DNA of 64,000 nucleotides, from positions 96,001 to 160,000 of IMG/VR virus record IMGVR_UViG_3300023202_000336; one strand, given 5' to 3'. Shown here one piece after another: positions 1 through 64,000 of the stretch. This DNA comes from a virus. How positions within the stretch are numbered: the stretch's first letter is position 1; every line of letters begins with the position of its first letter. The translations under genes and the position numbers were made by a program. The notes under the pieces were generated by a model. That model ran no database searches, was not told where the DNA came from, and was given only the letters and a program-made list of their open reading frames with translations.

Positions 1-595
1 CGGCCTGCGATTCGACCCACTGATCGATCTCATCAGCTTTCGACTGCTGGACGCCCCACGTTGCCGCGTACATCGCAGCATCGTCGGTCCCCTCTTTTCC
101 GGGGAGACGATCAGCAGCGAAATCGAGGATCTTCGGGGCACGCGTGAATCCTTCGTCATCGAGGACGACGCGGACGTACTTCTGGATATCGCGCCCCCAC
201 GGCTGTTCGGGTGAGCGTGTCGTAGGGTCAGGGTCGTTCAGCCGGATCTCAGCGACGGCCCAGGCAGTATCGTCGACGCTCGGGACCCCCTGCTCGAGGC
301 CGACCCCTTGGCGATTGAGCGCTGAGATCGTCTCATCGAAGACGGGGACCTGCTTATAGACCGCGTCTGTCGTGAGGACGTTCTGGAGCGCCATCAGCTG
401 GTCGTAGACGCGTCGGGGCATCTCGACCCCGAAATCTTCTTTCACCTGGAGCTGGATCGTCACGCCGTCCCAGTCGATGACCTCGAGACCGTAGGCCTTC
501 ATCAGGCCGGCGAGGAGCACCGTTGCGAAGGTTTCTCGCTCGCCGCTGAGGAACGGGGCGAGATCGACTTTCAGGTGGCGTTCAAGGATCGGCAT
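1..595 (-). CDS. Hypothetical phage protein, partial (runs off the window start)
   Basis: Open frame from ATG at 595 (MPILERHLKVDLAPFLSGERETFATVLL...) to position 1 with no stop; co-oriented with 617..1570. Confidence 0.7.
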   Translation of the reverse strand, partial: MPILERHLKVDLAPFLSGERETFATVLLAGLMKAYGLEVIDWDGVTIQLQVKEDFGVEMPRRVYDQLMALQNVLTTDAVYKQVPVFDETISALNRQGVGLEQGVPSVDDTAWAVAEIRLNDPDPTTRSPEQPWGRDIQKYVRVVLDDEGFTRAPKILDFAADRLPGKEGTDDAAMYAATWGVQQSKADEIDQWVESQA

Positions 596-616
596 GTATC
601 TGTGTACGCGCGAACA

Positions 617-1570
617 CTATTCTGAGAGGCGGACCAGCAGGTCGGCATCACCACGAGGGAGCGTCGGCAGCACCGAGGCGAGCTCACCAGCGTCCAGATC
701 GACCAGCCCCGGATCCACTGCCGCGAGCGCCTCCTTCTGGACCTGCGTCACGTCGATCGACTTCCCGTTCACGAGCTTCGCTTCTGCGTACTTATAGGAG
801 GCCAATTTTGAGAGTTTTTCCGTGGTGCGGCCCGAGGCTATCAGATCCTCAGGAAGCCCAATCTCGCTGCCGTATTTGGCCGTGAGACCCGTCTCTGCAT
901 CGAAGTGCTCGATCGCTTCCATCGCTGCCTTGATGAAGTCCTCGTCAAAACGCAGAGTAGCGTCCTCAGCCATCTTGCTCAGGACTTCGGCCAGCTTCTG
1001 CTTCTCGTCGGTGTAAGCGGCTTCTTTCGCCAGATTCAGCCGTTCGAGAAGGGTCTGCTCGATGGTCTCCTCGGTCGGATACCCGAATCCTGCCGCTTTG
1101 TGCAAGTACGTGTTCAGATAATCCGGGATGTGCGCGGCGAACTTCTCAGCGCGGGCGAGGAGCCTGGCAGCTGCCTTCTTTCGCCACGCGTAGGGGTAGC
1201 GGTGCCGGTTCTCGTAGAGCGCCCGAGCCGCCGTTTTGGTGGATCCAGCGTCGTAGGCCGCGAACTTTCGGATCTTCTGTCCGCCAGCCTCAGCCACCAG
1301 TGCGTAGTCGTGTTCCTGCAGCTTCGGCGGCGCGTAATTGGCGATCTTTTCCTGCGCCTGCGAGCAGTCCTTCTCGATGCGCCAAAACCGTGCGTACTTC
1401 TTCAGTTCATCGATTTCTTCGTCGTGAGCCTCTTTCACAACACCTCTTATGAACGATAAGAAGGTTGCGTTTTTGCTTTTGTGGTGATAGTTATCCGGGT
1501 CAGACGCTTCCTTGACGAGGTCAGAACGACCGACCAACTGAAGCGCTTTCTCGATAGTCAAGGTGCTCAT
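617..1570 (-). CDS. Hypothetical phage protein (317 aa), possibly virion-associated
   Basis: Long ORF with GAGG RBS about 10 nt upstream; no recognisable catalytic motif. Confidence 0.7.
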   Translation of the reverse strand: MSTLTIEKALQLVGRSDLVKEASDPDNYHHKSKNATFLSFIRGVVKEAHDEEIDELKKYARFWRIEKDCSQAQEKIANYAPPKLQEHDYALVAEAGGQKIRKFAAYDAGSTKTAARALYENRHRYPYAWRKKAAARLLARAEKFAAHIPDYLNTYLHKAAGFGYPTEETIEQTLLERLNLAKEAAYTDEKQKLAEVLSKMAEDATLRFDEDFIKAAMEAIEHFDAETGLTAKYGSEIGLPEDLIASGRTTEKLSKLASYKYAEAKLVNGKSIDVTQVQKEALAAVDPGLVDLDAGELASVLPTLPRGDADLLVRLSE

Positions 1571-4004
1571 GCGAATTGACCCTCATGGGACGCTGGCGTT
1601 ACTGGGAGTCGACGTTGGTCGGATATATCCGACATCGACTGATTGTCCACTCTGTAGATCGATCGGCAACCTCGAAATCAGGTCTGCGCACCATTTCCAC
1701 TGCCGGAACTGTCACTTCATCGGCGACATCGTCGAATTCTATGCAAGTGCGAAAGGGCTAGAGCTCGCAGAGGCGGTCAGCGAGCTCCCGCGACTCGGGG
1801 TCGCCGATTTCGAGGGTCGACATAAGTTCTACCTCGAGAAGAAGGAGCAGCAGCAGGAGCTGAAACAGTTCTTCGCCAGCGCTTCCGAGACCTTTACGAA
1901 GAATCCACCGCAGTCGACTCCCGAGATCATCTCGCGCCTGAAGATCCGCCATAATCGGCAGGTCTTCAAGCATCTCCAGCCGCACGTCGGGATCGCTCTT
2001 CGATCGCAATTCAAAGAGCTGGATATGAAGCTCCCGAAGCATGCGAAAGAGGCGCTCAGGCTCTGGGGGGTACGTTGGGCACTCGTGATCCCGACGTGGT
2101 CAGACGCCGACGTAGTCGGGATGTGGGTCATCACGAAGAGCAACGCTTGCTACCTCCCTTTCACGGATGAGATCAACTATCCGGCAGCCTTTGCGATGGT
2201 CCCGTCGATCCACGACGACACGGTCGTTGTGGTCGACGATATTCTGGCGGCGCTCCGCATGAGTGTCTGGTCGGTACTCGAGACGGGGCGTTGCCACGGG
2301 TTCGTCGTACCGTACGGTCTCAACGACCGGGCGGAGCTCTACAGCTGCGGGAAGACCGTTTTCTGGTCGGTAACGCGGAACCTCTCGTGGTTAATGCGCG
2401 CGATTTCGACGCCAACAGCGGCTATTCTCGATTCGAAGCTGATCGGTGACTTCGATCCGCTCGAGTCGTATCCGTGTCGCGGGAGCTTCGTCCAATTCAA
2501 ACGTCTCGTTTCCGAAGCGCTCCCTGCGCATCAGCAGCTCGCGGCGGATCTCACTTCGCTCAAGAAGAGCGAAGCACGATCGATGCTCTCCGGCGCGTCG
2601 TTCGAACCGGGTGAGAAGGCGAAGATGCTCGCGTACGTACAGGGATCGGACAGCATCTTTCTGTCGCAGCTCTTCGACGACGAGGTCGATACGGTCGCGG
2701 TGACGTGGGATGGTGAGACGATTTACGACACCGAAGAAGGATGGCGCCTCCCTGGTGGGAAGGTAATCGCGTCGGCGAAGCTCTTCATTGATCAGATACA
2801 TGCTGCAAGCGACGCGAACGAAGCTCTGGTACGAGGGTCGATCGTCTTCAACAAGCGGAGCTATATTTTCCGAGAGAAGCTCGGAATCATTCAGGAGAAC
2901 CCGGCGAAGTGGATTACAAATTATCTCGTCGGTATCGGTGCTTCGGGCGGTATCCCCTACTTCGATATGAAGTGGAAAAAGAAGTTGATCGAAGTTGCGC
3001 AGCAGTTCCAGGAGCCAGAGGTTATTTCGGAAGCGCAGGGTTACGGCTGGCGCGGGCCGGAGGACCGCAAGTATCTGCGGATGCCGAGCTTCGTAGTCGA
3101 TTCTACGGGGGTCCATCCTACCGCTGGCCTTATGGAAGGCCCTGCGCTCGTCCTCCCGCACCCGCTTTCGTCGCGCGAGTGGAGTGCCTTCCGAAGCATG
3201 AGTTTTGCGCGATTGGTGCTCGTGTTTTTAGGGACGATGGTTCGAACGCGCCAAGGGTTCCCGGGATTTGGAATCATGTTGACGAACGAGCCACATGTAA
3301 TCGCACGAATAGCTTACACGATCTCGGCAGACGTCGTCAGTTGCCCTTCGAACGAATACATCGATCAGCACCTTTTCGATCCGTTGCCGCTCTTCACCGA
3401 GTGGAACGAGCAGAGCATTCCGAAGATTTTCGAGAAGCGCGGAATGAAGAACATCATGCTAAGCGTCGATTCGCATACCGCTGAGGTGAGTAAAATCTAT
3501 ACCGATTGGGTACACCTTCGTATCGGGGACATCGTCGATTATCAGGCGCTTCGAGCAGTCTTTCTCCTGCTCCCGAAGTTACTCCACGACGACAAAATCG
3601 ACCCAGCGTCCCCCGAGTTCTTCAAGCGTATTGCTGCTTCGCTTCAGGCTGAGCTCGATGAGAGTTGTGACGGTCATCAGCTTCTGATGGCCGCGTCTCA
3701 ACTCGATCACTACTGCAGCTGTAGAAATCAGTTTACCTCGGCGAGCCGTCTTCTCGAATTCATATTCTATGGGATCGAGCGAGATTTCATCACCCCGCGT
3801 ATCGAAGACGACGGCGTCGTGATACTTCACGAGGAGTTCCTCGCCGCTACGTCGAGTACGCTCGTACCGGTTCCGTCGCTTTCGGAGCTGACGGAAACGT
3901 TCTCCGAAGCACGTTTCCTCGTTCCCGACCGTAAACCACGTAGCGCGTGGAAAATCAGCCGAACGACCTGGGACGTAAATCAGACACTGATCGCCGCCCG
4001 TTAA
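1569..4004 (+). CDS. Primase-associated protein with an N-terminal CHC2-like zinc finger (~811 aa)
   Basis: CPLC...FHCRNCHFIGDIVEFYASAKGLELAEAVSEL resembles the DnaG-type Zn-binding domain; the remainder is unassigned (possible degenerate Toprim and DUF927-like region). Confidence 0.55.
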   Translation: MRIDPHGTLALLGVDVGRIYPTSTDCPLCRSIGNLEIRSAHHFHCRNCHFIGDIVEFYASAKGLELAEAVSELPRLGVADFEGRHKFYLEKKEQQQELKQFFASASETFTKNPPQSTPEIISRLKIRHNRQVFKHLQPHVGIALRSQFKELDMKLPKHAKEALRLWGVRWALVIPTWSDADVVGMWVITKSNACYLPFTDEINYPAAFAMVPSIHDDTVVVVDDILAALRMSVWSVLETGRCHGFVVPYGLNDRAELYSCGKTVFWSVTRNLSWLMRAISTPTAAILDSKLIGDFDPLESYPCRGSFVQFKRLVSEALPAHQQLAADLTSLKKSEARSMLSGASFEPGEKAKMLAYVQGSDSIFLSQLFDDEVDTVAVTWDGETIYDTEEGWRLPGGKVIASAKLFIDQIHAASDANEALVRGSIVFNKRSYIFREKLGIIQENPAKWITNYLVGIGASGGIPYFDMKWKKKLIEVAQQFQEPEVISEAQGYGWRGPEDRKYLRMPSFVVDSTGVHPTAGLMEGPALVLPHPLSSREWSAFRSMSFARLVLVFLGTMVRTRQGFPGFGIMLTNEPHVIARIAYTISADVVSCPSNEYIDQHLFDPLPLFTEWNEQSIPKIFEKRGMKNIMLSVDSHTAEVSKIYTDWVHLRIGDIVDYQALRAVFLLLPKLLHDDKIDPASPEFFKRIAASLQAELDESCDGHQLLMAASQLDHYCSCRNQFTSASRLLEFIFYGIERDFITPRIEDDGVVILHEEFLAATSSTLVPVPSLSELTETFSEARFLVPDRKPRSAWKISRTTWDVNQTLIAAR

Positions 4005-5662
4005 TCGAGCGGCTGTTTTTCCATCAATTTCGCGAGCTCTTCGTCGGGCTCTTCCGGATCGCGGAGCGTCGAATACTTACCGACCTTCTTCGTGATCCCC
4101 ATATACTCGGCGATCGTATCGGCGTCCCAGCTGATCATTCGAGCACGTTCGGCGATGTTGTACTTCTTATGATGTTCGTGTGGAACACACGAGGGGGTAC
4201 GTTCGTGAAAGAAGTGAGCAAGAGGACCACCTACACGAATTACTTTTGCACCGAGCTTCTGCGCCCGCGCAACCACCTCGTCATCCTCTGCGCCCCAGCC
4301 ACGGAAAAGCTCAGAAAAACCACGAATATGACGAAGGAAAGAAGTACGGTGAAGGCAAATACCGCCGCCAATAACCTGATCAAAAGCATGGTCATAATTC
4401 CTCGGGTCGTTTACGGCGCTGAAGTCGAACTCTCCGTATTTTGCGTCTCGAATGAACTTTCGATGAAGATGATAGAAGATAGAATAAGGCATTGCGATAT
4501 CGGCGTCGCCTTCGACGATATTTTCGTACGCTGTTTGAAGACTCTGCCCTGGGATGATAGTATCGGTATCCCACACTGCTATGGCTTTTGACTCGATCCA
4601 CGGAAGTACCGTATTGAAGGGGCGGCCACGGCACCACACTTCAGCTTTACTTCGTTGTACGAATACGTAGCGGATACGATCATTATCTTTGAAAAAGTTG
4701 AAGAGCTTCGGTTCATCGTCTACTTCTACTACGTAAAGTAATGGTACGTGAAGTCTTTTCGTTACGTACTCTGACACTACTAACAGGTTCTCGAGTCTAT
4801 CGGTCGAATCGATTTTCACGGGCATGATTGCGGTGAGTTCGTTGAGCATAGTTTCGGCCCCTACTGTATTACAGGAATTCGACGCGACATTTTTCGGTCT
4901 TTCTAGGAACTGGCGAGCAGCGACGTTAAAGGTCGTATCTTTTTCAAAGATATCTGATTCACGTATATGTTTAAGGAACGGCTCATACGCCACCTTTTGA
5001 CATAGATCTATTACGTAGGACTGTGAAAAGTTAACGTTGTTTTCGTATAACATAATACGCCCCTGGTCGTCCCAAGTATTTCGGCCGAAGCCATTCAGAA
5101 TCACCCCAGATACAAGCTCTGGATATTTTGATCTGAGCGCCGTCGTGACTTCTCCGGTGTATATCCCCCATCCTTTCAGAATATAGTGCGCGTAAGTAAG
5201 ATAGATTTTTAGAAACTCACTACCAGCCGGTGCTAAAAGTCCGCTGGTCATCAAACGCTGTGAGCCATCAGAGAGGTATTCCCATGGTACAAGGCACTTA
5301 TTAGTATTCAGAAACGGTTTAAGATCTTTGAGGAACAAAGTATCTATATCGTAATAGACCCCGCCCCGTTCGTAAACGATTTCAACTCTTGCAAGGTTTG
5401 AGATAGCTGCGTGGTTCGGCATCGTTTCGCCGTTAATTTCTCGTTTAAAGTTGTAGTACTCGACATTGGCATACTTTTTAGCGCTGTTCCAATACTCGTT
5501 ATCCTCCGGTTCCGGGCCGTCAATATATATTGTAATCGATTCCGGATCCTGCGTATCGTAACATGATTTAATACTTAGGTAATGATAAAGACAAAACGGT
5601 TTAGCATCCTTACCGTTAACAGGGAGTACGAGGAATATAAAATGGAATTTTTTTGGAATCAT
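4001..5662 (-). CDS. Two-domain glycosyltransferase (N-terminal DxD sugar-binding/GT32-like, C-terminal GT2/GT7-like)
   Basis: ERGGVYYDIDTLFLK (DxD); WDTDTII and FRGWGAEDDEV motifs. Confidence 0.8.
   Translation of the reverse strand: MIPKKFHFIFLVLPVNGKDAKPFCLYHYLSIKSCYDTQDPESITIYIDGPEPEDNEYWNSAKKYANVEYYNFKREINGETMPNHAAISNLARVEIVYERGGVYYDIDTLFLKDLKPFLNTNKCLVPWEYLSDGSQRLMTSGLLAPAGSEFLKIYLTYAHYILKGWGIYTGEVTTALRSKYPELVSGVILNGFGRNTWDDQGRIMLYENNVNFSQSYVIDLCQKVAYEPFLKHIRESDIFEKDTTFNVAARQFLERPKNVASNSCNTVGAETMLNELTAIMPVKIDSTDRLENLLVVSEYVTKRLHVPLLYVVEVDDEPKLFNFFKDNDRIRYVFVQRSKAEVWCRGRPFNTVLPWIESKAIAVWDTDTIIPGQSLQTAYENIVEGDADIAMPYSIFYHLHRKFIRDAKYGEFDFSAVNDPRNYDHAFDQVIGGGICLHRTSFLRHIRGFSELFRGWGAEDDEVVARAQKLGAKVIRVGGPLAHFFHERTPSCVPHEHHKKYNIAERARMISWDADTIAEYMGITKKVGKYSTLRDPEEPDEELAKLMEKQPLD
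4822..4850. repeat. 29-bp direct repeat, copy 1 (copy 2 at 5709-5737)
   Basis: gcatgattgcggtgagttcgttgagcata vs gcatgattgcggtgagttcgtttagcata, 28/29 identical. Confidence 0.9.
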
Positions 5663-5708
5663 ATCGTTCCCGTGACGTTTATATAGTTAAGTGGTTCGAT
5701 AAAATACA

Positions 5709-5737
5709 GCATGATTGCGGTGAGTTCGTTTAGCATA
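5709..5737. repeat. 29-bp direct repeat, copy 2; start of a truncated MLNELTAIM remnant on the minus strand
   Basis: Matches 4822-4850. Confidence 0.9.
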
Positions 5738-5802
5738 TGATAAGTTATCGAAAACCCAACCGGGCTTATCAGCAAGTAAAAGTATTTTCATGGCGGTGCC
5801 TA

Positions 5803-6423
5803 TTAGCGTCTAGTTAGGGAAATCCAGGTAGCCTGTTCAGTAACGTCATCTTGTAAAAACAACGGATCGTTAGTAGCAAGTACTATATGTCTCCCCATGT
5901 TACGGGCCAAATATCTATCCGCTGGACAGTTATCGCTTTTAATAGCGCTATCACGGCATGCCTTTGATATTACTTTTAGAGAGTTCTCGACATAACTTTC
6001 AGTAACATGTAACACAGCATGAGTACCACACATATTAAGTATCCGTATACATTTAGAGCTATATTTATATATCGCTACTTTTCCTAGTTCAGAGTGACCG
6101 GGCCCTACTGGGCCATATAGAGAGTGGCCTAAGTATACGCGGTCTGTTTCGTCCGGTATATCTATGATAGGAGTATACCACCCTGTTTCTTTTGCGTCAT
6201 CTTCGAGTACCAAGGCCGGCAGTCTACCGCGTATGTAGCAGGCGGCATGGAAGGCAGCAAGGTTGGCACCAAGATATTTCTTTCTACTCTTAACCCCCGG
6301 GATTCTTTCGTGACGTGTAATACCAAGTCTCTCAAACATATTTTCGATGTTTTTACGACGCGCTACATCTTGATCTAAGTTAATGTAAAATACATTAACA
6401 TCTTTCCTGAGGTCGAGTTTCAT
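5803..6423 (-). CDS. Glycosyltransferase family 25-like protein
   Basis: FYINLDQDVARRKNIE and LVLEDDA motifs; start moved to ATG 6423, which overlaps the upstream gene stop (ATGA). Confidence 0.7.
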   Translation of the reverse strand: MKLDLRKDVNVFYINLDQDVARRKNIENMFERLGITRHERIPGVKSRKKYLGANLAAFHAACYIRGRLPALVLEDDAKETGWYTPIIDIPDETDRVYLGHSLYGPVGPGHSELGKVAIYKYSSKCIRILNMCGTHAVLHVTESYVENSLKVISKACRDSAIKSDNCPADRYLARNMGRHIVLATNDPLFLQDDVTEQATWISLTRR

Positions 6424-7646
6424 ATCATCCCCATCAATCGTAACCACTCGTTTGCAGTTTGTTTCGGTGAAGACTGCACGACTGGAGGCTGCACGTTGTT
6501 TACGGAATGCTCCCTGATTGTTTCAGCAATCATTTCAGCCGCCTCACGCGGATCGACGGTACGAATATACGAGTCGGGAGTATGTTCTGTTTCCCGCCCG
6601 GGATACCATTCGAAACGTGACGCTTCCAGCTCGATACCTCGTCCGTCGATGATCTCACCGGTTACGAAATCGTTCGGTCCAGCGACAAGAGTTCCAGCCG
6701 ACATCGCTTCTGCTACCGTAAAGTTCCAGCTATTTTTAAGTGAAGTGTCGAGTACGAGATCGCACGCGTTGTAGAGGTAGTTCATCTCTTGATCCGAAAG
6801 TCCTGGGGCTTTAGTCTTCTGATCGAAGAATCCGTATCCGAGTAGTATATCGTCCTCGAGTTCCAACTCGTTTCCGATCACGAGTGACTCGATATCGAGC
6901 CATTCGTTCTCGGTGTTAGCGGGTCGATATGGTGACATATGAAGGTAGCCTCTCACTTTTCCATCGATGAACGGATCTTTTTCGTTGAGAGTCTTCAGAT
7001 GCGCGATGGTCTGAATCGCGAGTGGGATCCCCTTCTTGATCGTCGGATTCCCGGAAACCAGTATGAGGAAGTCGTTCGGATCGACCTTTTCGTTGAAGAG
7101 ATGCTGACGAAGTTCCTCGGGCCCGTATTCGCCCGCATGTACGTTGAGTGGACGGAATATCGATGAATCTACCGCAGGCGGGATATACCACATATTCCGC
7201 GCAGCCACGTACGTATCGATATCTACCTTGTTCTCCTGCGTAGCTTCGATGAGTGCTTCCCGATAGGCGGCTCGAGCCATATATGAAGGCGTTACGAAAA
7301 AGTCGAATTTGGATACCGTTTTAAGATACTTCCCGTCGATAAAGGGAGTATCGATAAGGCCGTAACCGATCGAAAGACTATTGCGGACTTCCAGATTATC
7401 TGCCAGATCTTCGAGTGTCCCTATATCGAGTGTATGCGTAATACCCAGCGTTTTCTCAGCAGGTACGGCGTTTAGGACTTCTACGTTATCAGGGGGATCG
7501 AACTGATACGCCCCCTGGTAGGGGGCCCTGACGGCTACGAGAATACGTTCGAAGCGAGGCCCCCAGAGGGGGAGCATATCTTTGAGAAACCGCCCGAAAA
7601 GGTAGTGATCACCCGGGTGGGGGGAGCAGATCATGAGTTGAGCCAT
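6420..7646 (-). CDS. GT-B fold glycosyltransferase (GT4-like)
   Basis: PPAVDSSIFRP, VSGNPTIKKG, YNACDLVLDTSLKNSWNFTVAEAMSAG; start set at MAQLMI. Confidence 0.75.
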   Translation of the reverse strand: MAQLMICSPHPGDHYLFGRFLKDMLPLWGPRFERILVAVRAPYQGAYQFDPPDNVEVLNAVPAEKTLGITHTLDIGTLEDLADNLEVRNSLSIGYGLIDTPFIDGKYLKTVSKFDFFVTPSYMARAAYREALIEATQENKVDIDTYVAARNMWYIPPAVDSSIFRPLNVHAGEYGPEELRQHLFNEKVDPNDFLILVSGNPTIKKGIPLAIQTIAHLKTLNEKDPFIDGKVRGYLHMSPYRPANTENEWLDIESLVIGNELELEDDILLGYGFFDQKTKAPGLSDQEMNYLYNACDLVLDTSLKNSWNFTVAEAMSAGTLVAGPNDFVTGEIIDGRGIELEASRFEWYPGRETEHTPDSYIRTVDPREAAEMIAETIREHSVNNVQPPVVQSSPKQTANEWLRLMGMI

Positions 7647-7693
7647 CGCGCGAACGCTATTCCTATTTGAGGCAGTTGTCAACAACCTTGTGG

Positions 7694-7760
7694 TGCCCCC
7701 TCGAGGGGCTTTCCGTTATCTGTGAACGCGCGTACAAAATCGAAAGCCCCCTGGGGGGCA
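7694..7760. repeat. Imperfect inverted repeat in a divergent intergenic region
   Basis: tgccccctcgaggggctttccg (7694-7715) vs cgaaagccccctggggggca (7741-7760); each arm is itself near-palindromic. Confidence 0.5.
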
Positions 7761-7808
7761 TAGTGAATTCAGAGCCTTATTTACGTATATATAAATGAGG
7801 AAAGTTAT

Positions 7809-8409
7809 GCTATCGCAAGATAGCGTGGCTGGCAGCCGTAAAGCAATTTACGGTGGTCGCGCGGTTCTGAAGAATCGTGCGGCGGCGGAATCGCGATTCG
7901 TCGCGATTTCGTTTTGCCCTTGGTGGGACTGCGGTCCAGCGGACCGGGATCCTAAGGGATCCCGCTGCCGCCTTTCGGCGAAGTACGCCGGCACCTGGAG
8001 AGACGGTAATAAGCTCCGGGTGTAAAGCCCGCAAGGGTCAAAACCCGGAGTGAAATGGCCGTCTAGGAGTAAGCCCTACGTCATGAGGCATCTGAAACCG
8101 TCGTGACTCCTCCACGACAGACCCTCAGGGCAGCGTGAAAACAAAGCGCGTAAGACCAAGGTTCGGGCTGGTCCACGCTCGTAATAGAAGGACAAAACAA
8201 AACAAAAAGGATTAGGAGATGGCGCTCCGACATCCCATCTTCTTAACAGGGTACGTCCCTGAGAAGATGGCCTGCTATGTTACCCCTTGAGTGGGGAAGT
8301 TCCGCGAGGAGCAGGCGATGCCCGTTATCGATAAACGGGAAGTCTAAGGTATACCACCGCCCTTTGGTAGGAGTATATCGGAGGCGTTTTGTCCCGCGAT
8401 AGCAGCCAC
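7809..8409 (+). ncRNA. Candidate large (~600 nt) structured non-coding RNA, family not identified
   Basis: More than 10 hairpins, including three GCAA and one UUCG tetraloop; 5' segments pair with the 3' end (7825-7831/8403-8409; 7809-7816/8396-8403); AT-rich -10-like tatataaat upstream; no credible ORF. Confidence 0.65.
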
Positions 8410-8491
8410 CTCCACGCGGTGCGGGATGGACACTTGGCTTGTTGCCAGGTGACTAGGAGCTGCACGGCTGACCCGGACAGGAGACACGATC

Positions 8492-8896
8492 ATGAACATC
8501 GACCATACCGTCACCATCGACTACCTGCGGGCCTGGCGCGTCCGCCGTCTGCTGCGGCACCTGCCGCAGCACTACGAAGATGGCGGCGACCCCGACATCC
8601 CGCGCGGCGATGTCGGGGTCATCACTGGCCCCGGGATAGGGGCCGGGGAGCCCACGGGATACCGCGTCGAAGAGCGGGTAGTGGATGTCCCCGGATTCGG
8701 GGACATCCACGTCTGGATCCGACTGTCCTCTGGGCACCGGATCCAGGGTGGAGTCGTCGTGGGCTCAGGCACATGGAGGGTCCAGGACGCCTACGTCCCG
8801 GGCATGCAGGAGTTCGACATGGCTCAGCTGTCGGCCATCGTTGACCAGTTGGATGTCGACCTTCTGCGGCAGACTGAGGACCTACTAGACGCCTGA
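8492..8896 (+). CDS. Hypothetical protein (134 aa)
   Basis: AGGAG RBS upstream; GC3-rich codon usage. Confidence 0.65.
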   Translation: MNIDHTVTIDYLRAWRVRRLLRHLPQHYEDGGDPDIPRGDVGVITGPGIGAGEPTGYRVEERVVDVPGFGDIHVWIRLSSGHRIQGGVVVGSGTWRVQDAYVPGMQEFDMAQLSAIVDQLDVDLLRQTEDLLDA

Positions 8897-8989
8897 CCCG
8901 GACCAGGGCACCGTCTCCGCACGGTGCCCGCGCCCTGGCCACGCGTCATCACCACCGGCCCTTCGGGGCACACAGGAGACCTTCATGTT

Positions 8990-9931
8990 ATGACAGACAA
9001 AATAGAAAAACTGACTCCAGAGCAAGAAGCTCTGGTGCCCGTTTACCGCCAGCGATACTTCGATATCGGCTGGTCGACGGACGAGACCGATCGGGAGGCG
9101 GCCGAGAAGGCCATGCGAGAGTTGCACGAGATCAAGGGTTGGGATCAGCCGGAGATCGTCTGGTTCCAGAGCCCCTACGCGGCCGTGGACACGATCATCG
9201 AGTCCTCGGACAAAGATCCCGAAAACACCGATATTTCGATGAACGGCCCCTGCGCCGCGCTGGACGCGGTATGGGGGTGCTTCTACAAGTTCGGCGAGGA
9301 ACTAAAGCCGGACATGTATAAGGAGGAGGACAGTCGTCTGCTCGACGCCTGGGACCGACTGTGCAAGAGCTGCGGCCCCTGCTGGCTCTATACCAATTAT
9401 GTCCTGATGACGGACAAGCCGGTGGAGGCCCACTACAACGATGGGGAGCTCGTGCACTGTGACACGGGCCCCGCACTACGGTATTCAGATGGTCACGAGA
9501 TGTACGCTATCGACGGCGTGCGTTTGCCGCGGTCTATCGCCAAGAAGGCAGTGATGACTCCTTGGGAGATGACGCTCGAGGAGATCGAGGATTCGGATCT
9601 CGACGAGGATGTCCGCACCATCCTGCAAGACAGGTGGTGCTACAATGAGATCGATGATGCCGGCGATTACGTCGGTTCGGGTGGCGGTCGTTTTCTCAAG
9701 GAGACCGGTGCCGTTTCGATTCACGAGGACGTATACAAGGCTTACAAGGACGTGGCCATCATGCGAAGCCTCCTGCGCGACAAGTACGGCAGGAAGTGGT
9801 TGATGTGCGCTGATTCGTCGACCACGCGAGTGTACTACATTCGCGTCGATGACTCGGCGAGCACGTGCGAGGAGGGGCACATGTCGATCAACGGCGGTAC
9901 CCCAGACAGTGATATCCAGGTCAGCTCGTAG
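8990..9931 (+). CDS. DUF6745-like phage protein
   Basis: IEKLTPEQEAL...DREAAEKA...VWFQSP...HCDTGPALRYSDG...YAIDGVRLP pattern; AGGAG RBS before ATG 8990. Confidence 0.6.
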   Translation: MTDKIEKLTPEQEALVPVYRQRYFDIGWSTDETDREAAEKAMRELHEIKGWDQPEIVWFQSPYAAVDTIIESSDKDPENTDISMNGPCAALDAVWGCFYKFGEELKPDMYKEEDSRLLDAWDRLCKSCGPCWLYTNYVLMTDKPVEAHYNDGELVHCDTGPALRYSDGHEMYAIDGVRLPRSIAKKAVMTPWEMTLEEIEDSDLDEDVRTILQDRWCYNEIDDAGDYVGSGGGRFLKETGAVSIHEDVYKAYKDVAIMRSLLRDKYGRKWLMCADSSTTRVYYIRVDDSASTCEEGHMSINGGTPDSDIQVSS

Positions 9932-10005
9932 CAGGCCCTGGTTGCTTTTCCATTTCACACCGTTTTAATTTTTGCCAACCAAAGAACCCGAGAAGGAGCA
10001 ACAAC

Positions 10006-10452
10006 ATGTCCGAAGACAGCATACTCGAGGTCAGCGAACGCATGCATATCTCGGCCCGCAAGGGCGCCGACCCCGAGACCCGCTTGATCGATGGCATTAC
10101 CGCCACGATCGACTACGGCAAGAGGGGCCGCCAGGGCGACGTGTACCTGAAGCGCCTGACATGCGACCGCAAGCTGGTCAAGGGCCTGAGGAAGACAGAC
10201 AACCCGCAGCTGGTGCCCGGTACCTCCATCGGCAGCCGCCACACGCTGCGGATGGACCGCGGTGAGGAGATCTACCTCCGCAAGAATCCCAGTCCCCTCC
10301 AGGGGCCGATCATCTACGCGCCGAACGGGTTCTACCTCGAGCATCCGAAACACGCGGACTTCGATTGCCGTCTGCCCGGCGTTTACGAAGTCACCTTCCC
10401 GGCCGACAAGGTCGCAGAAGAGCTCGGCGAGATCCGTCGCCGGATCGACTAG
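10006..10452 (+). CDS. Hypothetical protein (148 aa)
   Basis: AAGGAG RBS; GC3-rich codon usage. Confidence 0.7.
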   Translation: MSEDSILEVSERMHISARKGADPETRLIDGITATIDYGKRGRQGDVYLKRLTCDRKLVKGLRKTDNPQLVPGTSIGSRHTLRMDRGEEIYLRKNPSPLQGPIIYAPNGFYLEHPKHADFDCRLPGVYEVTFPADKVAEELGEIRRRID

Positions 10453-10470
10453 TCGATCCACTGATCCTCG

Positions 10471-10497
10471 CTGCAGCTCGTCTAGACGAGCTGCAGC
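10471..10497. terminator. Perfect GC-rich hairpin after the 10006..10452 gene
   Basis: ctgcagctcgtctagacgagctgcag inverted repeat; no clear U-tract; ends approximate. Confidence 0.35.
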
Positions 10498-10550
10498 GAG
10501 GACATCCGCCGCGACCTGAAGATCGTCTCATAAGACCGAAAGGAAGAAAC

Positions 10551-10856
10551 GTGGATCGAGGTAATACCTGGCCTGAGCAGGAGGTCATCGAGGCCTGGGC
10601 TCAGCGTCATGGAATCAAGGCGTCGAATAAACAGCTCATGGAGCTCAAAGAAGAAATGACGAAGCTCTCGTGCAGTTTCGATAAAGCGCGACTTGTATTT
10701 CTCGCGGGCGAAGTATTCGATCAGATAGGTGACGTAGATGTACATGAGCAAGCATTTTTATACGCGAGCGCTTTCGGCCGCGAAGAACCGAACGATGACG
10801 ATTACTGTGCTGCGGTACGGGACGCAATCGATCACGGTATGGAACTCGATCTATGA
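10551..10856 (+). CDS. Hypothetical protein (101 aa)
   Basis: GTG start after an AAGGA RBS, within track ORF 10365..10856. Confidence 0.55.
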   Translation: MDRGNTWPEQEVIEAWAQRHGIKASNKQLMELKEEMTKLSCSFDKARLVFLAGEVFDQIGDVDVHEQAFLYASAFGREEPNDDDYCAAVRDAIDHGMELDL

Positions 10857-10880
10857 GGCGAATGTCTTCTATGTTACGAT

Positions 10881-11096
10881 ATGAAAGCAACTATCGAATA
10901 CGAGTTGCCGGATGACGAAAAAGCACTTATCGTGGCATCTTGTATTAACAAAATACTAGGAGGAGCATCTGAAGCTCACGAACAGCTTCGTATGCTTCTC
11001 AAGCACGAAGAAGATATATCGGAAAAGATTCGCGAGAAGATAGTGGACATAATAAAAAACCTCTATGAGGATACGCAAATAATAGATCTCGTTTAA
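10881..11096 (+). CDS. Small hypothetical protein (71 aa)
   Basis: ORF fills the gap between co-oriented genes. Confidence 0.55.
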   Translation: MKATIEYELPDDEKALIVASCINKILGGASEAHEQLRMLLKHEEDISEKIREKIVDIIKNLYEDTQIIDLV

Positions 11097-11108
11097 TAAG
11101 GAGAAGAA

Positions 11109-11627
11109 ATGAGCAAAGTAAAAGCGGTAACGTTTGTTATCGTAGTTGCTGCAGTAACGTTTCTCGTTGTCGAGGGTGTCCTTCCGGTGCTGGTTGCAGC
11201 TTTCGAAGCCGGAGCACAGGACGAACAGAGGTCGTCAACAGCGATAGAAAAGGCAGAGGAACTGCCGAGGACGGTGAAGGTCGAAGCGGTCGCTACGGGC
11301 TACTGTCCGTGCGAGAAGTGCTGCGGTCGATTCGCCGATGGAATAACGGCGAATGGAAGGTCGGTTGAGATGCATCCGTATGGGATTGCCGCTGATCCTT
11401 TGGTATTGCCGTACGGGGCGAAGATCGATGTCCCCGGGTACGGTCGTGCCGAGGTCGACGATACCGGAGCGGCGATGAGTAATTCTGAGGTCCCTCACGT
11501 CGATCTCAGGTTCAAGACACACGACGAGGCTCTCGAGTGGGGTCGACGAGATGTCATCTTAGAGGTCTCGACGGTCAATCTCGTGAGGGACCAGATCGAG
11601 TCCCTCCTCGCCCATACGCTTCGGTAG
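11109..11627 (+). CDS. 3D (Asp-Asp-Asp) domain protein with N-terminal membrane anchor; putative peptidoglycan lytic transglycosylase
   Basis: ATGYCPCEKCC, GITANG, IAADPLVLPYG, VDDTGAA, VDLRF motifs; hydrophobic N-terminus. Confidence 0.85.
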   Translation: MSKVKAVTFVIVVAAVTFLVVEGVLPVLVAAFEAGAQDEQRSSTAIEKAEELPRTVKVEAVATGYCPCEKCCGRFADGITANGRSVEMHPYGIAADPLVLPYGAKIDVPGYGRAEVDDTGAAMSNSEVPHVDLRFKTHDEALEWGRRDVILEVSTVNLVRDQIESLLAHTLR

Positions 11628-11705
11628 CTCAGCGGAAGAGTAAGTCTACTACGTGTGTTGCGTAGTGCGAGGGTCGGCCGGTGATTTCTGGATGTTCGGT
11701 CGGCC

Positions 11706-11777
11706 CTCGTTTATGCTCGCTCAGGAGCTTTGTATCTGAGACTCGGGCGAAATCCGTCGAGGCCCCGTATCTGAGAC
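11706..11777 (+). CRISPR. Degenerate mini-array upstream of the cas12 gene: full variant repeat, 16-nt spacer, 3' half repeat
   Basis: atgctcgctcaggagctttgtatctgagac (11713-11742; 26/30 to array core), tcgggcgaaatccgtc, gaggccccgtatctgagac (11759-11777). Confidence 0.75.
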
Positions 11778-11824
11778 GCATCTGATATCGGAGCCTCGTC
11801 CCACCAACCGCTAAGGAGAACGAG

Positions 11825-13549
11825 ATGCAAAGAGGACGCGATCCAGCGAATATTTACAGCTTCGCTGCATACGTATACCGCGAGGATTACGAGCGGACCG
11901 GCGATATACTGTTCAATGCGAACCGGTTCGGAAACGCGCTTGTCGCGATCGAACTCCACCGTCGCGAAGAGTGCGAGAAAATACTTCGACAGTGCTCGAA
12001 GGATTACACGGACGCGCGCGCCAAGGAAGACGCGCTCGTCGACCACCTTCAAGCGATCGGCAAGGAGCTGGGTCGATATCGCCAAAAGAAGCGTGAAAAG
12101 AAGACGCCGAAGGAGCTCCGTGAAAAGTACACGGAGGTCGAAGGGCAACTCGAGAAGCATCGAAACAGCGTGGTGCTTCCGATCCGCCGGGAGCTCTACA
12201 GGAGCCCCAAAGTCAAGAAGCTCCTGAAGAAGCTACATGAGAAGGTAACCGCGGATAAAAAAGAAGCGCGGGCCAACAGGAACTGTTACTGGGGGACGGG
12301 TGGTCTCGTGGAGAAGGCCCACGAGAATGACGGAGAAGGGCCGCCTCCGTCATTCAAGCGATTCGACGGAACCGGTCGAATCGGTGTGCAGCTCCAACAG
12401 CAGTCAGGAGCTCCTCCGTGGACCCCGGAGCGGCTCACGAGAGAGAACACTCTCCTGATGCTCGATGTGGACCAGATGCCCGATGATTTCGTCGGCGCCG
12501 ATCTGAACACAAGGTACAAGAAAAGTCAGAAGAAACGCTGTCCGGTCCGTATGAGGATCGGTTCGGAGAAAGCCAAGCCGGTGTGGCTCGACTTCATGGT
12601 CAAGTTCCATCGACCGCTTCCAGAAGGCTGCAAGATCAAAGCAGCCTGGATCCTTTTCAAAAAGGTCGGGACGCATACGAAAACGTATTTTCAAACGCAA
12701 GTGGCGCGTCCCGAGGGGTTCATGAGAGACGACGTCGCCGATGGCGGCCATGTCGCGGTCGATCTTGGCTGGAGAAAGTTCGAGGACGACCGGGTCCGCG
12801 TCGCCTACTGGCTCGGAGATGATGGAGAACAGGGTGAGATCGCTCTCGATCCGGAGCTCCTGAGCCGAGACCGGAAGAACCGGTCACTCCAGTCGATCTA
12901 CGATCGACAGTTCGACTCCATGAAGGAGCTCCTCCATGGCTGGATCACCGAGCACAAGAGTTCGGTTCCGGAGTGGCTGAAGGAGGAGACGAAGACCCTG
13001 CCGATCTGGAGATCGAGGTCCCGCTTGGCAAAGGTCATCATCAAGTGGAGGAAACACCAGTTCGACGGCGACGTCGAACTGTATAAAACCGCCGAAAAGT
13101 GGCGGAAGAAGGACAAGCACCTCTTCGACTGGCACAAGTTCCAGGCGAGGATCATCAGGGAAAAGCGGAAGGCGCTTTTCCGAGAGGAAGCGGCAAAGCT
13201 CGCGAGGCGTTATCGCTGCGTCATATTCGAAGATATGAAGATCAGCGATATGGCCAAGGACTCACCGGTGAGCAGCGATGACATGGATCCAATCAAGGAT
13301 ATCATGAAACTCGCGTCGCCAGGGGAGCTTCGAATGGAGTTCGAGAGTCGATTCCGAGACTCCACCAGACAGAAGACGAAGAACACGACGAGAGAATGTT
13401 CGGAGTGCGGTTTCGTTGACGGAGAGTTCGACTTCGTGAATCTGTACCACGAATGCCCGAACTGTCAGGCGGAGAAGGATCAAGATCTCAACGCCTGCGA
13501 GAACCTCCTCGCACGAGAGTTGGGGCCACCAGACGCTTCGGCCGCTTGA
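11825..13549 (+). CDS. cas12: Compact type V CRISPR effector, Cas12m/V-U1-like, 574 aa, RuvC triad D-E-D
   Basis: RuvC-I VAVDLGWR (D313), RuvC-II VIFEDMK (E469), Zn finger CSEC...CPNC, RuvC-III DQDLNA (D554); FKRFDGTGRIGVQLQ and KDKHLFDW motifs recall the V-U1 family; adjacent CRISPR array. Confidence 0.85.
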   Translation: MQRGRDPANIYSFAAYVYREDYERTGDILFNANRFGNALVAIELHRREECEKILRQCSKDYTDARAKEDALVDHLQAIGKELGRYRQKKREKKTPKELREKYTEVEGQLEKHRNSVVLPIRRELYRSPKVKKLLKKLHEKVTADKKEARANRNCYWGTGGLVEKAHENDGEGPPPSFKRFDGTGRIGVQLQQQSGAPPWTPERLTRENTLLMLDVDQMPDDFVGADLNTRYKKSQKKRCPVRMRIGSEKAKPVWLDFMVKFHRPLPEGCKIKAAWILFKKVGTHTKTYFQTQVARPEGFMRDDVADGGHVAVDLGWRKFEDDRVRVAYWLGDDGEQGEIALDPELLSRDRKNRSLQSIYDRQFDSMKELLHGWITEHKSSVPEWLKEETKTLPIWRSRSRLAKVIIKWRKHQFDGDVELYKTAEKWRKKDKHLFDWHKFQARIIREKRKALFREEAAKLARRYRCVIFEDMKISDMAKDSPVSSDDMDPIKDIMKLASPGELRMEFESRFRDSTRQKTKNTTRECSECGFVDGEFDFVNLYHECPNCQAEKDQDLNACENLLARELGPPDASAA

Positions 13550-13556
13550 GAATGTT

Positions 13557-13599
13557 TTCGAGCGGCTACGTCGTCGATAAGATGACGTAGTCGCTCGAA
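13557..13599 (+). terminator. 19-bp hairpin directly after cas12 (terminator or accessory RNA element)
   Basis: ttcgagcggctacgtcgtc-gataa-gatgacgtagtcgctcgaa with two G-U wobbles, followed by gtctttta. Confidence 0.65.
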
Positions 13600-13650
13600 G
13601 TCTTTTATGCGATATTGTTTATATATAAAAATTTTGACAGTACTGTTAGA
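13600..13650 (+). promoter_or_regulatory. AT-rich CRISPR leader / putative array promoter
   Basis: tattgtttatatataaaattttgacagtactgt directly before the first repeat. Confidence 0.5.
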
Positions 13651-14229
13651 TATGCCCGCTCAGAGGCTTCGTATCTGAGACGAGGCGCGTGATCTCGAAC
13701 TCCTGGAGTATCCGCGTCGCTTATGCCCGCTCAGAGGCTTCGTATCTGAGACTGGGGCCTGCCAAACCACGCCCGCTTATGCCCGCTCAGAGGCTTCGTA
13801 TCTGAGACAGCGCTAGGTGAAGGCTGGCGGGGATGCCACGACCGTTTATGCCCGCTCAGAGGCTTCGTATCTGAGACGGATCGTTTTGGTGGTATCCCGC
13901 TTATGCCCGCTCAGAGGCTTCGTATCTGAGACGCCAATCCATCCAGGTACCCGCTGATGCCCGCTCAGAGGCTTCGTATCTGAGACTAGGCGCGTGATCT
14001 CGAACTCCTGGAGTATCCGCGCCGCTTATGCCCGCTCAGAGGCTTCGTATCTGAGACCCGCCTCGAGCACCCGTTTCGGGGGCGTTGATATCCCGCTTAT
14101 GCCCGCTCAGAGGCTTCGTATCTGAGACGACCACGCCTGCCGTCTCCGCGAACTCGGCTTCGCCCGCTGATGCCCGCTCAGAGGCTTCGTATCTGAGACG
14201 CCAATCCATCAAAGCCTCGTACCTGAGAC
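13651..14229 (+). CRISPR. CRISPR array: 9 repeats plus a degenerate terminal half repeat; 37-nt consensus CCCGCTTATGCCCGCTCAGAGGCTTCGTATCTGAGAC
   Basis: Invariant 30-nt core ends at 13681, 13752, 13808, 13877, 13932, 13986, 14057, 14128, 14199; stem CTCAGA/TCTGAG; spacers 34, 19, 32, 18, 17, 34, 34, 34 and ~14 nt. Confidence 0.97.
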
Positions 14230-14248
14230 ACCAACCAAGGAGAAAACC

Positions 14249-14809
14249 ATGCGTTTAGTCTGTGTTCTACTTTTCGTGTTCGGCCTCTGTGCCGAAGAAA
14301 CCTCCAAACTCCCCAGCACCGCCCAGCGTCTCGTCGATCGCCACGATCACGCGCTGGCCGAACTGCGTGAGCGATACCTCGCCGACGTCGCCGACTTGCG
14401 CGAAGACGTCACCCACGACCTCGAGCGGGAACTCAAGAAGACGACCCGTCGCGGCGACCTGGAAGGGGCCCTCGCGATCAAGGAGAAGATCACCGCGCTC
14501 AAGGAGCAAGAGGAGGCGATCGCTGAAGCGCCGACCGATTTCCTCGGACGTAAGAGGCAACCTGAATTCGTCGGAAACACCTACCGATACAGCTCATGGT
14601 GGGTTCGCTTTGATAAGGACGGGTCGGTGAAGACAAACTGGACTTCCCGCGACCTGAGAGACGGTGAATGGAGGATGGAAGGCGAAGAGATCGTCCTCGA
14701 ATTCAACGGGGAAGAGCACGTGAACCGCGCCTTCATCAACGAGGATGGAGATCTGGATTTTAACGGGGCGCAGCTGTTCCGCCTCGAGGAGAAGGACGAG
14801 GACGAATGA
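14249..14809 (+). CDS. Secreted/exported coiled-coil protein, paralog 1
   Basis: Signal-peptide-like N-terminus; LERELKKTTRRGDLEGALAIKEKI; AAGGAG RBS. Confidence 0.75.
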   Translation: MRLVCVLLFVFGLCAEETSKLPSTAQRLVDRHDHALAELRERYLADVADLREDVTHDLERELKKTTRRGDLEGALAIKEKITALKEQEEAIAEAPTDFLGRKRQPEFVGNTYRYSSWWVRFDKDGSVKTNWTSRDLRDGEWRMEGEEIVLEFNGEEHVNRAFINEDGDLDFNGAQLFRLEEKDEDE

Positions 14810-14847
14810 TCCTGATCCTGGATCAGTCGCCAGGAAAGGCGGCGAAG
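14806..14847. repeat. 42-bp exact duplicate of the 5' end of the 15455 gene (truncated remnant)
   Basis: atgatcctgatcctggatcagtcgccaggaaaggcggcgaag is identical at 14806-14847 and 15455-15496. Confidence 0.95.
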
Positions 14848-14882
14848 GCATACGCAGACAACGACCTCGTGGAGGAAGAACC

Positions 14883-15458
14883 GTGCGAATTCTGATGGCT
14901 ACGCTATTCTTGTTGCCGACCCTCTCCCTGTCCTCCGAGGAGGAGCAGGACCCGATGCCCGCGTCTGCCAAACGGACCGTGGCCCAGCACGATCGCGAGG
15001 TGCAGCGCCTCAAAGAACGCTACCTGTCCGACCTCGCCGAAATCCGCGAAGACACCCTTCGCGACCTCGAGCGTGACATGGAAAAGACGACCCGTCGCGG
15101 CGACCTCGAAGGGGCCCTTGCGATCAAGGAGAAGATCACTGCGCTCGAGGAGCAAGAAGAAGAGATCGCTGAGGCACCGACGGATTTCCTCGGGAACGCG
15201 AAGAAGCCGTTTTTTGCTGGTAGAACTTTTAACCATGTGCGCGGTGGTGGTTACCATATCGCATTTTCGGAGGATGGAACGTTGACGACGACGAACTGGG
15301 GCCACAGGTACAACGTCGGCGAATGGACCTTTGAGGACGGAACTATCCACATGGTTTTCGAGAACGGCGGTAACCCACATGAAGCAGAGGTAGATCCAGA
15401 AAACCAGAGGCTCACCTTCATGAACGGTGACGTTTACGTGATCTCGGAAGACAAATGA
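14883..15458 (+). CDS. Secreted/exported coiled-coil protein, paralog 2
   Basis: GTG start after GGAGG; signal-peptide-like N-terminus; shares TTRRGDLEGALAIKEKITAL...EAPTDFLG with paralog 1; different C-terminal domain. Confidence 0.75.
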   Translation: MRILMATLFLLPTLSLSSEEEQDPMPASAKRTVAQHDREVQRLKERYLSDLAEIREDTLRDLERDMEKTTRRGDLEGALAIKEKITALEEQEEEIAEAPTDFLGNAKKPFFAGRTFNHVRGGGYHIAFSEDGTLTTTNWGHRYNVGEWTFEDGTIHMVFENGGNPHEAEVDPENQRLTFMNGDVYVISEDK

Positions 15459-16012
15459 TCCTGATCCTGGATCAGTCGCCAGGAAAGGCGGCGAAGTGCT
15501 ACGCGGATAGAGATATTTCGAGAGGAGTAAATGACGTTATAGAAGTTCTCGAAAACGTGTACCTTCGCCGCCTTCGGCGCGATTATGATGACTCGTCTCC
15601 ATTCGTATCGTGGTGCGGTCTTACGTATCGTAACTTCATGTGGCTTTATTGGCTCGGTTGGTTTCTCGGCATCGAGTACTTCGTGTTAAAAGATAAAGAT
15701 CATAAAAATTCTCTGAAGCTAGATAGCATCAGAACGGAATACGAAAAGCTATCGAAAGGGATGAAGAGACCGCTTCCTCTTTCGTCGTGGCCTCAATCAC
15801 CGTTACCAGCAAAGTTTCGTATGCCGCTCTCAGAGTCGGATCTTCATCCAGCTTCAAAAGGTGACGCGCATCCAGCCGTGTTCGCCTACAGAAACTACTA
15901 CCAGACGTTTCCGGATCGCGAGTGGAGACGTCGAGAAAAACCGTTGTGGTGGGATCCGGCAAGTGCTGAAGATCCCGACGATTTCACCGAGACGATCATG
16001 GCGGTCGTCTAA
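15455..16012 (+). CDS. Pyrimidine-dimer DNA glycosylase (DenV/Pyr_excise)-like protein, divergent
   Basis: MILILDQSPGKAAKCYADRDI N-terminus, WLYWLGWFLGIEY and AYRNYY resemble this family; the usual HxNHP segment is not evident. Confidence 0.45.
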   Translation: MILILDQSPGKAAKCYADRDISRGVNDVIEVLENVYLRRLRRDYDDSSPFVSWCGLTYRNFMWLYWLGWFLGIEYFVLKDKDHKNSLKLDSIRTEYEKLSKGMKRPLPLSSWPQSPLPAKFRMPLSESDLHPASKGDAHPAVFAYRNYYQTFPDREWRRREKPLWWDPASAEDPDDFTETIMAVV

Positions 16013-16024
16013 TTACGCGGAGGA

Positions 16025-16627
16025 ATGATGACGAAAACGCGTAGAAAAATGGTTGAGGTTTTAAATACATCGCTTCTCGATTTGGAAGATCTTGCGCTCA
16101 AAAGATTAGAAGAACGGAAGTTACCGGGTGATCCCAGTATTCCAGACGGTCTCCGTAGAGCTATAGAGGCGTTATCGAGAGCTGATCTGAAACCTGTTAC
16201 TAAGGAGTCGATTTGCGATGCTATGGCAGAATTGGCGCAGTTTCCTATATCAGATCCCGGCTATATAGCCTTCCGTAATAGTAAGTTAGATATAGGGGCA
16301 AGTGTACTCGTTGGTACACCGATTTACGTGAAAGCGAAGCGTAATCCGAATAATCATAATTATGCGACTGGCCACGTGTTTTTTGCAAGTTCAAATATCG
16401 ATAATACTTGGTCGTTAGGTATATTAAACAGCGGCACTATTGGTTTGGGAAATAGTCCTCCCGATTCTTTCGATGGAGTAGAGAGTTATTATCTCAGAAT
16501 AGCTACCGCAGACGAGGTACGTAGGACCATAACCGTTATGGTACAGATTATTAACCGCGAAGCTGTCGAAGTTAAAACCATGGGAATAATAGTAGGTTAC
16601 TTAGATACAGCTTTAAAAGAATTGTAA
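16025..16627 (+). CDS. Hypothetical protein (200 aa)
   Basis: GGAGG RBS; long ORF. Confidence 0.65.
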   Translation: MMTKTRRKMVEVLNTSLLDLEDLALKRLEERKLPGDPSIPDGLRRAIEALSRADLKPVTKESICDAMAELAQFPISDPGYIAFRNSKLDIGASVLVGTPIYVKAKRNPNNHNYATGHVFFASSNIDNTWSLGILNSGTIGLGNSPPDSFDGVESYYLRIATADEVRRTITVMVQIINREAVEVKTMGIIVGYLDTALKEL

Positions 16628-16647
16628 GCAGTATTCTTTTGTTGATT

Positions 16648-16677
16648 ATGCCCGCTTAGGAGTTGCGTATCTGAGAC
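16648..16677 (+). repeat. Solitary variant CRISPR repeat (copy B)
   Basis: atgcccgcttaggagttgcgtatctgagac, 25/30 to array core; stem kept via G-U pairs. Confidence 0.85.
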
Positions 16678-16691
16678 AAAGCAACCAACAG

Positions 16692-16718
16692 CGACCCACT
16701 GGGTCGTTTTTCTTTTTT
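16692..16718 (+). terminator. Intrinsic terminator 14 nt after solo repeat B
   Basis: cgaccc-act-gggtcg followed by tttttctttttt. Confidence 0.7.
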
Positions 16719-16733
16719 ACGGGAGGATTACCT

Positions 16734-17378
16734 ATGGCAAGACTGAGCCAAAAAGAAGTCATCAACACGATTCGCGATTGCTACGGCGATTTCGAATCGG
16801 TAAGGGAGGGCGATAACGTCCGGGCCTACATCGGCCCGGATATCGAGGTCGTCGTTCCCCCTGGCGGCCCATTCAAGGACCCCGTCGTGGTCAGCGTTCC
16901 CGAGGAACGTATGCACTACGAGTTTCCGATTACCGCGGGTGGCATCGGCGATGCGGTCTTCTTCTTGAGAAAGAAGACCGCATCGCTGAAGGTCAAAGAC
17001 GGCAAGCGGCTCAAGAAAAACGAGCTGATCGCCCGTCGTGCCCTGTGGATGGCCTTCAAGGCCGCAGTCCCGCTCGAGAGCAAAATCCTCCACGTCGAAG
17101 ACGAGGAGGTGCTTTCCGAGAAGGAGCTGTGGAAGAAGGTGCAACCGAGCAGAACCGAAACGAAGTGGTCCATATTTCTCCGGTACCACTTCGGTCGGGC
17201 GCTCAACCTCAGCATCTGCTGGAACCGGGACGAGGTATGGATCGAACCCGACATCCTGACTCCCGGACGGCAGTCCTGGGTGAGTTCGTACAAGAGTGGA
17301 AGGGATCTCATCGCGAAAGCGATCGAATCAATCCGCGACGAGATCAAGGCACTGCGCGGTGCAGTGATTTTCAGGTGA
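16734..17378 (+). CDS. Hypothetical protein (214 aa)
   Basis: GGAGG RBS; GC3-rich codon usage. Confidence 0.7.
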   Translation: MARLSQKEVINTIRDCYGDFESVREGDNVRAYIGPDIEVVVPPGGPFKDPVVVSVPEERMHYEFPITAGGIGDAVFFLRKKTASLKVKDGKRLKKNELIARRALWMAFKAAVPLESKILHVEDEEVLSEKELWKKVQPSRTETKWSIFLRYHFGRALNLSICWNRDEVWIEPDILTPGRQSWVSSYKSGRDLIAKAIESIRDEIKALRGAVIFR

Positions 17379-17380
17379 TC

Positions 17381-18496
17381 ATGAAAGGTTGGAAAGAGCT
17401 ACGGCCGAATGGTCGCCAACTTGCCGAGTACTGCGGAGAAGACGGAATCGGGTTCGACTATATCCGTTTCTCCAAAGGACCCGGCAGAACCGAGGCGAAG
17501 GAATTCGCCTCGGAAGAATCCCTCGCCGAATTCCTCGATTCAGGAGGTTTTACGCGATTTCCCTGCGTGTACGTAAAAGCACGAGGATACAAATCAAAGC
17601 GTAAAGCCAGAGTCCATGTCGGTGAGGGGACGCTCGTGGTAGCCATGGAGAACGGTATCACCGTTTCTCGCATGAGAGTTACCGTGAGCAACAGCTACCA
17701 AGAGGAGAGCTACGTGAGGGACAAAAAAGAGTCTCTGCAGGTGCGCAGAGAAAAAGTTCTCGACCGCTTGAGAGTGGTCGAGGCCAACGAGAGTAATACA
17801 GGCGCTGAATCTGCGTTGGGTTCGCGCTACCGTCATCAACTCAGTGAGATTGAGAAAGCAATTTCACGTGCCGAGGAAAGGGACGAAATGTCCGACATCG
17901 ATAAGACCGAAACCGAGATCGAGAAGACCGAGGTCAGCAAGGCCATCGAACCCCACGAGGAGCAGGAGAAGGCGATCGAGCGCAGCCTCGCGCGTGTCTC
18001 CGCCAGCGACGACGACAAGGGCAAGGCCAAGGAGGCCGAGAAGCCCGCGGACCGCAAGCGTGACCATCGCCCGCGCAATCGTCGTCACGAGATCACGGAT
18101 GAAGATGCGTTCAACTTCATCTTCTACGGCTCGCTGACTCCTCCGAGTACCGAGTACCTCCTCGCCGACGAGGTCCTCGATCGTCACGGCGGCTTCCTCG
18201 ACATCGGCGCCATCAAGCGTCTCATGAAGGCCGGCCGGTGCACCATCTGGCTCAACCCGGATGAAAACCCCGTCGAGCAGCTCGGCGGCGAAAAGGTAAA
18301 ACCCACCTACAACGGGTTCCTGGTCAAGAACGACCACGGGAAGTGGGTCGACCCCGAGTGCCGCGTGAACGGCGTGGTGGTGCGGATGGCCGCGATCGAG
18401 ATCGCCTTCAAATACCGGTACTACGATCGTACCGATACCTACATGATGCAGGTGGACTTCCGCATCCACCGCGCTGCACTCGACGTCGTCGAGTGA
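17381..18496 (+). CDS. Hypothetical protein (371 aa), with a possible second in-frame start at 17888
   Basis: Within track ORF 17045..18496; codon bias shifts at MSDIDKTE (17888), which has its own RBS-like ggaaaggga. Confidence 0.55.
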   Translation: MKGWKELRPNGRQLAEYCGEDGIGFDYIRFSKGPGRTEAKEFASEESLAEFLDSGGFTRFPCVYVKARGYKSKRKARVHVGEGTLVVAMENGITVSRMRVTVSNSYQEESYVRDKKESLQVRREKVLDRLRVVEANESNTGAESALGSRYRHQLSEIEKAISRAEERDEMSDIDKTETEIEKTEVSKAIEPHEEQEKAIERSLARVSASDDDKGKAKEAEKPADRKRDHRPRNRRHEITDEDAFNFIFYGSLTPPSTEYLLADEVLDRHGGFLDIGAIKRLMKAGRCTIWLNPDENPVEQLGGEKVKPTYNGFLVKNDHGKWVDPECRVNGVVVRMAAIEIAFKYRYYDRTDTYMMQVDFRIHRAALDVVE

Positions 18497-18536
18497 AGAA
18501 AGAGGGGCCGGCTGTACGGCCGGCCCCTCTTTCTTC
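18495..18536. terminator. Bidirectional intrinsic terminator
   Basis: Perfect 18-bp inverted repeat gaagaaagaggggccggc / gccggcccctctttcttc with a 6-nt loop. Confidence 0.9.
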
Positions 18537-18598
18537 TTTAGTTTGGCGGGCGTAATCCCGTCACGGGGTAGTTGTACCCTACAAAAAGGAGGTCGTGT

Positions 18599-19171
18599 AT
18601 GACCATGATAAGAGTGGACGCGACGGATCTCGCGAAAGATCTCGTGAAGGCGGCGTATTCGCATCGCGGGATCATCAGCGAAGGACGTCTCGTCCAGTTT
18701 CGGCTTCTCATCGGGAAAACCGACGTCTCGTTGTCGTCGGTTCTCGAAGAGATAGCCCTCATACCGGGGAACTGGATAGAGGGGAAAGTAACCCCCGAAG
18801 TCGAAGGCAAAGAGAAGTCGGCGCATATGGTCATCAAGATCGTTGCGAACATGATCGGAGCCTACATATCGACGTCGTTCAAGTTCCTGGGAGAAAAGCT
18901 GGAAGCACACAAAAACAATTCAGAAGAAGTCTTCGAAGAGTTCAAGTCGATGAGAAGTCGGCTCCTTCGTGCGTCGAAGCTGATCCAGCCCCTGGTATTT
19001 CTCGATAAGAAGTGGGAGATGGTGGAGCCCCACCATGTCGAAGCAATCGCGGAGAACATCGAAGACGCTCACAAAAGGCTCGGCTCCACCGGTCTTACGA
19101 TGTTCTTGGGTCCGGGGACACTGGACGCAGTCCGCACATGGTACTCCGAACTCGAACTCGAGGAGGAGTAG
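18599..19171 (+). CDS. Hypothetical protein (190 aa)
   Basis: AAGGAGG RBS before ATG 18599. Confidence 0.7.
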   Translation: MTMIRVDATDLAKDLVKAAYSHRGIISEGRLVQFRLLIGKTDVSLSSVLEEIALIPGNWIEGKVTPEVEGKEKSAHMVIKIVANMIGAYISTSFKFLGEKLEAHKNNSEEVFEEFKSMRSRLLRASKLIQPLVFLDKKWEMVEPHHVEAIAENIEDAHKRLGSTGLTMFLGPGTLDAVRTWYSELELEEE

Positions 19172-19186
19172 TAGGAGGCACTTTTA

Positions 19187-19882
19187 GTGGATGACGAACC
19201 TCAACCGGAAGGTGTCGAGGTTGAGGTACCCGAGAAGCAGGATGGTCAGCGGTCCCTGAACAGGCACGGCCTGTTCAAACCGTTGACCATCCACTTCAAC
19301 GGTATTTCTGCGGACACCCCTTTACCACGCATACGAGAGCGACTCATATGGTTGAAGGTGTTAATCGAAAATGCCGCGAGGCCTGATAACAATGCCGTTT
19401 ATTCGTTGAAGTTGAAGAGAACGGCAACGATTGATTTCGCTATAAATGCGGTAGAGAGAAAAGCAAAACGTATACATACGCCCCGCAAGACGGCTGAAGG
19501 TTACACGTTGATGAGCAGGTCGGAAGCGTACTATAAGACAGTTGGTTCGGCGATTATGTATCTCGACGCGATGATCAGGTATAACGATTTCGCGCAGCTG
19601 TTAGAAATGATTGATACGCTTCGTCACAATGATCCGTCGGTCCTCGACGAGCTTCCTGAACGTCATTACTCAAAGTACTTTCGGTTCAATAGACCGATAT
19701 ACGGCACCAAATATAAAGAGCTGCACCATAAGTTGTTAAAAGAGAAGGAGTCGTACGAGCGCCGAGCAGCGATATTGGAGGTAATTGGAATTGAGAAGAA
19801 TGCAAAACGCGACACTATCAGAGAGGCCCTCCAGGACATCTTGCCTGAAGGGTTGTCAATCGTTTCGAATGAACCTACGTGA
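19187..19882 (+). CDS. Hypothetical protein (231 aa)
   Basis: AGGAGG RBS, GTG start. Confidence 0.65.
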   Translation: MDDEPQPEGVEVEVPEKQDGQRSLNRHGLFKPLTIHFNGISADTPLPRIRERLIWLKVLIENAARPDNNAVYSLKLKRTATIDFAINAVERKAKRIHTPRKTAEGYTLMSRSEAYYKTVGSAIMYLDAMIRYNDFAQLLEMIDTLRHNDPSVLDELPERHYSKYFRFNRPIYGTKYKELHHKLLKEKESYERRAAILEVIGIEKNAKRDTIREALQDILPEGLSIVSNEPT

Positions 19883-20022
19883 GCCCCCTCTTCGTTTCGT
19901 GAATCATTACCCTTGACCCAACAGCGTCGAGGAGTATTGATCTCGGGACGAGAGGAGGCACCAACGGCCTATACGGTCGCGATGCCATCTATCTTATTTT
20001 TTAGCTATCAGTCGGGACCGTC

Positions 20023-20328
20023 GTGAAAACAGTTACAACGCGTATATTAGCCGAAGCGGTGATACTCGATAAGAGCCTCTATCGAGAGATGGGAAGCCCG
20101 TCGAAATTGACGCTGATATATAGCGATGCCGATTTACTGTTGTTTCCCGGATCAACGAAGCAGGTGTACAAGAAGAATAGGTCGATATTAATACCTCTGC
20201 TCGACGAGATAAGAGTCGATGGTGACATCAAGAAAGGCGAATTCGACACTACCGTAGAGTACGCTTGTGGATACCCTATATATAGGGTCAGAGACTGTTT
20301 AACAAAAAGATTTCCTTTTGTTTGCTAG
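20023..20328 (+). CDS. Hypothetical protein (101 aa)
   Basis: ORF in a co-oriented run. Confidence 0.55.
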   Translation: MKTVTTRILAEAVILDKSLYREMGSPSKLTLIYSDADLLLFPGSTKQVYKKNRSILIPLLDEIRVDGDIKKGEFDTTVEYACGYPIYRVRDCLTKRFPFVC

Positions 20329-20340
20329 AAAGGAGCAAAC

Positions 20341-21090
20341 GTGCTAGAATTAGGAGATATCACACTCGCTGTTGATGATAGTAAGCACGCTCTCATTATC
20401 CTCACCGAGAACTTCGATCATGTACCAGAATGGGCACGAACTTCTAAAGAGAACGACAAGGTATCCCTAAATATCAAGGGTGGCCTTGTCGAGTTGGAAG
20501 TCCCATACACAACTCTAAGGCTCGATAGCGATCAGGAAGAGAGTGCGTCAGAGGTGACAGCGCCTCCTCCACCTAATGAGTCGCGCGAAACAGATAAGCC
20601 TAAAAAGAAGAGTAAAAGAAGCGCATATAAGACGCGTTTAAGGGCGACGGCATGGCTCCCCTATTTGAAGGGGGTACTCGCTAAGCACGGGTTTACTTAC
20701 GCGGAAAAGCACGACCACGGCGGAGGCGGTAACCCTAAAATCTGGGAATTCGTCACCGATGGGAAGCGTAAAAATCTTCGGTGTACGGCGTTTACCGAAA
20801 GTCCGAAACGGAAATCAGAGCCTGCGAGGGCTACGCTTAACATCGAGCCTTTCCGTAAGTATAGTGACCTTGTGGACTATTACGCGTTTACATACATGTC
20901 GAAAGAAAAGGTGTATCTCGTCTCGAAGAGTTACATCAATGTAGTAGTCGACGAGCACGTGAAGTCAGTCACCGATAAGCGAGGCGAAGCTCCGGTTACC
21001 TACACCGTCACTCCGCGGCATCTCGACGATATTTGGCTTCGCGAGAGGCGGAAGCCAGCTCATAAGCGCATACTCGAGGTCCTGACGTAG
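20341..21090 (+). CDS. Hypothetical protein (249 aa)
   Basis: AAGGAG RBS; converges on the terminase stop. Confidence 0.65.
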   Translation: MLELGDITLAVDDSKHALIILTENFDHVPEWARTSKENDKVSLNIKGGLVELEVPYTTLRLDSDQEESASEVTAPPPPNESRETDKPKKKSKRSAYKTRLRATAWLPYLKGVLAKHGFTYAEKHDHGGGGNPKIWEFVTDGKRKNLRCTAFTESPKRKSEPARATLNIEPFRKYSDLVDYYAFTYMSKEKVYLVSKSYINVVVDEHVKSVTDKRGEAPVTYTVTPRHLDDIWLRERRKPAHKRILEVLT

Positions 21091-22809
21091 TCATATCGAC
21101 TCGACGAATACCTCAGCGAGCTTCGGCCATCTATTGAGCATGTGATAGATGGCCATCACCCCGAAATTAATGGCGTGTACCACGTCGTCGGTTCTTCTAC
21201 TCATCCGTTTAACGAGTCTCTTCGGAGATCCGCGCGGATTATCGATGGACTCTTCGTAGATGTTAAGGAAGTCACGAAGATGGTCATCGAGGTACTCATC
21301 GTTCTTCGGCAGGAGCACCTGTCCTGACTTGATAAGTTCACAGAGTAGGAGGACCGAGCGTGGTTTGTCGAGTGTAAAGCTCGAACGAGCGCCGATTAGT
21401 TTCGCCGGCTTGTTGTAAAAGACGAGCGGTTTAGTAGTAGCGGTAACGCTATAAGTAAAAGGAATTACTCTTTCAGCCGGCCACCCAGCGGCGTTGAGCA
21501 TCTGCTCCTGAACGTTTCCTTGTCCGCCGTAATCGATAGCTACATATTCGGAATGACTCATACGTGCGACGTTTGCGACGAGTTCCGCTTCGTGTGCATG
21601 ATCTGTCTCATACGGGATCTTATGAAGCCATTTCACTTCTATCACACCCGACGTGAGCACGCCCATCAAGGCGACTGCGGTATTAGATACGAAGTCTTCC
21701 GTATCGGTGGTTTTCTCTTTACCACGTCCGCCCCAGTCAACTCCCACCAGCTGCATGATGTACTGACCGTGAGGCATGTTCTCAGGGTGACACGGTTCGA
21801 CCTTACATGCTTCGCGAATCTGTTCGGCGGTAATAACTTTCGCACCGACGTCGTACGACTCTCCGAGAATCTCGTTATGAAAGACATATGCGGGCTTGTT
21901 CTTCTGAACTTCGAGTATTTCCTGCCACGAATTCGGAGATTCGTAGTGCATAGGAAGGGTCGGTTGTGAGACGTGATATCCTGCGAATTTAGCCCGGCGC
22001 TCGGGAAAATCGTGAACGAAAAATCCGAGCTTACTATTCAGCGGCTTACCGCACTTAGAGCATACGAGCGTCTTGGACCCTAACATCTGAAGCAAGTCAC
22101 CATCGACCGCCGATCGGTTTACACGTTTGCATCCGATTTCCTGACACGGTATATGCCATATCCCTTGAGAAGAGTCCTCCCAGTACAGCTGTATCGGATT
22201 ATCAAATGTTTTCGGCGTACCCGTCATTCGCATGATTTTAAACGGAGACGCACCCATACAGGCTTCGATGATAGGTATGTCCTCGATAGCGAAATCCTGG
22301 GTTTCATCGAGATCTACTTCGTCTGCAGGAACTCCTCGAATGCGGTTCGGATCCCCGTGTGAGTACATGTAGTAAAGATTCGATTCGTTACCAATGCTTC
22401 TCTGTAGTACAGTATCGATGCTTTTATCTCCGATTATGAACCGCTTCGCAGGAGACGTCGAGAGGAACGGTTTCACGTAGTTCTGACTGAATTTACGTAC
22501 CTGCTCGAAGAGAGGCATGACTGTGAGAATGTTGTAGAACGGTTGCGCAGATGCTCTCAGTATCTGAGACGCCGCCATATTTGTACTTTTCGACGTCTGG
22601 CGCCCGGTACGGAAAATCATACGTCTGGGCATATTTTTCAGGCGAAACATCGGTTCGAAGAGAAAATGAGACCACTCGAGAGAGTACGGTTTTCCTCTTA
22701 AACTAAATAACAGCGGGAGCATCTTTGAAAGTGGGCGATCATCGCAGTGGTCGTATTTTTCGAGATACGACTCGACCTGATCCGCGACCTGTAAGGGACT
22801 CCCCGTCAT
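21091..22809 (-). CDS. terL: Terminase large subunit (GpA-like)
   Basis: Walker A RTGRQTSKST, Walker B ADEVDLDETQD, motif III MTGTPKT, nuclease VGVDWGG...DDVVHA; start set at MTGSP (track ORF extends to 22932, overlapping fic). Confidence 0.85.
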   Translation of the reverse strand: MTGSPLQVADQVESYLEKYDHCDDRPLSKMLPLLFSLRGKPYSLEWSHFLFEPMFRLKNMPRRMIFRTGRQTSKSTNMAASQILRASAQPFYNILTVMPLFEQVRKFSQNYVKPFLSTSPAKRFIIGDKSIDTVLQRSIGNESNLYYMYSHGDPNRIRGVPADEVDLDETQDFAIEDIPIIEACMGASPFKIMRMTGTPKTFDNPIQLYWEDSSQGIWHIPCQEIGCKRVNRSAVDGDLLQMLGSKTLVCSKCGKPLNSKLGFFVHDFPERRAKFAGYHVSQPTLPMHYESPNSWQEILEVQKNKPAYVFHNEILGESYDVGAKVITAEQIREACKVEPCHPENMPHGQYIMQLVGVDWGGRGKEKTTDTEDFVSNTAVALMGVLTSGVIEVKWLHKIPYETDHAHEAELVANVARMSHSEYVAIDYGGQGNVQEQMLNAAGWPAERVIPFTYSVTATTKPLVFYNKPAKLIGARSSFTLDKPRSVLLLCELIKSGQVLLPKNDEYLDDHLRDFLNIYEESIDNPRGSPKRLVKRMSRRTDDVVHAINFGVMAIYHMLNRWPKLAEVFVESI

Positions 22810-22858
22810 TATGCCGCAACTTTTATTGCACAATTGCGAAAATGCAAGGAGCTTTTCG

Positions 22859-23404
22859 ATGACCAAGCCATTACCCCTTGATGTAACGAAACTTAGGGAT
22901 TTCGTGATAGAATCAAATACGGTCGAAGGCATCGTCAGAGACGAGAAAACACTTAAGGAGGAGGTAGAAGCTCACGAGCGACTGCTTCGGTGCAAAAAGG
23001 TCGAGGTTCGAGACGTCGTAAGACTCGTGAACACAGTGCAGCCGAACGCTCAGTTCAGGGATCATCAAGATATCCCGGGAGTCTGCGTGATAGCGAGGGT
23101 GCAGCGTCGGCATCATACCGAGACAGTCGTTATGTCCGAACCTCCAGAGAGTGGACCGCTCATCAGGGCCCGTCTACAAGACGTGCTCGATAAAGTCGAG
23201 AGGATGGAGAACGTTTATACGAATCATCTTCTTTATGAAGAGCTTCACCCTTTTACCGACGGGAACGGTCGTTCAGGACGGGCGGTATGGCTATGGCAGA
23301 TGTTGCGTACTGATATACCGTGGGGTTATCGATTCGAGCTACCGTTCCTGCAGAAGTGGTACTATGACTCGTTCTCTATGCTCGCTCAGGAGCCTCGTAT
23401 CTGA
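22859..23404 (+). CDS. fic: Fic-domain protein (AMPylase-type motif)
   Basis: Canonical HPFTDGNGRSGR; AAGGA RBS before ATG 22859. Confidence 0.9.
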   Translation: MTKPLPLDVTKLRDFVIESNTVEGIVRDEKTLKEEVEAHERLLRCKKVEVRDVVRLVNTVQPNAQFRDHQDIPGVCVIARVQRRHHTETVVMSEPPESGPLIRARLQDVLDKVERMENVYTNHLLYEELHPFTDGNGRSGRAVWLWQMLRTDIPWGYRFELPFLQKWYYDSFSMLAQEPRI

Positions 23405-23407
23405 GAC
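23334..23407 (+). repeat. 73-bp direct repeat copy 1 (fic 3' end plus solitary CRISPR repeat C at 23378-23407)
   Basis: 69/73 identical to 23916-23988; repeat C atgctcgctcaggagcctcgtatctgagac is 26/30 to array core and contains the fic stop codon. Confidence 0.9.
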
Positions 23408-23470
23408 GAGATGGATCATCGAGGTAGGCATATATGAGGCAGATAGACACCCGAGTATAGGAGTATATAT

Positions 23471-23534
23471 GAGAAAGTAATCGCGAGCTACTAATGCACG
23501 AGAAGTAATAGCGAGCTACTAACGTACGAGAAAG
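23471..23534. repeat. Tandem 28-29-bp repeat (2.2 copies)
   Basis: gagaaagtaatcgcgagctactaatgcac / gagaagtaatagcgagctactaacgtac / gagaaag. Confidence 0.7.
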
Positions 23535-23548
23535 AAGAGGATACTAGA

Positions 23549-23860
23549 GTGAAGTATACGAGAGTGAAACATGCGAGAAACAAGAGTGCCGCGACCTCCG
23601 GTGAGAAATTCATTTGGAGTGTATTCGCGTGGTCAGCGTTAGGCGCTATCGTTCTAATAGCCTTTGATTACATATGGCCCTACGCAGTCGCAGCCGCGTT
23701 CTGGTGGTCAGTTTTATGGAGCCTTTGCTGGGTTCTGAATACTCTATTCGACAAAGTTGAGTGGCTGGATGACTGGCTTGTAGGAGGGCCCGGACTGAGA
23801 GAAGTAAAAAGGGAGGTCGCTAAATACCATAAAGAACAAGTATTAAAAAAAGAAAGTTGA
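23549..23860 (+). CDS. Small membrane protein (103 aa, two hydrophobic segments)
   Basis: GAGG RBS, GTG start; Trp-rich hydrophobic stretch. Confidence 0.65.
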   Translation: MKYTRVKHARNKSAATSGEKFIWSVFAWSALGAIVLIAFDYIWPYAVAAAFWWSVLWSLCWVLNTLFDKVEWLDDWLVGGPGLREVKREVAKYHKEQVLKKES

Positions 23861-23879
23861 TAGCGCCGAGTGATTGTTC

Positions 23880-23907
23880 GGGCGGGACAAGCCCCCGCCC
23901 TCTTTTT
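23880..23907 (+). terminator. Intrinsic terminator
   Basis: gggcggg...cccgccc followed by tcttttt. Confidence 0.7.
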
Positions 23908-23915
23908 AAATCGAG

Positions 23916-23989
23916 TCGAGCTACCGTTCCTGCAGAAGTGGTACTATGACCCGTTCACTATGCTCGCTCAGGAGCTCCGTATCTGAGAT
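23916..23989 (+). repeat. 73-bp direct repeat copy 2, containing solitary CRISPR repeat D (23960-23989)
   Basis: atgctcgctcaggagctccgtatctgagat, 25/30 to array core. Confidence 0.9.
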
Positions 23990-24075
23990 AAAAAAAACTA
24001 GTGAATCAGAAAATAGATGATATAGGGTATAATAAAACGAAGGTAGGCGTATTTCTGTAATAAAGGGGGGACGTC

Positions 24076-24765
24076 ATGATAGATGCGATGGTAGCATATT
24101 ACGGTAGGCAATTTCGAGTACGTAATAAGAACGTGTATAGATACCTTTCAGGAATGCAAAAGGATTATAACGAGAGAGCTCGAACGAGGTGTAGAGGGTT
24201 CGAATACATGCGTTTACGGAATAGAGGGTCAAATTACTGTGGGAACCCATTTTGCCCGACGTGTTGGCACCGTAAACAAGAACATCTTATTAGCTTCATC
24301 ATGGATGCTCGATCAGATTTATTATTTTTGAGAGTAACTGACGAGGTCCACTGGGAAGATACACTTAACAAAAGATATCTCGATAAACTAAAAAGTAGAA
24401 AATATAGACTCATAGCTCAATGTATTTCTTTTGATAACCTTATAGGCGTGATCGATGATATCGGGTATAAAATAGCAGGCATATATAGCGCGAGTAGAGA
24501 GGTTCACGATGAGGATACACCAGGAGTGTCTTATGTACACGAGCAGGCGAATGATCCTTTGTCGGAGGTGATAGGAGCGGTAGAAAAGCTCGAATACGAA
24601 GGAAGCGATAAAGAGAGTCTTATACATGATTGGCAAGATACTATGAAGCACCCGTATAAGTTTCGTAGGCACTCGAGGTTTAACGAGTATATTCGTAGGT
24701 TTGAAACGTTTCGTATTGAACGAAGTTGGGCGAAACGCGGAATTGTACCCCGAGGAGGACGTTGA
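24076..24765 (+). CDS. Hypothetical protein with a CxxxxCPxC zinc motif (229 aa)
   Basis: YCGNPFCPTCWHRK; low-GC segment. Confidence 0.6.
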   Translation: MIDAMVAYYGRQFRVRNKNVYRYLSGMQKDYNERARTRCRGFEYMRLRNRGSNYCGNPFCPTCWHRKQEHLISFIMDARSDLLFLRVTDEVHWEDTLNKRYLDKLKSRKYRLIAQCISFDNLIGVIDDIGYKIAGIYSASREVHDEDTPGVSYVHEQANDPLSEVIGAVEKLEYEGSDKESLIHDWQDTMKHPYKFRRHSRFNEYIRRFETFRIERSWAKRGIVPRGGR

Positions 24766-25859
24766 TGGCTAATCCGGCATTTATAGCTCTCGGAGATCTT
24801 CATCTTGATTTCTATATTTGGCGTAAATTCAAGCAAGTAAAAGGCGATTCGTTTCTAGGATTCACCTCTTTGATAAATAGAGGTATAGCTCTCGGCGTTC
24901 CGGTCGTACTCGTAGGCGACATATTCGATACAGTCGAGCCAGACCCAGCTATTATACGATTTTTTCGAAGAGAGATGGATAGATGCAGGGATAACGACGT
25001 TGAAGTATACGCGATTCAAGGGAATCACGATCGACGCCCGATACCCTGGTACTCCGCAGTCCACGACTGGCCTATTCATATCGGAGACGGTGAGGAAGTA
25101 GATATAAACGGTATCGGATGCGTTGCTTTCGACAATATGACGCGCGATAAAATAGAAGACGCTATAATGAGCCTGAGAGACTGCGTGCCGAAGCCAGACG
25201 TCCTGTTTCTTCATCAAGCGGTGCGTCAGATGCTGTCATTCGAAGGGGCGTGGAATTGCGATCTCGATTGGATACCGGAAGGCATCCCGGCCACTATAAT
25301 GGGTGATATACATAAAGAATGGGAACATAAAATACGCGAAGGACAGAAGGCGTATTATACCGGCTCGAGCCATCCGAGAGAAGCGCCGGAGATAGGTTCG
25401 AAATCATGTATCGTCGTAAATGACGATCTTTCGGTTGAGAGACTTCCAATTGATTATAGGCCTATGACGAAACTCTATGTGAGATCTGATAAAGAACTAG
25501 AGGATCTGCGATCATGGGTCAACGAGGCTGTCGAGTCGAATCCGAAACTTCCTCCGTTCGCCTGGGTTGTGGCGTCTCCGGAGAAAGAGAGCGATATACT
25601 GGAGTTCAGAGAATCCTTCGAGGACGGCTCAGTTATAATCATAACCGAACCTTTCACATTTAAAGATGATATAGAAGATCCAATAGTTGATGATGAGGAA
25701 TGTTTAAGTATAGAAGCGCTACTTTCAAGATTCTTCGATCCAGATGAAGAACCAAAGAGTTATTCGTTTGCGGCTGACCTGCTCGGTCAGTCGAAGAGCG
25801 TTCTCGACGTAATAGGAGAACGCAGGGACCAATTCTATCAGGAGACCGAAGGTTCATGA
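24765..25859 (+). CDS. sbcD: Mre11/SbcD-like metallophosphoesterase nuclease
   Basis: GDLH, VGDIFD, QGNHD, FLHQ, MGDIH, YTGS motifs; GGAGG RBS. Confidence 0.9.
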   Translation: MANPAFIALGDLHLDFYIWRKFKQVKGDSFLGFTSLINRGIALGVPVVLVGDIFDTVEPDPAIIRFFRREMDRCRDNDVEVYAIQGNHDRRPIPWYSAVHDWPIHIGDGEEVDINGIGCVAFDNMTRDKIEDAIMSLRDCVPKPDVLFLHQAVRQMLSFEGAWNCDLDWIPEGIPATIMGDIHKEWEHKIREGQKAYYTGSSHPREAPEIGSKSCIVVNDDLSVERLPIDYRPMTKLYVRSDKELEDLRSWVNEAVESNPKLPPFAWVVASPEKESDILEFRESFEDGSVIIITEPFTFKDDIEDPIVDDEECLSIEALLSRFFDPDEEPKSYSFAADLLGQSKSVLDVIGERRDQFYQETEGS

Positions 25860-27388
25860 CGGACACCGCCGAACTGGTATACGTGATAAGAGATTCGCTG
25901 AAGAGCGATCTGCTGAGAGAGCTGGAAATAGAGGTTGAAGAGGACTCGTTGACTTTTCCGGCTACCGACGATGAAGAAGAGTTCACTATCGAATGCTGGC
26001 GTTTCCCGAAAGAAGAGGTGAGTAAGTTAATTGATTATGGGTACAACTGTACCTCGCTCGCTACTCCTACTAACGAAGACCTTGGGGAAGAGATTCCGGA
26101 GGGGCGAAAGATCGAATTCTTGGCTCTGATGAATCCGGACAATTCCCCCGCACATCACGATGTAGATCCTCGTGAAAGATTCACGGTCGATATCAATAGC
26201 TGGAACAGCCCAGCGCCCGAAAAATTCAAGAGTCGAATCAAGGAGATATTCGAGGAGAGGCTGATGCCGGTAGTTCGAAAGAACATCGGCATTACGGTCC
26301 CTCACGCCGTAAAGGCGTCCACGGTTACTGAGGGAAACACTTTCATCGTCCATGTATGGTCCTCTCCGGTCAGTGCGCCAGACCATGGATATGTTGTTCC
26401 TCCGCAGATGTGGGGAATACCAGTTCCTTGCGTCGATGGTAGTTCCCTTGGGATATGGGCGGACGGTAATCCAGTTATAACAGAGGAAGGTGATGAAGTC
26501 GCTGCTTTCGATGAATATAATCTCTACATCTATTTCGACGCTGTTGAGACCGGCAGTGAAAGTGAGGTTGCTATTCTCGAAAAGATCGCAGAAAGTGTCG
26601 CAACGCAACTTCGTGATGGCCTCGAATACGATCTCGATAAAGTAAAGACTAGTTATATAAAGCAGTGTGGTAAGCGTGTAGAGATGCAGAAGAAAAATCT
26701 TAAGAAGCAGATGACGGATCTCGAAACTAGAGCTACAGAGTTGCAGCAGGAGATGGTGCGTACTCTGCGAGAACATAAGGAAGCTCGAGTACGGGTGGAA
26801 ACGTTCGATAAGCATTCAGATGACATTAACAAGATGCTTTCGGAAGAGTTCGACGCGCTTACCGAGATGCCGAAAATCGAGAGGGTGGAGTACCGTGGTA
26901 ACAGTCTCGCTGTTCATACGAAAACTCTTTTCTGTACCGACCCGAGGACCGATAAGGTACACGAAATCGGGGCTTTCAAGCTGGTTATCGATGAGCTGAG
27001 AGGCGATGTATACTTCTATAACAAAACGAGAAAGATAAATGCGTATAAAGCTCAAATGAACGGTCCCCACCTCTTCCCCGACGGGAGAGCGTGTCTCGGG
27101 AACATGACGAAGGTGTTTCCGCAGCTCATTTCGAGTTATGAGTGGAGCGCGGCTATCAACATGGCGTTGAGTTTTATCGAGCACGTAAATGTGGACGATA
27201 CCGCCGGCGCCCATATCGACATGTGGCCGATAGCTACTGACCCGAGTAAGGAACGTAGAGAAGCTGTGGAAGAGGTTGCTGAAGCCGCAGAGGTTGTAAC
27301 AGAAGGGCATGATGTCCCGGTTACAGAAAACACCGTACCCGCTGCTGCGACGGAAGACGCAGCAGATACCGTAGAAAGAGAGGGATAA
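25856..27388 (+). CDS. Prokaryotic E2-like (UBC fold) protein with N-terminal unknown domain and coiled coil (module 1)
   Basis: C-terminal NGPHLFPDGRACLGN...SFIEHVNVDD matches the HPH-x4-6-C-LG E2 signature; upstream of JAB and E1 genes. Confidence 0.7.
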   Translation: MTDTAELVYVIRDSLKSDLLRELEIEVEEDSLTFPATDDEEEFTIECWRFPKEEVSKLIDYGYNCTSLATPTNEDLGEEIPEGRKIEFLALMNPDNSPAHHDVDPRERFTVDINSWNSPAPEKFKSRIKEIFEERLMPVVRKNIGITVPHAVKASTVTEGNTFIVHVWSSPVSAPDHGYVVPPQMWGIPVPCVDGSSLGIWADGNPVITEEGDEVAAFDEYNLYIYFDAVETGSESEVAILEKIAESVATQLRDGLEYDLDKVKTSYIKQCGKRVEMQKKNLKKQMTDLETRATELQQEMVRTLREHKEARVRVETFDKHSDDINKMLSEEFDALTEMPKIERVEYRGNSLAVHTKTLFCTDPRTDKVHEIGAFKLVIDELRGDVYFYNKTRKINAYKAQMNGPHLFPDGRACLGNMTKVFPQLISSYEWSAAINMALSFIEHVNVDDTAGAHIDMWPIATDPSKERREAVEEVAEAAEVVTEGHDVPVTENTVPAAATEDAADTVEREG

Positions 27389-27393
27389 GATAG

Positions 27394-28062
27394 ATGTTTC
27401 TCCCCCATAGTTTCAAAACAGAAGTAGGGGGCGTTCCCGAGATAATCATCTCTCAGCAGGCGTACTACGACATGTGGACCATCGTCGACAAAGTTACGAC
27501 CGAAGTGGGGTGGATGGGAACAGCTCACCGTAGAGACGACGGCAATCTTTTCATCGAAGAAATTCTCTTGCTGAAGCAGCAGTGCCACTCGACCACTACC
27601 GAGATGTCCCCTGAGGGGTACGCAGATGCTGTTACGCGTCTTGCGATGGAGGACGCCGAGAAAGGAATCAATCCGGAGTCGCCAGACTACAGGGCCAACA
27701 AACTTTTCTTCTGGGGCCATTCTCACGTAAACATGGATACGTCTCCTTCGTCGCAAGACGATGCCCAGATCGAAATATTCAGAGGCGATGGATGTCCGTG
27801 GTTTATCCGCGGCATCTTCAACAAGAAGAAGAGAGCAGAGTTCACTGTATTTTTCTTCGACGCGAATCTGGCGGTCATAGACTGCCCGTGGTCGATAGAG
27901 GCTACCGTCGACGATGGTAGAAGAGAATTCTGGGAGAAGGAAATCAGTGATAAGGTCAGTACTTTCTCGTCGAGCTCGTATTACGGAAGTAACAAGCACA
28001 AAGGCAGCAGCTATACCCCTCGTAGGACGGGTGGTCAGTTCAGTGATCGGTGGAGTAAGTAA
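27394..28062 (+). CDS. JAB/MPN+ metallopeptidase (module 1)
   Basis: TEVGW glutamate plus WGHSHVNMDTSPSSQD (HxH-x7-S-x2-D). Confidence 0.85.
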   Translation: MFLPHSFKTEVGGVPEIIISQQAYYDMWTIVDKVTTEVGWMGTAHRRDDGNLFIEEILLLKQQCHSTTTEMSPEGYADAVTRLAMEDAEKGINPESPDYRANKLFFWGHSHVNMDTSPSSQDDAQIEIFRGDGCPWFIRGIFNKKKRAEFTVFFFDANLAVIDCPWSIEATVDDGRREFWEKEISDKVSTFSSSSYYGSNKHKGSSYTPRRTGGQFSDRWSK

Positions 28063-28769
28063 TGAGCGATACCGTGGATACTCTTCGGCATATCAAGGTA
28101 TTCGACGCCGAGGAGTTCGCGAGCAAGCGGGTCGACGTGATAGGGGCCGGAGCTACCGGCTCCCGAATCGCGCTCGCGTTGGCGAAGCTCGGGATCACGA
28201 ATCTTCACGTGTGGGATTTCGATAAGATAGAGTCTCATAATATAGCTAATCAGGCTTACGGACTTAAAGATGTCGGTAAGCCGAAAGTACGTGCGTTGGA
28301 AGAGCTTATTCACGAGCAGACGGGGATTAGTATCGCTCCTCACGAAGAGGCTGCTACGAAAGAGTCCGATCTGGGAGCATATGTGTTCCTTCTCACGGAT
28401 ACCATGGCTTCGAGAAAAGAGATTTGGAAAGGTGCTTTGAAGTACAAAGCCCACGTAGAACTCGTCGTAGAAACGAGGATGGGAATCAGCGAAGGAAGAG
28501 TCTATTCCGTAGTTCCGTCAGAACCGGCGGAAGTTTCATTTTACGAAAAGACGTTCTGCGACGATGACGAAGCAGAGGAGAGCATGTGCGGTGCTCGGAC
28601 CGTAGTCGGCTCCACCGCTGAGTTGGTGAGCGGCTACGCTGTGTGGGCTTTTCTCAGGTACTATAAGTATAATCTCGAACGAAAAGAAGAGCGACCAGAG
28701 GTAGAAATGCTGTTTTTTGCCAGCCCGGCAATGACTATGACGAACTCGCCGAAACCGGTGCTCGTCTAA
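28062..28769 (+). CDS. ThiF/E1-like ubiquitin-activating enzyme (module 1)
   Basis: VIGAGATGS, WDFDKIESHNIANQ, GKPKV; candidate catalytic Cys in ESMCG; no CxxC zinc pairs. Confidence 0.9.
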   Translation: MSDTVDTLRHIKVFDAEEFASKRVDVIGAGATGSRIALALAKLGITNLHVWDFDKIESHNIANQAYGLKDVGKPKVRALEELIHEQTGISIAPHEEAATKESDLGAYVFLLTDTMASRKEIWKGALKYKAHVELVVETRMGISEGRVYSVVPSEPAEVSFYEKTFCDDDEAEESMCGARTVVGSTAELVSGYAVWAFLRYYKYNLERKEERPEVEMLFFASPAMTMTNSPKPVLV

Positions 28770-28795
28770 CCAACTTCAAAAGGGAAGAACAAACT

Positions 28796-29047
28796 ATGAT
28801 CGACATTTCCATCGGAGCGCCTCCCCGCTCTCCCATGCGCACCGTCACCGTCCCCGACGATGCTTCCGTCGCGGATGCCATCGAAGCGGCTGGGCTCAAC
28901 GGCCCGGAGTATCGGAACTTCGAGATCCGGGCGGGCGGCAACCACATCGATCACCCCGAGCGCGAACGCGCCACTCCGGGGATGACGGTGATCCTGGCCC
29001 CTCAGGTGAAGGGGAACGAGTTCGAAATTCGCATCAAGACACGATAG
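28796..29047 (+). CDS. Ubiquitin-like (beta-grasp) protein with a VKG|NEFEIRIKTR pro-tail (module 1)
   Basis: 83 aa; TVTVPDDASVADAI...EIRAGG...GMTVILAPQVKG pattern; follows the E1 gene. Confidence 0.75.
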   Translation: MIDISIGAPPRSPMRTVTVPDDASVADAIEAAGLNGPEYRNFEIRAGGNHIDHPERERATPGMTVILAPQVKGNEFEIRIKTR

Positions 29048-29060
29048 ATGGCCAGAAATA

Positions 29061-29084
29061 CCGGGGAGGAATCGTTCTCCCCGG
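29061..29084 (+). promoter_or_regulatory. GC-rich hairpin after the Ubl gene (stabilising or partial terminator)
   Basis: ccggggag-gaatcgtt-ctccccgg; no U-tract. Confidence 0.5.
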
Positions 29085-29110
29085 CGTCATCTATGAGGAA
29101 GTGAGATAGC

Positions 29111-31474
29111 ATGATTACGAGAGTAAAAATTAAGAACTTCGGCGTTCATAAGTATATGGATATCGAGTTAGAAAAAGGTATAAACGGGATCATTGGTACG
29201 AATGGTTCCGGTAAATCAACGATACTCGAAGCTATTAGATTCGGATTTACTGGTCAGGTATCTATGTCGGGGAATAAAGACGATAATGTTTCATGGGGCG
29301 AAGATCGCGGTAGTGTAGAGATTTGGTTCACGTACGGTGACACTGATTATCAGCTGAAACGTACTCTTGGAGCTGGTTCTTCTCAGCGTCTGATCACCCC
29401 GGAAGACACTTATCGTCGAAAGACTGAAATCGAGCAGTATTTGAGAGAGCTTCTCGGCGCGAGTGCTGACGCGCTTTTGAACAATATTTTTCCTCCACAA
29501 GGAGATATAGATAAGATACTTTTCGATACGCGTACCCAACGTTTGAAAGAGATGCAGCAAACCGTAGGGCTCCAAAGAGCTGCGGAAGCTGAAAAAGCCC
29601 TCGGTAACGAGATTAACAGTTATATATTAACGATAGGTCTTGACGCACAGATAGAGGCAATCGAAGAAGAATTTGAAAAAGTAGACGAAGAGCTGAAAGA
29701 TGCCACTCGACATAAAAGTTCAGTAGATGACGAGATAGATTGTCTCGAAACCTATAGAGATAAGCTCAACGAGTTCATGATTTCGCAAGAAAATAGGGTC
29801 ATATTGGATGATACCAAAAAGGAAATAGACGGCCTCGAACGAGAGCTCTACAAATCTAATCATGAGCGTCTTGAAATATCCAGTCATATAGAGGCAATGG
29901 CGTATCTTCGTGACTCGAAGAAACCGCTCGTAGAGGATGCTCAGGAGAAACTTCTCGACATCAGGTCGAGAGAGAAACAGATCAAAACGGTCGAATCTTT
30001 GAAAGAGAAACTCGTAAAGATAGATAAAGCGATAGTGGATCTCACAGAGTCGCGAGATGACCTTCTCGATATTATAGAGTCTAAGGAAGATCTCTTACGA
30101 AAGAAGCGTTCCAAGCTCGATCAATTAGTAGACATCGAGAAGGAAAAGATCCCATACCCGGAGACAGAAGAGGAAAAAGAATATAAAGAAGAATATCAGA
30201 ACATCGCAGCTGAGCTCGATGATCTGACGAAAAAGGAGCTGTTTTCGGAAGAGCTGGACGATCTTCAGAAGAAGTTAGAGGGTAGGAATCTCATGCTCGA
30301 GTCTATCGACGAGGGTAGCTGCTACGCATGCGGAGCTCCTGTAGACGACGTTAAGAGGGCCTTTGTTGAGAATGAAATAGAGGAGCTAGAAGGGTCGATT
30401 TCGGAGGTTTCAAAGGCTCTTCGCGCAGAACGCGATGAGAAGGTACGCGAGTTGACCGAGTATCTCTCTGGTCTCGAAAAGAAAATAGAGTATTACATTA
30501 AGACGGCCCGCGAGGTAATATCCTCGAGAAGAAAGAAAATCGAAAAAGAAGTAGAGGAGCTCGAGAATGACTTGAAGATGCTCAGGTCCGAGAAAGAAAC
30601 GCTCGGCGAGCTTCGTGCAAAGAAAACAGCAGTAGAAGAGCAGATATCCAATAACGAAGTAGTAGAGTCTCATGACGTGGATATCGACGAGCTTAAGAGC
30701 ACGGTCGATAAATACGATAAGGTTCTTACGAAATTGAGTGATCTCGAGAGCGAACTTAAGTTAAAGGAACAGAAAATAGAGAATATAGAATCCTCGTTAC
30801 AGCGAGCTAATGAAAGGAAAGAAAAGATAGAAAGTAATACCGTCAGTTTTAGTGATGAGGAAATAGCTGAGGCGAAGGAGAAAGTGGACGTTCTTGCTGA
30901 GAGACTAAATTTTCGTAAGAGCCTCATAGAGGCCCTCACTGGACTGGAAGTGAAATATAAGGAATACTCTTCTTCGCTTAAGAGCCTTCATGAGAAATAT
31001 GAGAGGGAAAAGAAAGATCAAGAATGGGTGAAATTCTGTAAAAAAGTAAGAGACGTGTTTCATGTAAGTGCACTTCCGTCCCTCGCCATGAGAGAATACG
31101 CGACGGTACTGAACAAGCGTGTCGACTACTATCTGTCTACGTGGGAGGCTCATTTTACTATGGAGCTCGACGAAGAGCTGTCATTTATAGCTAAATTCGA
31201 CGATAGAATACATCCGGCGAAGAGGTTGTCGGGTGGACAAAGGATAATTGCGAGTACAAGTTTTAGACTCGCGATGGGTGATACGTTCGCCAAACGCGTC
31301 GGATTGCTAGTTTTAGATGAGCCATCAGTCTATCTAGACAAAGATAACATCATACATCTACAGAGACTTTTACTGAAGTTGAAGGAGCTGGCCGGCGCGA
31401 CCGGTAAACAGATCCTCTTGGTTACACACGAAGAGACATTAAGTGGTTTCTTCGATAACATCATCAGACTGTAA
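29111..31474 (+). CDS. sbcC: Rad50/SbcC-like SMC ATPase
   Basis: Walker A GTNGSGKST, long coiled coil with CYAC zinc hook, LSGGQ signature, Walker B LLVLDEP, VTH. Confidence 0.92.
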   Translation: MITRVKIKNFGVHKYMDIELEKGINGIIGTNGSGKSTILEAIRFGFTGQVSMSGNKDDNVSWGEDRGSVEIWFTYGDTDYQLKRTLGAGSSQRLITPEDTYRRKTEIEQYLRELLGASADALLNNIFPPQGDIDKILFDTRTQRLKEMQQTVGLQRAAEAEKALGNEINSYILTIGLDAQIEAIEEEFEKVDEELKDATRHKSSVDDEIDCLETYRDKLNEFMISQENRVILDDTKKEIDGLERELYKSNHERLEISSHIEAMAYLRDSKKPLVEDAQEKLLDIRSREKQIKTVESLKEKLVKIDKAIVDLTESRDDLLDIIESKEDLLRKKRSKLDQLVDIEKEKIPYPETEEEKEYKEEYQNIAAELDDLTKKELFSEELDDLQKKLEGRNLMLESIDEGSCYACGAPVDDVKRAFVENEIEELEGSISEVSKALRAERDEKVRELTEYLSGLEKKIEYYIKTAREVISSRRKKIEKEVEELENDLKMLRSEKETLGELRAKKTAVEEQISNNEVVESHDVDIDELKSTVDKYDKVLTKLSDLESELKLKEQKIENIESSLQRANERKEKIESNTVSFSDEEIAEAKEKVDVLAERLNFRKSLIEALTGLEVKYKEYSSSLKSLHEKYEREKKDQEWVKFCKKVRDVFHVSALPSLAMREYATVLNKRVDYYLSTWEAHFTMELDEELSFIAKFDDRIHPAKRLSGGQRIIASTSFRLAMGDTFAKRVGLLVLDEPSVYLDKDNIIHLQRLLLKLKELAGATGKQILLVTHEETLSGFFDNIIRL

Positions 31475-31488
31475 AAAAGGGTCACATA

Positions 31489-32226
31489 ATGCCCAGAATC
31501 ACTTTCATCAACGACGACGGCGCCGGATTCGGATCCCCGCGCGAGGTCCCCTACGGCACCACCATGGCCGGTCTCTTCCGCGAGATCTGGCCGACGGGTA
31601 ATCCGGAGCACTTCCGGTTTACTCTCAACGGTCGCTCCGCTACCGGTGACGATCGTCTCTCGGATGGCGATCGTGTCGCCATGATCGCCGCTACCGACGA
31701 GGCGCGTTACCCGGGTTACGGCCAGCGCCTCGGCGGTACCGTCGGTGGTTATGGTGCGGTCGACCGCGATGGTGGCGACCGCGTCGCTTTCATCGCTCCG
31801 CACGGCACCGGTTTCGCCGATTGGTACTACATCCGTCCTGGTACCACTCTCGAGCAGTTCGTTTATGAGCGTCTCGGTCGTCATTTCGACGTTCGCAATC
31901 ACGTCATCAGCGTCGATGGCGTTCAGGGTCCCCCGGCCTCGCAGGTTCTCCGGGCGAACAACCATATCTCGGTCACTCCGCGCAACATCAAGGCTGCGTC
32001 GGATGTCGAGATCACCCTCATCAAGGGTTCCGGTGCCGGTTATGCGGCTCGTCGGCGTATCCCCCAGGGGACCACGCTCGGCGAGCTGTTTCACCGGGAG
32101 ACCGAGGGTGACGATCCGGAGCGGACTCACATCATCAAGCTCAACGGTGAGACCGCCACCCGCGATCGGGTTCTCGAGAACGGCGACTCGGTGACGATCT
32201 CTCCGAAGAACGTCAAAGGCGCCTGA
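31489..32226 (+). CDS. Multi-ubiquitin protein, three tandem Ubl domains ending in NVKG|A (module 2)
   Basis: Three repeats of GxG...GTT[ML]..LF...[LV][ND]G...L..[GN][DN].[VI]; Gly-rich linker after domain 1. Confidence 0.8.
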   Translation: MPRITFINDDGAGFGSPREVPYGTTMAGLFREIWPTGNPEHFRFTLNGRSATGDDRLSDGDRVAMIAATDEARYPGYGQRLGGTVGGYGAVDRDGGDRVAFIAPHGTGFADWYYIRPGTTLEQFVYERLGRHFDVRNHVISVDGVQGPPASQVLRANNHISVTPRNIKAASDVEITLIKGSGAGYAARRRIPQGTTLGELFHRETEGDDPERTHIIKLNGETATRDRVLENGDSVTISPKNVKGA

Positions 32227-32233
32227 GCAGTTA

Positions 32234-32270
32234 GAGGGGAGGCAGCATTCGTCTGCCTCCCCTCGTTTTT
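32234..32270 (+). terminator. Intrinsic terminator after the multi-Ubl gene
   Basis: gaggggaggcag-cattcgt-ctgcctcccctc followed by gttttt. Confidence 0.85.
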
Positions 32271-32328
32271 GTTTACCCCATCTCACCACGATCGAGAGAT
32301 CGAGAGATCGAAAACCATAAGGAGCGTT

Positions 32329-34401
32329 ATGGCCTCAATCGAGGATACTCTGCAAGGAACGTTCGTTCCTACTCCTCATCAGATCCAGAAGTACAAGTTC
32401 GTAGGTGATGATCTCTCCATATACCCGTGCGAAGGGCTCGAAGAGCGTAGGTTCCTAAGGCTTTTGATGCTCGCTGCAAGATTCTATAGTATTCTCTGTG
32501 AGAACGAAGGTAAGACGGCTCTCAATAGAAACAGGCAGTTGATACAGTCAGAGATTGAAGGATTCTCGCGATCGATCAATAATCTCCGAAGATCAGTTGG
32601 AGAGTTAAATCAAAAGAGTTCCGTGAAATTCATGAAGGAAGTTCAGAAGACTTCTGGATACGTGGAAGCTATGGAAAAGACGATAGGAGAAATAGTAGAC
32701 CGTGGAGTAGAGAAGTCGTCTCTTTTCGATTTTATGACGATCTATAAAGACTTCTACCATATGAGTGTCGGTGACGTTTACGAAGGGGTTTACCCCATTT
32801 TCTACGAAGATATCAAAAAAGACAAAAAGTTGGCAGTTATAGGTAAACCAGAGGCGGAAGTTTTTAATGACAAGATCGTAATACTTACAAAGCCGGCATC
32901 TATTAAGCACAATAAGAGAATTATTGACTTCGGAAACTATTTTATCACGTACTCTTTCCAGGTGTTGAACGATGCTTTACGGTCTGGAAACTCGGCTGCA
33001 ATTCATAGCGGTTTGCGCCTCTCATCGCCGTCTCCACGTTACCCAAAAGACGATGACGGGGATAATATACACCCTCACATATCCGGTAACGGTATGTGCA
33101 CAGGAGAGGCAGGTTACCGTATCTTGAGCTTTCTCCAGCAGGGCGTACTTTCAGGGGTTTTCCAACTCGTAAACAGCATCCTGAATACACTCGGATCAGG
33201 TCCCTACAGAGCGATCAGCGCCTGGGATCCTCGCCCGTCGTGTGCGGGGTGTGGCGAGATTATCGGTGAAGATGACGAAAGGGTCAATTGTTCTTCGAAT
33301 GGTGCAGCGCTTCACAAGTCGTGCGCATATGAAGACGAGGATGGGAACTTTCACGAACATCGCTTCGTCAAGACTTGTACCTTCTGTTTCAACGAGGGTG
33401 TTTTCGATGACAGGACTACGCGTGGAGGCAATGTCGGATGTCCTCTGTGCATTGAGGAGCTTTCGCGAGTCGAAAATCTCGTCAACGAAGGAAAGTTCCC
33501 TTGCCCGAACTGTAATCACGTTCATGAAGGCGAAGACGCGTTCGATCATAAGATAGAGCTCGGAGAGAAGGACTACGCGTGTACCAGATGTGTGAGCTGG
33601 GTCAGAGAGCCCAACGAGGACGGCGTCGGCACCTGTGAAGTAGAAGGAATAGGTCGCGTCACTACAAGTCGCATGATAACCCAGAGGAGTCGCCGCTCTT
33701 TTCCGCGTATTCCGAATATCGTCGTCTGCAGCTGCGGATCGAGAGTAGCCGAAGAAAATATCAGAAGAGACGATTTCGCAATGTCCAACTGTTGCCAGGT
33801 ATGCGACCCCGATAATCTCGGAATGTCTCAGTCGTTCCTTGCGCAGGTGCCTATCATGGAAGCGTGGCTGTGGAACTTTTACGGAACGCATATAGGTGAG
33901 ATGACGACGCAGTATTGCCGCCTCTATAGTTTCGTCGGCGAAGACGTTTCTGCCGAACGGGCTGCGAGCGTGGTCAAGAGATTGCGATGCTGGGAGATTA
34001 ACCTGAGTAGAACCATGTGCTACGTCGATCGCCATACCTCTCTGAGAGAGAAGGCCATATTCTGGGAAACCGTTTTAGCCGATACCGGCTTCATCATCCT
34101 GACCGCAGACGAGGAAAGCATCCGTATCCATGACGAAATCCAAAGATTCCGAACAGAAGACGCGACGCGCGCCGGTAACGCGCCGGAAGGCGTCCTCGAA
34201 AGAGAAAGAGAAAGGATCCAGGAAACCCTCCGGCGGCTCAGAGACTTCTTCTCCGGAAGAAGAGCCGCAAGAGATGAAGAAGGAAGAGAAGAAGAAGGAA
34301 GAGAAGAAGACGGAAGAGAAAGAACCGACGAAGATCGAGAAGAAATCCGAGCAGGCGAAGCAGGAGTCGTCGAGGCCGTCGATACCGGTGACGGCGCCTG
34401 A
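32329..34401 (+). CDS. Prokaryotic E2-like domain fused to multiple Cys/His zinc fingers and a charged tail (module 2)
   Basis: NIHPHISGNGMCTGE E2 signature; then CAGC...C...HKSC, CTFC/CPLC, CPNC/CTRC, CSC/CCQVC; AAGGAG RBS before ATG 32329. Confidence 0.7.
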   Translation: MASIEDTLQGTFVPTPHQIQKYKFVGDDLSIYPCEGLEERRFLRLLMLAARFYSILCENEGKTALNRNRQLIQSEIEGFSRSINNLRRSVGELNQKSSVKFMKEVQKTSGYVEAMEKTIGEIVDRGVEKSSLFDFMTIYKDFYHMSVGDVYEGVYPIFYEDIKKDKKLAVIGKPEAEVFNDKIVILTKPASIKHNKRIIDFGNYFITYSFQVLNDALRSGNSAAIHSGLRLSSPSPRYPKDDDGDNIHPHISGNGMCTGEAGYRILSFLQQGVLSGVFQLVNSILNTLGSGPYRAISAWDPRPSCAGCGEIIGEDDERVNCSSNGAALHKSCAYEDEDGNFHEHRFVKTCTFCFNEGVFDDRTTRGGNVGCPLCIEELSRVENLVNEGKFPCPNCNHVHEGEDAFDHKIELGEKDYACTRCVSWVREPNEDGVGTCEVEGIGRVTTSRMITQRSRRSFPRIPNIVVCSCGSRVAEENIRRDDFAMSNCCQVCDPDNLGMSQSFLAQVPIMEAWLWNFYGTHIGEMTTQYCRLYSFVGEDVSAERAASVVKRLRCWEINLSRTMCYVDRHTSLREKAIFWETVLADTGFIILTADEESIRIHDEIQRFRTEDATRAGNAPEGVLERERERIQETLRRLRDFFSGRRAARDEEGREEEGREEDGRERTDEDREEIRAGEAGVVEAVDTGDGA
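34276..34320. repeat. Tandem 15-bp repeat x3 (encodes EEGRE)
   Basis: gaagaaggaagagaa, gaagaaggaagagaa, gaagacggaagagaa. Confidence 0.9.
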
Positions 34402-36094
34402 AGAGAAGAGAAAAGAGGCAGAGGATCTTCCAGCCTCTCCCGTGAGGCCTATACTCGAGTATTCCGAGGGAGTCGACGCCCTGTATTTCACGCCGTATGC
34501 TTGGGCGAAGCTCCAGTTCATGTGTCACTCCGTCGATACCGAAATCGGCGGAATGGCACTTACGGCAGCAGACAATCCGTTTCTCATCGAGGATATAGGT
34601 ATCGTCAAGCAGAAGGCGAGTGCAGCTTTCGTTGATTTCGATGACGAGGCGTTGAACGATTTCATGACCGAGCAGTTCGTAAAGCACGATCGTCAGCCGA
34701 TCAACTGCATGAGGATCTGGATACATACGCATCCGCATGGATGCACGAAGCCTTCGGGACAGGACGAAAATACGTTCAGAGACGCTTTCGGAAGCGCAGA
34801 CTGGGCAGTGATGTTCATTCTTGCGAAATCAGGAGAGGTCTACGCGCGTATGCGGGCTGATACTGCGCACGGCGTTTCGATCAACAAGCATCTCGACGTA
34901 GATATAGACTGGTCCAAACCTTTCGAGGGTTCGGACCACGACAGCTGGCTCGAAGAGATCCGTGAGAAGGTCACTATCAGAACGTATTCGACTCCAGCAA
35001 AAGTAACGAGGTTCCCTGGTACGAGAAGCCGCGGCGTAAACGCGCTGATAAGCGATAAGAGATCGAGCTCGAACTCCACGAAGTCTTACATCGATGATGA
35101 TTATATTTTAGATAATGAGTGGTACGGCGGTGGATACGGTTACGGAGACGGTTACGGCGGTCAGAGAAGGTATTCCCGCGATAGTACGACGCACGGGAGG
35201 AAGGTGGAGATTCGCCTGTATCCTGAACACGTCTGCTACGATATGCCGAACCAGCTTTATATCAATCTGCTGAAGATGCCCCGTAAGAATTCGTTCTTCA
35301 TTCATTCGGATAAGAAGGTTCTCGAGAAACTCGGGGCGGTGATGGTTCCGTACAAGAAGCACGAGGGCAAAGAGACCGCTAAGTTCCTCTGCTATATCAA
35401 GAGTCATGGCAAGAAGTATACAGTCGATTCGAGAGCACTCACTATGATGGTCGACCACCCCGTTCCCGTCCTCAAAGCTATTTTGGAAGAGCGTCACGAA
35501 GCCGAACAGAAGCTTCTGAAGATAGCGGATGGCAGGAACGAGAACATGTACGGTTTTACCGATATCTTCGGTAAACGGTGTCATGTAATCGTTCCTTGGT
35601 TCTGCCTGAACAGGAGGCTGATCTGGCTTTCGGAGGACGAGTATGTGACGATGGAAGAGATAAACGACGGTATTACTTCGCTTGAAGAGTCACTCGATAA
35701 AGAGGAAGATGATACGAAGGAGCTTACGACAGTGGGCAGCGAGGACGATAAGGGTGACGAACAGTTTTTGGATAAGGAAATCGAAGATTTGGAGACCGGG
35801 TTCTTCTTGGAAGAGAAGGAGCTGGCGGACGGTAAGCGTAAGATAAATCTCAGTTTCGATCACTTCTTCTCGGAAGCGTGGGATAACGTAATAGCGTACC
35901 TTAAGGCAGCGAACTATTTCGGAGCGAGTGAGAAGGACATCGAGACGAGACTCTTCAAGTACGAAATGGAAGCCAAAGCAGATGTAGAGAGAGAAGCTTA
36001 CGAGGCGGTGAATAAGCTGGTGAGGTTGAAGGGTTACGACGTAGAAGCTCTCAAAGCCGTGATGATCAGTGACCAGAAGGAGGAAGAGGAATGA
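34388..36094 (+). CDS. JAB/MPN+ metallopeptidase with a long C-terminal extension (module 2)
   Basis: DTEIGG glutamate plus WIHTHPHGCTKPSGQD; start set at GTG 34388 (track ORF begins at 34130 inside the E2 tail). Confidence 0.8.
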   Translation: MTAPEEKRKEAEDLPASPVRPILEYSEGVDALYFTPYAWAKLQFMCHSVDTEIGGMALTAADNPFLIEDIGIVKQKASAAFVDFDDEALNDFMTEQFVKHDRQPINCMRIWIHTHPHGCTKPSGQDENTFRDAFGSADWAVMFILAKSGEVYARMRADTAHGVSINKHLDVDIDWSKPFEGSDHDSWLEEIREKVTIRTYSTPAKVTRFPGTRSRGVNALISDKRSSSNSTKSYIDDDYILDNEWYGGGYGYGDGYGGQRRYSRDSTTHGRKVEIRLYPEHVCYDMPNQLYINLLKMPRKNSFFIHSDKKVLEKLGAVMVPYKKHEGKETAKFLCYIKSHGKKYTVDSRALTMMVDHPVPVLKAILEERHEAEQKLLKIADGRNENMYGFTDIFGKRCHVIVPWFCLNRRLIWLSEDEYVTMEEINDGITSLEESLDKEEDDTKELTTVGSEDDKGDEQFLDKEIEDLETGFFLEEKELADGKRKINLSFDHFFSEAWDNVIAYLKAANYFGASEKDIETRLFKYEMEAKADVEREAYEAVNKLVRLKGYDVEALKAVMISDQKEEEE

Positions 36095-36768
36095 GCGAAG
36101 AGCAGACCACTGTAGAAGAGCGCTATAGCCGACAGGCATCTCTGATACCTCCCGATAAAATCGCTACTTTGACGGTATGCGTGATCGGTGTCGGCGCTAT
36201 CGGGAGGCAAGCTGCACTTCAGCTTGCCGCCTCAGGTGTCGGACGTCTGAAACTGATAGATCACGACGATATCGAAAGGGTGAATCTCGGTCCTCAGGGC
36301 TATTACGAGTCGGACATCGGGAAGAAGAAAGTCGAAGCGACAGCTGACGTGGCGCGATCGAACAACCCGGAGATCAGCATCGAGGCGGTAGATCGACGTT
36401 ACAATCCTGTAGACGGCGATTGTGATGCGGTCTTCATGTGCGTCGATAGCATCGAGACTCGAAGGTTCATCTATGAATCTTTGATGGATCGGAAGCCGTT
36501 CCTTGTCGACGGCAGGATGGCCGCTGAGACGCTGAGAATCGTGACCGCCTACGATGATTCGACTTACGAGGACTACGAAGAGACACTCTTTTCAGATGAT
36601 GAAGCTTTCGAGGGAGAGTGTACTGCAAGAAGCACTATCTATTCGGCGAACATCGCCGCAGGACTGATGGTTGCGCAGTTCGCAAAGTGGGTTAGAGAGA
36701 TGGAGATGATTATCAAGCCTGACTTCATTCTTAATCTTCTGAGTGGAGAGCTATTCGAAACGGAGTAA
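36091..36768 (+). CDS. ThiF/E1-like ubiquitin-activating enzyme (module 2)
   Basis: VIGVGAIG, DHDDIERVNLGPQ, GKKKV, VDGRM; candidate catalytic Cys in GECTARST. Confidence 0.9.
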   Translation: MSEEQTTVEERYSRQASLIPPDKIATLTVCVIGVGAIGRQAALQLAASGVGRLKLIDHDDIERVNLGPQGYYESDIGKKKVEATADVARSNNPEISIEAVDRRYNPVDGDCDAVFMCVDSIETRRFIYESLMDRKPFLVDGRMAAETLRIVTAYDDSTYEDYEETLFSDDEAFEGECTARSTIYSANIAAGLMVAQFAKWVREMEMIIKPDFILNLLSGELFETE

Positions 36769-36769
36769 A

Positions 36770-38236
36770 ATGGCGTATCTCGCGTATATCGGTAGAGCTT
36801 TGGCGCTATACCCAGCGAAACTGGGTGAGCTTTTCGAAGAGCACTGTACGGTAGAAAAAGTAGTTAGCGAAGAGGTATGGAAAACCAGTAGGTCGACCGG
36901 TCGACGGTATCGTAAAGTCGAGCGGATAGGCAAAAAGGTAGAGATGTACTGGTACGCCGAAGACGATGGAAAAGAAGTTTTCTGTGCCTATTCAGGGTAC
37001 GGTGCTCATATCGAAAAGACGCTAAAGCAACGAAAGATTCCATACACCACCGAGAACCGTGTCGATCACGGTCTTCCGAAACCAAATCTTGAAGCGATCA
37101 GACATATAGAATGGCGGCCACGGCAAAAAGAAGTCGTGGCCGCCATTCTGGCTTACAACGGGGGTGCTATCGATTGCCCGACGGCGTTCGGTAAAACCTT
37201 TATAGTTAAGCAGATCGCAAAAGTTTATCCGGAGTCCCCTATTATCGTAACTGTTCCGTCCGTGGATATCGCAAATGACATCTACGATGGATTACGTTTC
37301 GATATACCGGGGGTGGGAATGGTCGGCGACGGAAAGAATAAACCAGATAGGGTTACAGTTGCGGTAAGCCAGTCGTTACACAAGTGCGATAGGCACGCGA
37401 GTTTGGTTCTTGTAGACGAGTGTCATGCGATTCTCACGACGAATTTCATAAAGAAGCTTCATAGATTCTATCGGGCAAAGTTCTTCGGATTTACCGCTTC
37501 TCCGGAAGGTAGAAGCGACAAGGCAGACAGGTTTTTAGAGGCTTTATTCGGGGAGGTATTAGTCCGTGTTTCCTATCAAGAGTGCGTAGAGAGCGGAAAC
37601 GTTGCTCCTATTAAAGTACACGCTTACACCGTAGAAGACGGGCCTGACGTTTCAGCAATAGAGAATCATACGAAGGCAGATCGCCTCGGTATATGGACGA
37701 ACCGTACAAGAAACGAATTCATTGCGCGTGTAGTAAGAAAAGTAGAAAAGGATGTTGGCGACAACGAACAGATTCTGATTATGGTCGATAAGACCGAGCA
37801 CGCCTATGCTCTTGGGCAGTATCTCGACGACTACACCGTTGTTTCAGCCGAACCCGATCCGAGACGAGTTGCCCAAATGCGACGAAACGGGTCGATGTTA
37901 CGGGCGCAAAAGATATGTACTAAGAAGTCGCGGGGATATTATAAACGTATGTTCGAGCTCGGGAGACTCAAAAAGGTTATCGCAACGAAGGTGTGGAAAC
38001 AGGGAGTCGATTTTCAGGACCTTTCGGTTCTCGTACGCGCTGATGCCGTTTCAACTCCGATACAGTCTACACAGATCCCGGGAAGACTTAGTAGACTCGG
38101 ACGAGAAAAAGAGAAAGATTACGGCATACTTATAGATTTCTTCGATAAGTTTAGTGGGAATTTGTACGCGCGTTCACTAAATAGATTCAAGGTGTATCGC
38201 AGCAAAGGGTGGAGTATCGAGAACAAGACATGTTAA
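36770..38236 (+). CDS. Superfamily 2 DExH helicase (UvsW/XPB-like)
   Basis: CPTAFGKT, VDECH, FTASP, QIPGRLSR. Confidence 0.88.
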   Translation: MAYLAYIGRALALYPAKLGELFEEHCTVEKVVSEEVWKTSRSTGRRYRKVERIGKKVEMYWYAEDDGKEVFCAYSGYGAHIEKTLKQRKIPYTTENRVDHGLPKPNLEAIRHIEWRPRQKEVVAAILAYNGGAIDCPTAFGKTFIVKQIAKVYPESPIIVTVPSVDIANDIYDGLRFDIPGVGMVGDGKNKPDRVTVAVSQSLHKCDRHASLVLVDECHAILTTNFIKKLHRFYRAKFFGFTASPEGRSDKADRFLEALFGEVLVRVSYQECVESGNVAPIKVHAYTVEDGPDVSAIENHTKADRLGIWTNRTRNEFIARVVRKVEKDVGDNEQILIMVDKTEHAYALGQYLDDYTVVSAEPDPRRVAQMRRNGSMLRAQKICTKKSRGYYKRMFELGRLKKVIATKVWKQGVDFQDLSVLVRADAVSTPIQSTQIPGRLSRLGREKEKDYGILIDFFDKFSGNLYARSLNRFKVYRSKGWSIENKTC

Positions 38237-38781
38237 CTTTCGATGAGATTATAGATGAGGAGGGGAATCACCGAGTTCCTGATCCAGAGCTCGTAAAGCT
38301 TGCAAACGAGATATTAGATGCTTTCAAAGAGATAGCCCCAGAGATACCGATCCCCCGTAAAAGTAAGATGCAGTTCTATAAAGCTGCTGCGATATGTAAA
38401 GAACACGGAATGGCGCCGATCGACTTCGTACGGTCGCGAGTGCACGATATGAGAACTTCTGGTATGAAGTGGGCAACAGCGATCGCCTGTGATAGATTCG
38501 GTACGGTGGAGTCCGACCACAACATATTGTGTATCGAAGATATTAGGCACTATAAATCGCAGGTTGACCTTTTCCGCCGGCTCTCAAGTATCTACGGCTC
38601 TCAGCTCACAGTAGAGGATCGGTCGAACGCGTTTACTCCGCTTTTCCGTTGTATGCTCGCGTATACCTATGGGAACGAGGAGGTTTTTAAGCAGTACAAA
38701 GAGGCTGCGAAGGAAGAGTTGAAGATTGTTTCGGTGGCGAAAGAGATATTTAAGGAGTTAGCGAAGGTGCTTGATGACTAA
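38230..38781 (+). CDS. Hypothetical replication-cluster protein
   Basis: Overlaps both neighbouring genes. Confidence 0.65.
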   Translation: MLTFDEIIDEEGNHRVPDPELVKLANEILDAFKEIAPEIPIPRKSKMQFYKAAAICKEHGMAPIDFVRSRVHDMRTSGMKWATAIACDRFGTVESDHNILCIEDIRHYKSQVDLFRRLSSIYGSQLTVEDRSNAFTPLFRCMLAYTYGNEEVFKQYKEAAKEELKIVSVAKEIFKELAKVLDD

Positions 38782-40207
38782 ATCTTTCACACGACTGCAG
38801 TACTGTATTATGCTGTATCATATTATGCAGTCCGAAACAGTCGCTGACATAGCTCTCGATAGACTCGAGCCTCGGCACATCGTTGAGATGTCGGGAAGGA
38901 AGTCTTTTGGACTCGTATTTAAAGTAATTGGAAGTTATAGAAAGAGATACGATAGTCTTCCAGATCTCGCAGTTATAGTCACGGAAATAAGGAGGTTTGT
39001 AAAAGAGCATTTGCATAACGATACTGAGGTAAGAGATAACATATTAAAAGATGTACGAGCATTTATAGAGATATCGAAGGTAGCTGACGAGCGCAGTGAA
39101 GAGATGGCGCGAGATATGATCACCTACATAGTAGATGAGTGTATACTTACGCCAGAGCTCCACAATATTCTCGACGAAGCAAAAGAGTCCGAAGTGATAG
39201 AAGGCCTTGGTGAGCGCATTACAAACCTCGAGGATAGAAAGAGATCGCTAAGTGGCGGACGTTCATTTACCGGTATTTTCGATGACGATGATACCTTCGG
39301 GGAGCGTGTACCCACTAATATACCGTGGCTGGATTCTCGCTTCGGAGGAGGAAGAGGTCTCGTAAAAGGGTCTACAATTGGAATCATAGCTCCGCAAGGT
39401 ACAGGTAAAACGTCTCTTGGGATACAGCTCGCAGTAGGTCAAGCGCTCGCCGGTAGTAGCGCTTTGCTGGTTCTGGCGGAGGAAGGTCTTTCGCGGTCGA
39501 TGCGGTATAAAATACAGGCGGCAGCGCTCGGATTCTCGTACACCGAACTAGAAGAGACTAAAGGCGACTTGAACGCAGTACTGAAGAAAAATGATATACC
39601 GAAAGAAATTGCTGATAAGAAGATAGAAATGATGCAGAAGAATTTTAACGTACTTGATTTGGTGGATAAAGAAAATGATCTCGAAGCGATACAAGATGAG
39701 TTACAACATCTTATGCGGCAAGACCGGACGCCAGTTTACACATACGTAGATTGGGCGGGAGTAATCGCAGACAAGATGGTAGGGTCGAAGGTAAAAGGGA
39801 GGACCTTTAACACAAAGGAAGAGGCTCTGAAAACTATTAGCTATACGCTTTCAAGATATGCTCAGAGAACGGATAGTATCGTAGCAATCAGCCAGCAGAT
39901 GGCTGGAAGGTTCGCCGCTAGAGGGCCTTTCGCAATAAACGACCATTACTGCGCTGCGGATTGTAGAGGCTTTACGGAGCCTATGAAATACGTGTTGGTT
40001 ATTAACCCTCAAGATAGCCGAACGAGACTTTCCCTTATGAACGTGGCAAAAGCTCGGGACGATAAAGTCTGTCAGCCGTTTCCTATTCGGCTGAGGGGCG
40101 AGATCCCAGTGATAGAAGACGCGAGTAATCAGTTCTCTATGAAGGGTAAGCGGTTCGTGAGCAAGCGTTCGAGTCTGAGTAAGGATCGGGTGCCGAGCGA
40201 GGTGTAA
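38774..40207 (+). CDS. DnaB-like replicative helicase
   Basis: Walker A APQGTGKT, LAEE, YVDW, AISQ, NVAKAR; next to the primase gene. Confidence 0.8.
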   Translation: MTKSFTRLQYCIMLYHIMQSETVADIALDRLEPRHIVEMSGRKSFGLVFKVIGSYRKRYDSLPDLAVIVTEIRRFVKEHLHNDTEVRDNILKDVRAFIEISKVADERSEEMARDMITYIVDECILTPELHNILDEAKESEVIEGLGERITNLEDRKRSLSGGRSFTGIFDDDDTFGERVPTNIPWLDSRFGGGRGLVKGSTIGIIAPQGTGKTSLGIQLAVGQALAGSSALLVLAEEGLSRSMRYKIQAAALGFSYTELEETKGDLNAVLKKNDIPKEIADKKIEMMQKNFNVLDLVDKENDLEAIQDELQHLMRQDRTPVYTYVDWAGVIADKMVGSKVKGRTFNTKEEALKTISYTLSRYAQRTDSIVAISQQMAGRFAARGPFAINDHYCAADCRGFTEPMKYVLVINPQDSRTRLSLMNVAKARDDKVCQPFPIRLRGEIPVIEDASNQFSMKGKRFVSKRSSLSKDRVPSEV

Positions 40208-40208
40208 G

Positions 40209-41264
40209 ATGGTATTAAATCCAAGCCTTTACGCTGCTCTGAAGCATAAATTCGGAGAAGTGTACGTTACTAACGAGAATGAACGGCGGCTAGAATCGAG
40301 AGTACCCGGTGAGAGGTTTCCAGAGGTTATAGAGAGAGGAGAGCACTACAACGTATGCTGTCCGTACTGTGGAGATACGAGAAATAGACTTTCTATTTCG
40401 TACAAATGGCTCGATAAGCACCCGTTCAGCGGAAAGTTGATGACGCATCTTATAAACTGTTACAACGAGTCTTGCGAAGATATCAGGTCTGAAGACTTTT
40501 ATCTCGACATTATCGAGAAGATGGAGCTTGCGGACCTCGGGATGCTCCCCGAAGCCGATAACATTCCGGCCGGAACGCCGAAAGTGCAGCAATATGCTAT
40601 ACCGATGCCTGAAGGCTGCGTTCCTATAGGGTCGCTTCCAGAAGAGCATGAGGCGATACAATTCATAAAGCATAAGTACAATTTCAACATAAGATTCATA
40701 GACAAATTTTATGAAGTGAAATGGTGTGGATATACCGATCCAAAATTTAAATGTTCGAAAAATAGAATCATCTTCCCGATACGTAAAGACGGGGAGCTGG
40801 TTGCTTGGCAAGGGAGGACTATAGAGGCCGACAATAGTATGCGATGGTTCCTACCTCCCGGCTTTGTAAAATGCTTCTATAACGGCGATATGGTAGATCC
40901 TATCGAGACGCCAGTCATAACCGAAGGTATTCCAGCGTCTATCGCTTGTGGTCCTAAGGGGATATGTATATTTGGTAAAAAGCTGAGCCTTATGAGAAGC
41001 AAGGAGTTTTCTGATAAATGGACGTCCGCTATAGTAGCTACCGACCCTGATACGTTCGTGAAAGACCCTAAAAGCGGTAGAATACCTGCGTACGATACGA
41101 AGAGTAATCTTGAAAGATTTATAAACGATGTCAGGCTGATAAGATGGCCGAGTGAGATACTTACTCGAGCGAAAAGGAAGTTAGACGGGGAAGATATTTT
41201 CGTCCCGGATCCGGCAGATATCGGGATGAAAGCTATGAAACGACTTATAGAAGAAGCGAGATAG
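40209..41264 (+). CDS. DNA primase (Zn finger plus Toprim)
   Basis: CPYCGD...CYNESC; RIIFPI...VAWQGR; ITEG Toprim glutamate. Confidence 0.82.
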   Translation: MVLNPSLYAALKHKFGEVYVTNENERRLESRVPGERFPEVIERGEHYNVCCPYCGDTRNRLSISYKWLDKHPFSGKLMTHLINCYNESCEDIRSEDFYLDIIEKMELADLGMLPEADNIPAGTPKVQQYAIPMPEGCVPIGSLPEEHEAIQFIKHKYNFNIRFIDKFYEVKWCGYTDPKFKCSKNRIIFPIRKDGELVAWQGRTIEADNSMRWFLPPGFVKCFYNGDMVDPIETPVITEGIPASIACGPKGICIFGKKLSLMRSKEFSDKWTSAIVATDPDTFVKDPKSGRIPAYDTKSNLERFINDVRLIRWPSEILTRAKRKLDGEDIFVPDPADIGMKAMKRLIEEAR

Positions 41265-41266
41265 AT

Positions 41267-44200
41267 ATGCCTACAGTAGTAACTTCTTCGACAGTAAACG
41301 AAGACCATTTCGATTTTTTCGAAAGGATAAACGAGGATGAACCTAGCACGCCATACTCGTTGATCTGGAAAGTATGTAACCAGGGGCTGGTCCTCCCGGA
41401 AGAGAAGGTAGGAAATGCCTTTCATCTCCCGGCGTGTAAACTTGATGGACCGCTCAGTCAGAGCTACGTGCCAGAGAGAAGAGAGAGAGAAGAAGCCGTA
41501 TACAAGTGTCAGAGGCTTGGATGGGGTCATCGGAAGTATCTTTTAGTTCTTCCATCCCCAGACGATATAGACTTTATGGACCAGATAGCATTACACCCTA
41601 AATCACGTGGTGGCGCATTTCTTAGGAATGAGCTGGAACTCGCTGGGTTTAATCCTACGGAGGTAATCGTTACTCACGTATGTAGATTTCCGCTTCCGCA
41701 AGGTATGAAGCGATATCGCTCTAAACATGTGAAAGCATGCCTTCCGTATCTCCTAGCCGACATATACCATATAAATCCGGACGTTATGATACTATGTGGA
41801 AGCGATTCACTGAAAGCATTATACGGTAAGAACGCGAAGCTTGATACATATAGAGGTAACGTACTCAACTATAAATTCGGAAAAGAGGAGACGGAGATAA
41901 AAGTAATTCCTACGGTCAGTCATCTTGCGTTTCTTGGAGGCTACGCAAATCTCAGCGTGTTCAGAAGCGAGCTTATAAGAGCTCGGAATATAGGTAAATC
42001 GATCGACATAGCAAAAGTTGAGGAAGAGGAGAAAGATTACAGAGTTTGTGATACCATAGAAAGCGTTAAGGAACTGATCGAAGACATCAGGAAAGATAGC
42101 CCTAGGCATATAGCTGTCGATACCGAGTTTGGAAATGATTATGCGAGAGAAGAATATACGTACACACTATCGATACAGCTTTGTTGGGCTAAGGGAAAAG
42201 CTGCGTTTATAAAATTGAGAGACCAGATAAAAAGGCCTCCTCACGATTTCGTAAAGTTTCACGGTACGCGAAGGAAAGATGGTACGAGAAGAGCAAAGGT
42301 AGAGAAAAGGAATACACCTGATCGTGTAGGCGTTCCTATGTTTTCGAAAGAAGATGAATCGAAAATATGGGAGATGGTACACGGCCTTCTTTCAGACGAG
42401 GGCATTAGGCTCGACGGACAGCATTTGAGAGCTGACGTTAACCAGTTTTATATCAACGGGTGGCCTCTCGATGAGAAAGTAACAACTGGGTTCGATACGA
42501 TGCTAGTTCATCATCTTCTTTACGGCGATGAGCATCAGGGCCTGGATCATCTCGTCCGTAAGTACGTACCAGAATACGGTGCGTACTGGCAAGAGCTAGA
42601 AGAATGGTTAGGCAATAATAGTAGACAGTCTAGGCTTAGGTTTGGATATCGAGATATACCCCTCGATATACTGATACCTTATGCTTTGAAGGACGCCGAT
42701 GCTACGTGGGAGATAGCTGAATTCCTCGAGGAGGAGCTCAGGAAGAATAATAAACTTTGGAAGCTCTACTGGACTCAAAGCGCTCCTACTTCGCTACATC
42801 TTATGGATATCGAGCGTAACGGGATATTGATAGACGAAGAACAGCGTCAGTTCATCCGTGACACGTACGAACCGATATATAACGATCTTTTGAGTAGATT
42901 CCAGGAAGAGAACAACTGGCCTGGGTTTAATCCTCGCAGCAGATATGACGTGTCAGCGTTCCTCTACAGCGATACTGAATATTCTGATAAGAAAGATGCT
43001 CCTCCGGGGGCAAGGGTATTAAGTCTGAAACCTCTTTATAACACGGATAAGTATCCTAAGAGCTGGGAAGAGATCGAAGAGCGCGGTGAACAGCGGTTCC
43101 ATAATCCTTCGATTAAATCTACTACGCTAGAGGTTCTACAGACGGTCTATCCTGACGTTAAAGAGATCAAAGCTATAAGACAGCTGAGCGTCATAGGTAA
43201 GTTTCTTACTGCGTATCTAAAGCCGCAGGTGCCGAACGAGTTCGGAGTTCCAGCCGGTGGGGATGGATTTCATAATAATATATGGAGTGATGGGCGTGTA
43301 CGTACGCATCTTTCGCAACTGACTCAGACGGGTAGATATTCATCTAAAGCTGCGAATCTCCAGACGAAGCCAAAGAAACAGGAAGCTGCTGCGTTCGAGG
43401 TACTGGTTGACTACTATTTTGGTGTAAGCGTCGAGGAGTATAATAGACGGATAGAGCCCGATTACGACGGGCCCGATAAGATATCCGAAGAGGAAAGAGT
43501 ACCTTATATACCTTTCGCATCATGTTTCATAGCTCCTGAAGACTACTGTCTTATCGAAGCCGACTTCAAAAATGCAGAGATTTTTATATGGGCATACTGC
43601 AGCGGTGATAAGGAACTGATACGGGTTGTTGATAGCGGAAGAGATCTTCATTCGGAAGTAGCTTGCAGATCGTTTAATCTCGATCCGCTCCCGGAGTTGA
43701 ATAGGGTGCTTAGGACACTCGAGGAATCAGGTGATATTGGTCCCTATAAGGAGTGGAATAAAGACTTTAAAGCGAGATTCGAGTCTCAGAGAGTTGCTGC
43801 GAAAACTGTTAATTTCGGTGTGATGTACGGGCGACGCGCTCCGGCGCTTGCTCGTGAAATTATACGCCAAGGTGTTGATGTATCTATTAGCGACTGTGAA
43901 AGCATCATTAACGGTGTTGCGAATAACTTCAAAGTAGCTTGGAAATGGCTGAATGACAACGCAGAGTTCGCAGTAGAAAACGAATATATCGAGAATGCTT
44001 TTGGAAGAAGACGGTACTTTCAAGGAGTTCGGGAACTTTCTGAAAGAGACCAGGCCTCTGTAAAAAGAGAGGCGAAAAATAGCCCGATCCAGGGAACTGT
44101 CGCAGACCTCCTTGCCCGCGCTGGAATAAATCTTTATACATTAATGAATAAAACAGACGTCGGAAATAAATTAGATTTCAAAATATTGCTCCCTATCCAT

Positions 44201-44353
44201 GACGCTTTTCTTTTCGAGGTACGGAAGTCTCAGGTCAAAGAAATATCGAAAGCGATAAACCTGTGCATGTCAAAGATGAATCCAGTTCCAAATACGGACT
44301 ACAGACTAAAGCTTGATATAGAGGTAATGGATCATAGGTGGAGTGACCACTAG
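41267..44353 (+). CDS. polA: Family A DNA polymerase with an N-terminal uracil-DNA-glycosylase-like domain and 3'-5' exonuclease
   Basis: UDG-like CLPYL..I..INPDVMILCG...YRG...PTVSH; ExoI AVDTE, ExoIII YALKD; motifs A EADFKNAE, B KTVNFGVMYG, C IHDAF. Confidence 0.92.
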   Translation: MPTVVTSSTVNEDHFDFFERINEDEPSTPYSLIWKVCNQGLVLPEEKVGNAFHLPACKLDGPLSQSYVPERREREEAVYKCQRLGWGHRKYLLVLPSPDDIDFMDQIALHPKSRGGAFLRNELELAGFNPTEVIVTHVCRFPLPQGMKRYRSKHVKACLPYLLADIYHINPDVMILCGSDSLKALYGKNAKLDTYRGNVLNYKFGKEETEIKVIPTVSHLAFLGGYANLSVFRSELIRARNIGKSIDIAKVEEEEKDYRVCDTIESVKELIEDIRKDSPRHIAVDTEFGNDYAREEYTYTLSIQLCWAKGKAAFIKLRDQIKRPPHDFVKFHGTRRKDGTRRAKVEKRNTPDRVGVPMFSKEDESKIWEMVHGLLSDEGIRLDGQHLRADVNQFYINGWPLDEKVTTGFDTMLVHHLLYGDEHQGLDHLVRKYVPEYGAYWQELEEWLGNNSRQSRLRFGYRDIPLDILIPYALKDADATWEIAEFLEEELRKNNKLWKLYWTQSAPTSLHLMDIERNGILIDEEQRQFIRDTYEPIYNDLLSRFQEENNWPGFNPRSRYDVSAFLYSDTEYSDKKDAPPGARVLSLKPLYNTDKYPKSWEEIEERGEQRFHNPSIKSTTLEVLQTVYPDVKEIKAIRQLSVIGKFLTAYLKPQVPNEFGVPAGGDGFHNNIWSDGRVRTHLSQLTQTGRYSSKAANLQTKPKKQEAAAFEVLVDYYFGVSVEEYNRRIEPDYDGPDKISEEERVPYIPFASCFIAPEDYCLIEADFKNAEIFIWAYCSGDKELIRVVDSGRDLHSEVACRSFNLDPLPELNRVLRTLEESGDIGPYKEWNKDFKARFESQRVAAKTVNFGVMYGRRAPALAREIIRQGVDVSISDCESIINGVANNFKVAWKWLNDNAEFAVENEYIENAFGRRRYFQGVRELSERDQASVKREAKNSPIQGTVADLLARAGINLYTLMNKTDVGNKLDFKILLPIHDAFLFEVRKSQVKEISKAINLCMSKMNPVPNTDYRLKLDIEVMDHRWSDH

Positions 44354-44463
44354 ATATAGTCCGTTTCGGCCAGTAGCCACAATATATAGTAGACGTTTTC
44401 ACTATGGAACCCTGCGGAGAACCGGCATACTGCCGTACCCGCTTACATTAAGGACGAACTAAT

Positions 44464-45549
44464 ATGGGATGGAAGCACAAGAAGGATAGCGACGACCAGC
44501 GTCAGCGTCGGGAGGACTGGTTTCAGACCTGTCTCAACCCCGGTACGCTTCAGGCGGCAAAACCTGCCGGGAAGGAAGGCGAGACTGTCATCCGTTTGAT
44601 ACCAGAGTACAAAGATGGCGAACGCCTTCCGATGGTGATCGCCGATTCCGAAGAAGGACCTGAGTTCAGCAACGGGTTTAACGAATCGATGTCCATCAAC
44701 GTCGGTCTTGACGAAAAGTTTACCGGCTTCACCCTGGCGTCTGACCAGGAAGAGGGCACGAAGGACCTGAATAAGGTGTTTAGTGGCCTTTACATCCGGC
44801 TGAAAAATCGTCTGAAGAACAACAAGGTTCCCGAAGATAAGCTCGAGAAGGTGAAGAGCCTGTTCGAGCGCCCCACCCGTGACGGGCGTGAGCTTCCTCC
44901 ACCTCTTCCGAATTCGTCAGAATGGACACTGGTGCAGGGAATCGTTTACGTGTTTAACGGGGAACGTCTTCCGAAGCCGAAGGGTAAGCAGTGCATCTTT
45001 CTCAATCCGACGACGTCGTCTTCGGTAGGAGAACTGCTCGTTAAGGCCCATGAGGACAACGTCGATTTGTTCGATCCGAAGGAGGGCCGCCTGATCATTT
45101 TGAAGCCCGAGAGGTCTCGTATCGGAGGGTTCATGCTTCTCTCCGCCGAAATGGGGGAGGCTACCTCGATTCCTGAGGATACGTGCAAGAAGCTGTGGAC
45201 GCCGTGGAGCAAGGTGATCAAGAGGTATACGTACGACGAGCATCTTCAGCAGGCTTTCAAGTGTTTCGGACGTGACATCATTCGCATCGCGTTCCCCGAC
45301 GAGGTTGCGCAGTATGAAGCGCGTCACGAAGGTAAGGCGTCGACTCCGGAGGCTTCTCCGGAGAGGGTTTCTGAGAAGCCGGAATCGTCGGGAGGTATGG
45401 AGATCGATGTTGACGTCGAAGGAGGGCCGCTGGGGTCGTCTGACGACTCGCCGACTGAGCCGACTTCTGATGATCTCGACGTTAAGTCTCCTGAAGAGAT
45501 GAAGAGTGAGTATGAGAAGTTGCTCGATATGGAAGACCTCGAAGATTAG
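44464..45549 (+). CDS. Putative ssDNA-binding protein (acidic C-terminal tail)
   Basis: Located between polymerase and recA-like genes; very acidic tail; no diagnostic motif. Confidence 0.45.
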   Translation: MGWKHKKDSDDQRQRREDWFQTCLNPGTLQAAKPAGKEGETVIRLIPEYKDGERLPMVIADSEEGPEFSNGFNESMSINVGLDEKFTGFTLASDQEEGTKDLNKVFSGLYIRLKNRLKNNKVPEDKLEKVKSLFERPTRDGRELPPPLPNSSEWTLVQGIVYVFNGERLPKPKGKQCIFLNPTTSSSVGELLVKAHEDNVDLFDPKEGRLIILKPERSRIGGFMLLSAEMGEATSIPEDTCKKLWTPWSKVIKRYTYDEHLQQAFKCFGRDIIRIAFPDEVAQYEARHEGKASTPEASPERVSEKPESSGGMEIDVDVEGGPLGSSDDSPTEPTSDDLDVKSPEEMKSEYEKLLDMEDLED

Positions 45550-45583
45550 ACAGTGAATGCGCGGTCACAATCAGGAGTAGGAT

Positions 45584-46825
45584 ATGAGCGAACATAACGA
45601 GCTAGTAGATGATCTGATTTCTGTGATGAACAAGAGCTCGACGAGCTCGAAGGCTTACCTTCAGGGAGATCATGCCCAACATACATGGGGCGTTGAGATA
45701 CCGTGGCTTCCGTTCCAGTGGTTGATCGGTGGGTCAAATGTATTACCAGCCCAGCGATACTTTGGAGTAAGCGGAGAGCCGAAAACATTCAAATCGACTA
45801 TGATTACGGAAATAGGCAATTGGTTCATAGCGAGTGGCGGCATTCACGTTCTCATCGATAACGAGAACAAGACGTCGCCGACTATGTTAGATGCGATGAC
45901 GTGGCATAATGAAACGATCGCATCGAGAAACTCGCGGATATTCAAGGTAACAACATCAGTATCAGAGTGGCAGACTCAGATGACGAAAGTTATCGAGTTC
46001 AATAGATCCAAGGGGGAGCAGGAGAAAGGATCGAGAATCCCGGTATTCGTTTCGGTAGACTCGCTCGCGGCTCGCGGGACCGAGTCTGCCGACCGGGACC
46101 TCCGGAAAGAAGGTGCAGCAGCAGAGCGAGGATATCCGATCGGGTCGCTCCAGATTACGAACTATTTCGAGACGCTGAACCTTCTCGGTACGACGGCCTC
46201 TATAGGCTTCGTTCAGCACTCGAAAAGGGCTATGGAGCAGAGCGGCGGGTACGGCGGCCCCGATCTTAAAGAGAAAGGGGCGCAGTCCGCCGCTTTTTCG
46301 TCGTCTACTCACATCCGTATTGCAAAGGGTAAGTCACTGCATGCTGCGAAGCATGACTCGGCGGTCGATCCGAGCATTCCGGTCGAGGGTTACACGTTGT
46401 ATCTGAAGACGATTAGAGCATGTACCGGGCCCGCCGATAACCGGGTTCTTCCGGTAGATCTCCTGTGGCAGTACATCAAGGATGAAGAAGGTCGTAAGCG
46501 CCAGGCGATGTGGTTTGACTGGCATGGCGCGCTCGGTCGTATGCTGATTTATATGAAGTACTCGGATAAGTGGCGTCCGAAGTTGTTCAAATCGGAGAAG
46601 GATGAGCTGAACGATATCATTCACTTCACCGAGCCGAATACCAATAGAGTTAACTGCAAGCGGCTTGATCTGAAGGAAGTGAGCTACACTGAGTTTGGAA
46701 GAGCTATTTACGACAATATGGACGTTTACGACGAGCTCATGAAGTTTCTCGGGATCTCTGAGTACCCCGATATCCAGGCTGCTGACATCGACTTTTCTGC
46801 AGGCGACCTTCCGAGTAAGAGATGA
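45584..46825 (+). CDS. RecA/UvsX-like recombinase
   Basis: SGEPKTFKST Walker A variant, IDNE, VSVDSLAA, FVQH. Confidence 0.75.
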   Translation: MSEHNELVDDLISVMNKSSTSSKAYLQGDHAQHTWGVEIPWLPFQWLIGGSNVLPAQRYFGVSGEPKTFKSTMITEIGNWFIASGGIHVLIDNENKTSPTMLDAMTWHNETIASRNSRIFKVTTSVSEWQTQMTKVIEFNRSKGEQEKGSRIPVFVSVDSLAARGTESADRDLRKEGAAAERGYPIGSLQITNYFETLNLLGTTASIGFVQHSKRAMEQSGGYGGPDLKEKGAQSAAFSSSTHIRIAKGKSLHAAKHDSAVDPSIPVEGYTLYLKTIRACTGPADNRVLPVDLLWQYIKDEEGRKRQAMWFDWHGALGRMLIYMKYSDKWRPKLFKSEKDELNDIIHFTEPNTNRVNCKRLDLKEVSYTEFGRAIYDNMDVYDELMKFLGISEYPDIQAADIDFSAGDLPSKR

Positions 46826-47322
46826 CAGACGTTACAGATTACGCTGATAACCTTAAGGACCTCCTCGATGAGGAGGGGGCCCAGAAGATTGCGAAAAACA
46901 TCTCGTTCGAGCAGTCTACGCTTGCGTATGTTCTCAGACAGCTCGGATACCCCGCAAAAAAGGTCAAAGGACTACAAAGAGATTTCGGGGCAGGGTTCAC
47001 GTTCGACTGGTTTAACCACGAAGGATTCATCTATCCGACTGTAGAGTCGGTGCGCATCTTCGATTTCAACTTCAAAGATATTCTTTTCGAATCGGAGAAG
47101 CATCCGATTTCCCGTCACGTGAAGTCGATCTTCTCTCAGGAGGTTTTGGCTGCAGACGAATTCTGTCTCGTCTTTAAGGCCTACGATCTTGGACGCATGG
47201 TTGCTACGAATATAGACGTATCTTTATATACGCACATCCACGTGCCATTATCAGACTACAGTTATTCAATCACCCCTTTCAAAGGATTTTTTAAATCCAA
47301 ATTTGGAAGTATTACAGACTAA
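46822..47322 (+). CDS. Hypothetical protein (166 aa)
   Basis: ATGA coupling to the recA-like gene. Confidence 0.65.
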   Translation: MTDVTDYADNLKDLLDEEGAQKIAKNISFEQSTLAYVLRQLGYPAKKVKGLQRDFGAGFTFDWFNHEGFIYPTVESVRIFDFNFKDILFESEKHPISRHVKSIFSQEVLAADEFCLVFKAYDLGRMVATNIDVSLYTHIHVPLSDYSYSITPFKGFFKSKFGSITD

Positions 47323-47450
47323 GGAGGCGTGACCTAGGTATCGAAAAGGTAGACGGGTTTACAACTGATCGTTGAAATATGGCATTCTATATCTTTCTAT
47401 GGCATGGGTTCAATGTTGACACAGTGCATAGGTGATGTAGGTTTTCAATC

Positions 47451-47594
47451 ATGAAGATGCACCGGACACAGATAAGCCTCCCGCCCGTCCTCTTCGGTTG
47501 GCTCAAAGCCGAAGCTGAAAGAAAAGGAATCAGCATCGCTGAACTCATTCGCCGCGTCTTGGATCGTGAATATGAAGATCAGCAGAAGCAGTAA
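47451..47594 (+). CDS. Ribbon-helix-helix (CopG-like) protein, 47 aa, absent from the ORF track
   Basis: MKMHRTQISLPPVLFGWLKAEAERKGISIAELIRRVLDREYEDQQKQ; overlaps the tnpB start; TTGACA upstream. Confidence 0.75.
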   Translation: MKMHRTQISLPPVLFGWLKAEAERKGISIAELIRRVLDREYEDQQKQ

Positions 47595-48654
47595 GTGCTC
47601 CCTCAAGTTTACGACGGCATCAAAACTGTCGAAACTGGATGTCGTGCTCACCGAGTACGGTCAGGTGGTCAACCGCTTCATCGACCTGTTCTGGGTTGAG
47701 TGCCCAGCCAAGAGCAGGCTACTCAAACCTATCGTGGATTCGGTTGATAGCTGGTTCACTGCCCGTCTCCGTAAGGTTGCTGCTCGTGAAGCCATCGACA
47801 TGGTGAAGGCCGCTAAAGAGCGTTGGGGCGAGAAGGCCGTAAAGCCGACCCACCGTGGACAACGGATGTGCGTCAGTAGCACCATTGCTCGACTGGACGT
47901 TGCCAAGGATTCAACCTTCGACTGCTGGCTGCACCTATCGTCCATCGGCAATGGCATCATCCTCGACCTGCCGATTAAACGGCACAGGCACTTCAACGAT
48001 CTGGCTACTGCCGGTCGTAGGCAAGAGTCTTACATTATCACCAGGGATTCAGTGCAGTTCTGCTTTGAGATCGAAACTGGGCCGAAACAGGAACCGGATC
48101 GCTGTGTCGGTGTTGATACTGGAATCAACGCCTTAGCCAGTTTGTCCACTGGTGATCAGTTAGGCACTGAAATCAAGGTTGGTATCGAACGAATCAAACG
48201 CTGTAAGCACGGAAGCAAAGGTCAGAAGCGAGCCGTTCGTGCGTTGCGACAGCGGATGGATGAAGTCGCCAAAGAGGTGGTTGGAAAAGCCTCGTTGGTT
48301 GCTGTCGAGAACTTGAAGAACATCACGAAGAATACCAAACGCCGCTTGGGTAAAAATATGCGGCGCTCTATCGGTCGTTGGAATGTGCGATACTGGTTGA
48401 CGAGATTGCAGCAAGTCTGTGAACGAAACCGTGTTTCGTTCCGGTCTGTCTCGCCACGCTACACTTCGCAGCAGTGTTCCAAATGTGGCTTCACCGATAG
48501 GAGGAATCGAAACGGTGAGTTGTTCCGTTGCCTCAGTTGTGGCTATGAGGCAAACGCAGATGTGCAGGCATCACGGAACATCCTCACCCGATTCCTTACC
48601 GGACCCTACGGTGCCGGTTGCAAACCTCTCGTGTCCTGTAATGGGATACTTTGA
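47566..48654 (+). CDS. tnpB: IS200/IS605-family TnpB RNA-guided nuclease
   Basis: VGVDTG, AVENL, VSPRYTSQQCSKCG...FRCLSCG...ADVQASRNI; D-E-D triad present. Confidence 0.92.
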   Translation: MNMKISRSSKCSLKFTTASKLSKLDVVLTEYGQVVNRFIDLFWVECPAKSRLLKPIVDSVDSWFTARLRKVAAREAIDMVKAAKERWGEKAVKPTHRGQRMCVSSTIARLDVAKDSTFDCWLHLSSIGNGIILDLPIKRHRHFNDLATAGRRQESYIITRDSVQFCFEIETGPKQEPDRCVGVDTGINALASLSTGDQLGTEIKVGIERIKRCKHGSKGQKRAVRALRQRMDEVAKEVVGKASLVAVENLKNITKNTKRRLGKNMRRSIGRWNVRYWLTRLQQVCERNRVSFRSVSPRYTSQQCSKCGFTDRRNRNGELFRCLSCGYEANADVQASRNILTRFLTGPYGAGCKPLVSCNGIL

Positions 48655-48824
48655 GGAACGGTATCCTCCAGGACCAACCGACTCGCCGAAGCAGGAACTT
48701 GGTAAATAAGGTCTCTCCATGAGCCTTATCCCAGGACGTGAGAGGACGTGAGCAGGGCTGTGAGAGGATTGTGAGAATCACCGGCGGCTTCTACAAGTTG
48801 CCACATTTAGGAAGGAAGGATACT

Positions 48825-49763
48825 ATGCCCGGTACTCTTACTGCCGCGGATAGACGCTATAACGCTCTCATCGATAAGATCTGCGAAGATGTGAAGTCGA
48901 TTGAGGTCAACAATCTGAAGAGATATCATCATCTCGGGAAGCACTTTACCGGGTTCTGTAGAGCTGTGAGCAGCGAAGACGGTGCTGATCGCAACCCGTA
49001 CGGAGATCGCACTGTCGATCGCCTCGCTGAGGATCTCGTTGAGAGAGGTGTTTTTCAGGCGAGTGAAAACGGCTCTGTTACGAATGTCCGGAGAGCTCTC
49101 TATTGGGCGAAGAATCTCTATGATTCCTATACCGATTTTACGAGCCTCCAGAATCTCGCTGACCAGGGCTTCACCCTGGCGCACGCGAAGCCGCTCTTTT
49201 CGCTCGATGATAAGACCAGAGAAGAAGTCGAGAACAACATGATCGTCGATGGGAAGGTTATCCCATCGCGATCGCTTCCCGATTTGATCACGAAGACACA
49301 GAAGAAGATGTTGACCCGTCACGCTGAGGAAGCTCTCGACGATCTCGAGAGAGCGAAGAAAGGAGAGACTCCTGTCGCAGAAGAAGCGAAGGGAGACGAA
49401 GCTGGAGACGGGGATATCGAAATTCCGGATCAGGGAGAGGGGGAAAAGGAAGAGGAAGGGTCCGATAAGAAGGAAGGTAACCCTCCTCAGGCCGTGAGGC
49501 CGAGGGAGTGGTCGGTTCAGAACCCTCTGAAGGTTGTCCGAGCGATGGATAAGACGGTTACGAAGGCTCACTCTTTGGTAGGAGATGTTTGCACGGTTAT
49601 CCGTGAGGCTTCCACGATCGGATTCGATAGCGACCGCGCTATGCAGAACTACAACAAGTCCATCGGTGAACTTCGCGACTCGCTGACCGACGCCACGGAG
49701 CTGCTCAACTCTCTTCTGAAGCAGATCCACGAGGAGGTAGGCGGTCTCCCCGCGAGGAGCTAG
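48825..49763 (+). CDS. Hypothetical protein (312 aa)
   Basis: AAGGA RBS before ATG 48825. Confidence 0.7.
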   Translation: MPGTLTAADRRYNALIDKICEDVKSIEVNNLKRYHHLGKHFTGFCRAVSSEDGADRNPYGDRTVDRLAEDLVERGVFQASENGSVTNVRRALYWAKNLYDSYTDFTSLQNLADQGFTLAHAKPLFSLDDKTREEVENNMIVDGKVIPSRSLPDLITKTQKKMLTRHAEEALDDLERAKKGETPVAEEAKGDEAGDGDIEIPDQGEGEKEEEGSDKKEGNPPQAVRPREWSVQNPLKVVRAMDKTVTKAHSLVGDVCTVIREASTIGFDSDRAMQNYNKSIGELRDSLTDATELLNSLLKQIHEEVGGLPARS

Positions 49764-49816
49764 TCATCGGACTCCCTCGACTCAATATTAAAGAAATAGA
49801 TATACGCTACAGTAAC

Positions 49817-50605
49817 ATGCTGCAGCTGTTCGGTGAGTACTACGGCCAGCCGTTGTCGCGCGATGCGTGTCACCGGCTGGCCGATCTTATTTGTAAATCG
49901 ATAGAGTTTCTCCGAGGCGTTAGGAACACCGTCGTGCAGACGGTACTTCAATACGAAGGTGCAGTGCTCTCGAGGAGGCGTGCTCGGATACTGGCCCGCC
50001 AGCTCGCCGCAAGAGATAGCGATCTCAAAAAGGGCCCCCTCCAGCCGTTCGAGCGTCCGATAAGAGACGAATGGGTGCCTATGGAGGTCAGTCGTACGGA
50101 GCCTTGCGTATGGAGAGAGGACGAAGAAGGATACATCCTTCACCTCTTCTGTCTCGCAGGTCATCCGGCGGGCCACTTGCTCCAGAAGAAAGTTCCGGAG
50201 ACGTGGCTGGCGTGGCTGGCGTATCAGATCGGATTCAGCAAGAAGGTGCCTTACACCTATGAGCCCGAGATGTTCATCGGGCTACGGTTCTGGGGTTACC
50301 TCCTGGCAGAGGAGAGCGAGGGGTCTGGCCTCTTGACATTCGAGAGGTGGGATATTAGCTTAAAGTTCCGTAAGTATAATCGTACCATAATCTTACGTAG
50401 GAGCAGGCTCGATCTCGGCCTGGATGACTACGACGGTGAAACAGGTCGGAAGTTAGAACACTCTTGCCCTTTTGATTTCGAGCACTATTGTTCTGAATGT
50501 TCAGTAGACGTAAATGATTGTGTAGCATCGTATAATCGCGACGTACTTAACGACGGGGCAGCACGTGGAGTCGACAGACGGGAAACCGGGGTTCGAGGAC
50601 TATGA
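49817..50605 (+). CDS. Hypothetical protein (262 aa)
   Basis: Long ORF; C-terminal CPFDFEHYCSEC...C. Confidence 0.65.
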   Translation: MLQLFGEYYGQPLSRDACHRLADLICKSIEFLRGVRNTVVQTVLQYEGAVLSRRRARILARQLAARDSDLKKGPLQPFERPIRDEWVPMEVSRTEPCVWREDEEGYILHLFCLAGHPAGHLLQKKVPETWLAWLAYQIGFSKKVPYTYEPEMFIGLRFWGYLLAEESEGSGLLTFERWDISLKFRKYNRTIILRRSRLDLGLDDYDGETGRKLEHSCPFDFEHYCSECSVDVNDCVASYNRDVLNDGAARGVDRRETGVRGL

Positions 50606-51182
50606 AGAGGCCCGGTCGGCTCATGAGGTACTTGCTCGCCCGAGCGGCGTTCCAAGGGGCCACGAGCGCCTGGGGATGCTCCGTAAGTCGCACGTAGAAG
50701 AGATCGCACCGTCACCGAAGTATCTCGACCGTGAACGAACATGGTTTATCCCTGCACTTGCTTACTGCATGATGCGGATGGACCGGTCGCTTTTCGAACT
50801 CTACTCTTGGGCGATTGATAAAGATATAGATGTAGTTTCGTATAGAACTGATTCGCCTCTAGTAACATTCTCGGGGGTCGATATATCGAAGAATCCGTGG
50901 TTCCACACGGTACAGGGGGCTGAAACTCCGATAGCAGGCGCGTTCACAGAGTATATCAAAACGTATAAATTTAACGACACCATCAATAACGTTGAGTGGT
51001 GTCTTCACGCAGCGCCTTTACGTATCGCAGATCCATTCCACGATGGAGAGATGAGATCTGGTATCGATGCTATAGTATTTCTTCCGGAGTGTATGACCAC
51101 GAAACGGAAAGTGTGCGTTATAAAAGGAGCAGGACTCCACCTGGGGATACCTGAACTCGGTATCGTCGGGAGCCCTGAATGA
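50565..51182 (+). CDS. Hypothetical protein (205 aa)
   Basis: Coupled in a co-oriented run. Confidence 0.6.
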   Translation: MESTDGKPGFEDYEEARSAHEVLARPSGVPRGHERLGMLRKSHVEEIAPSPKYLDRERTWFIPALAYCMMRMDRSLFELYSWAIDKDIDVVSYRTDSPLVTFSGVDISKNPWFHTVQGAETPIAGAFTEYIKTYKFNDTINNVEWCLHAAPLRIADPFHDGEMRSGIDAIVFLPECMTTKRKVCVIKGAGLHLGIPELGIVGSPE

Positions 51183-51511
51183 GCTCGATCCCCTTTAGAA
51201 TTACGACTATTTTCAAAACTACGGAAGCAGGGTATAGCTTTGGTACAGATGAATACCTTTCTCGTAGTCTCGTTTCCGAGCGAGAAGAGAAGGTTTTTGC
51301 ATTTGCGATTACTGAGCGATCGAGACCCCGAGTTTTCGAATACGACTACGATAGAGACGGTTTAGAAGCTCTTGCGAATCTAATCAGGAGCGAAGAGGTT
51401 ATATCGGTCGTGAAAGGTCGGAGAGCCGACTTTGCTCACGAATCGGTGGTTTCGTTATCGGACGGGCGTGATCGGATGGAAAACAGAATCATAGTATCGA
51501 GGAATATATGA
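51179..51511 (+). CDS. Hypothetical protein (110 aa)
   Basis: ATGA coupling at both ends. Confidence 0.65.
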   Translation: MSSIPFRITTIFKTTEAGYSFGTDEYLSRSLVSEREEKVFAFAITERSRPRVFEYDYDRDGLEALANLIRSEEVISVVKGRRADFAHESVVSLSDGRDRMENRIIVSRNI

Positions 51512-51918
51512 CCACGAAACGGCGTAAAAAGAAGAAAGCTGGTCCGAAGAAAATCCCGATACGTTACGTCGACGGTAACGAGCACGTGGAGTACGTTCCG
51601 CGTACTTCGAAAGAACTTAAGACGGAACTAGAAAGAATACAACTCGCTATTCGTCGCGCACTGCGCGTTCTCTCTAAATTACGAAGAAAGAGGCATATCG
51701 TCCTCGTGACCGTAAGGTTTCAGCTTCGTAACTGTTTAAAAGAGATCGTGAACGACGCTTCTGACGAAGCAGTGGCTGACGAGATAGCGCGCCTCAGTTA
51801 TGTTATGGAGGACACGGTAATGCTTCTTGAGCATCTGAAGCATTCGAGAATCCCGTGCCTCGAAGAGGCAAGATTTTTGTTAACCTACGGGCAAACCCCT
51901 AAGCAACGAGAAACGTAG
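51508..51918 (+). CDS. Basic hypothetical protein (136 aa)
   Basis: ATGA coupling; K/R-rich N-terminus. Confidence 0.65.
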   Translation: MTTKRRKKKKAGPKKIPIRYVDGNEHVEYVPRTSKELKTELERIQLAIRRALRVLSKLRRKRHIVLVTVRFQLRNCLKEIVNDASDEAVADEIARLSYVMEDTVMLLEHLKHSRIPCLEEARFLLTYGQTPKQRET

Positions 51919-51941
51919 CATCCCGGAAGGTAACAGACAAA

Positions 51942-52580
51942 ATGGGTAAAATTTTAGTTACAGCAGATAGAGAAATTATCGTACGGGGGACACCGCCGTT
52001 CCGTCTTCCAGACATTGTTGCTCCGGATCTCGCGATCGCGCTCCTTGCGACTGAACCCGGTGACAAATATTTCGTAGCTGAAGTAGCGAGGTGTTTTACG
52101 CCGTCAGATAAAAAGCGGCTCAGAAAAGAATGTAAAAGAATAGGAGGAAGCGTATGGGACCTGTACAGGAGTAAGGCTACAAAATGGTCCTCGCTTATCA
52201 ATAACGATAATAGGTGGCATATCGAAGACTTCGATGTGATCTATCGAGTAGAGATCGGAAGTGATCATGCTAAAGAGATCATTGTTACTTCAGCGAATGT
52301 AAGGTTTGTTTCAAACGGAGAGCGACTATTGACGTTTCCTGAGTTCGAATTGACCTATGGGATTAACGTGAGCCACTATCTCGAGGAGTTTAGACACTCT
52401 ATCAATGAAACGATCGATGAATGTCAGCGGCATATTACTTCGGATGTCATTCAAAAAAATATGTCGGTGATCGATCCGAACGGTCACGTACAGACGAAAG
52501 GATTCATAGTCCTCGAGTCTCAGGACGAGAAAGACTGGCGTCTCCCGAATGGGTACACGCTCCTTTCTCCCGACGAATAG
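51942..52580 (+). CDS. Hypothetical protein (212 aa)
   Basis: Long ORF in a co-oriented run. Confidence 0.65.
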   Translation: MGKILVTADREIIVRGTPPFRLPDIVAPDLAIALLATEPGDKYFVAEVARCFTPSDKKRLRKECKRIGGSVWDLYRSKATKWSSLINNDNRWHIEDFDVIYRVEIGSDHAKEIIVTSANVRFVSNGERLLTFPEFELTYGINVSHYLEEFRHSINETIDECQRHITSDVIQKNMSVIDPNGHVQTKGFIVLESQDEKDWRLPNGYTLLSPDE

Positions 52581-52633
52581 ACTCTTGACAAACCTACCTA
52601 CGAACACTAGCGTCCCATCGCAACGGAGACATT

Positions 52634-52933
52634 ATGGCTATTGAGCAGTTCGATTTCGAGGTTCATTCACCGGAGGAATTCCCTGAATCTCATTCTTTCA
52701 CTATTACTATTCACGTTCCTGTTCCCGAGGAGGGCAAGCAGTCGGGCGTTCTGAATTACCTGCGCTCGAAGCAGCTCAAGGAAGACGTCGTGAACAACTG
52801 GGTGCGGAAGAACGCGACCGGATACGGTATCGAGATCCGTAATGGTCCTCGGCCGGTACATTCGGTCGATAACGACCGCAATTCCCCGGTAATTGCGTAT
52901 GAGCAGGACTTCCGTCTGACGAGGCCTATCTAA
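52634..52933 (+). CDS. Hypothetical protein (99 aa)
   Basis: GGAG RBS; TAATG coupling to the next gene. Confidence 0.7.
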   Translation: MAIEQFDFEVHSPEEFPESHSFTITIHVPVPEEGKQSGVLNYLRSKQLKEDVVNNWVRKNATGYGIEIRNGPRPVHSVDNDRNSPVIAYEQDFRLTRPI

Positions 52934-53400
52934 TGCAGGATATGTCGAGTCCCGAGGAAGCGGCGCATTCGGCGTTCTCACAAGGGTATCAGCAGGATTC
53001 GGTCACGAAGTTTCTGCTGGGGGTCGGTCTCGCTGAACACGAGCCGATCTTCAGAATGACTTTGAAGACCATTTCTGACAGGCCGGATGAGCCGGGTATA
53101 CGAGAAATTACGATAGCTACTATTTCGCTTTTGATGACCCTCGGGCAGATATCGATGCCGGTTATCATGTATACGGTCGGTCATCTGAACAAACGTAGTG
53201 AAGAAGAGATCAAAGGTGATGCGATTGCAATTATGAACGGAGCGTATATAGTTTTGCCCGATTCAGAACGGGAGAGCGGTAACATCATACTGAGCTTGGA
53301 GACCATGAAGGAAGTTGATACCAGACCGGTATCGTTCGTTTCATCTGTTTACTCACTGGCGGCAATATGGGAAGAAGCGGAGAGAATTCTCGAAAGTTGA
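52933..53400 (+). CDS. Hypothetical protein (155 aa)
   Basis: TAATG coupling. Confidence 0.65.
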   Translation: MQDMSSPEEAAHSAFSQGYQQDSVTKFLLGVGLAEHEPIFRMTLKTISDRPDEPGIREITIATISLLMTLGQISMPVIMYTVGHLNKRSEEEIKGDAIAIMNGAYIVLPDSERESGNIILSLETMKEVDTRPVSFVSSVYSLAAIWEEAERILES

Positions 53401-53933
53401 GAAGTAGGTGCTCGATATGTGGCACCGAATACGAAGAATCTTCGCTCGAAACATTAAAGAAAAGAATAGTAAACTGCTGCAAATCTCCTACGCGGAGAAA
53501 ATATACTATACCTAACATACAGAAAACCGGGGTAAGCTTGCCGGCCTCTCAGCCGGCAAGCTTACCCTTTTCGGTCGAATTCGACCGGCATATCGAAAGT
53601 CAAAATTCATCACACTACGCTCATTGGTCGAGAGGGCGTAAAGATAAGACCGATTGGATGCGGCGAGTCGCTATAAAGCTCGGGAAGATGCGCGGACTGC
53701 TACTCCCCTGGTCTTCATGGATGATTCAACGCATTTACTGTCATCCGAAACGCGAAATGGATTTCGCGAATATCGTTGGGGGCGCGAAACCTCTCATCGA
53801 TTCCTTGCGGGATTGCTCGATTATCAAGGACGATAGTCCTCGGTACTTTCATTGTGAATACGAGCAGCATAAAGGTGACCGAAATGTTACCGTTCTCACC
53901 CTTGTCGAGGTAACCTATGACGACAACGATTAG
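53397..53933 (+). CDS. RusA-like Holliday junction resolvase with an N-terminal Cys motif
   Basis: REMDFANIVGGAKPLIDSLRDCSIIKDD resembles the RusA D.DN..K...D.L....DD motif; TTG 53397 overlaps the upstream stop (alternative start 53367). Confidence 0.6.
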   Translation: MRSRCSICGTEYEESSLETLKKRIVNCCKSPTRRKYTIPNIQKTGVSLPASQPASLPFSVEFDRHIESQNSSHYAHWSRGRKDKTDWMRRVAIKLGKMRGLLLPWSSWMIQRIYCHPKREMDFANIVGGAKPLIDSLRDCSIIKDDSPRYFHCEYEQHKGDRNVTVLTLVEVTYDDND

Positions 53934-54882
53934 GCCCGTTTCGTTTGAGGAGTTTCATGGTCAAGAACCCGCAGTGGAGTATCTCAAGGTAGCTATCAAA
54001 TCAGCGTTGAAGCAAAAGAAACCTTTCGGACATGTCCTTCTCGTCGGAATGGCTGGGATTGGTAAAACCACGCTCGGAGCGTCGGTGATACCGCATGAGC
54101 TCGGCGCAGAAGTAGCGTCACTCAACTGCGCGTCGATCGAGAAGGTATCCGAGTTCATCCCTACGATTACCAGTGTGCCGGAAGGCAGTGTTTTGTTTCT
54201 CGACGAGATCCATAGTTTAATCCCGCCGGCGCGAGAGCATCTCCTTACAGTGATGGAGGACCGGTACATCAACGTACCGATGGGGAACGGCGAAGAGGTT
54301 ATGAGGGTGTCGCTCGACCCGTTTACGGTCATAGGCGCGACTACACGGCAAGGCGTGCTTCCCGCACCCCTCCTGAGTAGATTCGCACACGACCTGAGGC
54401 TATCGCTTTATAATGATGACGAGATGCTAGAGGTACTTTGCTGGACCGTCGACAAGCGTGCTCTCAAGATTGATCATCGAGCGGCTGAGAAGTTGGTTCC
54501 CGTATGTCATGGGACTGCGCGTAGATGCGTGAACTTAGTAGAGGCATGCGCCGACACGCTGTTCGGCATTGGTTCTGAAGATGTAACTAGAGACGGAAAG
54601 AACGTCATAAACAGCGAAAATGTAGATCTTACGTTAGAGCGACTCGGATATCGAGGAGAATTTAGTCGCGACGAGTGGCGTTATCTCGAGACGATAGTAG
54701 AGACCCCCAAAAAGAGGGCAGGAATCAAGACGTTGAGTACCCTTCTCGACGAGACGGAGCGTACAATCGAAGATATCTACGAACCGTGGCTTATTCAGAG
54801 AGGGTATATCATGAAGGAGAGCCATGGCCGCCACGTCACTGAGAAAGGATTAGAAGCTTATGATAGGTTATGTGAACGGTAA
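53917..54882 (+). CDS. ruvB: Holliday junction branch migration ATPase RuvB
   Basis: IRPVSFEEFHGQ, GMAGIGKTT, FLDEIH, IGATT, PLLSRF, EDIYEPWLIQRG. Confidence 0.92.
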   Translation: MTTTIRPVSFEEFHGQEPAVEYLKVAIKSALKQKKPFGHVLLVGMAGIGKTTLGASVIPHELGAEVASLNCASIEKVSEFIPTITSVPEGSVLFLDEIHSLIPPAREHLLTVMEDRYINVPMGNGEEVMRVSLDPFTVIGATTRQGVLPAPLLSRFAHDLRLSLYNDDEMLEVLCWTVDKRALKIDHRAAEKLVPVCHGTARRCVNLVEACADTLFGIGSEDVTRDGKNVINSENVDLTLERLGYRGEFSRDEWRYLETIVETPKKRAGIKTLSTLLDETERTIEDIYEPWLIQRGYIMKESHGRHVTEKGLEAYDRLCER

Positions 54883-55492
54883 GGTTATATACGTCGATGA
54901 CGAGTCGGTAACTATTTCAATATCGACGAGCGAAACTGATGAAATCGGTTACGATCTAAAATTTCGAGATGCTTCTTCGTTTTTTGACGTCTATTCTCCA
55001 AAATACGCGGCAGGCCGCATCATAGTAGCCTCCCTATGGGTCTGGTCGGTACTGACCGAACGAGGAGCGTCGCTTTACGGGTTTTTCAGTCCGGCGGACA
55101 AGGTCGCGGCGAAACTCATCAGCAAAACTCCGAAAGTCGGTCCAGCGCTCGCGTCGAGACTCGTACAACCCCACGGAACAGATTACATAAAGAGCCTTGT
55201 ACGGGCGGGTGATGCGAAGGCGATGGCGAAGACCTGTTCAGGCCTTGGAGAACAGAAAGCAAAGGCCATAATACAAGGCTTGCAGCGGAGCTTCCCGAAA
55301 ACTCTAGAGGCTCACGACGGCGAGCCGGAGCATCCGATGACGAGTCGATTGGCGGAGACCTTAGCTGGTATTGGCGTAGACGTGGATAGGAAAGTCGTAT
55401 CTCAAGTAATCGAAGAGGCAGCTGAGAAGAGTCTTCCGATGTCTCAATGTCTTGAACTTTATTTTCGTGCAACGAAACGGAGCCGTAAATGA
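54860..55492 (+). CDS. ruvA: Holliday junction binding protein RuvA (divergent)
   Basis: MIGYVNGKV, IGY, SLYGF, KVGPALA and GLGEQKA HhH motifs; adjacent to ruvB. Confidence 0.8.
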   Translation: MIGYVNGKVIYVDDESVTISISTSETDEIGYDLKFRDASSFFDVYSPKYAAGRIIVASLWVWSVLTERGASLYGFFSPADKVAAKLISKTPKVGPALASRLVQPHGTDYIKSLVRAGDAKAMAKTCSGLGEQKAKAIIQGLQRSFPKTLEAHDGEPEHPMTSRLAETLAGIGVDVDRKVVSQVIEEAAEKSLPMSQCLELYFRATKRSRK

Positions 55493-56703
55493 CAAATGAA
55501 AGCTATCATGACTCTCGTGTAGAGTCGATCAAAAAGTCGTCTGAGAAGGCGTTCAGAGAACTCCCCGAGTCGGAGGTCGATACTGCGAAGGCAATGCGAG
55601 CGCAGCTTTTCGAATGGCTCGTTCAGATGGACTCGACATATCGGGATGTACGAAATCTCGCGAACGATGACATGGCGAATATCGCTGCAAACGCCGCAGA
55701 AGCGTACGCTTCCTCTCAGAAGCACGGGGCGTTGAAGAAGGCGCTCGAAGATCTTTCGGACGATGAGCAGCTCAATTTGATGCGGTACGTTCTGCGTTCC
55801 GTATTCGGGGTTTACGCGAGAGGCGCTGCGCTCATGACCCGCGCCGGCGATGACCGTCCGTGGGATAGTATCGGTTTTCATGTCGATGCAGGTTGTAACG
55901 GTGTTTTCGCGAAGGTCGGATCGAACCCGTATCAGCCGATCGGATTTGATGACGGCGAAAAGTATATCGGAACCGAAGGATCGAAGACGCTTTGGATACG
56001 AGATTTCGCATTTGCGCTTATGTTGCCGTATGCGCCTCCTTTCGAGGTCGAATCGGCAGAGATTGATACCGAGCGCGTTTCGGATGAAGTGTCGCTTTCC
56101 GATAAGGAACGTGAGCTCATCCAGGAAGCGATTGATGCGTTTGATGAAGATATCTCGAAGCATTCCAAAGCGAAAAATAAGAAAGAACGTAATGAGACTG
56201 AAGACTTCATGCGTGATACTACTCTGAAACTGATGCGACTCAGGGTCCCACGCCTTGACAAGAAGCTCGATGAGGTTTCAGAAGAGCATCCGGAGCTTGG
56301 AAGCGATTTTAGAAATTCGAATATCGTCGAGCTTTTTCTCGCGATGCGAGAGTTTCTTTCCTTGAAGCTCGAAGACGACGCTGTGAAACGGGACATCGAA
56401 GCAACGCAGCTTCGTATCAAGAGTTCTGAAGATGCAGCGCGGGGGCTTGTCGTTCAGCTCCTTGACAAGCTCGCCGCGGAGATCCCGAAGGAAGGCGAAG
56501 GTCCGGACTCGGATAACATCCAGCGCATAGTTACGGAGGTAGAAGTAGCTTTCCCTAAAGTGAAAGAGATTACGAGCGAAATGGTAGGTAAGTCAGACGT
56601 TACAGAGGCTGCGAAGGCAGTTATGGTGTTCCTCCAGAGGGAACTCGATCATATCAACTCAGCAGAGGAGTCTGCGAATGGAGACACCGAACTCGAGTCT
56701 TGA
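55489..56703 (+). CDS. Hypothetical acidic/helical protein (404 aa)
   Basis: Long coupled ORF. Confidence 0.7.
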   Translation: MTNESYHDSRVESIKKSSEKAFRELPESEVDTAKAMRAQLFEWLVQMDSTYRDVRNLANDDMANIAANAAEAYASSQKHGALKKALEDLSDDEQLNLMRYVLRSVFGVYARGAALMTRAGDDRPWDSIGFHVDAGCNGVFAKVGSNPYQPIGFDDGEKYIGTEGSKTLWIRDFAFALMLPYAPPFEVESAEIDTERVSDEVSLSDKERELIQEAIDAFDEDISKHSKAKNKKERNETEDFMRDTTLKLMRLRVPRLDKKLDEVSEEHPELGSDFRNSNIVELFLAMREFLSLKLEDDAVKRDIEATQLRIKSSEDAARGLVVQLLDKLAAEIPKEGEGPDSDNIQRIVTEVEVAFPKVKEITSEMVGKSDVTEAAKAVMVFLQRELDHINSAEESANGDTELES

Positions 56704-57124
56704 AGGTAAAGGCAATTTTGTTCGATGCGGGCAGCAATTCGAGTTCTATAGTGAGAGTTTTAAGCTTTCTATACTCGTCGAGAAAGAGGCTGGCGAAGAG
56801 AGTACCATTACGATTAATATGTTTGATAAGAAGCAGCTGAAAGAGAAGGATCCGAAGCCGTTCCTTACGATCCCCGATCAGACAGAGGCAGTTATCGACG
56901 AGTTCATGGACCTCATCGGTAATATAGGTCTCATAAAGAATCATTTGAGGAAGGATCATTCTTTCAGGATGCTCTCCAGAGCTGCTGAAGACGAGGACGA
57001 GGACGAAGAAAAGAAAGAGATTACGAAGAAAGATGTTACAGGTGAAGATGTAAAAAGGCTCACGCATAGACCGTCGCCGCCGAGCACCACCGGCTCCAAA
57101 GACAGAGTCCCGGCGAAGATATGA
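56678..57124 (+). CDS. Hypothetical protein (148 aa)
   Basis: GAGGAG RBS. Confidence 0.6.
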   Translation: METPNSSLEGKGNFVRCGQQFEFYSESFKLSILVEKEAGEESTITINMFDKKQLKEKDPKPFLTIPDQTEAVIDEFMDLIGNIGLIKNHLRKDHSFRMLSRAAEDEDEDEEKKEITKKDVTGEDVKRLTHRPSPPSTTGSKDRVPAKI

Positions 57125-58035
57125 CTTACGTCAGTATGAGCAAAGTAAGAAGCTATTCACCAGTAATAATCGATATTTTAAGTAAAGAGATGTGCGTATA
57201 TAAAGGCTACATTTTTAACTATGATGGGAAGTCCACAAAAGAAGAGATACCTAGTCTTAATGAGCTGGCGGCGAAAGAAACTCGAAAATCTTTAGGGTAT
57301 ATATTTAAAGTATTGTCCTCATTAGGCGTGGATACATTAGTAAAATTTTACGGCGATAGCGATTCGAAAATCCCTATTATACGCGCTTCTCAATCGAAAA
57401 CAGGTGAGCATTTGGCGCCTATATCTAAAGTGTGCTTAGATCGGATTACTTTAGCTAAAGAGCTCTTGATGGAGGGTGGTTTCAGCTACTCGCAAGGGGT
57501 CAAAAATGGGTATAAAAAGCTAATAAATGAAATTGCATATAGGGCCCAGCGTAGCGTCGTAACGGTTCGTAGTTATTTGAACAGGGCCGGTTTCAGTAGA
57601 AAGGGGGCTGCTAAGTGGGCGAAAAAGAACGGGTGTTTCGAAAAGAACTGGTTCGGCGATGTATTGAGCGAGTCTCTCGAGTCTCCTAATAATGGTTCAA
57701 GAGAGGGCCTTTTCGACATGGGACTCGAGAAGGAAGGTATAGACGTTGAAGAGGGCGAAGATACCCCAGAGAGTATCGAGGCTAGTCTAGTCGAAGAGCA
57801 TAAGAAGCGGGTTCAGATAGCTGAAGAGCTAATAGAGCATGTAAAGAAAAGTGGATATATCGAGAGCGATAAAAAGCTGAGATTGCTAGTACATTATTAC
57901 GATACGGCACGTAGGACGATTAACATAATGAGCGACTGGTTAAGCATAGAGCTCTCAGATGAATACGAATCTGAGATGAACAAGCCTCAAGGGTCTCCCG
58001 ATATTCTTGAAGTACTTAAAGCCGGCGAAAGGTGA
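57121..58035 (+). CDS. Hypothetical protein (304 aa)
   Basis: ATGA coupling. Confidence 0.65.
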   Translation: MTYVSMSKVRSYSPVIIDILSKEMCVYKGYIFNYDGKSTKEEIPSLNELAAKETRKSLGYIFKVLSSLGVDTLVKFYGDSDSKIPIIRASQSKTGEHLAPISKVCLDRITLAKELLMEGGFSYSQGVKNGYKKLINEIAYRAQRSVVTVRSYLNRAGFSRKGAAKWAKKNGCFEKNWFGDVLSESLESPNNGSREGLFDMGLEKEGIDVEEGEDTPESIEASLVEEHKKRVQIAEELIEHVKKSGYIESDKKLRLLVHYYDTARRTINIMSDWLSIELSDEYESEMNKPQGSPDILEVLKAGER

Positions 58036-58037
58036 TA

Positions 58038-58673
58038 ATGGCTAAGAAAGCAAAAGCAAAGGCAAGAACAAAAACGAGTCAGTCTTCGGGCTCGCGGAGC
58101 GTCCCTCCACTGAACCAGATTCAGCTGAGTGAGGGTCCGGTCGGTACCGATAAAGCGATGACTTTCGATACATGCATGGATATGTACAAGGCTATCCAGG
58201 CGATGTGGTATGACTTCAACCTTCTCCCTTCGAAAGATAAAACGGTCATCATGAGTCTCGCCTTCAACGGTGGTTTCACGAAGCTCGCACGAGACGCCGC
58301 AAACAAGTTCAAAACCATACTCGAGCAGGACAGGCACAAGGTGAAGGAGATCGTCTACAAGATTAAGCAGTCCGTCATCCAGAAGGTTGCGAGCTATCTC
58401 AATCATATCGACGTGGGCTTCCGCCGGATGTACCCGGCTTCGGTGAGGATCTACTGTTCCCGCTATCCGAGTATAGCGGGCAAGTCCCTGGTACAGAGAG
58501 CGAACCGCCATTCGAGGTTGTCCGTGAAGCACGCAAAAGCGTCGCAGGATATATATGCGAAGCTTCCTGCAGCACAGAAACAACGGGCGGCTCCTGCTTG
58601 TGCCGTTGAGATGTCTCGGTCTGCGCTCGCGAGTGAACGACGTATCATTCGGAAGCTTCTGTTACTTCCTTGA
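58038..58673 (+). CDS. Basic hypothetical protein (~211 aa)
   Basis: AAGGT RBS; K/R-rich. Confidence 0.65.
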   Translation: MAKKAKAKARTKTSQSSGSRSVPPLNQIQLSEGPVGTDKAMTFDTCMDMYKAIQAMWYDFNLLPSKDKTVIMSLAFNGGFTKLARDAANKFKTILEQDRHKVKEIVYKIKQSVIQKVASYLNHIDVGFRRMYPASVRIYCSRYPSIAGKSLVQRANRHSRLSVKHAKASQDIYAKLPAAQKQRAAPACAVEMSRSALASERRIIRKLLLLP

Positions 58674-58704
58674 CAAACCAGCGATTTACGAATAATGATC
58701 TCGA

Positions 58705-59052
58705 ATGAGACCAAGTTGCTCCAATTGTGTACGTAAACACCTTGCGCAAGCGGTAGTCCTCGTCTCGGAAGCCGAACGGGGATATCCGCTTCACGCTTGG
58801 TACGCTGTCGGTCATATAGCTGAGGCGGAGGAGGAGCTCGTCGTCGAGCATCCGGACCTCGCAAACGAGCTGAGACAAGAGCGCCTTGGCTATATGAGCT
58901 ATGTGACCGGCGGCGAACGTTACGTACCGAAGCTCGGTGATTTCATAGAAAAGATCTGCCTCATAGAAGATGACCTACGAGAAGATAGTTACGTGATAGA
59001 CTTACCAGAAGAAGAGAAAGACTTCTTCACAGAACCTCAGAAAAAGGAATAG
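58705..59052 (+). CDS. Hypothetical protein with CxxC...H metal-binding-like residues (115 aa)
   Basis: CSNCVRKHLAQA...GYPLHAWYAVGHIAEAE. Confidence 0.65.
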   Translation: MRPSCSNCVRKHLAQAVVLVSEAERGYPLHAWYAVGHIAEAEEELVVEHPDLANELRQERLGYMSYVTGGERYVPKLGDFIEKICLIEDDLREDSYVIDLPEEEKDFFTEPQKKE

Positions 59053-59059
59053 GAATATA

Positions 59060-59758
59060 ATGACCAACGAGAACCTCACAGCGGTGATACTCGTCCTCGA
59101 CCGTTCGTCGTCTATGTTTGCGGTTCGAGGCGAAACCATCGAAGGCGTCAATAACATGATCGAAGATCAGAAGGAAGGGGAAGGTGACGCACTCTTCTAT
59201 ATGGTCTCGTTCGCGAGCGCTGGGGACTATCAAGTAGTAAACGAATGGTCCGACATGAAGAGTGTCCGCCGTTTGACTTCGGAAGACTACGAGCCTTCTG
59301 GATTGACTGCGCTCATGGATGCGACAGTCAAGACGATAGACGACGTAGGACGCTATTTCGAGTCTCTTCCCGAAGAGAAGCGCCCCGGAAAGATCGTGTT
59401 TGCAATCATGACCGATGGTCACGAGAACAACTCGCAGCACGCGAGTATTAGAGATATGAACAGTAAGATCGAACATCAGAAGAAGAAATATAACTGGCAG
59501 TTCCTCTACCTGGGGGCCAATCAGAATGCGATCGATGTCGCTCAGGCCTACGGGATCCATCCTTCGAAGGCTATGACCTATGGTCATAGCGGAGAGAAGA
59601 CTCAGTCGGCGATTCGCAGCTTTTCCGGATCTATCCGGCGTGCTCGAATGGCTCATGGAGCTATGATATCGAACTCGGTCGCATTTACGGCCGAAGACAG
59701 AAAGTCAGCCGCCCCTGAAGGGGATGAGATCCATTATGCGGAGGAAGAACAGAAGTGA
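59060..59758 (+). CDS. von Willebrand factor A domain protein
   Basis: MIDAS LDRSSSM, TALMDA, IMTDGHEN, FLYLGAN. Confidence 0.88.
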   Translation: MTNENLTAVILVLDRSSSMFAVRGETIEGVNNMIEDQKEGEGDALFYMVSFASAGDYQVVNEWSDMKSVRRLTSEDYEPSGLTALMDATVKTIDDVGRYFESLPEEKRPGKIVFAIMTDGHENNSQHASIRDMNSKIEHQKKKYNWQFLYLGANQNAIDVAQAYGIHPSKAMTYGHSGEKTQSAIRSFSGSIRRARMAHGAMISNSVAFTAEDRKSAAPEGDEIHYAEEEQK

Positions 59759-59937
59759 TGAAAAAGTACGGTGTCAGTACGCCGTTCGATAAAGGGTTTC
59801 AGAGGGGGCTGTCCGGGCTGGACAGCTCCCCTGATCCTTCTATCGAGACACGGCAAGATTACATAGCATATATGGAAGGTGTCGCACAAGGGCATCTTGC
59901 TCGCAAGGAGCGACAAGAAAACAAGGATAAGAAATGA
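59755..59937 (+). CDS. Small hypothetical protein (60 aa)
   Basis: Coupled overlaps at both ends. Confidence 0.55.
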   Translation: MMKKYGVSTPFDKGFQRGLSGLDSSPDPSIETRQDYIAYMEGVAQGHLARKERQENKDKK

Positions 59938-60563
59938 CCGATCCTGTTATACTTCTCGATATGGACGGTGTATTATCGGATTTTGCTTCAGCCGTATCTC
60001 GAGTATCGCCCGACCCGCATTACGTGTACAACTCATTTGAGGCAAAGTTGATGTTCGGGGAGAAGGATCCAGCTCTTCTGGAGGAAGAGTTCGGATTCGA
60101 TTCCGTAAATGAAATGTGGAGAGCGATCGATTCTCGAGGAATAGAATTCTGGTCGGAGATGCCGACGTATCCGTGGGCGAAACACCTCGTCGAGACGCTG
60201 TCCGGATTCGATGCGAAACTCGTCGTATGCACCGCACCGTCGCTTTCAGAAAACTCTGCGGCGGGAAAGGTAGTATGGCTTCAAAGATTTTTCAATTCCA
60301 GAAATTTCCGTGATTACATGCTCACCCCGGCTAAATGGGCAGCCGCTTCAGAAAACACGTTTCTGATAGACGATAGCGAAAGTAATATCGAAAAATTCAG
60401 GCGACGGCGAGGAGGGGCTGCTCTCTGGCCTGCCCCGTGGAACAGTCTCCATAGTCGGTACTCGGATAATGGTATCAAACAGCTCGAGTACGTTCTCGAG
60501 CCGTTGAAAAAATGGTATGATGACATTACGGCTGATACCCGCGCAGATATGATACACGGTTAG
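59934..60563 (+). CDS. HAD-family 5'(3')-deoxyribonucleotidase-like protein
   Basis: LLDMDGVLSDF, AGKVVWL, LIDDSESNI. Confidence 0.85.
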   Translation: MTDPVILLDMDGVLSDFASAVSRVSPDPHYVYNSFEAKLMFGEKDPALLEEEFGFDSVNEMWRAIDSRGIEFWSEMPTYPWAKHLVETLSGFDAKLVVCTAPSLSENSAAGKVVWLQRFFNSRNFRDYMLTPAKWAAASENTFLIDDSESNIEKFRRRRGGAALWPAPWNSLHSRYSDNGIKQLEYVLEPLKKWYDDITADTRADMIHG

Positions 60564-60620
60564 ACGCGTTTACTCAGCCGCATCAGAACCGATACACGCA
60601 CATCTCAACGGAGGGCGTAC

Positions 60621-61106
60621 ATGTCACGCTTCTTTAGCTTTCTTGGTGACGTCTTTGACGGTATGTCTATGGTTCAAGGGTCGTTCAAGTATCTATTCGC
60701 TGCGCTCGTGTTTTATACTTTTGGATATCTGCCTGCGCTAATGGCATTCAAATACGATAGTTTCACGACACTTATGGTGATGTTCGGGTTCGTTACGTCA
60801 CTGACCTGCGTGGCATTCTTCTATCAGCACGTCCATCAAGAGCTTCGACACTATGGCTTCGGCGTGAGGTATCCGCATGATAACGGATATACGCAAAGGT
60901 TGGAGAAGAAGCTCGCGGAGCGGAGTAAGAAGCAACAAGCAGCAGCCGAAGCACTTGAAGAGGGGTACTATATGATTTACCGTGATTACAAAAGGACGCT
61001 TCTTAATGGGACTAGCGAAGATATAGCTCGCGCTCACAAGACCCTGAGTAGATGTTGTAAAGAGATTGACGAAAGCAGAAGCCTTAGTGGAATACCAACT
61101 CTCTAA
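60621..61106 (+). CDS. Membrane protein (two N-terminal TM segments, 161 aa)
   Basis: GGAGG RBS; hydrophobic stretches. Confidence 0.65.
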   Translation: MSRFFSFLGDVFDGMSMVQGSFKYLFAALVFYTFGYLPALMAFKYDSFTTLMVMFGFVTSLTCVAFFYQHVHQELRHYGFGVRYPHDNGYTQRLEKKLAERSKKQQAAAEALEEGYYMIYRDYKRTLLNGTSEDIARAHKTLSRCCKEIDESRSLSGIPTL

Positions 61107-61123
61107 CCGAAAGGAATGATACT

Positions 61124-61399
61124 ATGCCACAATTTACGGTACGTAGAGCGCGTCTTGAGATCGAAGAGTTCGATGTCGACGCTGCTGACGAAGTCCATGC
61201 GAAAGCTATCGTCGAGGACGGTCTCGATCAAGCTACTCTCACGCCAGATAGGACCGAGACGAAAGATGTACGTTTTGATGAATTCCAGACCAGTTCCGAT
61301 CCCGCTGCGAGTACGCTCACTGTGACCACCTCGCAGCAAAACTTCATCACGCCGAATGAGCTTTCGGATATACAAGCCCTCGGCGCAACCATCCAGTGA
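61124..61399 (+). CDS. Hypothetical protein (91 aa)
   Basis: AAGGA RBS. Confidence 0.6.
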   Translation: MPQFTVRRARLEIEEFDVDAADEVHAKAIVEDGLDQATLTPDRTETKDVRFDEFQTSSDPAASTLTVTTSQQNFITPNELSDIQALGATIQ

Positions 61400-61470
61400 A
61401 AGGAACCCATGGATAGACTTATAGACAAAATCATACCAATCACTAGCTTTCAGGGCCCGAGATAAGTCCG

Positions 61471-61770
61471 ATGGGTAGGGTCCTCAAGTATATCGTCTAT
61501 AATAAGGGGAATCTGGATTTTTTCGTCGTAGCTCCAGAGATCGCAAAACACGTCGACTTTGTGCCTCGAACCGTTGAAAACGAAGACCTGTTATCCGCTG
61601 GATTCTGTAAGGTCTATTACACCGGACAGTTGCGTCTGCACCCGGAAACGTTTGAAGCTGGCTATCAAGAAGTTCGCGTCAGATGCTACGGAAGATCCGT
61701 CTCGCTAGGTTTAGAGAGTCGACCTAAAGAAGACTCGAAGCTGCTGACGCGTTATATTACACTGTTCTAA
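61471..61770 (+). CDS. Hypothetical protein (99 aa)
   Basis: ORF in a co-oriented run. Confidence 0.55.
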   Translation: MGRVLKYIVYNKGNLDFFVVAPEIAKHVDFVPRTVENEDLLSAGFCKVYYTGQLRLHPETFEAGYQEVRVRCYGRSVSLGLESRPKEDSKLLTRYITLF

Positions 61771-61793
61771 ACTATAATACCGAAAGGAACAGG

Positions 61794-63170
61794 ATGCAGG
61801 ATATCCTTCAGTTCCTGAAGGAACAGATGAAAGACAATCAGTTTCTTCAGGGTGGCCTCGTTTTGGGCCTCGTCGGGAGCGCTATTGTATACTTGAGGCA
61901 TTTGCCCGTGCTCGTTTATCGGTGGATAAAGTTTTTACTAACGGTGACGGTAACCTTCGAGAGTAGAGATCCACTTTTTGATTTCTTTAAACAATGGACG
62001 AATGACCAAGAATTCATTTACAAGAAGCGTAACGTCATGGTATCGACGAATGAACACGTTGATCCACCGGTCATAAGGCAAGAGATGGGGAGATCGAGGT
62101 ATGTACTTCGGATGCATGGATTTTGGCTGACCGTATCAAGGTACCGCGACGAAGCAGTTGCCGACAAGAAGGCTGATCGAATGAGCTTTTCGCAGCTTAT
62201 GAATCCGGAGATGATCACGGTGACGTGTTTCGTCTGGAACAGAAAGAAGCTCGTCTCTATTCTCGACGAGGTAATCGATTCGTACGGTTCGAACGTGAAA
62301 TTCGGAGTACCGACGTATCAGTTCGGGTACTGGAGTTGGGTATCCAGCGGTGTCCAGAGCAAACGCGATGTCGATTCTCTGGTTCTTCGCGAGGGGCTCA
62401 AGGAAGAGATACTACGCGACGTTGAAGATTTTTACGCTTCGAAGGAATGGTACGATCGATTGCATATCCCTCATCAACGCGGGTATCTCCTCAAAGGACC
62501 CCCGGGGACAGGTAAGACCAGCCTTGTTGGGACTATGGCTGGCTTCTTCAACTTGAAGCTATGCCCGTTGGAACTCGGGAGCATCGATGACGACTCGACA
62601 CTGAGACGAGCATTCACCAATGTACCGGGTAGAGCGATTATCGTTATCGAAGATTTCGATTCGTTTTTTGAAGGCCGCAAACCGAAAAATCCAGATTCGA
62701 AGATAACCTTTAGCGGCCTTCTCAATGCCGTTAACGGCATCATACATAGCCCCGGGAGACTTCTTGTGCTGACAACTAACAGGGTTGAGAATATCGACCC
62801 AGCTCTGAGCCGTGTCGGACGTATCGACCGGATATTCGAACTTGGTTACGTCGATGAGTATCAAGCGGGAACGTTGCTTCGTAAATTCGACCCGAGAATT
62901 AACGAGGATATCGTAGACGACTTTGCGAAAAGGTGTGCTGAAAATAAGCTTACGCCGGCGGATCTTCTCGGTTACTTTCAAATGTGCAAGAATGATCCGG
63001 AGCGTGTCATCGATGTCGAAGCTATCGTTGAAGAGCGGAGAAAGCGCGACGCGCTTAGCGAAGAGATAGATAGGGAGGCGGAACTGCAGTTAAAGGAGCA
63101 GAGACGGAGAGAGGCCGAGACAAAGCCTGAAGTATCTCAGGCGGGCGTCCACCACGGGAGGCCGGTATAA
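61794..63170 (+). CDS. BCS1-like AAA+ ATPase with an N-terminal TM segment
   Basis: FYASKEWYDRLHIPHQRGYLLKGPPGTGKTS, IEDFD, ITFSGLLNAVNG, TTNRVENIDPALSRVGRID. Confidence 0.85.
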   Translation: MQDILQFLKEQMKDNQFLQGGLVLGLVGSAIVYLRHLPVLVYRWIKFLLTVTVTFESRDPLFDFFKQWTNDQEFIYKKRNVMVSTNEHVDPPVIRQEMGRSRYVLRMHGFWLTVSRYRDEAVADKKADRMSFSQLMNPEMITVTCFVWNRKKLVSILDEVIDSYGSNVKFGVPTYQFGYWSWVSSGVQSKRDVDSLVLREGLKEEILRDVEDFYASKEWYDRLHIPHQRGYLLKGPPGTGKTSLVGTMAGFFNLKLCPLELGSIDDDSTLRRAFTNVPGRAIIVIEDFDSFFEGRKPKNPDSKITFSGLLNAVNGIIHSPGRLLVLTTNRVENIDPALSRVGRIDRIFELGYVDEYQAGTLLRKFDPRINEDIVDDFAKRCAENKLTPADLLGYFQMCKNDPERVIDVEAIVEERRKRDALSEEIDREAELQLKEQRRREAETKPEVSQAGVHHGRPV

Positions 63171-63668
63171 ATGAGTGAGCTTATATCACTACGGTTGATA
63201 ATAACTGTACTCGCATTGAGCGCCGGGGCTAGTTATGGAGCCTTGACCAGGCATAGCTTCAAAAGTCTTTATGACAAGGTTTATATAGTTTTCGGTCGCG
63301 TTTTTTATTCGTTTTTTCCGTTCGCACTTTTGTTCACAATTGCTGGTGTATTAGTATTGATAAACGCAATACTATTCCTTCCTGAACCTTTCAAGCTGTG
63401 TTTTTGTATTTTCCTTGGTTTTCCAGCATACGCGGTTGGTAATATATCTGCAGCATGGCTTGCCCGAGTTAGTGTAATATCGGTCCAATGTCCGAATCCG
63501 ACATGCCGGTATATATGTACAAACTGGAGTGCGTTCAATCCACGGCCGGTAATGAAGTGTAAAAGGTGTCACAGTGAGTTCATGTTTCATATGCTCAAGG
63601 ACAATATGGTGTACGCCAAGACACTCCAAGACTGTGCTCGCCGGAGCCTCGTATCTGATGCTCGCTAG
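63171..63668 (+). CDS. Membrane protein with a C-terminal Zn-ribbon-like motif (165 aa)
   Basis: Three hydrophobic segments, then CPNPTC...CKRC. Confidence 0.6.
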   Translation: MSELISLRLIITVLALSAGASYGALTRHSFKSLYDKVYIVFGRVFYSFFPFALLFTIAGVLVLINAILFLPEPFKLCFCIFLGFPAYAVGNISAAWLARVSVISVQCPNPTCRYICTNWSAFNPRPVMKCKRCHSEFMFHMLKDNMVYAKTLQDCARRSLVSDAR

Positions 63669-63685
63669 AGCTTCGTATCTGAGAC
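63634..63685 (+). repeat. Two fused degenerate CRISPR-repeat copies (copy E) over the gene 3' end
   Basis: gtgctcgccggagcctcgtatctga (63634-63658) then atgctcgctagagcttcgtatctgagac (63658-63685). Confidence 0.75.
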
Positions 63686-64000
63686 TGAGATGTAGCTGAG
63701 ACTACAGCCGTTTACACCGTTCCCTCCCCACCCCTCTGCCGAAAGGAAGGCTGATTTTGAGTAAGCAGCACGAACATCTATTTGAAAAAATTTTAGGAGT
63801 AGCCTATGGTACCGCTGGCGCCGAGGGCGAAGAAATACCGAAATCGAAAGCTAAATTTTGGAGTCGCGACGATAATGGTAACTACCTTTGCTTCTATCCG
63901 GAGCTAAACCCACAGAAGCGTCTTGCCCCGGGGGTTTACAAAGTTTACAAAGTACCTATGGGTACTGTATTTCATCGAGACGACGTCAAACGTATTGATA

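Follow-up and report, generated by a model that had tools for sequence, protein, structure and literature searches.

A predicted HDV-like ribozyme at the end of a densely folded candidate non-coding RNA in a soil phage

In an uncultured soil phage, an 800-bp intergenic gap separates leftward genes from the rightward genes that diverge from them, which raises the question of what this DNA encodes. The window analysed here, 64,000 nucleotides in length, comprises bases 96001–160000 of a virus record that is complete at 180,134 bp and carries direct terminal repeats, and the phage has a DNA polymerase that is at most 24% identical to any cultured-phage counterpart among 50,697 phage records. The gap is flanked on the left by a glycosyltransferase gene oriented leftward on the minus strand (6420–7685) and on the right by an orphan gene encoding a 134-aa protein (8492–8896, + strand), which heads a long run of + strand genes. 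A sequence-only reading had proposed a non-coding RNA of about 600 nt in the gap, and every hairpin that it listed is present in the sequence. The reading preferred here, which we hold with a little more belief than doubt, is that 7802–8390 of the + strand specifies a non-coding RNA, about 589 nt long, that stands alone, folds densely and belongs to a new and narrow family, with a tail set by a terminator together with a ribozyme.

The candidate RNA (approximately 7802–8390, + strand) is supported by its folds, z-scores and block conservation. Over 7790–8420, the + strand folds at −281.7 kcal/mol compared to −220.8 ± 7.4 kcal/mol in dinucleotide-shuffled controls (z −8.19), far better than the controls, whereas the minus strand reaches z −3.98 against dinucleotide shuffles. 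The + strand folds better because of many G·U pairs, which become C·A mismatches on the minus strand, and because of RNA-typical loops (three GCAA, one UUCG and one UGAA). Each half of the RNA is significant alone (7802–8190, z −7.0; 8199–8390, z −4.7), 21 helices have a pair probability above 0.7, and, when the whole phage is divided into 305 non-overlapping windows of 590 nt, the GC-corrected energy is lowest here, by a modest margin (residual z −3.8, with the next at −3.5). The predicted fold comprises a 5′ domain (7803–8179), an A-rich linker (8190–8208) and a 3′ multi-hairpin domain (8199–8390) that could be closed by an AAAAC/GUUUU helix, the only pairing found in a scan for loop-loop pseudoknots among the unpaired segments. 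Local hairpins are robust, and the long-range helices vary with the ends chosen for folding.

At the 5′ end, the hairpin GCUAUC-GCAA-GAUAGC (7809–7824) is extended by folding to 12 bp (7803–7830) and is very stable, at −16.5 kcal/mol and 93% of the ensemble. It is followed by the hairpin CCGUAAA-GCAA-UUUACGG (7836–7853), a 12-bp stem with a UGAA loop (7856–7883) that had first been described as a 9-bp stem, a hairpin with a UUCG loop (7887–7910), the hairpins CGGUCC/GGACCG (7932–7946) and GGGAUCC-UAAG-GGAUCCC (7946–7963), and a stem enclosing GCCC-GCAA-GGGU (8013–8051). The hairpin GUCGUG-ACUCCUC-CACGAC (8100–8118) carries a CU-rich loop resembling an anti-Shine-Dalgarno sequence; enrichment of AGGAG in the RNA is not significant, an equal number being found in 6% of genome windows. 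The 3′ domain includes a hairpin at 8236–8269 and a helix of 8270–8276 with 8310–8316. The stretch is single-copy, with no extra copies, internal repeats or repeat family of the RNA in the whole genome.

To our knowledge, few large RNAs are both highly folded and without an assigned role; their classes amount to a handful, and the study of each has been rewarding. Across the window, no Rfam family attains its gathering score, in agreement with the earlier view that the RNA could not be assigned to a family and may be new, and the covariance-model search of 7500–8600 at E ≤ 10 returns no ROOL, GOLLD, OLE, intron, RNase P, tmRNA or riboswitch. The likeness to ROOL, GOLLD and OLE that was drawn from the sequence holds for size and style but does not extend to the covariance models of these RNAs. 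ROOL and GOLLD are large phage and prophage RNAs that build RNA-only cages (PMC12286853). The candidate shares with them a phage origin, the size range of 600–800 nt, a great number of hairpins with A-rich junctions between them, domains separated by an unstructured A-rich linker, and the lack of a known associated protein; however, it matches neither model in sequence or structure, does not adjoin tRNA genes, as is frequent for GOLLD, and is detected in two phage lineages only. OLE RNA of the Bacillota (about 600 nt) is similar in size class and degree of folding, but the candidate is phage-borne rather than located on a bacterial chromosome, and is flanked by glycosyltransferases, the orphan gene and a DUF6745 gene instead of oapA/oapB-type neighbours.

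Conservation of the stretch was assessed in public sequencing runs, five of which match it, with none recorded as RNA. Four, of which two may have supplied this DNA, belong to one study, and three of these (X1, X3 and X4) are identical over the parts covered by contigs. The fifth (X5), a soil metagenome, comes from a different study. A 680-nt contig of X5 is approximately 90% alike in three blocks (7743–7937, 8059–8197 and 8300–8388), with the blocks 7938–8058 and 8198–8299 replaced by unlike sequence of 117 nt in place of 121 and 97 nt in place of 102, respectively. The second and third conserved blocks contain single-base insertions or deletions that are not multiples of three and are non-coding, because these changes break every reading frame. 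The comparison with X5 is a table of differences, listing no changes within about 32 nt of the ends of a piece, and gives 16 substitutions to be set against the minimum-energy fold: ten keep a pair, three fall in unpaired positions and three break a pair. Eight of the ten pair-keeping positions are one-sided, while the other two are both sides of one pair, with 8100 G>A and 8118 C>T changing the closing pair from G-C to A-U around an unchanged ACUCCUC loop. When the substitutions are re-placed at random, three or fewer breaks against the minimum-energy fold have a probability of P = 0.08; against helices with a probability above 0.7, six substitutions keep a pair and one breaks it (P = 0.027, random re-placement). 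The first hairpin is also kept, by means of a G-C to G·U change. These pair-preserving changes in one partly visible relative favour an RNA fold, as support and not as proof.

Searches for further relatives covered cultured phages, in which blastn finds no match to the stretch, and viral contigs, in which the proteins of neighbouring genes and the DNA polymerase find nothing. Searches with exact patterns, some of which may span differences in X5 left unlisted, gave six chance matches in viral contigs for an 18-mer (7908–7925), located in coding DNA and including a Walker-A reverse complement, two chance matches in metagenome contigs for a 20-mer (7917–7936), and none in viral and genome contigs for three further RNA patterns. 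The locus is best read as encoding a large non-coding RNA from a new family, because the stretch folds in a strand-specific manner, is free of genes, is blank in Rfam and is conserved in blocks with mostly pair-preserving changes.

The ends of this RNA are suggested by motifs at either side of the fold. A −10-like box, TATAAA, is located at 7790–7795 on the + strand, and the X5 substitution 7795 A>T converts it into the consensus −10 box TATAAT. A consensus scan finds no −35 box, and no shared promoter motif is found elsewhere in the genome. Because of the position of this box, transcription would start at approximately 7802, just before the first hairpin. At the other end, 8359–8390 resembles a weak intrinsic terminator, with a hairpin (8359–8386, −12.2 kcal/mol) followed by G-UUUU and hence a U-run of four U. 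The resemblance of X5 breaks off at 8388, where CTTTTTTTTTT, a C plus ten T, follows and gives that relative a strong U-run at the place of UUUU and then the ribozyme motif described below in this phage; X5 also has three bases inserted inside the predicted terminator stem, and the table of differences does not cover the final 30 nt of its contig. The RNA had initially been drawn to 8409, however its end is most likely U8390, since the bases that follow, 8391–8463, form an HDV-like ribozyme motif.

This motif begins exactly one base after the terminator-like U-run, with predicted cleavage between U8390 and G8391. P1 pairs 8391–8397 (GUCCCGC) with 8421–8427 (GCGGGAU) over 7 bp, opening with G8391·U8427, and is connected through J1/2 (8398–8401) to P2, in which 8402–8406 (GCAGC) pairs with 8459–8463 (GCUGC) as a pseudoknot. 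P3 consists of 3 bp (8408–8410, ACC, with 8418–8420, GGU) enclosing L3 (8411–8417, UCCACGC), of which C8412 and C8413 may form P1.1 with G8428 and G8429, a pairing proposed from complementarity only. P4 has 8 bp (8431–8438 with 8444–8451) and a 5-nt loop, and J4/2, A-C8453-U-A-G, contains the presumed catalytic cytosine, C8453. The stretch 8391–8463 therefore has P1, P2, P3, P4 and the L3/P1.1 arrangement of the HDV-like fold, with an extra A8452 between P4 and C8453; the order C8453-U-A-G compares with the C-N-R-A that typically opens J4/2, and in the drz-agam-1 alignment the C of the model falls one position away. A structural descriptor finds this single site on both strands of the 180-kb genome and 0.125 sites per simulated genome, a count that is only indicative because the descriptor was written after the site was known.

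Two covariance models of the HDV family overlap the site. RF02682, the Faecalibacterium prausnitzii HDV ribozyme, aligns at 8391–8462 with 25 bits (E 0.033 over 1.1 kb, 0.0032 over 106 nt), and RF01787, drz-agam-1, with 19.1 bits, both below their gathering scores of 44 and 37 bits, respectively, in models that leave pseudoknots unscored. Scores at this level deny membership of RF02682 and RF01787, not of the HDV-like fold class. The site has the same strand order and helices as these two ribozymes and nearly the same core, ACC-UCCnCGn-GGU with the P1 strand and GGA next, of which the P3-L3-P1′-GGA portion is aligned by both models; it differs in its scores and in the one extra A of J4/2. From these features, 8391–8463 is predicted to be an HDV-like ribozyme that would cut before G8391.

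The closest published parallel in phages is provided by theta ribozymes, minimal HDV-like ribozymes of gut phages with a cut site that abuts the 3′ ends of tRNAs (PMC10879173). Like the theta and HDV-like ribozymes of tailed phages described by Kienbeck et al. 2024 (PMC10879173), the motif here is of the delta type and is phage-encoded in a non-coding region in the sense direction, with a predicted cleavage site abutting the 3′ end of an upstream structured RNA, such that a ribozyme rather than a nuclease would do the trimming. In contrast, what lies upstream is not a tRNA but a candidate RNA of 589 nt without a catalogued family, in a phage for which ARAGORN finds no tRNA genes in the window or the whole genome; P4 is full (8 bp plus a 5-nt loop) where the theta forms have a very short P4/L4; the habitat is soil, not gut; and the site coincides with a terminator-like U-run. 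The motif accordingly lies outside the theta class as defined by a minimal P4/L4 and cleavage no more than 5 nt from the 3′ end of a tRNA. Published 3′ trimming of this kind concerns phage tRNAs only (PMC10879173), and a search of the literature found no published HDV-like ribozyme ending a large phage non-coding RNA.

Together, these elements suggest a route by which the RNA would be made. Its own promoter, with the −10 box at 7790–7795, would drive rightward transcription where the gene directions diverge, and part of the polymerases would stop at the weak terminator (hairpin 8359–8386 plus UUUU). In transcripts that read through, the HDV-like ribozyme (8391–8463) would fold and cut just before its own first base, freeing the same 589-nt RNA with a 2′,3′-cyclic phosphate and leaving the downstream message, with the genes from 8492 on, with a 5′-hydroxyl and the folded ribozyme at its head. 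Both routes would give an identical RNA tail, since the ribozyme cut sits one base after the U-run. The terminal UUUU could then pair with AAAAC of the A-rich linker, tucking the tail in. Our best guess, made by analogy with ROOL and GOLLD (PMC12286853), is that the freed RNA would act in trans as a folded scaffold or decoy during infection.

The surroundings of the gap include several features that are distinct from the RNA. The glycosyltransferase has a 95%-identical relative encoded on a 57-kb JGI contig, and a search for this relative in genome contigs matched only an unrelated MAG. A long imperfect inverted repeat (7693–7761) separates the glycosyltransferase gene, which starts at 7685, from the putative promoter of the candidate RNA. 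It has two GC-rich hairpin halves (7695–7709 and 7746–7759) and, on each strand, a folding z of −4.2 and terminator-like sites, and thus resembles a terminator or insulator that would serve both strands. The long stem of this repeat accounts for chance-level miRNA-hairpin matches in the Rfam search. On the right, the 134-aa gene has its ribosome site, AGGAGA, at 8479–8484 on the + strand, 15 nt after the ribozyme, and a codon-usage score of 0.218 per codon, typical for genes of this phage; its product has no relatives in a set of 5.8 billion proteins and no family match. Exact copies of an 11-bp repeat, CTGACCCGGAC, bracket the gene (8468–8478 and 8893–8903, + strand), therefore the orphan may be a cassette inserted behind the ribozyme, although the evidence is weak, with 5 of 100 shuffles reaching three matches at one mismatch or fewer. 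The DUF6745 gene stands after the orphan; its family is large (4473 matches), which tells nothing about the RNA. A Cas12m-type gene, identified by a Pfam match, and a CRISPR array are located 3.4 kb downstream. A link between the RNA and the Cas12m system was considered and rejected, as no copy of the CRISPR repeat is found in or beside the RNA.

The main rival to a trans-acting RNA is a cis-acting 5′ leader of the rightward accessory operon, running from 8492 onward towards the Cas12m locus, and we judge it unlikely though worth serious attention. Such a leader would sense a signal and choose between stopping at 8386–8390 and reading on, the ribozyme merely trimming the leader. The stretch does head a long run of + strand genes, a terminator-like hairpin ends it just before the first gene, and a U-run that is weak here (U4) and strong in X5 (T10) would fit tunable read-through. 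HDV-like ribozymes in the 5′ leaders of bacterial genes, reportedly described by Webb et al. in 2009, are a precedent in favour of a leader. However, no alternative anti-terminator pairing stands out, the pairing between the 5′ and 3′ ends being at chance level, and no riboswitch or T-box model matches. At 590 nt, with about 20 stable hairpins capped by tetraloops, the stretch far exceeds known leaders, and the first gene that it would control is an orphan that is possibly a recent insert. A ribozyme that detaches a leader from its message would argue for a product that exists in its own right.

In the sequence-only reading, the RNA would extend to about 8410 and its 5′ end would pair with 8396–8410, possibly as a switch in competition with the first hairpin; taken as a rival, this arrangement has no active ribozyme, and we regard it as improbable. 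Complementarity of 8 and 7 bp does exist (7809–7816 with 8396–8403 and 7825–7831 with 8404–8410), the pairing is part of the minimum-energy fold of a sequence truncated at 8420, and the ribozyme matches fall below Rfam gathering scores. The pairing is gone, however, once the sequence runs to 8470, and its strength is ordinary: 8396–8410 has at least as good a duplex partner at another place in the RNA, and 24% of shuffled segments perform equally well. The first hairpin, with which the pairing would compete, is very stable and is kept in X5. The likeness to X5 ends at 8388 with the T-run next, therefore the segment that would pair is not preserved there. Bases 8396–8410 fall instead within J1/2, P2, P3 and the end of P1 of the HDV-like motif and suit all helices of that fold, so the proposed closing helix or switch was set aside, its bases belonging to the motif and its pairing being no better than chance.

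A further alternative, that the locus encodes a small protein, the fold being either accidental or a regulator of its translation, concerns the only called ORF of the stretch, of 72 aa (7807–8025, + strand), and is in our estimation very improbable. The ORF is called as a gene in a public protein collection and is preceded by a good ribosome-site-like motif, GAGGAAAG, just upstream, and the three X5 changes listed within it comprise two synonymous changes and one conservative change (Val to Ile). Its codon usage, at 0.036 per codon, is above that of off-frame pieces but below the 5th percentile of real gene pieces, and it has no relatives in the 5.8-billion-protein set and no PHROG match. The start codon is buried in a 12-bp stem, and the −10 box at 7790–7795 would put the ribosome site at or before the transcript start. 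The second half of the ORF lies in a block that is replaced in X5 with a 4-nt change in length, while conservation extends 360 nt past its stop codon, in blocks with frame-breaking insertions and deletions. Finally, a DNA-level element, with inverted repeats serving as a replication origin or protein-binding region, would fit the position at the leftward-to-rightward gene switch near the minimum of the cumulative GC skew of the window and the adjacent 7693–7761 repeat that is symmetric on both strands, but is scarcely credible given folding that is strand-biased through G·U pairs (z −8.2 vs −4.0), GNRA and UUCG loops that matter only in RNA, and a single-copy stretch with no iterons, repeated boxes or internal repeats.

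Returning to the stand-alone RNA of about 589 nt, it is conceivable, and put forward only tentatively, that it founds a new class of ornate, large RNA-only machines in phages, with ends cut from a longer transcript by a built-in HDV-like ribozyme. Candidate types of such machines are a self-assembling scaffold, a ribosome decoy or a protein decoy. Such a class, coming from a soil phage so distant from cultured ones, would extend the set of large RNAs beyond gut, rumen and marine sources. A ribozyme placed one base after a weak terminator would give one RNA tail whether or not the polymerase stops, and would also give the next message a protected 5′ end. If this rule holds, ribozyme motifs could be used to locate the ends of uncatalogued viral RNAs in metagenomes.

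The candidate structured non-coding RNA (7802-8390, + strand) carries three copies of the hexamer UAGGAG, at 8064-8069, 8213-8218 and 8368-8373, and a fourth lies in the adjoining HDV-like ribozyme motif at 8454-8459. By comparison, the entire + strand of the genome contains 35 copies, corresponding to an expectation of 0.11 per 589 nt; the counting was done post hoc. A conserved loop within the RNA, ACUCCUC (8106-8112), has complementarity to AGGAGU. The two elements may pair, within one RNA or between molecules, or there may be binding to ribosome sites. The RNA also contains the hairpin CCCGUU-AUCGAUA-AACGGG (8321-8339), whose loop core, AUCGAU/UCGA, is self-complementary. Loops of this kind are able to form kissing dimers. 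One loop base, listed at 8327, is absent in the relative from run X5, a soil metagenome of another study.

Upstream of the RNA, between the start codon of the glycosyltransferase gene and the putative promoter of the RNA, lies a long imperfect inverted repeat (7693-7761) with arms of approximately 19 bp each and GC-rich cores GCCCCCTCGAGGGGC and GCCCCCTGGGGGGC. Its folding is as strong on one strand as on the other (z -4.2 for each), and its appearance is that of a bidirectional terminator or insulator; its right arm is kept in the run X5 relative. Downstream, an exact 11-bp direct repeat, CTGACCCGGAC (8468-8478 and 8893-8903), flanks an orphan gene encoding 134 amino acids that immediately follows the ribozyme motif. 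Insertion of a cassette may have left this repeat pair as its footprint. Statistically the pair is weak, three matches at ≤1 mismatch being reached in 5 of 100 shuffles.

Elsewhere in the window, three consecutive 590-nt windows within 16691-19050 (starts 16691, 17281 and 18461) are nearly as extreme as the RNA stretch in GC-corrected folding energy, with residual z of -3.35 to -3.5. Despite these energies, the region is covered by long ORFs.

The glycosyltransferase gene adjoining the RNA (6420-7685, minus strand) has a 95%-identical relative, P0003, encoded on a 57-kb JGI contig that probably represents a sister phage. This contig would be the best source for a second full-length copy of the RNA.

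Follow-up and report, generated by a model that had tools for sequence, protein, structure and literature searches.

CRISPR repeats make up arrays, and they are also known to occur singly, either as decoys that counter host systems or as regulatory units close to cas genes; a natural single guide, like one of the repeats described here a repeat-like unit near a cas gene, reportedly autoregulates Cas9. In the TnpB/omega-RNA homing of IS200/IS605 elements, the scaffold ends exactly at the element edge and the guide is read from flanking DNA. Short, oriented, multicopy intergenic repeats at gene boundaries and in plastic regions are also familiar from phages: promoter-early stem-loops (PeSL) in T4-type phages go along with cassette shuffling, and through the stoperators of cluster A mycobacteriophages a single phage protein exerts control over the whole genome. 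The type V-M effector Cas12m2 comes from Mycolicibacterium mucogenicum (PMC10442227; PMC11013384). It processes its own pre-crRNA 5′ of a scaffold in which positions -22 to -17 pair with -8 to -3; besides this 6-bp helix, the handle has a G·A pair and ends in a C, which the protein recognises in a base-specific manner (PMC10442227).

The DNA analysed here is a 64,000-nt window from IMG/VR, positions 96001-160000 of a complete, lytic-type phage genome of 180,134 bp with terminal repeats (G000); features within the window are numbered from its first nucleotide. On the + strand it encodes a 574-aa type V-M effector (cas12m, 11825..13549) with a RuvC D-E-D triad and a zinc-finger TNB domain (Pfam), and an array of nine identical 37-nt repeats with spacers of 18-35 nt begins about 100 nt 3′ of the gene (13645..14199, +). 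In phmmer searches against the PDB, the effector matched Cas12m (23vw_A, E 6e-47) and Cas12m2 (8hhl, E 1.3e-24, residues 43-563). The array repeat has the form of a Cas12m handle, with a helix pairing positions -23 to -18 with -8 to -3, a flanking G and A, and C as the last base. The locus thereby resembles type V-M, sharing a homologous effector, a single crRNA with a 5′ handle (G·A, 6-bp helix, terminal C), a mobile-element setting and the lack of Cas1, which was not found in the G000 genome. Array spacer 1 matches the rival phage G009 at 16 of 17 nt, and the TTG 5′ of this one protospacer fits the 5′-TTN PAM of Cas12m2. Unlike Cas12m2 and its clade, where the triad is non-canonical (H-D-D in Cas12m2) and targets are bound rather than cut, the G000 effector has the D-E-D triad shared with family clades 3/4 and PDB 23vw. 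Its carrier, furthermore, is a 180-kb phage genome, and some 20 repeats lie beyond the array at gene boundaries, an arrangement so far undescribed among characterised V-M loci. Literature searches found no publication describing such dispersed Cas12m repeats in a phage, which agrees with an earlier note on this DNA, made from the sequence alone, that knew of no described genome-wide network of this kind.

A covariance-model search of the whole 180-kb genome (E<0.03) recovered the nine array repeats and 20 solitary repeats (hereafter solos), all on the + strand, which is the one transcribed. The 11-mer in the 3′ half of the repeat occurs 37 times on the + strand of G000 and once on the - strand, and a stem-anchored pattern matched 13 times in the window (nine array repeats, four solos) against 0.18 expected from shuffles. 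The four full copies reported earlier, with 30-nt cores at 11713, 16648, 23378 and 23960 on the + strand, were all recovered within 37-nt units, and scanning the genome and its relatives with the model revealed a family that is larger than first noted and recurs in distant phages. A more degenerate element reported at 63634-63685 does consist of repeat copies, in detail two truncated tandem copies that have lost most of the 5′ arm and show a 24-nt period (63635..63685, +) over the stop codon of ORF 63171-63668, and its match is marginal (E 0.028).

The described placement of the copies, between genes or over a stop codon, was borne out as well. Solo 1 (11706..11742, +; E 6e-10), of the AGGAG type discussed below, ends 82 nt before the cas12m start codon; 24 nt after it lies a half repeat comprising only the 3′ arm and tail (11767..11777, +), and together in the cas12m leader the two look like a mini-array. 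Solo 2 (16641..16677, +; E 5e-9) lies just past the stop of ORF 16025-16627 and is followed, after about 15 nt, by a terminator-like hairpin with a T run (~16693-16718), a pairing that could yield a small crRNA-like RNA. Solo 3 (23371..23407, +) covers the stop codon of a Fic-like ORF (22811-23404). Solo 4 (23953..23989, +), with its preceding 44 nt, repeats 23334-23407. Genome-wide, 10 of the 20 solo midpoints fall outside ORFs, against 7.6% non-coding sequence (p 6e-7, from a list that over-calls ORFs, an enrichment that holds even so). Fifteen of the 20 lie within about 25 kb around the genome ends, and they are concentrated in an accessory part of the genome made up of small ORFan genes.

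The alignments indicate that the hairpin fold is under selection. The solos have the same limits as the array repeats, pairwise identity being 0.9 up to the last repeat base and 0.25 beyond it, and they retain the features read by Cas12m2 (G·A pair, 6-bp stem, final C). None of the substitutions in the four full copies disrupts a stem pair, just as first observed: A13G and C10T give G-U pairs, and the remaining changes fall in the loop, the 5′ part or the last base. The substitution rate per nucleotide in G000 rises from 0.05 (stem) through 0.09 (loop) to 0.23 (5′ flank), and pairing is kept in six of ten stem changes versus 19% expected. In a two-phage alignment, 79.5% of stem cells pair (67.5% in shuffles) and the covariation score is 0.356 (0.201 in shuffles, with 0 of 500 reaching the observed value); 9-12 sequences carry exchanged bases at two stem pairs (C-G to U-A; U-A to G-C). 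The AGGAG-for-AGAGG swap, taken earlier to mark the four copies as a subfamily, is real and extends to 14 of the 20 solos genome-wide. Fourteen G000 solos carry a G-to-A change at the first loop base, where every other aligned copy has G; this change could alter binding or cutting by Cas12m. Since such derived changes are common to solos, the solos have spread from one another.

The same hairpin family, its stems strongly covarying, is dispersed in at least four other phage genomes or contigs at only 25-45% protein identity, among them G002, G007 and Ga0315298_1000517, which carry cas12m; array repeats with the same limits and conserved bases stand beside cas12m in five lineages. The earlier tie to a phage-encoded Cas12 consequently holds and can be sharpened to Cas12m, on the grounds of effector homology, retained scaffold features and a repeat family that travels with cas12m. 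These data bear on a very improbable view, in which the hairpins have a role independent of Cas and, for example, stabilise mRNA 5′ ends, serve as RNase sites or are bound by some other phage protein, the CRISPR repeat being no more than a lookalike or a descendant of such RNA elements. Positions at gene boundaries would suit a generic RNA element. Furthermore, many dispersed copies occur in G001, a fragment (44% complete) that matches G002 at 92-97% identity over ~51 kb, and no cas12m or TNB-domain gene was found in the 87 kb of G001. However, the missing part of G001 could hold cas12m, which its close relative G002 has; the match in limits and conserved bases to arrays beside cas12m argues against an independent origin, as does the hairpin itself, which is short and weakly folded (-6.8 to -8.6 kcal/mol), has no U tract and matches no Rfam family.

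Among the four roles proposed for the dispersed copies in the earlier note, the processing or gating of phage mRNAs appears to fit best. It is quite possible, if short of probable, that the solos are Cas12m-binding and processing leaders on phage mRNAs, that of cas12m included. We tentatively regard them as complete Cas12m crRNA handles built into transcripts of the phage itself, where they occupy gene boundaries and 5′ leaders. Cas12m would bind each handle like a pre-crRNA repeat and cut directly upstream of it, which would split long transcripts at gene boundaries and leave each downstream mRNA with a Cas12m-bound 5′ hairpin and its first 17-20 nt in the guide channel; for roughly one solo in four, the ribosome-binding site (RBS) would lie within those nucleotides. 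The outcome may be repression or stabilisation. Some 20 genes, cas12m among them, could in this way depend on the Cas12m level and form a post-transcriptional regulon with feedback, the array meanwhile serving competition with other phages.

Positions in other lineages bear on this reading. A solo precedes the cas12m start by 82, 83 and 35 nt in three lineages, and a fourth has an array there; more broadly, 16 of 58 solos lie at most 40 nt before a start codon with an RBS, a modest enrichment over the 13% of random positions. Counting against mRNA leaders, a subfamily (a) in G001/G002 has a sigma-70-like promoter just 5′ of the stem-loop and is divergent from the neighbouring gene, hence not in an mRNA leader; in G000, a sigma-70 promoter lies 5′ of only a few solos and promoter-like sites are not enriched. 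Nor are solos universal among Cas12m phages. The hairpin family is absent outside arrays in the complete phage G009, in Rctr197k and in 18 kb around another Cas12m gene, so Cas12m works without solos. Finally, about ten half copies of the repeat in G000, some directly abutting a full solo, are not accounted for by this reading.

What sets G000 apart is the combination of effector, array and about 20 intact handles across its own gene boundaries, and handles are dispersed likewise in several distant Cas12m phages. If Cas12m reads these handles, it would be a natural Cas effector that organises viral genome expression at the RNA level, a design already built in synthetic biology with Csy4 and Cas12a, and would have a second job besides DNA silencing. 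Feedback on cas12m is plausible by analogy with crlRNA and CreR/CreA (bioRxiv 10.1101/2024.12.27.630466; 10.1101/2023.03.03.530964), in which a repeat-like unit also lies near or before a cas gene. However, crlRNA and CreR target a promoter in trans, to which they are partly complementary next to a PAM, whereas no such target was found for the G000 solos, most of which are far from the cas locus.

Alternatively, the solos could act as RNA anti-CRISPRs. Viral solitary repeat units (SRUs) are established in that role, one being bicistronic with an acr gene (PMC10651486), and other viral RNAs, which resemble crRNAs, reportedly take over Cas proteins of the host (bioRxiv 10.1101/2024.10.29.618823). 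Racr- or Cracr-like decoys in abundant G000 transcripts would titrate Cas12m that belongs to rival phages, to plasmids or to the host. Like SRU/Racr (PMC10651486) and Cracr units, the solos are single repeat mimics between phage genes, some of them sharing a neighbouring gene's transcript, and solo 2 with its terminator is shaped like a small decoy RNA. Their clustering among small accessory ORFans also suits a decoy, and the handles of rival phages are nearly the same as those of G000, with an identical loop motif. The stems differ, however: the solos bear the phage's own stem rather than those of known rivals, so its own Cas12m would be titrated first, and in three lineages a solo lies ahead of the cas12m gene that the phage itself carries. 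Described SRUs typically have no association with cas genes (PMC10651486). Units of the SRU, Racr and Cracr kinds mimic host repeats, number one or a few per element and come without cas genes, whereas G000 combines about 20 copies of its own repeat with a cognate effector and a same-repeat array. Because of the self-derived stem and the solo ahead of cas12m, the anti-CRISPR role raised in the earlier note fits poorly, and we consider decoys improbable.

Recombination between gene cassettes, another of the proposed roles, is upheld insofar as indel breakpoints do lie at solos, apparently as a consequence; the conserved fold is not explained by it. On this account, to which we give little credence, the solos would be mainly recombination substrates or mobile promoter/stem-loop modules that shuffle cassettes, and the link to Cas12m would be merely historical. 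The 73-nt direct repeats that end in solos 3 and 4 box in a 103-aa gene cassette and its terminator, and a pair of solos at 2714 and 2890 has about 41 nt of upstream flank in common. G001 and G002 differ in solo content, with six of eight solos at block ends or within indels, and subfamily (a) carries a promoter; the derived changes common to solos point the same way. Yet recombination needs no fold, and the stems covary with a significant pair-preserving bias. The bases read by Cas12m2 are also kept, and the family accompanies cas12m in distant phages. Gene boundaries are where mosaic junctions lie in any case, and G000 has neither Cas1 nor a Y1 (HUH) transposase, a PF01797 search giving no match in G000 and matches in control genomes. 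PeSL and stoperators, similar in layout, act as DNA sites or promoters and have nothing to do with CRISPR, whereas the G000 unit has an RNA fold identical to the crRNA handle.

A further reading, unlikely but with suggestive cases in relatives, makes each solo a guide-making unit, in which adjacent phage DNA becomes a Cas12m guide against relatives lacking the insert or against a host or foreign target. The uninterrupted allele in co-infecting relatives would be silenced or cut, leading to exclusion or to copying of the solo with its cassette. One 84-nt insert in G001, consisting of 47 nt from the end of a gene and a solo, falls precisely between TTA and sequence contiguous in G002, and the solo's guide matches G002 at 18 of 18 nt beside this TTN motif. 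Likewise, a 65-nt indel between L116 and Ga0315298_1000517 (92% identical) starts at a solo's last base, the L116 guide matching the other allele at 18 of 20 nt beside TGG; a third indel, of about 880 nt, also begins at a solo end. The D-E-D triad of the G000 effector is compatible with this reading, and arrays of these systems do target rival phages: beyond the G000 spacer matching G009, the first 16 nt of a Ga0068707 array spacer match a Ga0315298 contig. However, the allele cases number only two or three, all in relatives of G000, and the adjoining motifs are inconsistent (TTA, TGG, CTG), so that PAM compliance is putative; moreover, any insertion yields a guide matching the empty allele, with one TTN expected by chance about once in 16. 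A guide that doubles as a ribosome-binding region would also be heavily constrained. No G000 solo guide matches about 1 Mb of related phage DNA. Nor was there a TTN-flanked match of at least 13/17 except to other repeat copies, or any match in the cas12m upstream region. For the solo-guide role proposed in the earlier note, relatives thus offer two suggestive cases, while none of the G000 solos has a target.

If solos do make guides against solo-lacking relatives, they would show how guide-encoding repeats spread and how arrays might derive from transposon-end RNAs. A stronger version, which we think doubtful at best, sees selfish units with TnpB logic, a repeat between PAM and flank arming Cas12m against relatives that lack the insert; no less doubtfully, such relatives would be excluded or would have the repeat and a gene cassette copied into them. 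The genome would then be a giant array with genes as "spacers", an extant link between omega-RNAs of transposons and CRISPR arrays. As in TnpB/omega-RNA systems, the empty allele of the G001/G002 pair, one relative, shows motif and target side by side; unlike them, there is no transposase, the left end is ragged, the cases number one to three and the motifs are inconsistent.

In the array itself, spacer 6 is almost the same as spacer 1, and the sequence past the last repeat starts like spacer 5. A degenerate terminal half repeat (14211..14229, +) ends 19 nt upstream of the ATG of the next gene (14249), with an RBS in between.

Besides a CRISPR array, the phage genome under study (G000, a complete virus record of 180,134 bp with 127-bp direct terminal repeats) carries 20 solitary repeats (solos), all of them on the + strand, on which most of its genes are also oriented. 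These were counted with a covariance model made from the hairpins and searched over the whole genome at E<0.03. The window spans positions 96001-160000 of the G000 record. The earlier note had listed four (given here as 37-nt units; window positions, used throughout unless a genome or stretch is named: 11706-11742, 16641-16677, 23371-23407 and 23953-23989); their sites, strand and substitutions were as it described, and the dispersed family that it proposed has far more copies than it listed. A stem-anchored pattern found 13 sites in the window versus 0.18 expected. The further element noted at 63634-63685 is present, as two tandem copies, but both are truncated and match the covariance model only marginally. 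Along the genome, three solos lie in the first 5 kb, four near the cas locus (107-120 kb) and 12 in 159-180 kb, so that most are grouped at the two genome ends. There are also about ten half copies (3' arm and tail only), and an 11-mer from the 3' half of the repeat occurs 37 times on the + strand and once on the - strand. Fourteen of the 20 solos have an AGGAG form where the array has AGAGG two have the array form, and one, at G000 164358, is an exact array repeat. The AGGAG type had no match in a metagenome scan, and no Rfam family matched within the window. At five solos (G000 161618, 164395, 168836, 172930 and 179589; stretch L016) a further 11-nt copy of the 3' arm and tail, altered in one or two places, directly follows the repeat, possibly through slippage or as an alternative pairing partner.

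The cas12m gene (11825-13549, + strand) encodes a 574-aa protein with a TNB domain that matches solved Cas12m structures over nearly its full length (23vw_A, 6e-47; Cas12m2, 1.3e-24); its RuvC residues are D-E-D rather than the H-D-D of Cas12m2. The array (13645-14199; nine identical repeats, 37-nt unit) begins about 100 nt 3' of the gene, has spacers of 18-35 nt, two of them duplicated, and is followed by a degenerate half repeat that ends 19 nt 5' of the next gene's ATG. Cas1 is absent from G000. The array is static, since a strain 99.2% identical over 2.9 kb (L143) has the same spacers; this was the sole close strain found, and its 2.9 kb holds no informative solo site. The genes after the array (14249-15458) are two paralogues, and the junction between them differs in this 99%-identical strain (L143:2524-2931), indicating that the region rearranges. 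Cas12m has been described as plasmid-enriched and found in some prophages. Passages of a 2026 preprint call the MV-1 case the first phage Cas12m and make no mention of solitary repeats; the phage Rctr197k in GenBank already has a Cas12m homologue, annotated as a transposase.

The solos span the whole repeat unit. Across 16 of them, pairwise identity holds near 0.9 as far as the final repeat base and drops to 0.25 one base further on; the 5' shoulder fades across the same positions as in the array. The solved Cas12m2 handle comprises a non-canonical G·A pair, a helix of six Watson-Crick pairs closed by a short loop, and a terminal C recognized base-specifically; the fold of the G000 repeat and solos matches it, with positions -23 to -18 pairing with -8 to -3, a flanking G and A and a terminal C, and these bases are kept in nearly all solos. 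In an alignment of 38 hairpins drawn from two phages, pairing is seen in 79.5% of cells versus 67.5% after shuffling, two stem pairs alternate (C-G with U-A, or U-A with G-C) in 9-12 sequences, and the covariation score (0.356 versus 0.201 shuffled) was reached by no shuffle. Per nucleotide, substitutions in G000 solos are rarest in the stem (0.05), followed by the loop (0.09) and the 5' flank (0.23), and six of ten changed stem pairs still pair, versus 19% expected for random changes. The earlier view that substitutions are not random with respect to the stem is thus borne out, with the qualification that four weaker copies elsewhere in the genome-wide set each have one broken pair. Judged from these substitution patterns, the hairpin fold is under selection.

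Solos in G000 sit between genes or across stop codons: half of their midpoints fall outside an over-calling ORF list, versus 7.6% expected (p 6e-7). Solo 1 lies 82 nt 5' of cas12m and is followed, after 24 nt, by a half repeat; solo 2 follows a stop codon and precedes, by about 15 nt, a terminator-like hairpin. Solo 3 overlaps the stop of a Fic-like ORF, whose protein has no record elsewhere. With the preceding 44 nt (the end of the Fic-like gene), solos 3 and 4 form two 73-nt direct repeats around a 103-aa gene and a terminator (23334-23989), a cassette that looks to have been inserted through recombination at the repeat; the 103-aa gene contains a 28-nt tandem repeat (23475-23532). The large terminase subunit gene (gpA-like ATPase domain; 21091-22932, - strand) is located between the cas region and these two solos and is syntenic with phage fragment G001 and metagenome contig Ga0315298_1000517, where hairpin clusters adjoin the terminase. 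Genes 3' of solos are mostly ORFans, and one is a C-terminal TnpB fragment: at L016:1552-2109 (G000 161552-162109) a pair of abutting solos with a half copy precedes a 140-aa TnpB-like fragment (TNB domain, E 3e-21). This fragment does not represent a duplicate of Cas12m. A full-length TnpB (362 aa) is encoded at 47566-48654, and G000 has no Y1 transposase. In the solo-rich 20 kb, scans for promoters and terminators gave about as many sites as expected from shuffles. With all genomes pooled, a start codon with a ribosome-binding site lies within 40 nt 3' of 16 of 58 solos, versus 13% of random positions.

Solos also mark sites of turnover between related phages. The fragments G001 (87 kb) and G002 (83 kb) are 92-97% identical over about 51 kb and differ in solo content, six of eight solos in this comparison lying at block ends or within indels. 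Three comparisons place the breakpoint precisely at the last solo base: an 84-nt G001 insert (47 nt of gene end plus the solo) between TTA and sequence contiguous in G002, a 65-nt indel between L116 (a stretch of a Ga0068707 contig) and the Ga0315298 contig, and an indel of about 880 nt. Such breakpoints could mean that solos are recombination modules, which we consider improbable. Alternatively, solos may be guide units against relatives lacking the insert. This explanation ranks second, as a rather unlikely one: the solo flank, read as a guide, matches the other allele in the 84-nt and 65-nt cases, though the sample is small and the adjacent motifs differ. These two cases also underlie a less probable version, in which solos are selfish, TnpB-like guide units. 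An RNA-templated origin of the 84-nt insert was discarded, since the guide of the source solo has no match at the new site. In a repeated module of about 90-110 nt (G001 3100-3184, 14823-14927 and 82734-82822; G002 43442-43526, 61215-61303 and 62490-62579), one strand has a gene start and the opposite strand a sigma-70-like promoter (TTGAC, 17 nt, TACAGT), with a solo next; the copies all part from one another at the first base past the solo.

Cross-phage matches of spacers are consistent with arrays that act as weapons of phage against phage. The first 17 nt of the 35-nt spacer 1 (13682-13716; near-copy spacer 6, 13987-14021) match the complete genome of the unrelated phage G009 at 170192 (stretch L042) in 16 positions, adjoining TTG and inside an ORFan gene (169982-170773, - strand); the match is confined to the first 16 nt, and chance is estimated to produce about 0.003 such matches among all the guides and sequences that were searched. 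A Ga0315298 contig is likewise matched by the first 16 nt of an array spacer from a Ga0068707 phage, and a solo-derived guide of L116, on another Ga0068707 contig, matches Ga0315298_1000517. The solo guides of G000 (the nucleotides directly 3' of each solo) had no target in G000 or in about 1 Mb of related DNA, and self-targets of spacers and solo guides in G000 comprised chance 11-mers and other repeat copies only. In some tandem units the guide resembles part of another repeat (its 3' half or its 5' part), adjoining internal TT motifs; we regard such matches as a by-product of repetition rather than a sign of self-targeting.

We tentatively favor solos as putative leaders on mRNAs of the phage itself, which Cas12m would bind and process; its own expression would be under feedback via the solo 5' of the gene. 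Such leaders would explain why the handle is intact and lies on the sense strand, why solos occur at gene boundaries and close to starts, why a solo before cas12m is conserved, and why trans targets are lacking. They fail to explain the half copies, the G-to-A change of the first loop base that 14 solos share, and the promoter-driven divergent units of G001 and G002. That solos are decoys seems improbable too, and that they are elements independent of Cas proteins more improbable still. Solitary repeat units, Racr, crlRNA and Cracr are already well documented; they have to do with effectors of the host, or with a single unit beside a cas gene. The cas12m upstream region holds no crlRNA-type target. 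Literature searches on Cas12m together with solitary repeats found nothing relevant, in keeping with the earlier remark that no such network had been described.

Relatives were found through DNA-motif scans and the covariance model; a protein-pattern scan of viral contigs using Cas12m returned none. The expectation of conservation in relatives held in part: the same hairpin family, with a conserved loop and stems that differ and covary, is dispersed in G001, G002, phage G007 and Ga0315298_1000517, but solos are absent from the complete G009 genome, from Rctr197k outside its array and from an 18-kb stretch around another Cas12m homologue. Dispersal therefore appears recurrent but optional. Dispersed copies number 10-14 in G001 and G002; G001 carries an array-like cluster of the hairpin as well, and a solo sits 83 nt 5' of the H-D-D Cas12m-like gene of G002. 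G007 (94 kb, 67% GC) has cas12m, flanked by arrays, and three solos. Ga0315298_1000517 encodes a Cas12m homologue with one solo 35 nt before its ATG and another right after its stop, together with mini-arrays and about 17 dispersed copies in 28 kb. RuvC type was rejected as a correlate: solos are present in some D-E-D phages and absent from others, and G002 has them with an H-D-D triad. Between G000 and these phages only 1-11 proteins are shared (25-45% identity), and identity among the Cas12m proteins of these phages is 24-38%; that of Rctr197k (KX853510) is 30% identical, and its array has at least 18 repeats with the same stem.

G001 and G002 both have a second array-like cluster of another repeat type (L012:3225-4310, - strand, G001 23225-24310; G002 28795-30100), for which no effector gene was found in the DNA examined; its repeat has the same shape (6-bp stem, 9-nt loop), and its spacers are conserved between the two. 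G009 (180 kb) has cas12m and one array with spacers of 17-20 nt (L032:1-1330, - strand; G009 158393-159723), in which the stem differs, with compensating changes, at nearly every 30-nt repeat; it has the look of a long-standing, fixed guide set rather than one being extended.

What the first reader, a model, noticed from the sequence alone, without database searches (positions are those of the whole stretch)
11706..11824. Degenerate mini-array forms the 5' UTR of cas12 itself: possible autoregulation
Upstream of the cas12 ATG lie a full variant repeat, a 16-nt spacer, a 3' half repeat, 12 nt, a remnant (ggagcctcgt) and then ccaccaaccgctaaggagaa. This parallels the tail of the main array (repeat, 14 nt, gcctcgtacctgagac, accaaccaaggagaa, ATG 14249). 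So cas12 and the post-array gene share a repeat-derived leader, and cas12 sits like a gene-sized spacer between repeats. Processing by Cas12 would cut its own mRNA leader (inference).
Basis: partly seen in the sequence, partly recalled or inferred. Interest (0 to 1): 0.7.

Follow-up and report, generated by a model that had tools for sequence, protein, structure and literature searches.

The report
Cas12m RNA handle in cas12m leader
A 180-kb phage that carries its own non-cutting CRISPR protein (Cas12m) has placed an intact copy of that protein's RNA-binding handle, plus decayed repeat pieces, just in front of the cas12m gene; about a dozen similar single copies sit in front of other phage genes, so the protein probably docks on its own and other phage messages, but this has not been tested.

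Summary
At 11707-11742 lies a full 36-nt repeat variant. It is followed by 16 nt, a 19-nt 3' half repeat, further repeat debris, a ribosome-binding site (RBS) and the cas12m ATG at 11825. The array tail before the gene at 14249 is built the same way.

- **The protein.** It is a Cas12m (type V-M).
- **The repeat.** It is not worn down. A model trained only on repeats from other Cas12m loci scores it 25.0 bits, against 24.9 for most array repeats, and both scaffold helices are intact.
- **Not unique to cas12m.** The complete phage genome holds at least 13 intact units outside the array. All lie on the coding strand, in intergenic leaders.
- **Recurrence.** Six of 56 other Cas12m loci also carry a unit 35-101 nt upstream of cas12m; controls gave none.
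- **No DNA target.** I found no target for the 16-nt spacer, so a CreR-type promoter-targeting circuit is unsupported.
- **Best reading.** This is a Cas12m docking and cutting site in the cas12m mRNA leader, one member of a phage-wide set. The direction of any feedback is unknown.
- **Alternative not excluded.** Leader and tail could simply be a duplication or recombination scar.

Earlier notes of this scan report the same arrangement on this genome and on other phages. I found no published description for type V-M. No RNA data were available.

The parts
11707..11742 (+). Full 36-nt Cas12m repeat variant (psiR1) of the 'dispersed' class. Both scaffold helices are intact.
   Evidence: Scores 25.0 bits with a model trained on other loci only. 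Infernal 30.3 bits, E = 2e-4. Stem I carries a compensatory change relative to array repeats.
11743..11758 (+). 16-nt spacer-like segment (psiS) in the guide position.
   Evidence: No match with 2 or fewer mismatches in the 180-kb genome and no local seed match.
11759..11777 (+). 3' half repeat. It has the 3' strands of both helices and lacks the 5' strands.
   Evidence: 12.2 bits. Does not score as a scaffold.
11778..11799 (+). Repeat debris. The first 12 nt resemble the last 11 nt of the repeat (8 of 11). The following 10-nt remnant matches the tail half repeat, and 11793-11798 is complementary to 11758-11763.
   Evidence: and direct reading.
11800..11824 (+). RBS region shared with the post-array gene.
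   Evidence: Shuffle test p about 0.0008.
11825..13549 (+). cas12m, 574 aa, with an Asp-Glu-Asp RuvC triad and a C-terminal zinc ribbon.
   Evidence: PADLOC Cas12u1 1.5e-81. PDB Cas12m 6e-47 and Cas12m2 1e-24. Alignment.
13556..13600 (+). Terminator-like 20-bp hairpin with a T-run directly after cas12m, followed by the AT-rich array leader.
13646..14199 (+). CRISPR array of 9 full 36-nt repeats. Spacers are about 33-35 nt and 18-20 nt; two spacers are duplicated.
14200..14248 (+). Array tail: 13-14 nt (the start of a copy of spacer 5), a half repeat, then the shared RBS region. This is the paralogue of the cas12m leader.
14249..14809 (+). Post-array gene (186 aa, N-terminal hydrophobic segment, function unknown). 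No terminator-like site was found between it and the array.
16642..16677 (+). Solitary unit followed 12-14 nt later by a terminator (16690-16708), upstream of the ORF starting at 16734.
23372..23407 (+). Solitary unit in an intergenic leader.
23954..23989 (+). Solitary unit in an intergenic leader, downstream of a terminator-like hairpin.
63649..63685 (+). Unit with a 2-nt deletion, preceded by a partial unit.

Best explanation
The stretch is a Cas12m-cognate leader module. It has one intact crRNA scaffold (psiR1, a stem plus pseudoknot), then a short guide-position segment and decayed repeat 3' fragments, then the RBS of cas12m. It is a paralogue of the array's terminal module. It is also one member of a phage-wide set of at least 13 intact scaffolds in coding-strand leaders.

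Proposed mechanism, all steps inferred:
1. Transcripts entering from upstream carry psiR1. No terminator-like site lies between the preceding gene and cas12m.
2. Cas12m binds psiR1 as it binds a pre-crRNA repeat and cuts just upstream of the scaffold.
3. The half repeat cannot form a scaffold, so no second cut follows.
4. The product is a crRNA-mRNA fusion: a cas12m message whose 5' end is a Cas12m-occupied handle.
5. The fate of the message (stability or translation) therefore depends on free Cas12m. That free pool is also competed for by the array and by the other scaffold-bearing messages.

The sign of the feedback cannot be read from sequence. I lean to negative feedback or titration. Direct masking of the RBS is unlikely here, because the RBS lies about 70 nt after psiR1.
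For: - The protein is a Cas12m.
- Repeats of 29 Cas12m loci share a two-helix pseudoknot: 91.9% of cells paired, compensatory changes at all 9 pairs, and 0 of 500 shuffles as good.
- psiR1 keeps all 9 pairs and scores like an array repeat under a model trained without this phage.
- The dispersed class differs from the array class by a compensatory change that strengthens stem I.
- All 22 Infernal hits and 24 unit hits of at least 12 bits are on the + strand. The strongest minus-strand hit reaches 10.9 bits.
- Units lie between genes, 15-140 nt before start codons.
- Six of 56 other distinct Cas12m loci have a same-strand unit 35-101 nt before the cas12m ATG. Control sequence gave 0 hits in 193 kb.
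- In L046 the last array repeat and the next solitary unit each precede a gene through the same short leader.
- Cas12m2 and MsCas12m cut pre-crRNA upstream of or within the repeat (PMC10442227, PMC11013384).
- A terminator follows cas12m and none precedes it.
Against: - There is no transcript, binding or cleavage evidence at all.
- No sigma-70-like promoter was found for the leader. The phage has its own RNA polymerase according to earlier scan notes, so transcription start sites are unknown.
- Within this genome, covariation is no better than shuffles; only one pair shows a double change.
- The module around psiR1 is visibly decayed (half repeat, debris), as expected of a scar.
- Only 11% of other loci have a leader unit.
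- The geometry does not explain how binding would change translation.
Confidence: 0.45

Rival explanations
1. CreR/crlRNA-type regulatory mini-array. psiR1 plus the 16-nt spacer is matured into a short-guide crRNA. This steers the DNA-binding, non-cutting Cas12m to a partly matching site: the cas12m promoter, another phage promoter, a host gene or a competitor. Binding there represses transcription.
For: - The architecture (repeat, short spacer, degenerate repeat, next to the effector gene) matches CreR as described for type V-A (10.1101/2023.03.10.532045).
- Cas12m is by nature a transcriptional roadblock (PMC11013384).
- Short spacers mixed into arrays recur across Cas12m loci, so short guides seem tolerated or used.
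- L046 has 8 units with spacers of about 11-19 nt directly before cas12m.
Against: - The spacer has no match with 2 or fewer mismatches anywhere in the complete 180-kb genome. The four 3-mismatch hits compare with about 1.3 expected by my own estimate; in the window alone, one such hit against 0.9 expected from shuffles.
- The best local seed matches around cas12m and around the array leader are at random level, 8-9 of 12.
- The same holds for the short spacers of L046 within its locus.
- The PAM is unknown, and no protospacer was found for any spacer.
Confidence: 0.2
2. Evolutionary scar with no regulatory role. The leader and the array tail are direct duplicates left by insertion, duplication or unequal recombination of the cas12m-array cassette at repeat units. 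At most they serve as recombination sites for loss or regain of the cassette.
For: - Leader and tail align as paralogous modules, 76% identity over aligned columns.
- Both contain an internally deleted repeat-spacer-repeat; the tail spacer is the first 11 nt of spacer 5.
- Debris follows the half repeat.
- An analogous remnant, a solitary repeat next to the last array repeat at an empty V-A site in Francisella, was read as a recombination target (10.1101/2023.03.03.530964).
Against: - psiR1 itself is undamaged and scores as well as array repeats.
- Leader units recur in six independent, distantly related loci whose Cas12m is 25-34% identical, always on the coding strand.
- The phage keeps about a dozen further intact units.
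Confidence: 0.2
3. Decoy (Racr-like) or promoter. Either the solitary units soak up a Cas12m of the host or of a rival phage, or the conserved 31-36 nt are a promoter or other signal for the phage's own RNA polymerase that happens to resemble the repeat.
For: - Phage solitary repeat units that act as RNA anti-CRISPRs are known (PMC10651486).
- Units at 23372 and 23954 sit just after a shared extended -10-like motif and downstream of terminators, so some transcripts may start at a unit.
- The units cluster in regions of small accessory genes.
Against: - The phage encodes the matching Cas12m and an array with the same repeat.
- The units fit a family-wide Cas12m scaffold model built from unrelated contigs, which a phage-specific promoter would not.
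- Known Racrs, as I recall from the literature (not checked here), occur singly or in a few copies with their own promoter and terminator, rather than as a dozen copies inside mRNA leaders.
Confidence: 0.1

Closest known systems
Solitary repeat units upstream of cas12a in type V-A loci (Shmakov et al. 2023, bioRxiv 10.1101/2023.03.03.530964)
   Same: A standalone repeat-like sequence lies next to and upstream of a single-effector type V gene. It is conserved in some clades and no target is recognisable. A solitary unit next to the last array repeat was proposed there as a recombination remnant, which parallels the leader/tail pair here.
   Different: Here the subtype is V-M, the system is phage-borne, the unit is full-length and structurally intact, and it belongs to a genome-wide set in the leaders of unrelated genes. 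That paper reports no V-M cases; V-M appears once, in its discussion.
CreR / crRNA-like regulatory mini-arrays (types I-B, I-E, V-A; bioRxiv 10.1101/2023.03.10.532045)
   Same: The layout is a repeat-like sequence, a short spacer and a degenerate repeat beside the effector gene. The expected logic is the same: Cas level is sensed through competition with crRNAs.
   Different: CreR works through partial complementarity of its spacer to the cas promoter next to a PAM. No such target exists here.
Type V-M CRISPR-Cas: Cas12m2, GoCas12m, MsCas12m (PMC10442227, PMC11013384)
   Same: The protein family, the 36-nt repeat with stem and pseudoknot, the array directly downstream, and the absence of adaptation genes all match. 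These enzymes bind DNA without cutting it and process their own pre-crRNA.
   Different: Published systems are described as arrays only. Leader units or dispersed units were not reported in the papers I read.
RNA anti-CRISPRs (Racrs) and phage Cracr RNAs (PMC10651486; bioRxiv 10.1101/2024.10.29.618823)
   Same: These are phage-encoded solitary repeat-like units that Cas proteins bind.
   Different: They mimic host repeats in order to disable host Cas. Here the phage carries the cognate cas gene, and the units lie inside its own mRNA leaders.

Membership tests
Type V-M (Cas12m) CRISPR-Cas locus | Effector homologous to Cas12m | tested here: met
   PADLOC Cas12u1 1.5e-81 over residues 29-565. 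PDB Cas12m 6e-47 and Cas12m2 1.3e-24.
Type V-M (Cas12m) CRISPR-Cas locus | Adjacent array of about 36-nt repeats that fold into the conserved stem plus pseudoknot | tested here: met
   9 repeats at 13646-14199. The fold is supported by covariation over 29 loci.
Type V-M (Cas12m) CRISPR-Cas locus | No adaptation module | tested here: met
   No Cas1 (PF01867) match in the complete 180-kb record. Cas2 and Cas4 were not searched.
Type V-M (Cas12m) CRISPR-Cas locus | PAM-dependent DNA binding without cleavage, and self-processing of pre-crRNA | not testable with these tools
   Known for characterised members, including Asp-Glu-Asp variants (PMC11013384). Assumed here, not shown.
CreR / crlRNA regulatory mini-array | Repeat-like sequence, short spacer and degenerate repeat next to the cas gene | tested here: met
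   11707-11777.
CreR / crlRNA regulatory mini-array | Spacer partly complementary to the cas (or cargo) promoter beside a PAM | tested here: not met
   No seed match above random level within 11300-11900 or 13500-13700, and none in the genome with 2 or fewer mismatches.
CreR / crlRNA regulatory mini-array | Cas-dependent repression relieved by excess crRNA | not testable with these tools
   Needs a reporter assay.
Solitary repeat unit upstream of a type V effector gene | Standalone repeat-like sequence outside the array, adjacent to and upstream of the effector gene | tested here: met
   psiR1 ends 82 nt before the ATG.
Solitary repeat unit upstream of a type V effector gene | Recurrence in related loci | tested here: met
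   6 of 56 other distinct Cas12m loci; controls gave 0 hits in 193 kb. This is a minority feature.
RNA anti-CRISPR (Racr) | Mimics the repeat of a host CRISPR system that the phage itself does not encode | tested here: not met
   The phage encodes the cognate Cas12m and array. The host is unknown.

The most novel reading that the evidence does not exclude
Cas12m in this phage, and in other Cas12m-bearing phages, works not only as a DNA-binding guide enzyme but also as an RNA-binding and RNA-cutting factor for a regulon of phage messages. Each message is marked by a crRNA scaffold in its leader, and the cas12m message is one of them. The array itself serves as the 5' leader of the downstream operon. 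The result would be natural crRNA-mRNA fusion transcripts whose fate is set by the pool of free Cas12m.
Probability: 0.35. Interest if true: 0.85.

Novelty: new variant of a known kind. Interest (0 to 1): 0.6.

Why it matters
Repeat-like units beside cas genes are known to regulate Cas levels in types I, II and V-A, always through a DNA target. Here the unit has no detectable DNA target. It sits inside the message of a naturally non-cutting effector and is repeated before many unrelated phage genes.

If Cas12m acts on these RNAs, a virus would be using a CRISPR effector to process or control its own transcripts. That would be a new role for CRISPR parts. It would also be a ready-made natural example of the crRNA-in-mRNA designs used in synthetic biology.

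The work also gives practical cautions:
- RuvC mutants are not processing-dead controls for Cas12m.
- Short spacers and half repeats are common in this family.

Tried and rejected
- **Target search for the 16-nt spacer, the following 20 nt and all array spacers.** I searched the window and the whole 180-kb genome and found nothing beyond chance.
- **Protospacer search with the whole array.** No match against the phage and plasmid collections. No exact 20-mer of spacer 1 in viral contigs. The 29 hits of that 20-mer in prokaryote genomes, many in Micromonospora, do not extend beyond the 20-mer and are chance. The PAM therefore stays unknown.
- **Homology of the 16-nt spacer to spacers 5 and 9.** Alignment A5 suggested it, but it is not significant, so I dropped the claim.
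- **Direct RBS masking by Cas12m bound at psiR1.** Rejected on geometry: the RBS is about 70 nt downstream.
- **Synteny in relatives lacking cas12m.** The post-array protein has no relative in viral contigs. The upstream 3D-domain protein finds only unrelated small phages.
- **Rfam.** No known RNA family in 9000-16000.
- **Global fold of the leader.** Not unusually stable, z = -1.4.
- **Promoter scan.** No sigma-70-like promoter in the leader.

Full report
**What is there**

- a full 36-nt repeat variant (psiR1, 11707-11742; 6 of 36 differ from the array consensus);
- 16 nt (11743-11758);
- a 19-nt 3' half repeat (11759-11777);
- 12 nt that resemble the last 11 nt of the repeat (8 of 11);
- a 10-nt remnant;
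- an RBS region and the ATG at 11825.

The tail of the main array is built alike: repeat 14164-14199, then 13-14 nt that copy the start of spacer 5, a half repeat ending at 14229, the same RBS-proximal motif, and the ATG at 14249.

A pairwise alignment places the two modules in register at 76% identity over aligned columns, with a 27-nt extra stretch in the leader. The RBS-proximal part is more alike than 5000 shuffles allow (p about 0.0008), though part of that is the Shine-Dalgarno sequence. The apparent similarity of the 16 nt to spacers 5 and 9 is not significant.

**The gene and its family**

ORF 11825-13549 is a Cas12m:
- PADLOC Cas12u1 1.5e-81;
- solved Cas12m structures at 6e-47 and 1e-24;
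- an Asp-Glu-Asp RuvC triad and a zinc ribbon.

Published work shows the following for Cas12m enzymes, including Asp-Glu-Asp variants. They bind DNA next to T- or C-rich PAMs without cutting it. They use a 50-60-nt crRNA whose repeat part forms a stem and a pseudoknot. They cut their own pre-crRNA upstream of or within the repeat, in a way that RuvC and WED mutations do not abolish (PMC11013384; PMC10442227).

The record is a complete IMG/VR virus genome of 180 kb with direct terminal repeats. It has phage replication genes and a terminase and no Cas1.

**Is psiR1 a working scaffold?**

I collected 77 loci encoding Cas12m relatives (25-36% identical). Most have an array directly downstream. 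Their consensus repeats align well.

A two-helix pseudoknot is strongly supported on that alignment: 91.9% of cells are paired, all 9 pairs show compensatory changes, no shuffle out of 500 does as well, and slid controls collapse.

A position and pair model trained only on the other loci gives psiR1 25.0 bits, the same as most array repeats (24.9). Background in 360 kb peaks at 10.9 bits. psiR1 belongs to a 'dispersed' sequence class whose stem I differs from the array class by a compensatory change and pairs better. So the unit is a variant, not a degenerate copy.

The half repeat lacks the 5' strands of both helices and does not score as a scaffold.

**It is not unique to cas12m**

- The same unit occurs all over the genome, always on the + strand, which carries most long ORFs.
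- Infernal finds 22 hits at E of 0.01 or less: 9 in the array and 13 solitary.
- nhmmer adds partial copies.
- The solitary units lie between genes, 15-140 nt before start codons. Several form mini-arrays with short spacers or are followed by an extra copy of the repeat's last 11 nt.
- They cluster near the CRISPR locus and in the small-gene region that spans the genome ends.

Earlier notes of this scan describe the same dispersed units on this genome and similar arrangements on other Cas12m phages. I reached the observation independently and treat those notes as agreement, not as evidence.

**Does it recur before cas12m elsewhere?**

Yes, in a minority of loci. Among 56 other distinct loci with at least 250 nt of upstream sequence, six (L004, L007, L022, L026, L028, L046) have one or more same-strand units within 500 nt upstream. 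The opposite strand and the cas12m coding regions gave none in 193 kb.

The last unit ends 35-101 nt before the likely ATG.
- In L007 a -35/-10-like pair sits just before the unit, so the message may begin with the handle.
- L046, from a 94-kb viral contig, has eight units with spacers of about 11-19 nt directly before cas12m. Its last array repeat and the next solitary unit each lead into a gene through the same short leader.

Mixed long and short repeat periods occur in several arrays of the family. The short spacers of this array and the 16-nt segment are therefore a family trait.

**Guide or docking site?**

A CreR-type circuit needs a partly matching target near a promoter (10.1101/2023.03.10.532045). 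I found none.
- No match with 2 or fewer mismatches for the 16 nt in the whole genome. The four 3-mismatch hits are few, against about 1.3 expected by my own estimate; within the window, one such hit against 0.9 expected from shuffles.
- Local seed matches are at random level.
- No protospacer for any spacer in the collections searched, so the PAM is unknown.

A target in the unknown host cannot be excluded.

**Transcription context**

A strong terminator-like hairpin follows cas12m (13556-13600). No terminator-like site lies between the preceding gene (which ends at 11627) and cas12m, or between the array and the gene at 14249. The next one is at 16690-16708, right after the solitary unit at 16642.

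This fits read-through into the cas12m leader, and an array transcript that continues into the downstream operon. No sigma-70-like promoter was found in the leader, and the phage's own polymerase signals are unknown.

**Most likely mechanism**

Cas12m binds psiR1 in the leader RNA and cuts just upstream of it. Because the next repeat is only a half, no second cut follows. The cas12m message then stays fused to a Cas12m-occupied handle. Its fate depends on free Cas12m, for which the array and the other scaffold-bearing messages compete.

What is shown: the scaffold identity, strand, placement and recurrence. What is inferred: transcription, binding, cutting and effect. The sign of the feedback is open, and RBS masking is unlikely here because the RBS is about 70 nt downstream.

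I put this at 0.45. The rivals are:
- a guide-based regulator with an unseen target (0.2);
- a duplication or recombination scar, as proposed for the solitary repeat at an empty V-A site in Francisella (10.1101/2023.03.03.530964) (0.2);
- a decoy or a promoter (0.1).

**Comparison and novelty**

The nearest described things are solitary repeat units upstream of cas12a and CreR mini-arrays.
- The CreR membership test fails on its defining feature, a promoter target.
- The solitary-unit description fits, but here the subtype, the phage setting and the genome-wide spread are new.
- Papers on Cas12m that I read, including a 2026 preprint reporting a phage Cas12m, describe arrays only.

I rate the finding a new variant of a known kind, with moderate to high interest. 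The larger reading, Cas12m acting on a regulon of phage messages, remains possible and testable.

Noticed in passing
window 13646-14229; loci L006, L007, L016, L021, L029, L030, L046, L060: Cas12m arrays often mix the usual 72-75-nt period with short periods of about 28-60 nt, which implies spacers of roughly 10-24 nt. Here the spacers are 18-20 nt versus 33-35 nt, and two spacers are duplicated. Short spacers look like a family trait.
   Followed up: partly
genome 161617-161628, 164395-164405, 168836-168854, 172930-172940, 179589-179601 (outside the window); window 11778-11789 and 14213-14229: Many full units are followed at once, or within about 13 nt, by an extra imperfect copy of the repeat's last 11-13 nt. 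This would sit in the guide position, or could offer an alternative 3' strand for stem II. I have no explanation.
   Followed up: no
window 23337-23371 and 23919-23953: The units at 23372 and 23954 share about 35 nt of upstream sequence ending in an extended -10-like motif, and the second lies downstream of a terminator-like hairpin. Some transcripts may therefore start exactly at a unit.
   Followed up: no
window 11758-11798 and 14181-14219: In both the leader and the tail, the remnant after the short spacer is complementary to the stem I 3' strand region of the preceding (half) repeat (6-7 bp). This gives a hairpin in the minimum-energy fold of the leader.
   Followed up: partly
L046 5574-5640 and 6005-6060: In a 94-kb viral contig with a distant Cas12m, the last array repeat and a solitary unit about 400 nt further on are each followed by the same 12-nt leader with an RBS-like stretch. 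A start codon follows about 17 nt after the last array repeat, so RBS and start would fall in the guide position there.
   Followed up: partly
L078 170-960 (minus strand) and 2927-4570: An 87-kb viral contig holds a degenerate array of very similar repeats and a terminase about 40% identical to the one at window 21091-22932. It is probably a distant relative of this phage.
   Followed up: no
window 48436-48606: A weak match (E = 1.7e-4) of the Cas12m C-terminal zinc-ribbon region inside a 392-aa open frame elsewhere in the phage.
   Followed up: no
window 14249-16627: Four co-oriented genes of unknown function follow the array with no terminator-like site in between. They end at the solitary unit plus terminator at 16642-16708, so the array may serve as the 5' leader of this operon.
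   Followed up: partly

Follow-up and report, generated by a model that had tools for sequence, protein, structure and literature searches.

The 574-residue product of a gene on a tailed phage of roughly 180 kb is a full-length Cas12m (type V-M, formerly V-U1), and in the reading that we favour, with a probability of about 0.68, it forms together with the adjacent CRISPR array a working type V-M module that binds DNA rather than cutting it. An intact D-E-D triad is normal for the Cas12m family, whose tested members bind without cutting, and the gene is thus an ordinary new member of this family. The window referred to below is the whole stretch of DNA analysed, 64,000 nt of the IMG/VR record IMGVR_UViG_3300023202_000336 (positions 96,001 to 160,000).

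A full-length Cas12m encoded by a phage

The open reading frame starts with ATG and is preceded by an AAGGAG Shine-Dalgarno sequence at 11813-11818 (other coordinates are given in Table 1), and the four motifs quoted for it in the earlier note are each present in its translation. The Cas12m-like identity proposed there is borne out both by homology along the full length and by fold. In a phmmer search against the PDB, 23vw is the best match (E=6e-47, residues 43-563 of the phage protein), followed by Cas12m2 (1.3e-24), GoCas12m (4e-22) and UnCas12m4a (1e-9), and the alignment to Cas12m covers the protein from end to end, REC helices included. Structure prediction, which had been suggested as a check, agrees with this: the AlphaFold model (pLDDT 87) has a fold of the Cas12m type, bilobed, with long REC helices, WED and RuvC domains and a zinc-finger TNB domain, and reaches Foldseek TM scores of 0.78 with Cas12m2 (8hhl) and 0.76 with GoCas12m (8pm4), the families after Cas12m scoring 0.46 or less (Cas12f 0.34-0.41, Cas12j 0.30-0.35, TnpB 0.34-0.38). 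Cas12f and Cas12j as the closest family are ruled out by TM scores of at most 0.41 versus 0.78 for Cas12m2. The Pfam match is to Cas12f1-like_TNB (E=9e-7).

At the residue level, positions 313, 469 and 554 indeed read D, E and D, as had been claimed, and are aligned by HMMER with RuvC I, II and III of solved Cas12m proteins. Close relatives all keep the cysteines of the CxxC...CxxC zinc finger (C525, C528, C544 and C547). The pair H262/R263, invariant or nearly so, is aligned with the WED His-Arg pair of Cas12m2, His269/Arg270, which reads the last scaffold bases (PMC10442227), and the REC Arg pocket of Cas12m2 (R111/R112/R126) falls in a gapped, low-confidence part of the HMMER alignment with the phage protein. 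Identity of the phage Cas12m to anything among 1.8 billion representative proteins is 37% at most. With 1,438 clusters at E<=1e-30 the family is large already, and the phage gene adds one divergent orthologue to it.

That the gene is phage-encoded is confirmed by its record, an IMG/VR virus of 180,134 bp with direct terminal repeats, rated 100% complete, and by a phage replication module in the window that comprises a DNA polymerase, helicases, a UvsX-like recombinase and SbcC. Neither Cas1 nor Cas2 was matched in the window, as the earlier note had stated, or in the remainder of the complete 180,134-bp genome, in searches that gave matches in control genomes; this absence is typical of V-U/V-M loci generally and not specific to phages. 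Cas12m on phages is itself already known, from 41 IMG/VR loci, a 2016 GenBank phage and a 2026 preprint. The viral loci were found by scanning viral contigs with a profile made from an eight-sequence alignment, a single-protein scan of viral contigs for Cas12m having returned nothing. The closest related phage (G001, the phage studied here being G000) has a DNA polymerase 45-55% identical to that of G000 and a repeat that agrees with that of G000 in 31 of 36 positions. Arrays and solitary repeats are also present in G001, and in its Cas12m RuvC I has M and RuvC II has P (triad M-P-x).

Table 1. Features of the cas12m locus and of solitary repeats in the window
Feature	Position	Strand	Basis or description
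Solitary repeat variant, cas12m 5' leader	11707..11742	+	6 mismatches to array repeat
Pseudo-spacer and half repeat	11743..11777	+	18-nt pseudo-spacer 11743-11760, 17-nt half repeat 11761-11777
cas12m CDS	11825..13549	+	PDB phmmer, AlphaFold, Foldseek, Pfam
RuvC-I D313 codon	12761-12763	+	within cas12m CDS
RuvC-II E469 codon	13229-13231	+	within cas12m CDS
Zinc-finger cysteine codons	span 13397-13465	+	within cas12m CDS
RuvC-III D554 codon	13484-13486	+	within cas12m CDS
Intrinsic terminator after cas12m	13556..13600	+	20-bp stem, then T-run
AT-rich array leader	13601..13645	+	read directly from sequence
CRISPR array	13646..14199	+	9 repeats of 36 nt, 8 spacers
Array tail	14200..14248	+	11 nt identical to spacer 5 start, then half repeat 14211-14229
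Solitary repeat	16642..16677	+	15 nt past an ORF end, 56 nt before start 16734
Solitary repeat	23372..23407	+	genome repeat search
Solitary repeat	23954..23989	+	genome repeat search

The CRISPR array and its crRNA scaffold

The array lies on the same strand as cas12m and directly 3' of it, as it does in 29 of the 41 other viral loci. A consensus scan called no sigma-70 promoter in the array leader. In the array tail the half repeat is followed by ACCAACC, a Shine-Dalgarno sequence and the ATG of the gene at 14249; the tail holds no terminator, and the array is therefore probably co-transcribed with this gene. The spacers measure, in order, 35, 20, 33, 19, 18, 35, 35 and 35 nt, and spacer 6 equals spacer 1 except for its first base. 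Those of 18-20 nt fit the optimal heteroduplex of 17 bp (PMC10442227), a fit that was counted for binding rather than cutting. As an observation on the array itself, its irregular spacer lengths, duplicated spacers and absence of any sign of ongoing spacer acquisition speak against a working module.

The repeats keep the pseudoknot and stem of the Cas12m crRNA and end in the G:A pair and C. In 31 aligned repeat copies, 94.6% of the scaffold pair positions form standard base pairs, compared with 84% in shuffles (0 of 500 reached the observed value) and 17-49% in slid controls. Covariation across phage V-M arrays, with compensatory changes in 8 of 9 pairs, supports both helices. Rfam contains no family for the repeat. 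An ungapped search of the whole 180-kb genome for an anti-repeat of at least 64% complementarity gave 0 minus-strand matches, and from this search the guide is predicted to be the crRNA alone, without a tracrRNA.

No convincing protospacer was found for the array spacers in the phage's own genome, in IMG/VR or among the metagenome and Planctomycetota matches. Matches within the own genome do not go beyond chance 12-19-mers, and IMG/VR has no exact match to the opening 24 nt of either spacer 1 or spacer 8. A 1-kb metagenome contig matches positions 2-25 of spacer 1/6 within a vapB-like AbrB antitoxin gene, a match that was not counted as a protospacer; it ends abruptly, spans exactly the codons for QEFEITRL and could reflect either a homologous gene or common codon usage. 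Positions 1-16 of spacer 1 match phage G002 beside a TTTG flank, a sequence that again encodes EITRL, in an unrelated protein; this is an interesting lead, as yet unproven. About ten matches of spacer 8 in Planctomycetota genomes are spurious, because unrelated genes share the codon string for LRELGF. Among the spacers of 11 other arrays (10 viral loci and a Schlesneria chromosome), none targets this genome.

Scaffold copies dispersed through the genome

Full repeat-like units occur 28 times on the plus strand of the whole genome and never on the minus strand (0.3 in shuffles), and 19 of them, all on the plus strand, lie outside the array. Besides these solitary full copies, 12 half repeats are dispersed, again all on the plus strand, and half repeats altogether number 35 on this strand versus 0 on the other. 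The solitary repeats match the phage's own array best. They are mostly intergenic, 28-140 nt upstream of a Shine-Dalgarno sequence and start codon, and most are found in gene leaders, that of cas12m included. Solitary copies keep the scaffold by a compensatory change from GCC/GGC to GCT/AGC, and in the cas12m leader both helices are kept, with the pseudoknot in the GCT/AGC form. No partial target of the pseudo-spacer that follows there lies within about 650 nt, and its matches in the rest of the genome are at chance level. For the guides of the solitary repeats, no partial complement was found within the same distance of any copy, so a CreR-like promoter-targeting loop is unsupported.

This distribution raises the possibility, which we consider doubtful but worth stating, that the main job of Cas12m lies at the RNA level. 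The protein would bind or process the solitary scaffolds in about 20 phage leaders, its own among them, and would thereby set transcript stability or translation, the array being secondary. The counts on the plus strand, the location of most copies upstream of gene starts and the compensated scaffold point in this direction, as do the solitary repeat present in the cas12m leader of both G000 and G001 (in the latter about 95 nt before the cas12m start) and the self-processing of pre-crRNA known from published orthologues. However, nearly all genes are on the plus strand, so strand bias alone cannot separate RNA from DNA roles. Moreover, apart from the cas12m leader, genes that have a solitary repeat ahead of them in G000 have none ahead of their orthologues in G001, and phage Rctr197k has Cas12m and an array without dispersed copies. 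Put in evolutionary terms, and only tentatively, the Cas12m scaffold might have spread through the genome in the G000/G001 lineage as a control element, with one Cas protein controlling many transcripts. By way of these repeats, mostly in 5' leaders of accessory genes and of cas12m, that protein might, equally tentatively, process, stabilise or repress the transcripts and control its own production.

Binding or cutting by a D-E-D Cas12m

The premise of the earlier note that characterised Cas12m proteins have non-canonical RuvC sites is outdated. The D-E-D triad is the commonest state, present in 129 of 177 aligned relatives, in 22 of 34 viral homologues and in 15 of the 17 members of the phage protein's own clade; the variants in the family are D-E-D, into which the phage Cas12m fits, N-E-D, D-N-D, H-D-D, N-D-D and H-E-K. 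Clades 3 and 4 were, according to the citation in PMC10442227, defined as D-E-D-bearing in 2022. The further step from an intact triad to a nuclease-competent protein is contradicted by published experiments. In a cell-free assay with a plasmid library, none of four D-E-D orthologues cleaved dsDNA (Bigelyte et al. 2024, PMC11013384), purified MsCas12m (RuvC residue D274) left both DNA and RNA uncut, whether in cis or in trans, and had no collateral activity (PMC11013384), and changing Cas12m2 from H-D-D to D-E-D did not restore cutting (PMC10442227). The closest solved structure, 23vw, is D-E-D too and was named a DNA-binding protein by its depositors. The tested D-E-D orthologues are only four proteins, each less than 40% identical to the phage Cas12m at best.

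It is in our judgement unlikely that the phage Cas12m is competent as a nuclease and uses its intact D-E-D site to cut or nick target DNA. None of its three catalytic positions is altered, its zinc finger is likewise intact, and conservation of the triad in the clade implies some selected role, which could be catalytic. Possible DNA hydrolysis by the D-E-D clades 3 and 4 was raised by Omura et al., and the preprint on myxophage MV-1 suggests likewise for its own D-E-D Cas12m. Against this stand the four tested orthologues, purified MsCas12m and the inactive D-E-D form of Cas12m2, as well as sister phage G001, which keeps the whole system with M-P-x instead of the triad. The M-P-x triad beside a shared scaffold was counted for binding rather than cutting. 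Most likely, then, the phage Cas12m would act as a crRNA-guided DNA binder that silences its target and does not cut it.

Possible decoys for a host effector and the rejected TnpB reading

Solitary repeat units carried by phages reportedly act as RNA anti-CRISPRs. By extension, the solitary repeats could be decoys that soak up a host V-M effector, the phage Cas12m being a captured host gene, an explanation that we hold to be improbable. A Cas12m-like gene and an array are found on the chromosome of the planctomycete Schlesneria sp. T3-172, and several repeats of this array end in the same 17-nt 3' segment as the phage repeat, the best copy agreeing with it at 29 of the last 30 nt. However, 19 copies embedded in gene leaders are unlike the decoys described, such decoys would sequester the phage's own effector too, and the solitary copies form their own sequence class, absent from the Schlesneria array.

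The idea that the protein is an ordinary IS605-type TnpB or, as the earlier note suggested, a TnpB-to-Cas12m intermediate, working with an omega RNA, is already contradicted and can hardly be right: although its C-terminal RuvC/TNB part gives weak TnpB matches and a separate 362-aa TnpB-like ORF lies elsewhere in the window, the PDB match to TnpB is at chance level (E about 0.4, precisely 0.42), the curated NCBIfam cut-offs are missed (28 bits versus 425 for IS200_TnpB, 24.9 versus 350 for IS607_TnpB), the TM score to TnpB is less than half that to Cas12m2, the alignment to Cas12m extends through the REC helices, and the gene is followed 3' by a true CRISPR array of nine repeats and no transposon end.

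Proposed mechanism and significance

In the DNA-binding type V-M module that we favour, Cas12m would be translated from its own leader and the array would be transcribed separately, from the AT-rich leader past the cas12m terminator. Cas12m would bind the pseudoknot-plus-stem scaffold of each repeat and trim the pre-crRNA itself, with no tracrRNA. The resulting crRNA complex would locate PAM-flanked dsDNA and form an R-loop of about 17-20 bp. By staying in place, the bound complex would keep the target, probably a host gene or a rival mobile element, from being transcribed or replicated. The most likely role of the D-E-D residues is to retain Mg2+ and the displaced DNA strand, which would not be cut. 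Family membership, fold, array, conserved RNA scaffold, lack of adaptation genes and phage context are established by the analysis itself. Self-processing, PAM-dependent binding and lack of cutting are here extrapolated from characterised orthologues. In a second and less certain layer, Cas12m would probably also bind solitary scaffolds in phage mRNA leaders, its own included, which would result in RNA-level control or self-regulation.

The value of the natural pair formed by G000 and G001, two related phages of 180 kb in which a near-identical crRNA scaffold accompanies either a D-E-D or an M-P-x Cas12m, is comparative, and the pair could help to explain the retention, by most Cas12m proteins, of a triad that looks catalytic and yet does not cut. 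It is the dispersed solitary repeats that might represent new biology. If they serve as Cas12m binding sites in mRNA leaders, the phage would be regulating its own genes with a CRISPR effector, and if they act as control elements, a virus would have reused such an effector as a genome-wide regulator. Because compact Cas12m proteins that bind DNA are actively used as base-editor and CRISPRi platforms, divergent orthologues, whose PAMs may be new, are of practical interest.

Comparison with known systems

The Cas12m of 23vw (577 aa), the best sequence match, shares with the phage protein its near-equal size, D-E-D triad, GWR and DQD motifs and zinc finger, but it is distant in sequence and bears no sign of phage origin. 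MmCas12m2 (8hhl, 8hio) and GoCas12m (8pm4) have the same fold (TM 0.76-0.78) and the same scaffold logic (pseudoknot, stem, G:A pair and a terminal C read by His-Arg), and likewise use 36-nt repeats with neither tracrRNA nor adaptation genes. They differ in their H-D-D triad, in an identity of about 20-22% and in being actinobacterial chromosomal genes, whereas the phage Cas12m is viral. MsCas12m and other D-E-D orthologues share the triad within Cas12m but are bacterial; they bind dsDNA PAM-dependently without cutting it, and process pre-crRNA independently of RuvC (PMC11013384). MvCas12m of myxophage MV-1 (D-E-D at D305/E463/D555; bioRxiv 10.64898/2026.09.14.751636) is also a phage-encoded D-E-D protein with an adjacent array of 8 spacers, for which no cas1/2/4, tracrRNA or protospacers were found. 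In contrast to the protein studied here, it has 610 aa and belongs to a temperate phage in a wastewater MAG assigned to Polyangiales, for which dispersed solitary repeats are not reported.

Outside the family, Cas12c is likewise a type V effector whose RuvC is intact and which silences by binding DNA instead of cutting it, but it comes from another family, is a much larger protein, needs a tracrRNA and processes pre-crRNA with its RuvC, unlike MsCas12m. TldR proteins are likewise compact RNA-guided DNA binders related to TnpB/Cas12 and act as natural transcription factors, and some of them are prophage-borne. Unlike the phage Cas12m, they have lost the D-E-D triad and use an omega-RNA-like guide with no CRISPR array. 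CasPhi (Cas12j) of huge phages is, similarly, a compact phage type V effector with an array and without an adaptation module, but it is an active nuclease of an unrelated Cas12 family, as reflected in its low TM score with the phage protein (only 0.30-0.35).

Identity of the effector and architecture of its locus

On this analysis, the Cas12m of phage G000 would most likely (probability of about 0.68) process its own crRNAs and, guided by them, bind DNA, silencing its targets without cutting them, and the phage may carry it against competing elements or for host control. The gene (see the table) has the Shine-Dalgarno sequence AAGGAG 7 nt upstream of its ATG, and its translation contains the four motifs quoted in an earlier note on this DNA. 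In a search of all PDB sequences the best match was 23vw (E=6e-47, residues 43-563), an entry titled 'CRISPR-associated DNA-binding protein Cas12m', followed by Cas12m2 (1.3e-24) and GoCas12m (4e-22). An AlphaFold2 model built from 23 homologues (mean pLDDT 87) gave Foldseek TM scores of 0.78 to Cas12m2 and 0.76 to GoCas12m and, after a clear gap, 0.41 to Cas12f and 0.34-0.38 to TnpB. When 1.84 billion representatives were scanned exhaustively with HMMER, 1,438 clusters matched at E<=1e-30, the nearest representative being just 37% identical once a 99%-identical copy of the same protein is set aside. These sequence, fold and cluster results identify the protein unambiguously as a Cas12m, though a divergent one, in agreement with the earlier note. 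It is neither a TnpB nor the TnpB-to-Cas12m intermediate also proposed there, with TnpB reaching only E of about 0.4 in the same PDB search and the NCBIfam TnpB models scoring 25-28 bits against cut-offs of 350-425. The zinc-finger residues C525, C528, C544 and C547 are invariant among close relatives, and H262 and R263 correspond in alignments to the His-Arg pair responsible for reading the 3' end of the scaffold.

Features of the cas12m locus and other elements in the window
Feature	Position	Strand	Remarks
Solitary repeat	11707	+	
cas12m ORF	11825-13549	+	ATG start, 574 aa
Terminator	13556-13600	+	strong, 20-bp stem
CRISPR array	13646-14199	+	9 repeats, 36 nt each
Gene 14249	14249-14809	+	no assigned function
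Paralogue of gene 14249	14745-15458	+	no assigned function
Solitary repeat	16642	+	
Solitary repeat	23372	+	
Solitary repeat	23954	+	
RuvC/TNB protein gene	47566-48654	+	362 aa

That the gene is phage-encoded, as had been claimed, is confirmed by its source, a 180,134-bp IMG/VR record rated complete, with exact terminal repeats of 127 bp and a phage replication module within the window, which spans bases 96001-160000 of that record. The replication region also encodes a second RuvC/TNB protein, which matches Pfam Cas12f1-like_TNB (7e-18) and, weakly, OrfB_IS605; in the PDB it is closest to Cas12f and TnpB (E about 3e-12), which match over the C-terminal part alone, and by sequence it looks like a TnpB-like gene.

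Downstream of cas12m, the terminator, an AT-rich leader and the array follow on the same strand. Spacers 1-8 measure 35, 20, 33, 19, 18, 35, 35 and 35 nt, and spacer 6 repeats spacer 1. The spacers of 18-20 nt are still long enough, because the optimal Cas12m2 heteroduplex is 17 bp (PMC10442227); short spacers are also present in other viral V-M arrays, in which the mode is 35-38 nt. The array ends in 11 nt copying the start of spacer 5 and a half repeat, followed by the Shine-Dalgarno sequence and ATG of gene 14249, with no terminator between array and gene. Gene 14249, whose product has a signal-peptide-like N-terminus, and its paralogue lie directly 3' of the array, and a leader motif (half repeat, ACCAACC, AAGGAG) is common to gene 14249, cas12m and the cas12m leader of the related phage G001.

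The Cas12m scaffold seen by cryo-EM comprises a 3-bp pseudoknot helix, a 6-bp stem, a G:A pair and a terminal C (PMC10442227), all of which the phage repeat possesses. Across 31 aligned repeat sequences from G000 and seven other viral loci, standard base pairs occupy 94.6% of pair positions, against 84% in shuffles (0/500 reach the observed value) and 17-49% in slid controls, and compensatory changes occur in 8 of the 9 scaffold pairs. The G000 genome contains no anti-repeat (ungapped, >=64% complementarity; 0 minus-strand matches). Neither Cas1 nor Cas2 has a match in the whole genome, so the absence reported earlier holds over its complete length; lack of both is usual for V-U loci.

Dispersed solitary repeats

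A whole-genome scan of G000 found 28 full repeat-like units on the plus strand and 0 on the minus strand (shuffles 0.3), 19 of them outside the array. The 12-nt 3' half of the repeat likewise occurs 35 times on the plus strand and 0 times on the minus strand (shuffles 0.4), and the 12 extra half repeats are all on the plus strand. These copies, full and half, are concentrated at 107-120 kb, 160-180 kb and 1-4 kb; behind nine of the solitary ones comes a half or truncated repeat, directly or no more than 18 nt away, and several follow duplicated ends of the gene upstream. Most solitary copies lie between genes: a stop codon closely precedes them, and a Shine-Dalgarno sequence with start codon follows after 28-140 nt; the cas12m leader holds one in both G000 and G001. 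By sequence the solitary copies are a class of their own: of the 18 G000 copies aligned, 11 have one pseudoknot pair changed on both sides with pairing kept.

Regulation at the RNA level through these copies is plausible, if tentative, and would be compatible with either a DNA binder or a nuclease. Because the plus strand carries nearly all genes, the strand bias does not discriminate between RNA and DNA roles; no targets for 'guides' downstream of solitary repeats were found within about 650 nt, and, the cas12m leader aside, the G001 copies precede genes non-orthologous to those in G000. Solitary repeats are specific to the G000/G001 lineage, and none occurs in phage Rctr197k. Beside cas12m in another IMG/VR phage, G002 (record of 180,179 bp), fifteen heterogeneous repeat-like units lie at 158.4-159.7 kb with irregular spacing (47-290 nt); they represent a decayed array or else a row of solitary units.

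The RuvC triad and target cutting

In HMMER alignments D313, E469 and D554 coincide with RuvC positions I, II and III of Cas12m proteins with solved structures; the earlier note had named the same three residues as the triad. That the protein is a true nuclease acting through this D-E-D triad is nevertheless unlikely. The same residues occupy the three positions in 129 of 177 sequences (query plus 176 homologues), in 22 of 34 viral homologues and in 23vw, the closest solved structure; in the four-clade division of Wu et al. (2022), as relayed by Omura et al. (PMC10442227), clades 3 and 4 are D-E-D. Cas12m2 did not regain cutting when its H-D-D was changed to D-E-D (PMC10442227), and dsDNA cleavage was absent from four D-E-D, two H-D-D and two N-D-D orthologues (Bigelyte et al., PMC11013384). 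Purified MsCas12m (RuvC residue D274) showed no DNA or RNA cleavage and no collateral activity, and its Mg-dependent pre-crRNA processing was still present in D274A (PMC11013384). It is therefore only partly correct, as the earlier note assumed, that the Cas12m proteins characterised so far have non-canonical RuvC sites. An intact triad is weak evidence of nuclease activity in this family, and the nuclease competence read from it was not upheld.

G001 (179,364 bp), whose DNA polymerase is 45-55% identical to that of G000, is by sequence a true relative. It carries three arrays (5, 9 and 13 repeats) and about six solitary repeats, its repeat matching that of G000 at 31/36 positions, and both effectors fall in one 17-member clade (support 0.88). 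In contrast to the D-E-D of G000, G001 Cas12m has M and P at RuvC I and II and a degraded C-terminal motif; the CRISPR system therefore persists without a catalytic site in this lineage, which speaks for binding as its role, even though D-E-D is retained in 15 of the 17 clade members. G001 thus provides a natural dead-triad partner for G000 cas12m.

Spacer targets and possible host

No convincing protospacer was found for the G000 spacers. Spacer 1/6 has a 24-nt exact match at 290-313 of a small metagenome contig (Ga0315286_10738790), inside the vapB-like antitoxin gene of a vapBC-like pair, and a PAM-proximal 16-nt match, flanked by TTTG, in phage G002; one short peptide is encoded at both sites, and the matches may be codon-string coincidences. 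The reverse complement of spacer 1/6 reads RILQEFEITRL in frame, which suggests derivation from an AbrB-type gene. Matches of spacer 8 in planctomycetes were spurious. The chromosome of Schlesneria sp. T3-172 (NZ_CP172346.1) encodes a 682-aa Cas12m-like protein (H-T-D, 28% identical), followed by an array of 7 repeats that differ among themselves and have a 3' handle almost identical to that of the phage. Several share their last 17 nt with the phage repeat, the best copy matching it at 29 of its final 30 nt, which may hint at the phylum of the host.

Comparison with known phage Cas12m systems

Phage Cas12m is not rare: 41 IMG/VR loci (25-34% identity) came up in a profile scan, many of them in contigs 150-200 kb long, and in 29 an array lies just 3' of the gene. 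The GenBank phage Rctr197k (KX853510.1, 112351-114219) encodes a D-E-D homologue (30% identity) that went unrecognised, being annotated as 'similar to transposase', and that adjoins an annotated CRISPR of ~20 repeats. Its record presumably dates from 2016, to judge from the accession series. The tree sister protein P0156 (D-E-D) lies with an rIIB-like phage gene on an AT-rich 10-kb Logan contig, on which no clear array was seen, and so is probably phage-borne as well. IMG/VR was already part of the Cas12m search by Bigelyte et al. (PMC11013384), and a September 2026 preprint (bioRxiv 10.64898/2026.09.14.751636) describes the D-E-D protein MvCas12m, with an 8-spacer array, from myxophage MV-1 and terms it the first phage Cas12m. 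MV-1 is temperate and a different phage from G000, whose effector and triad add another member to the already known Cas12m family.
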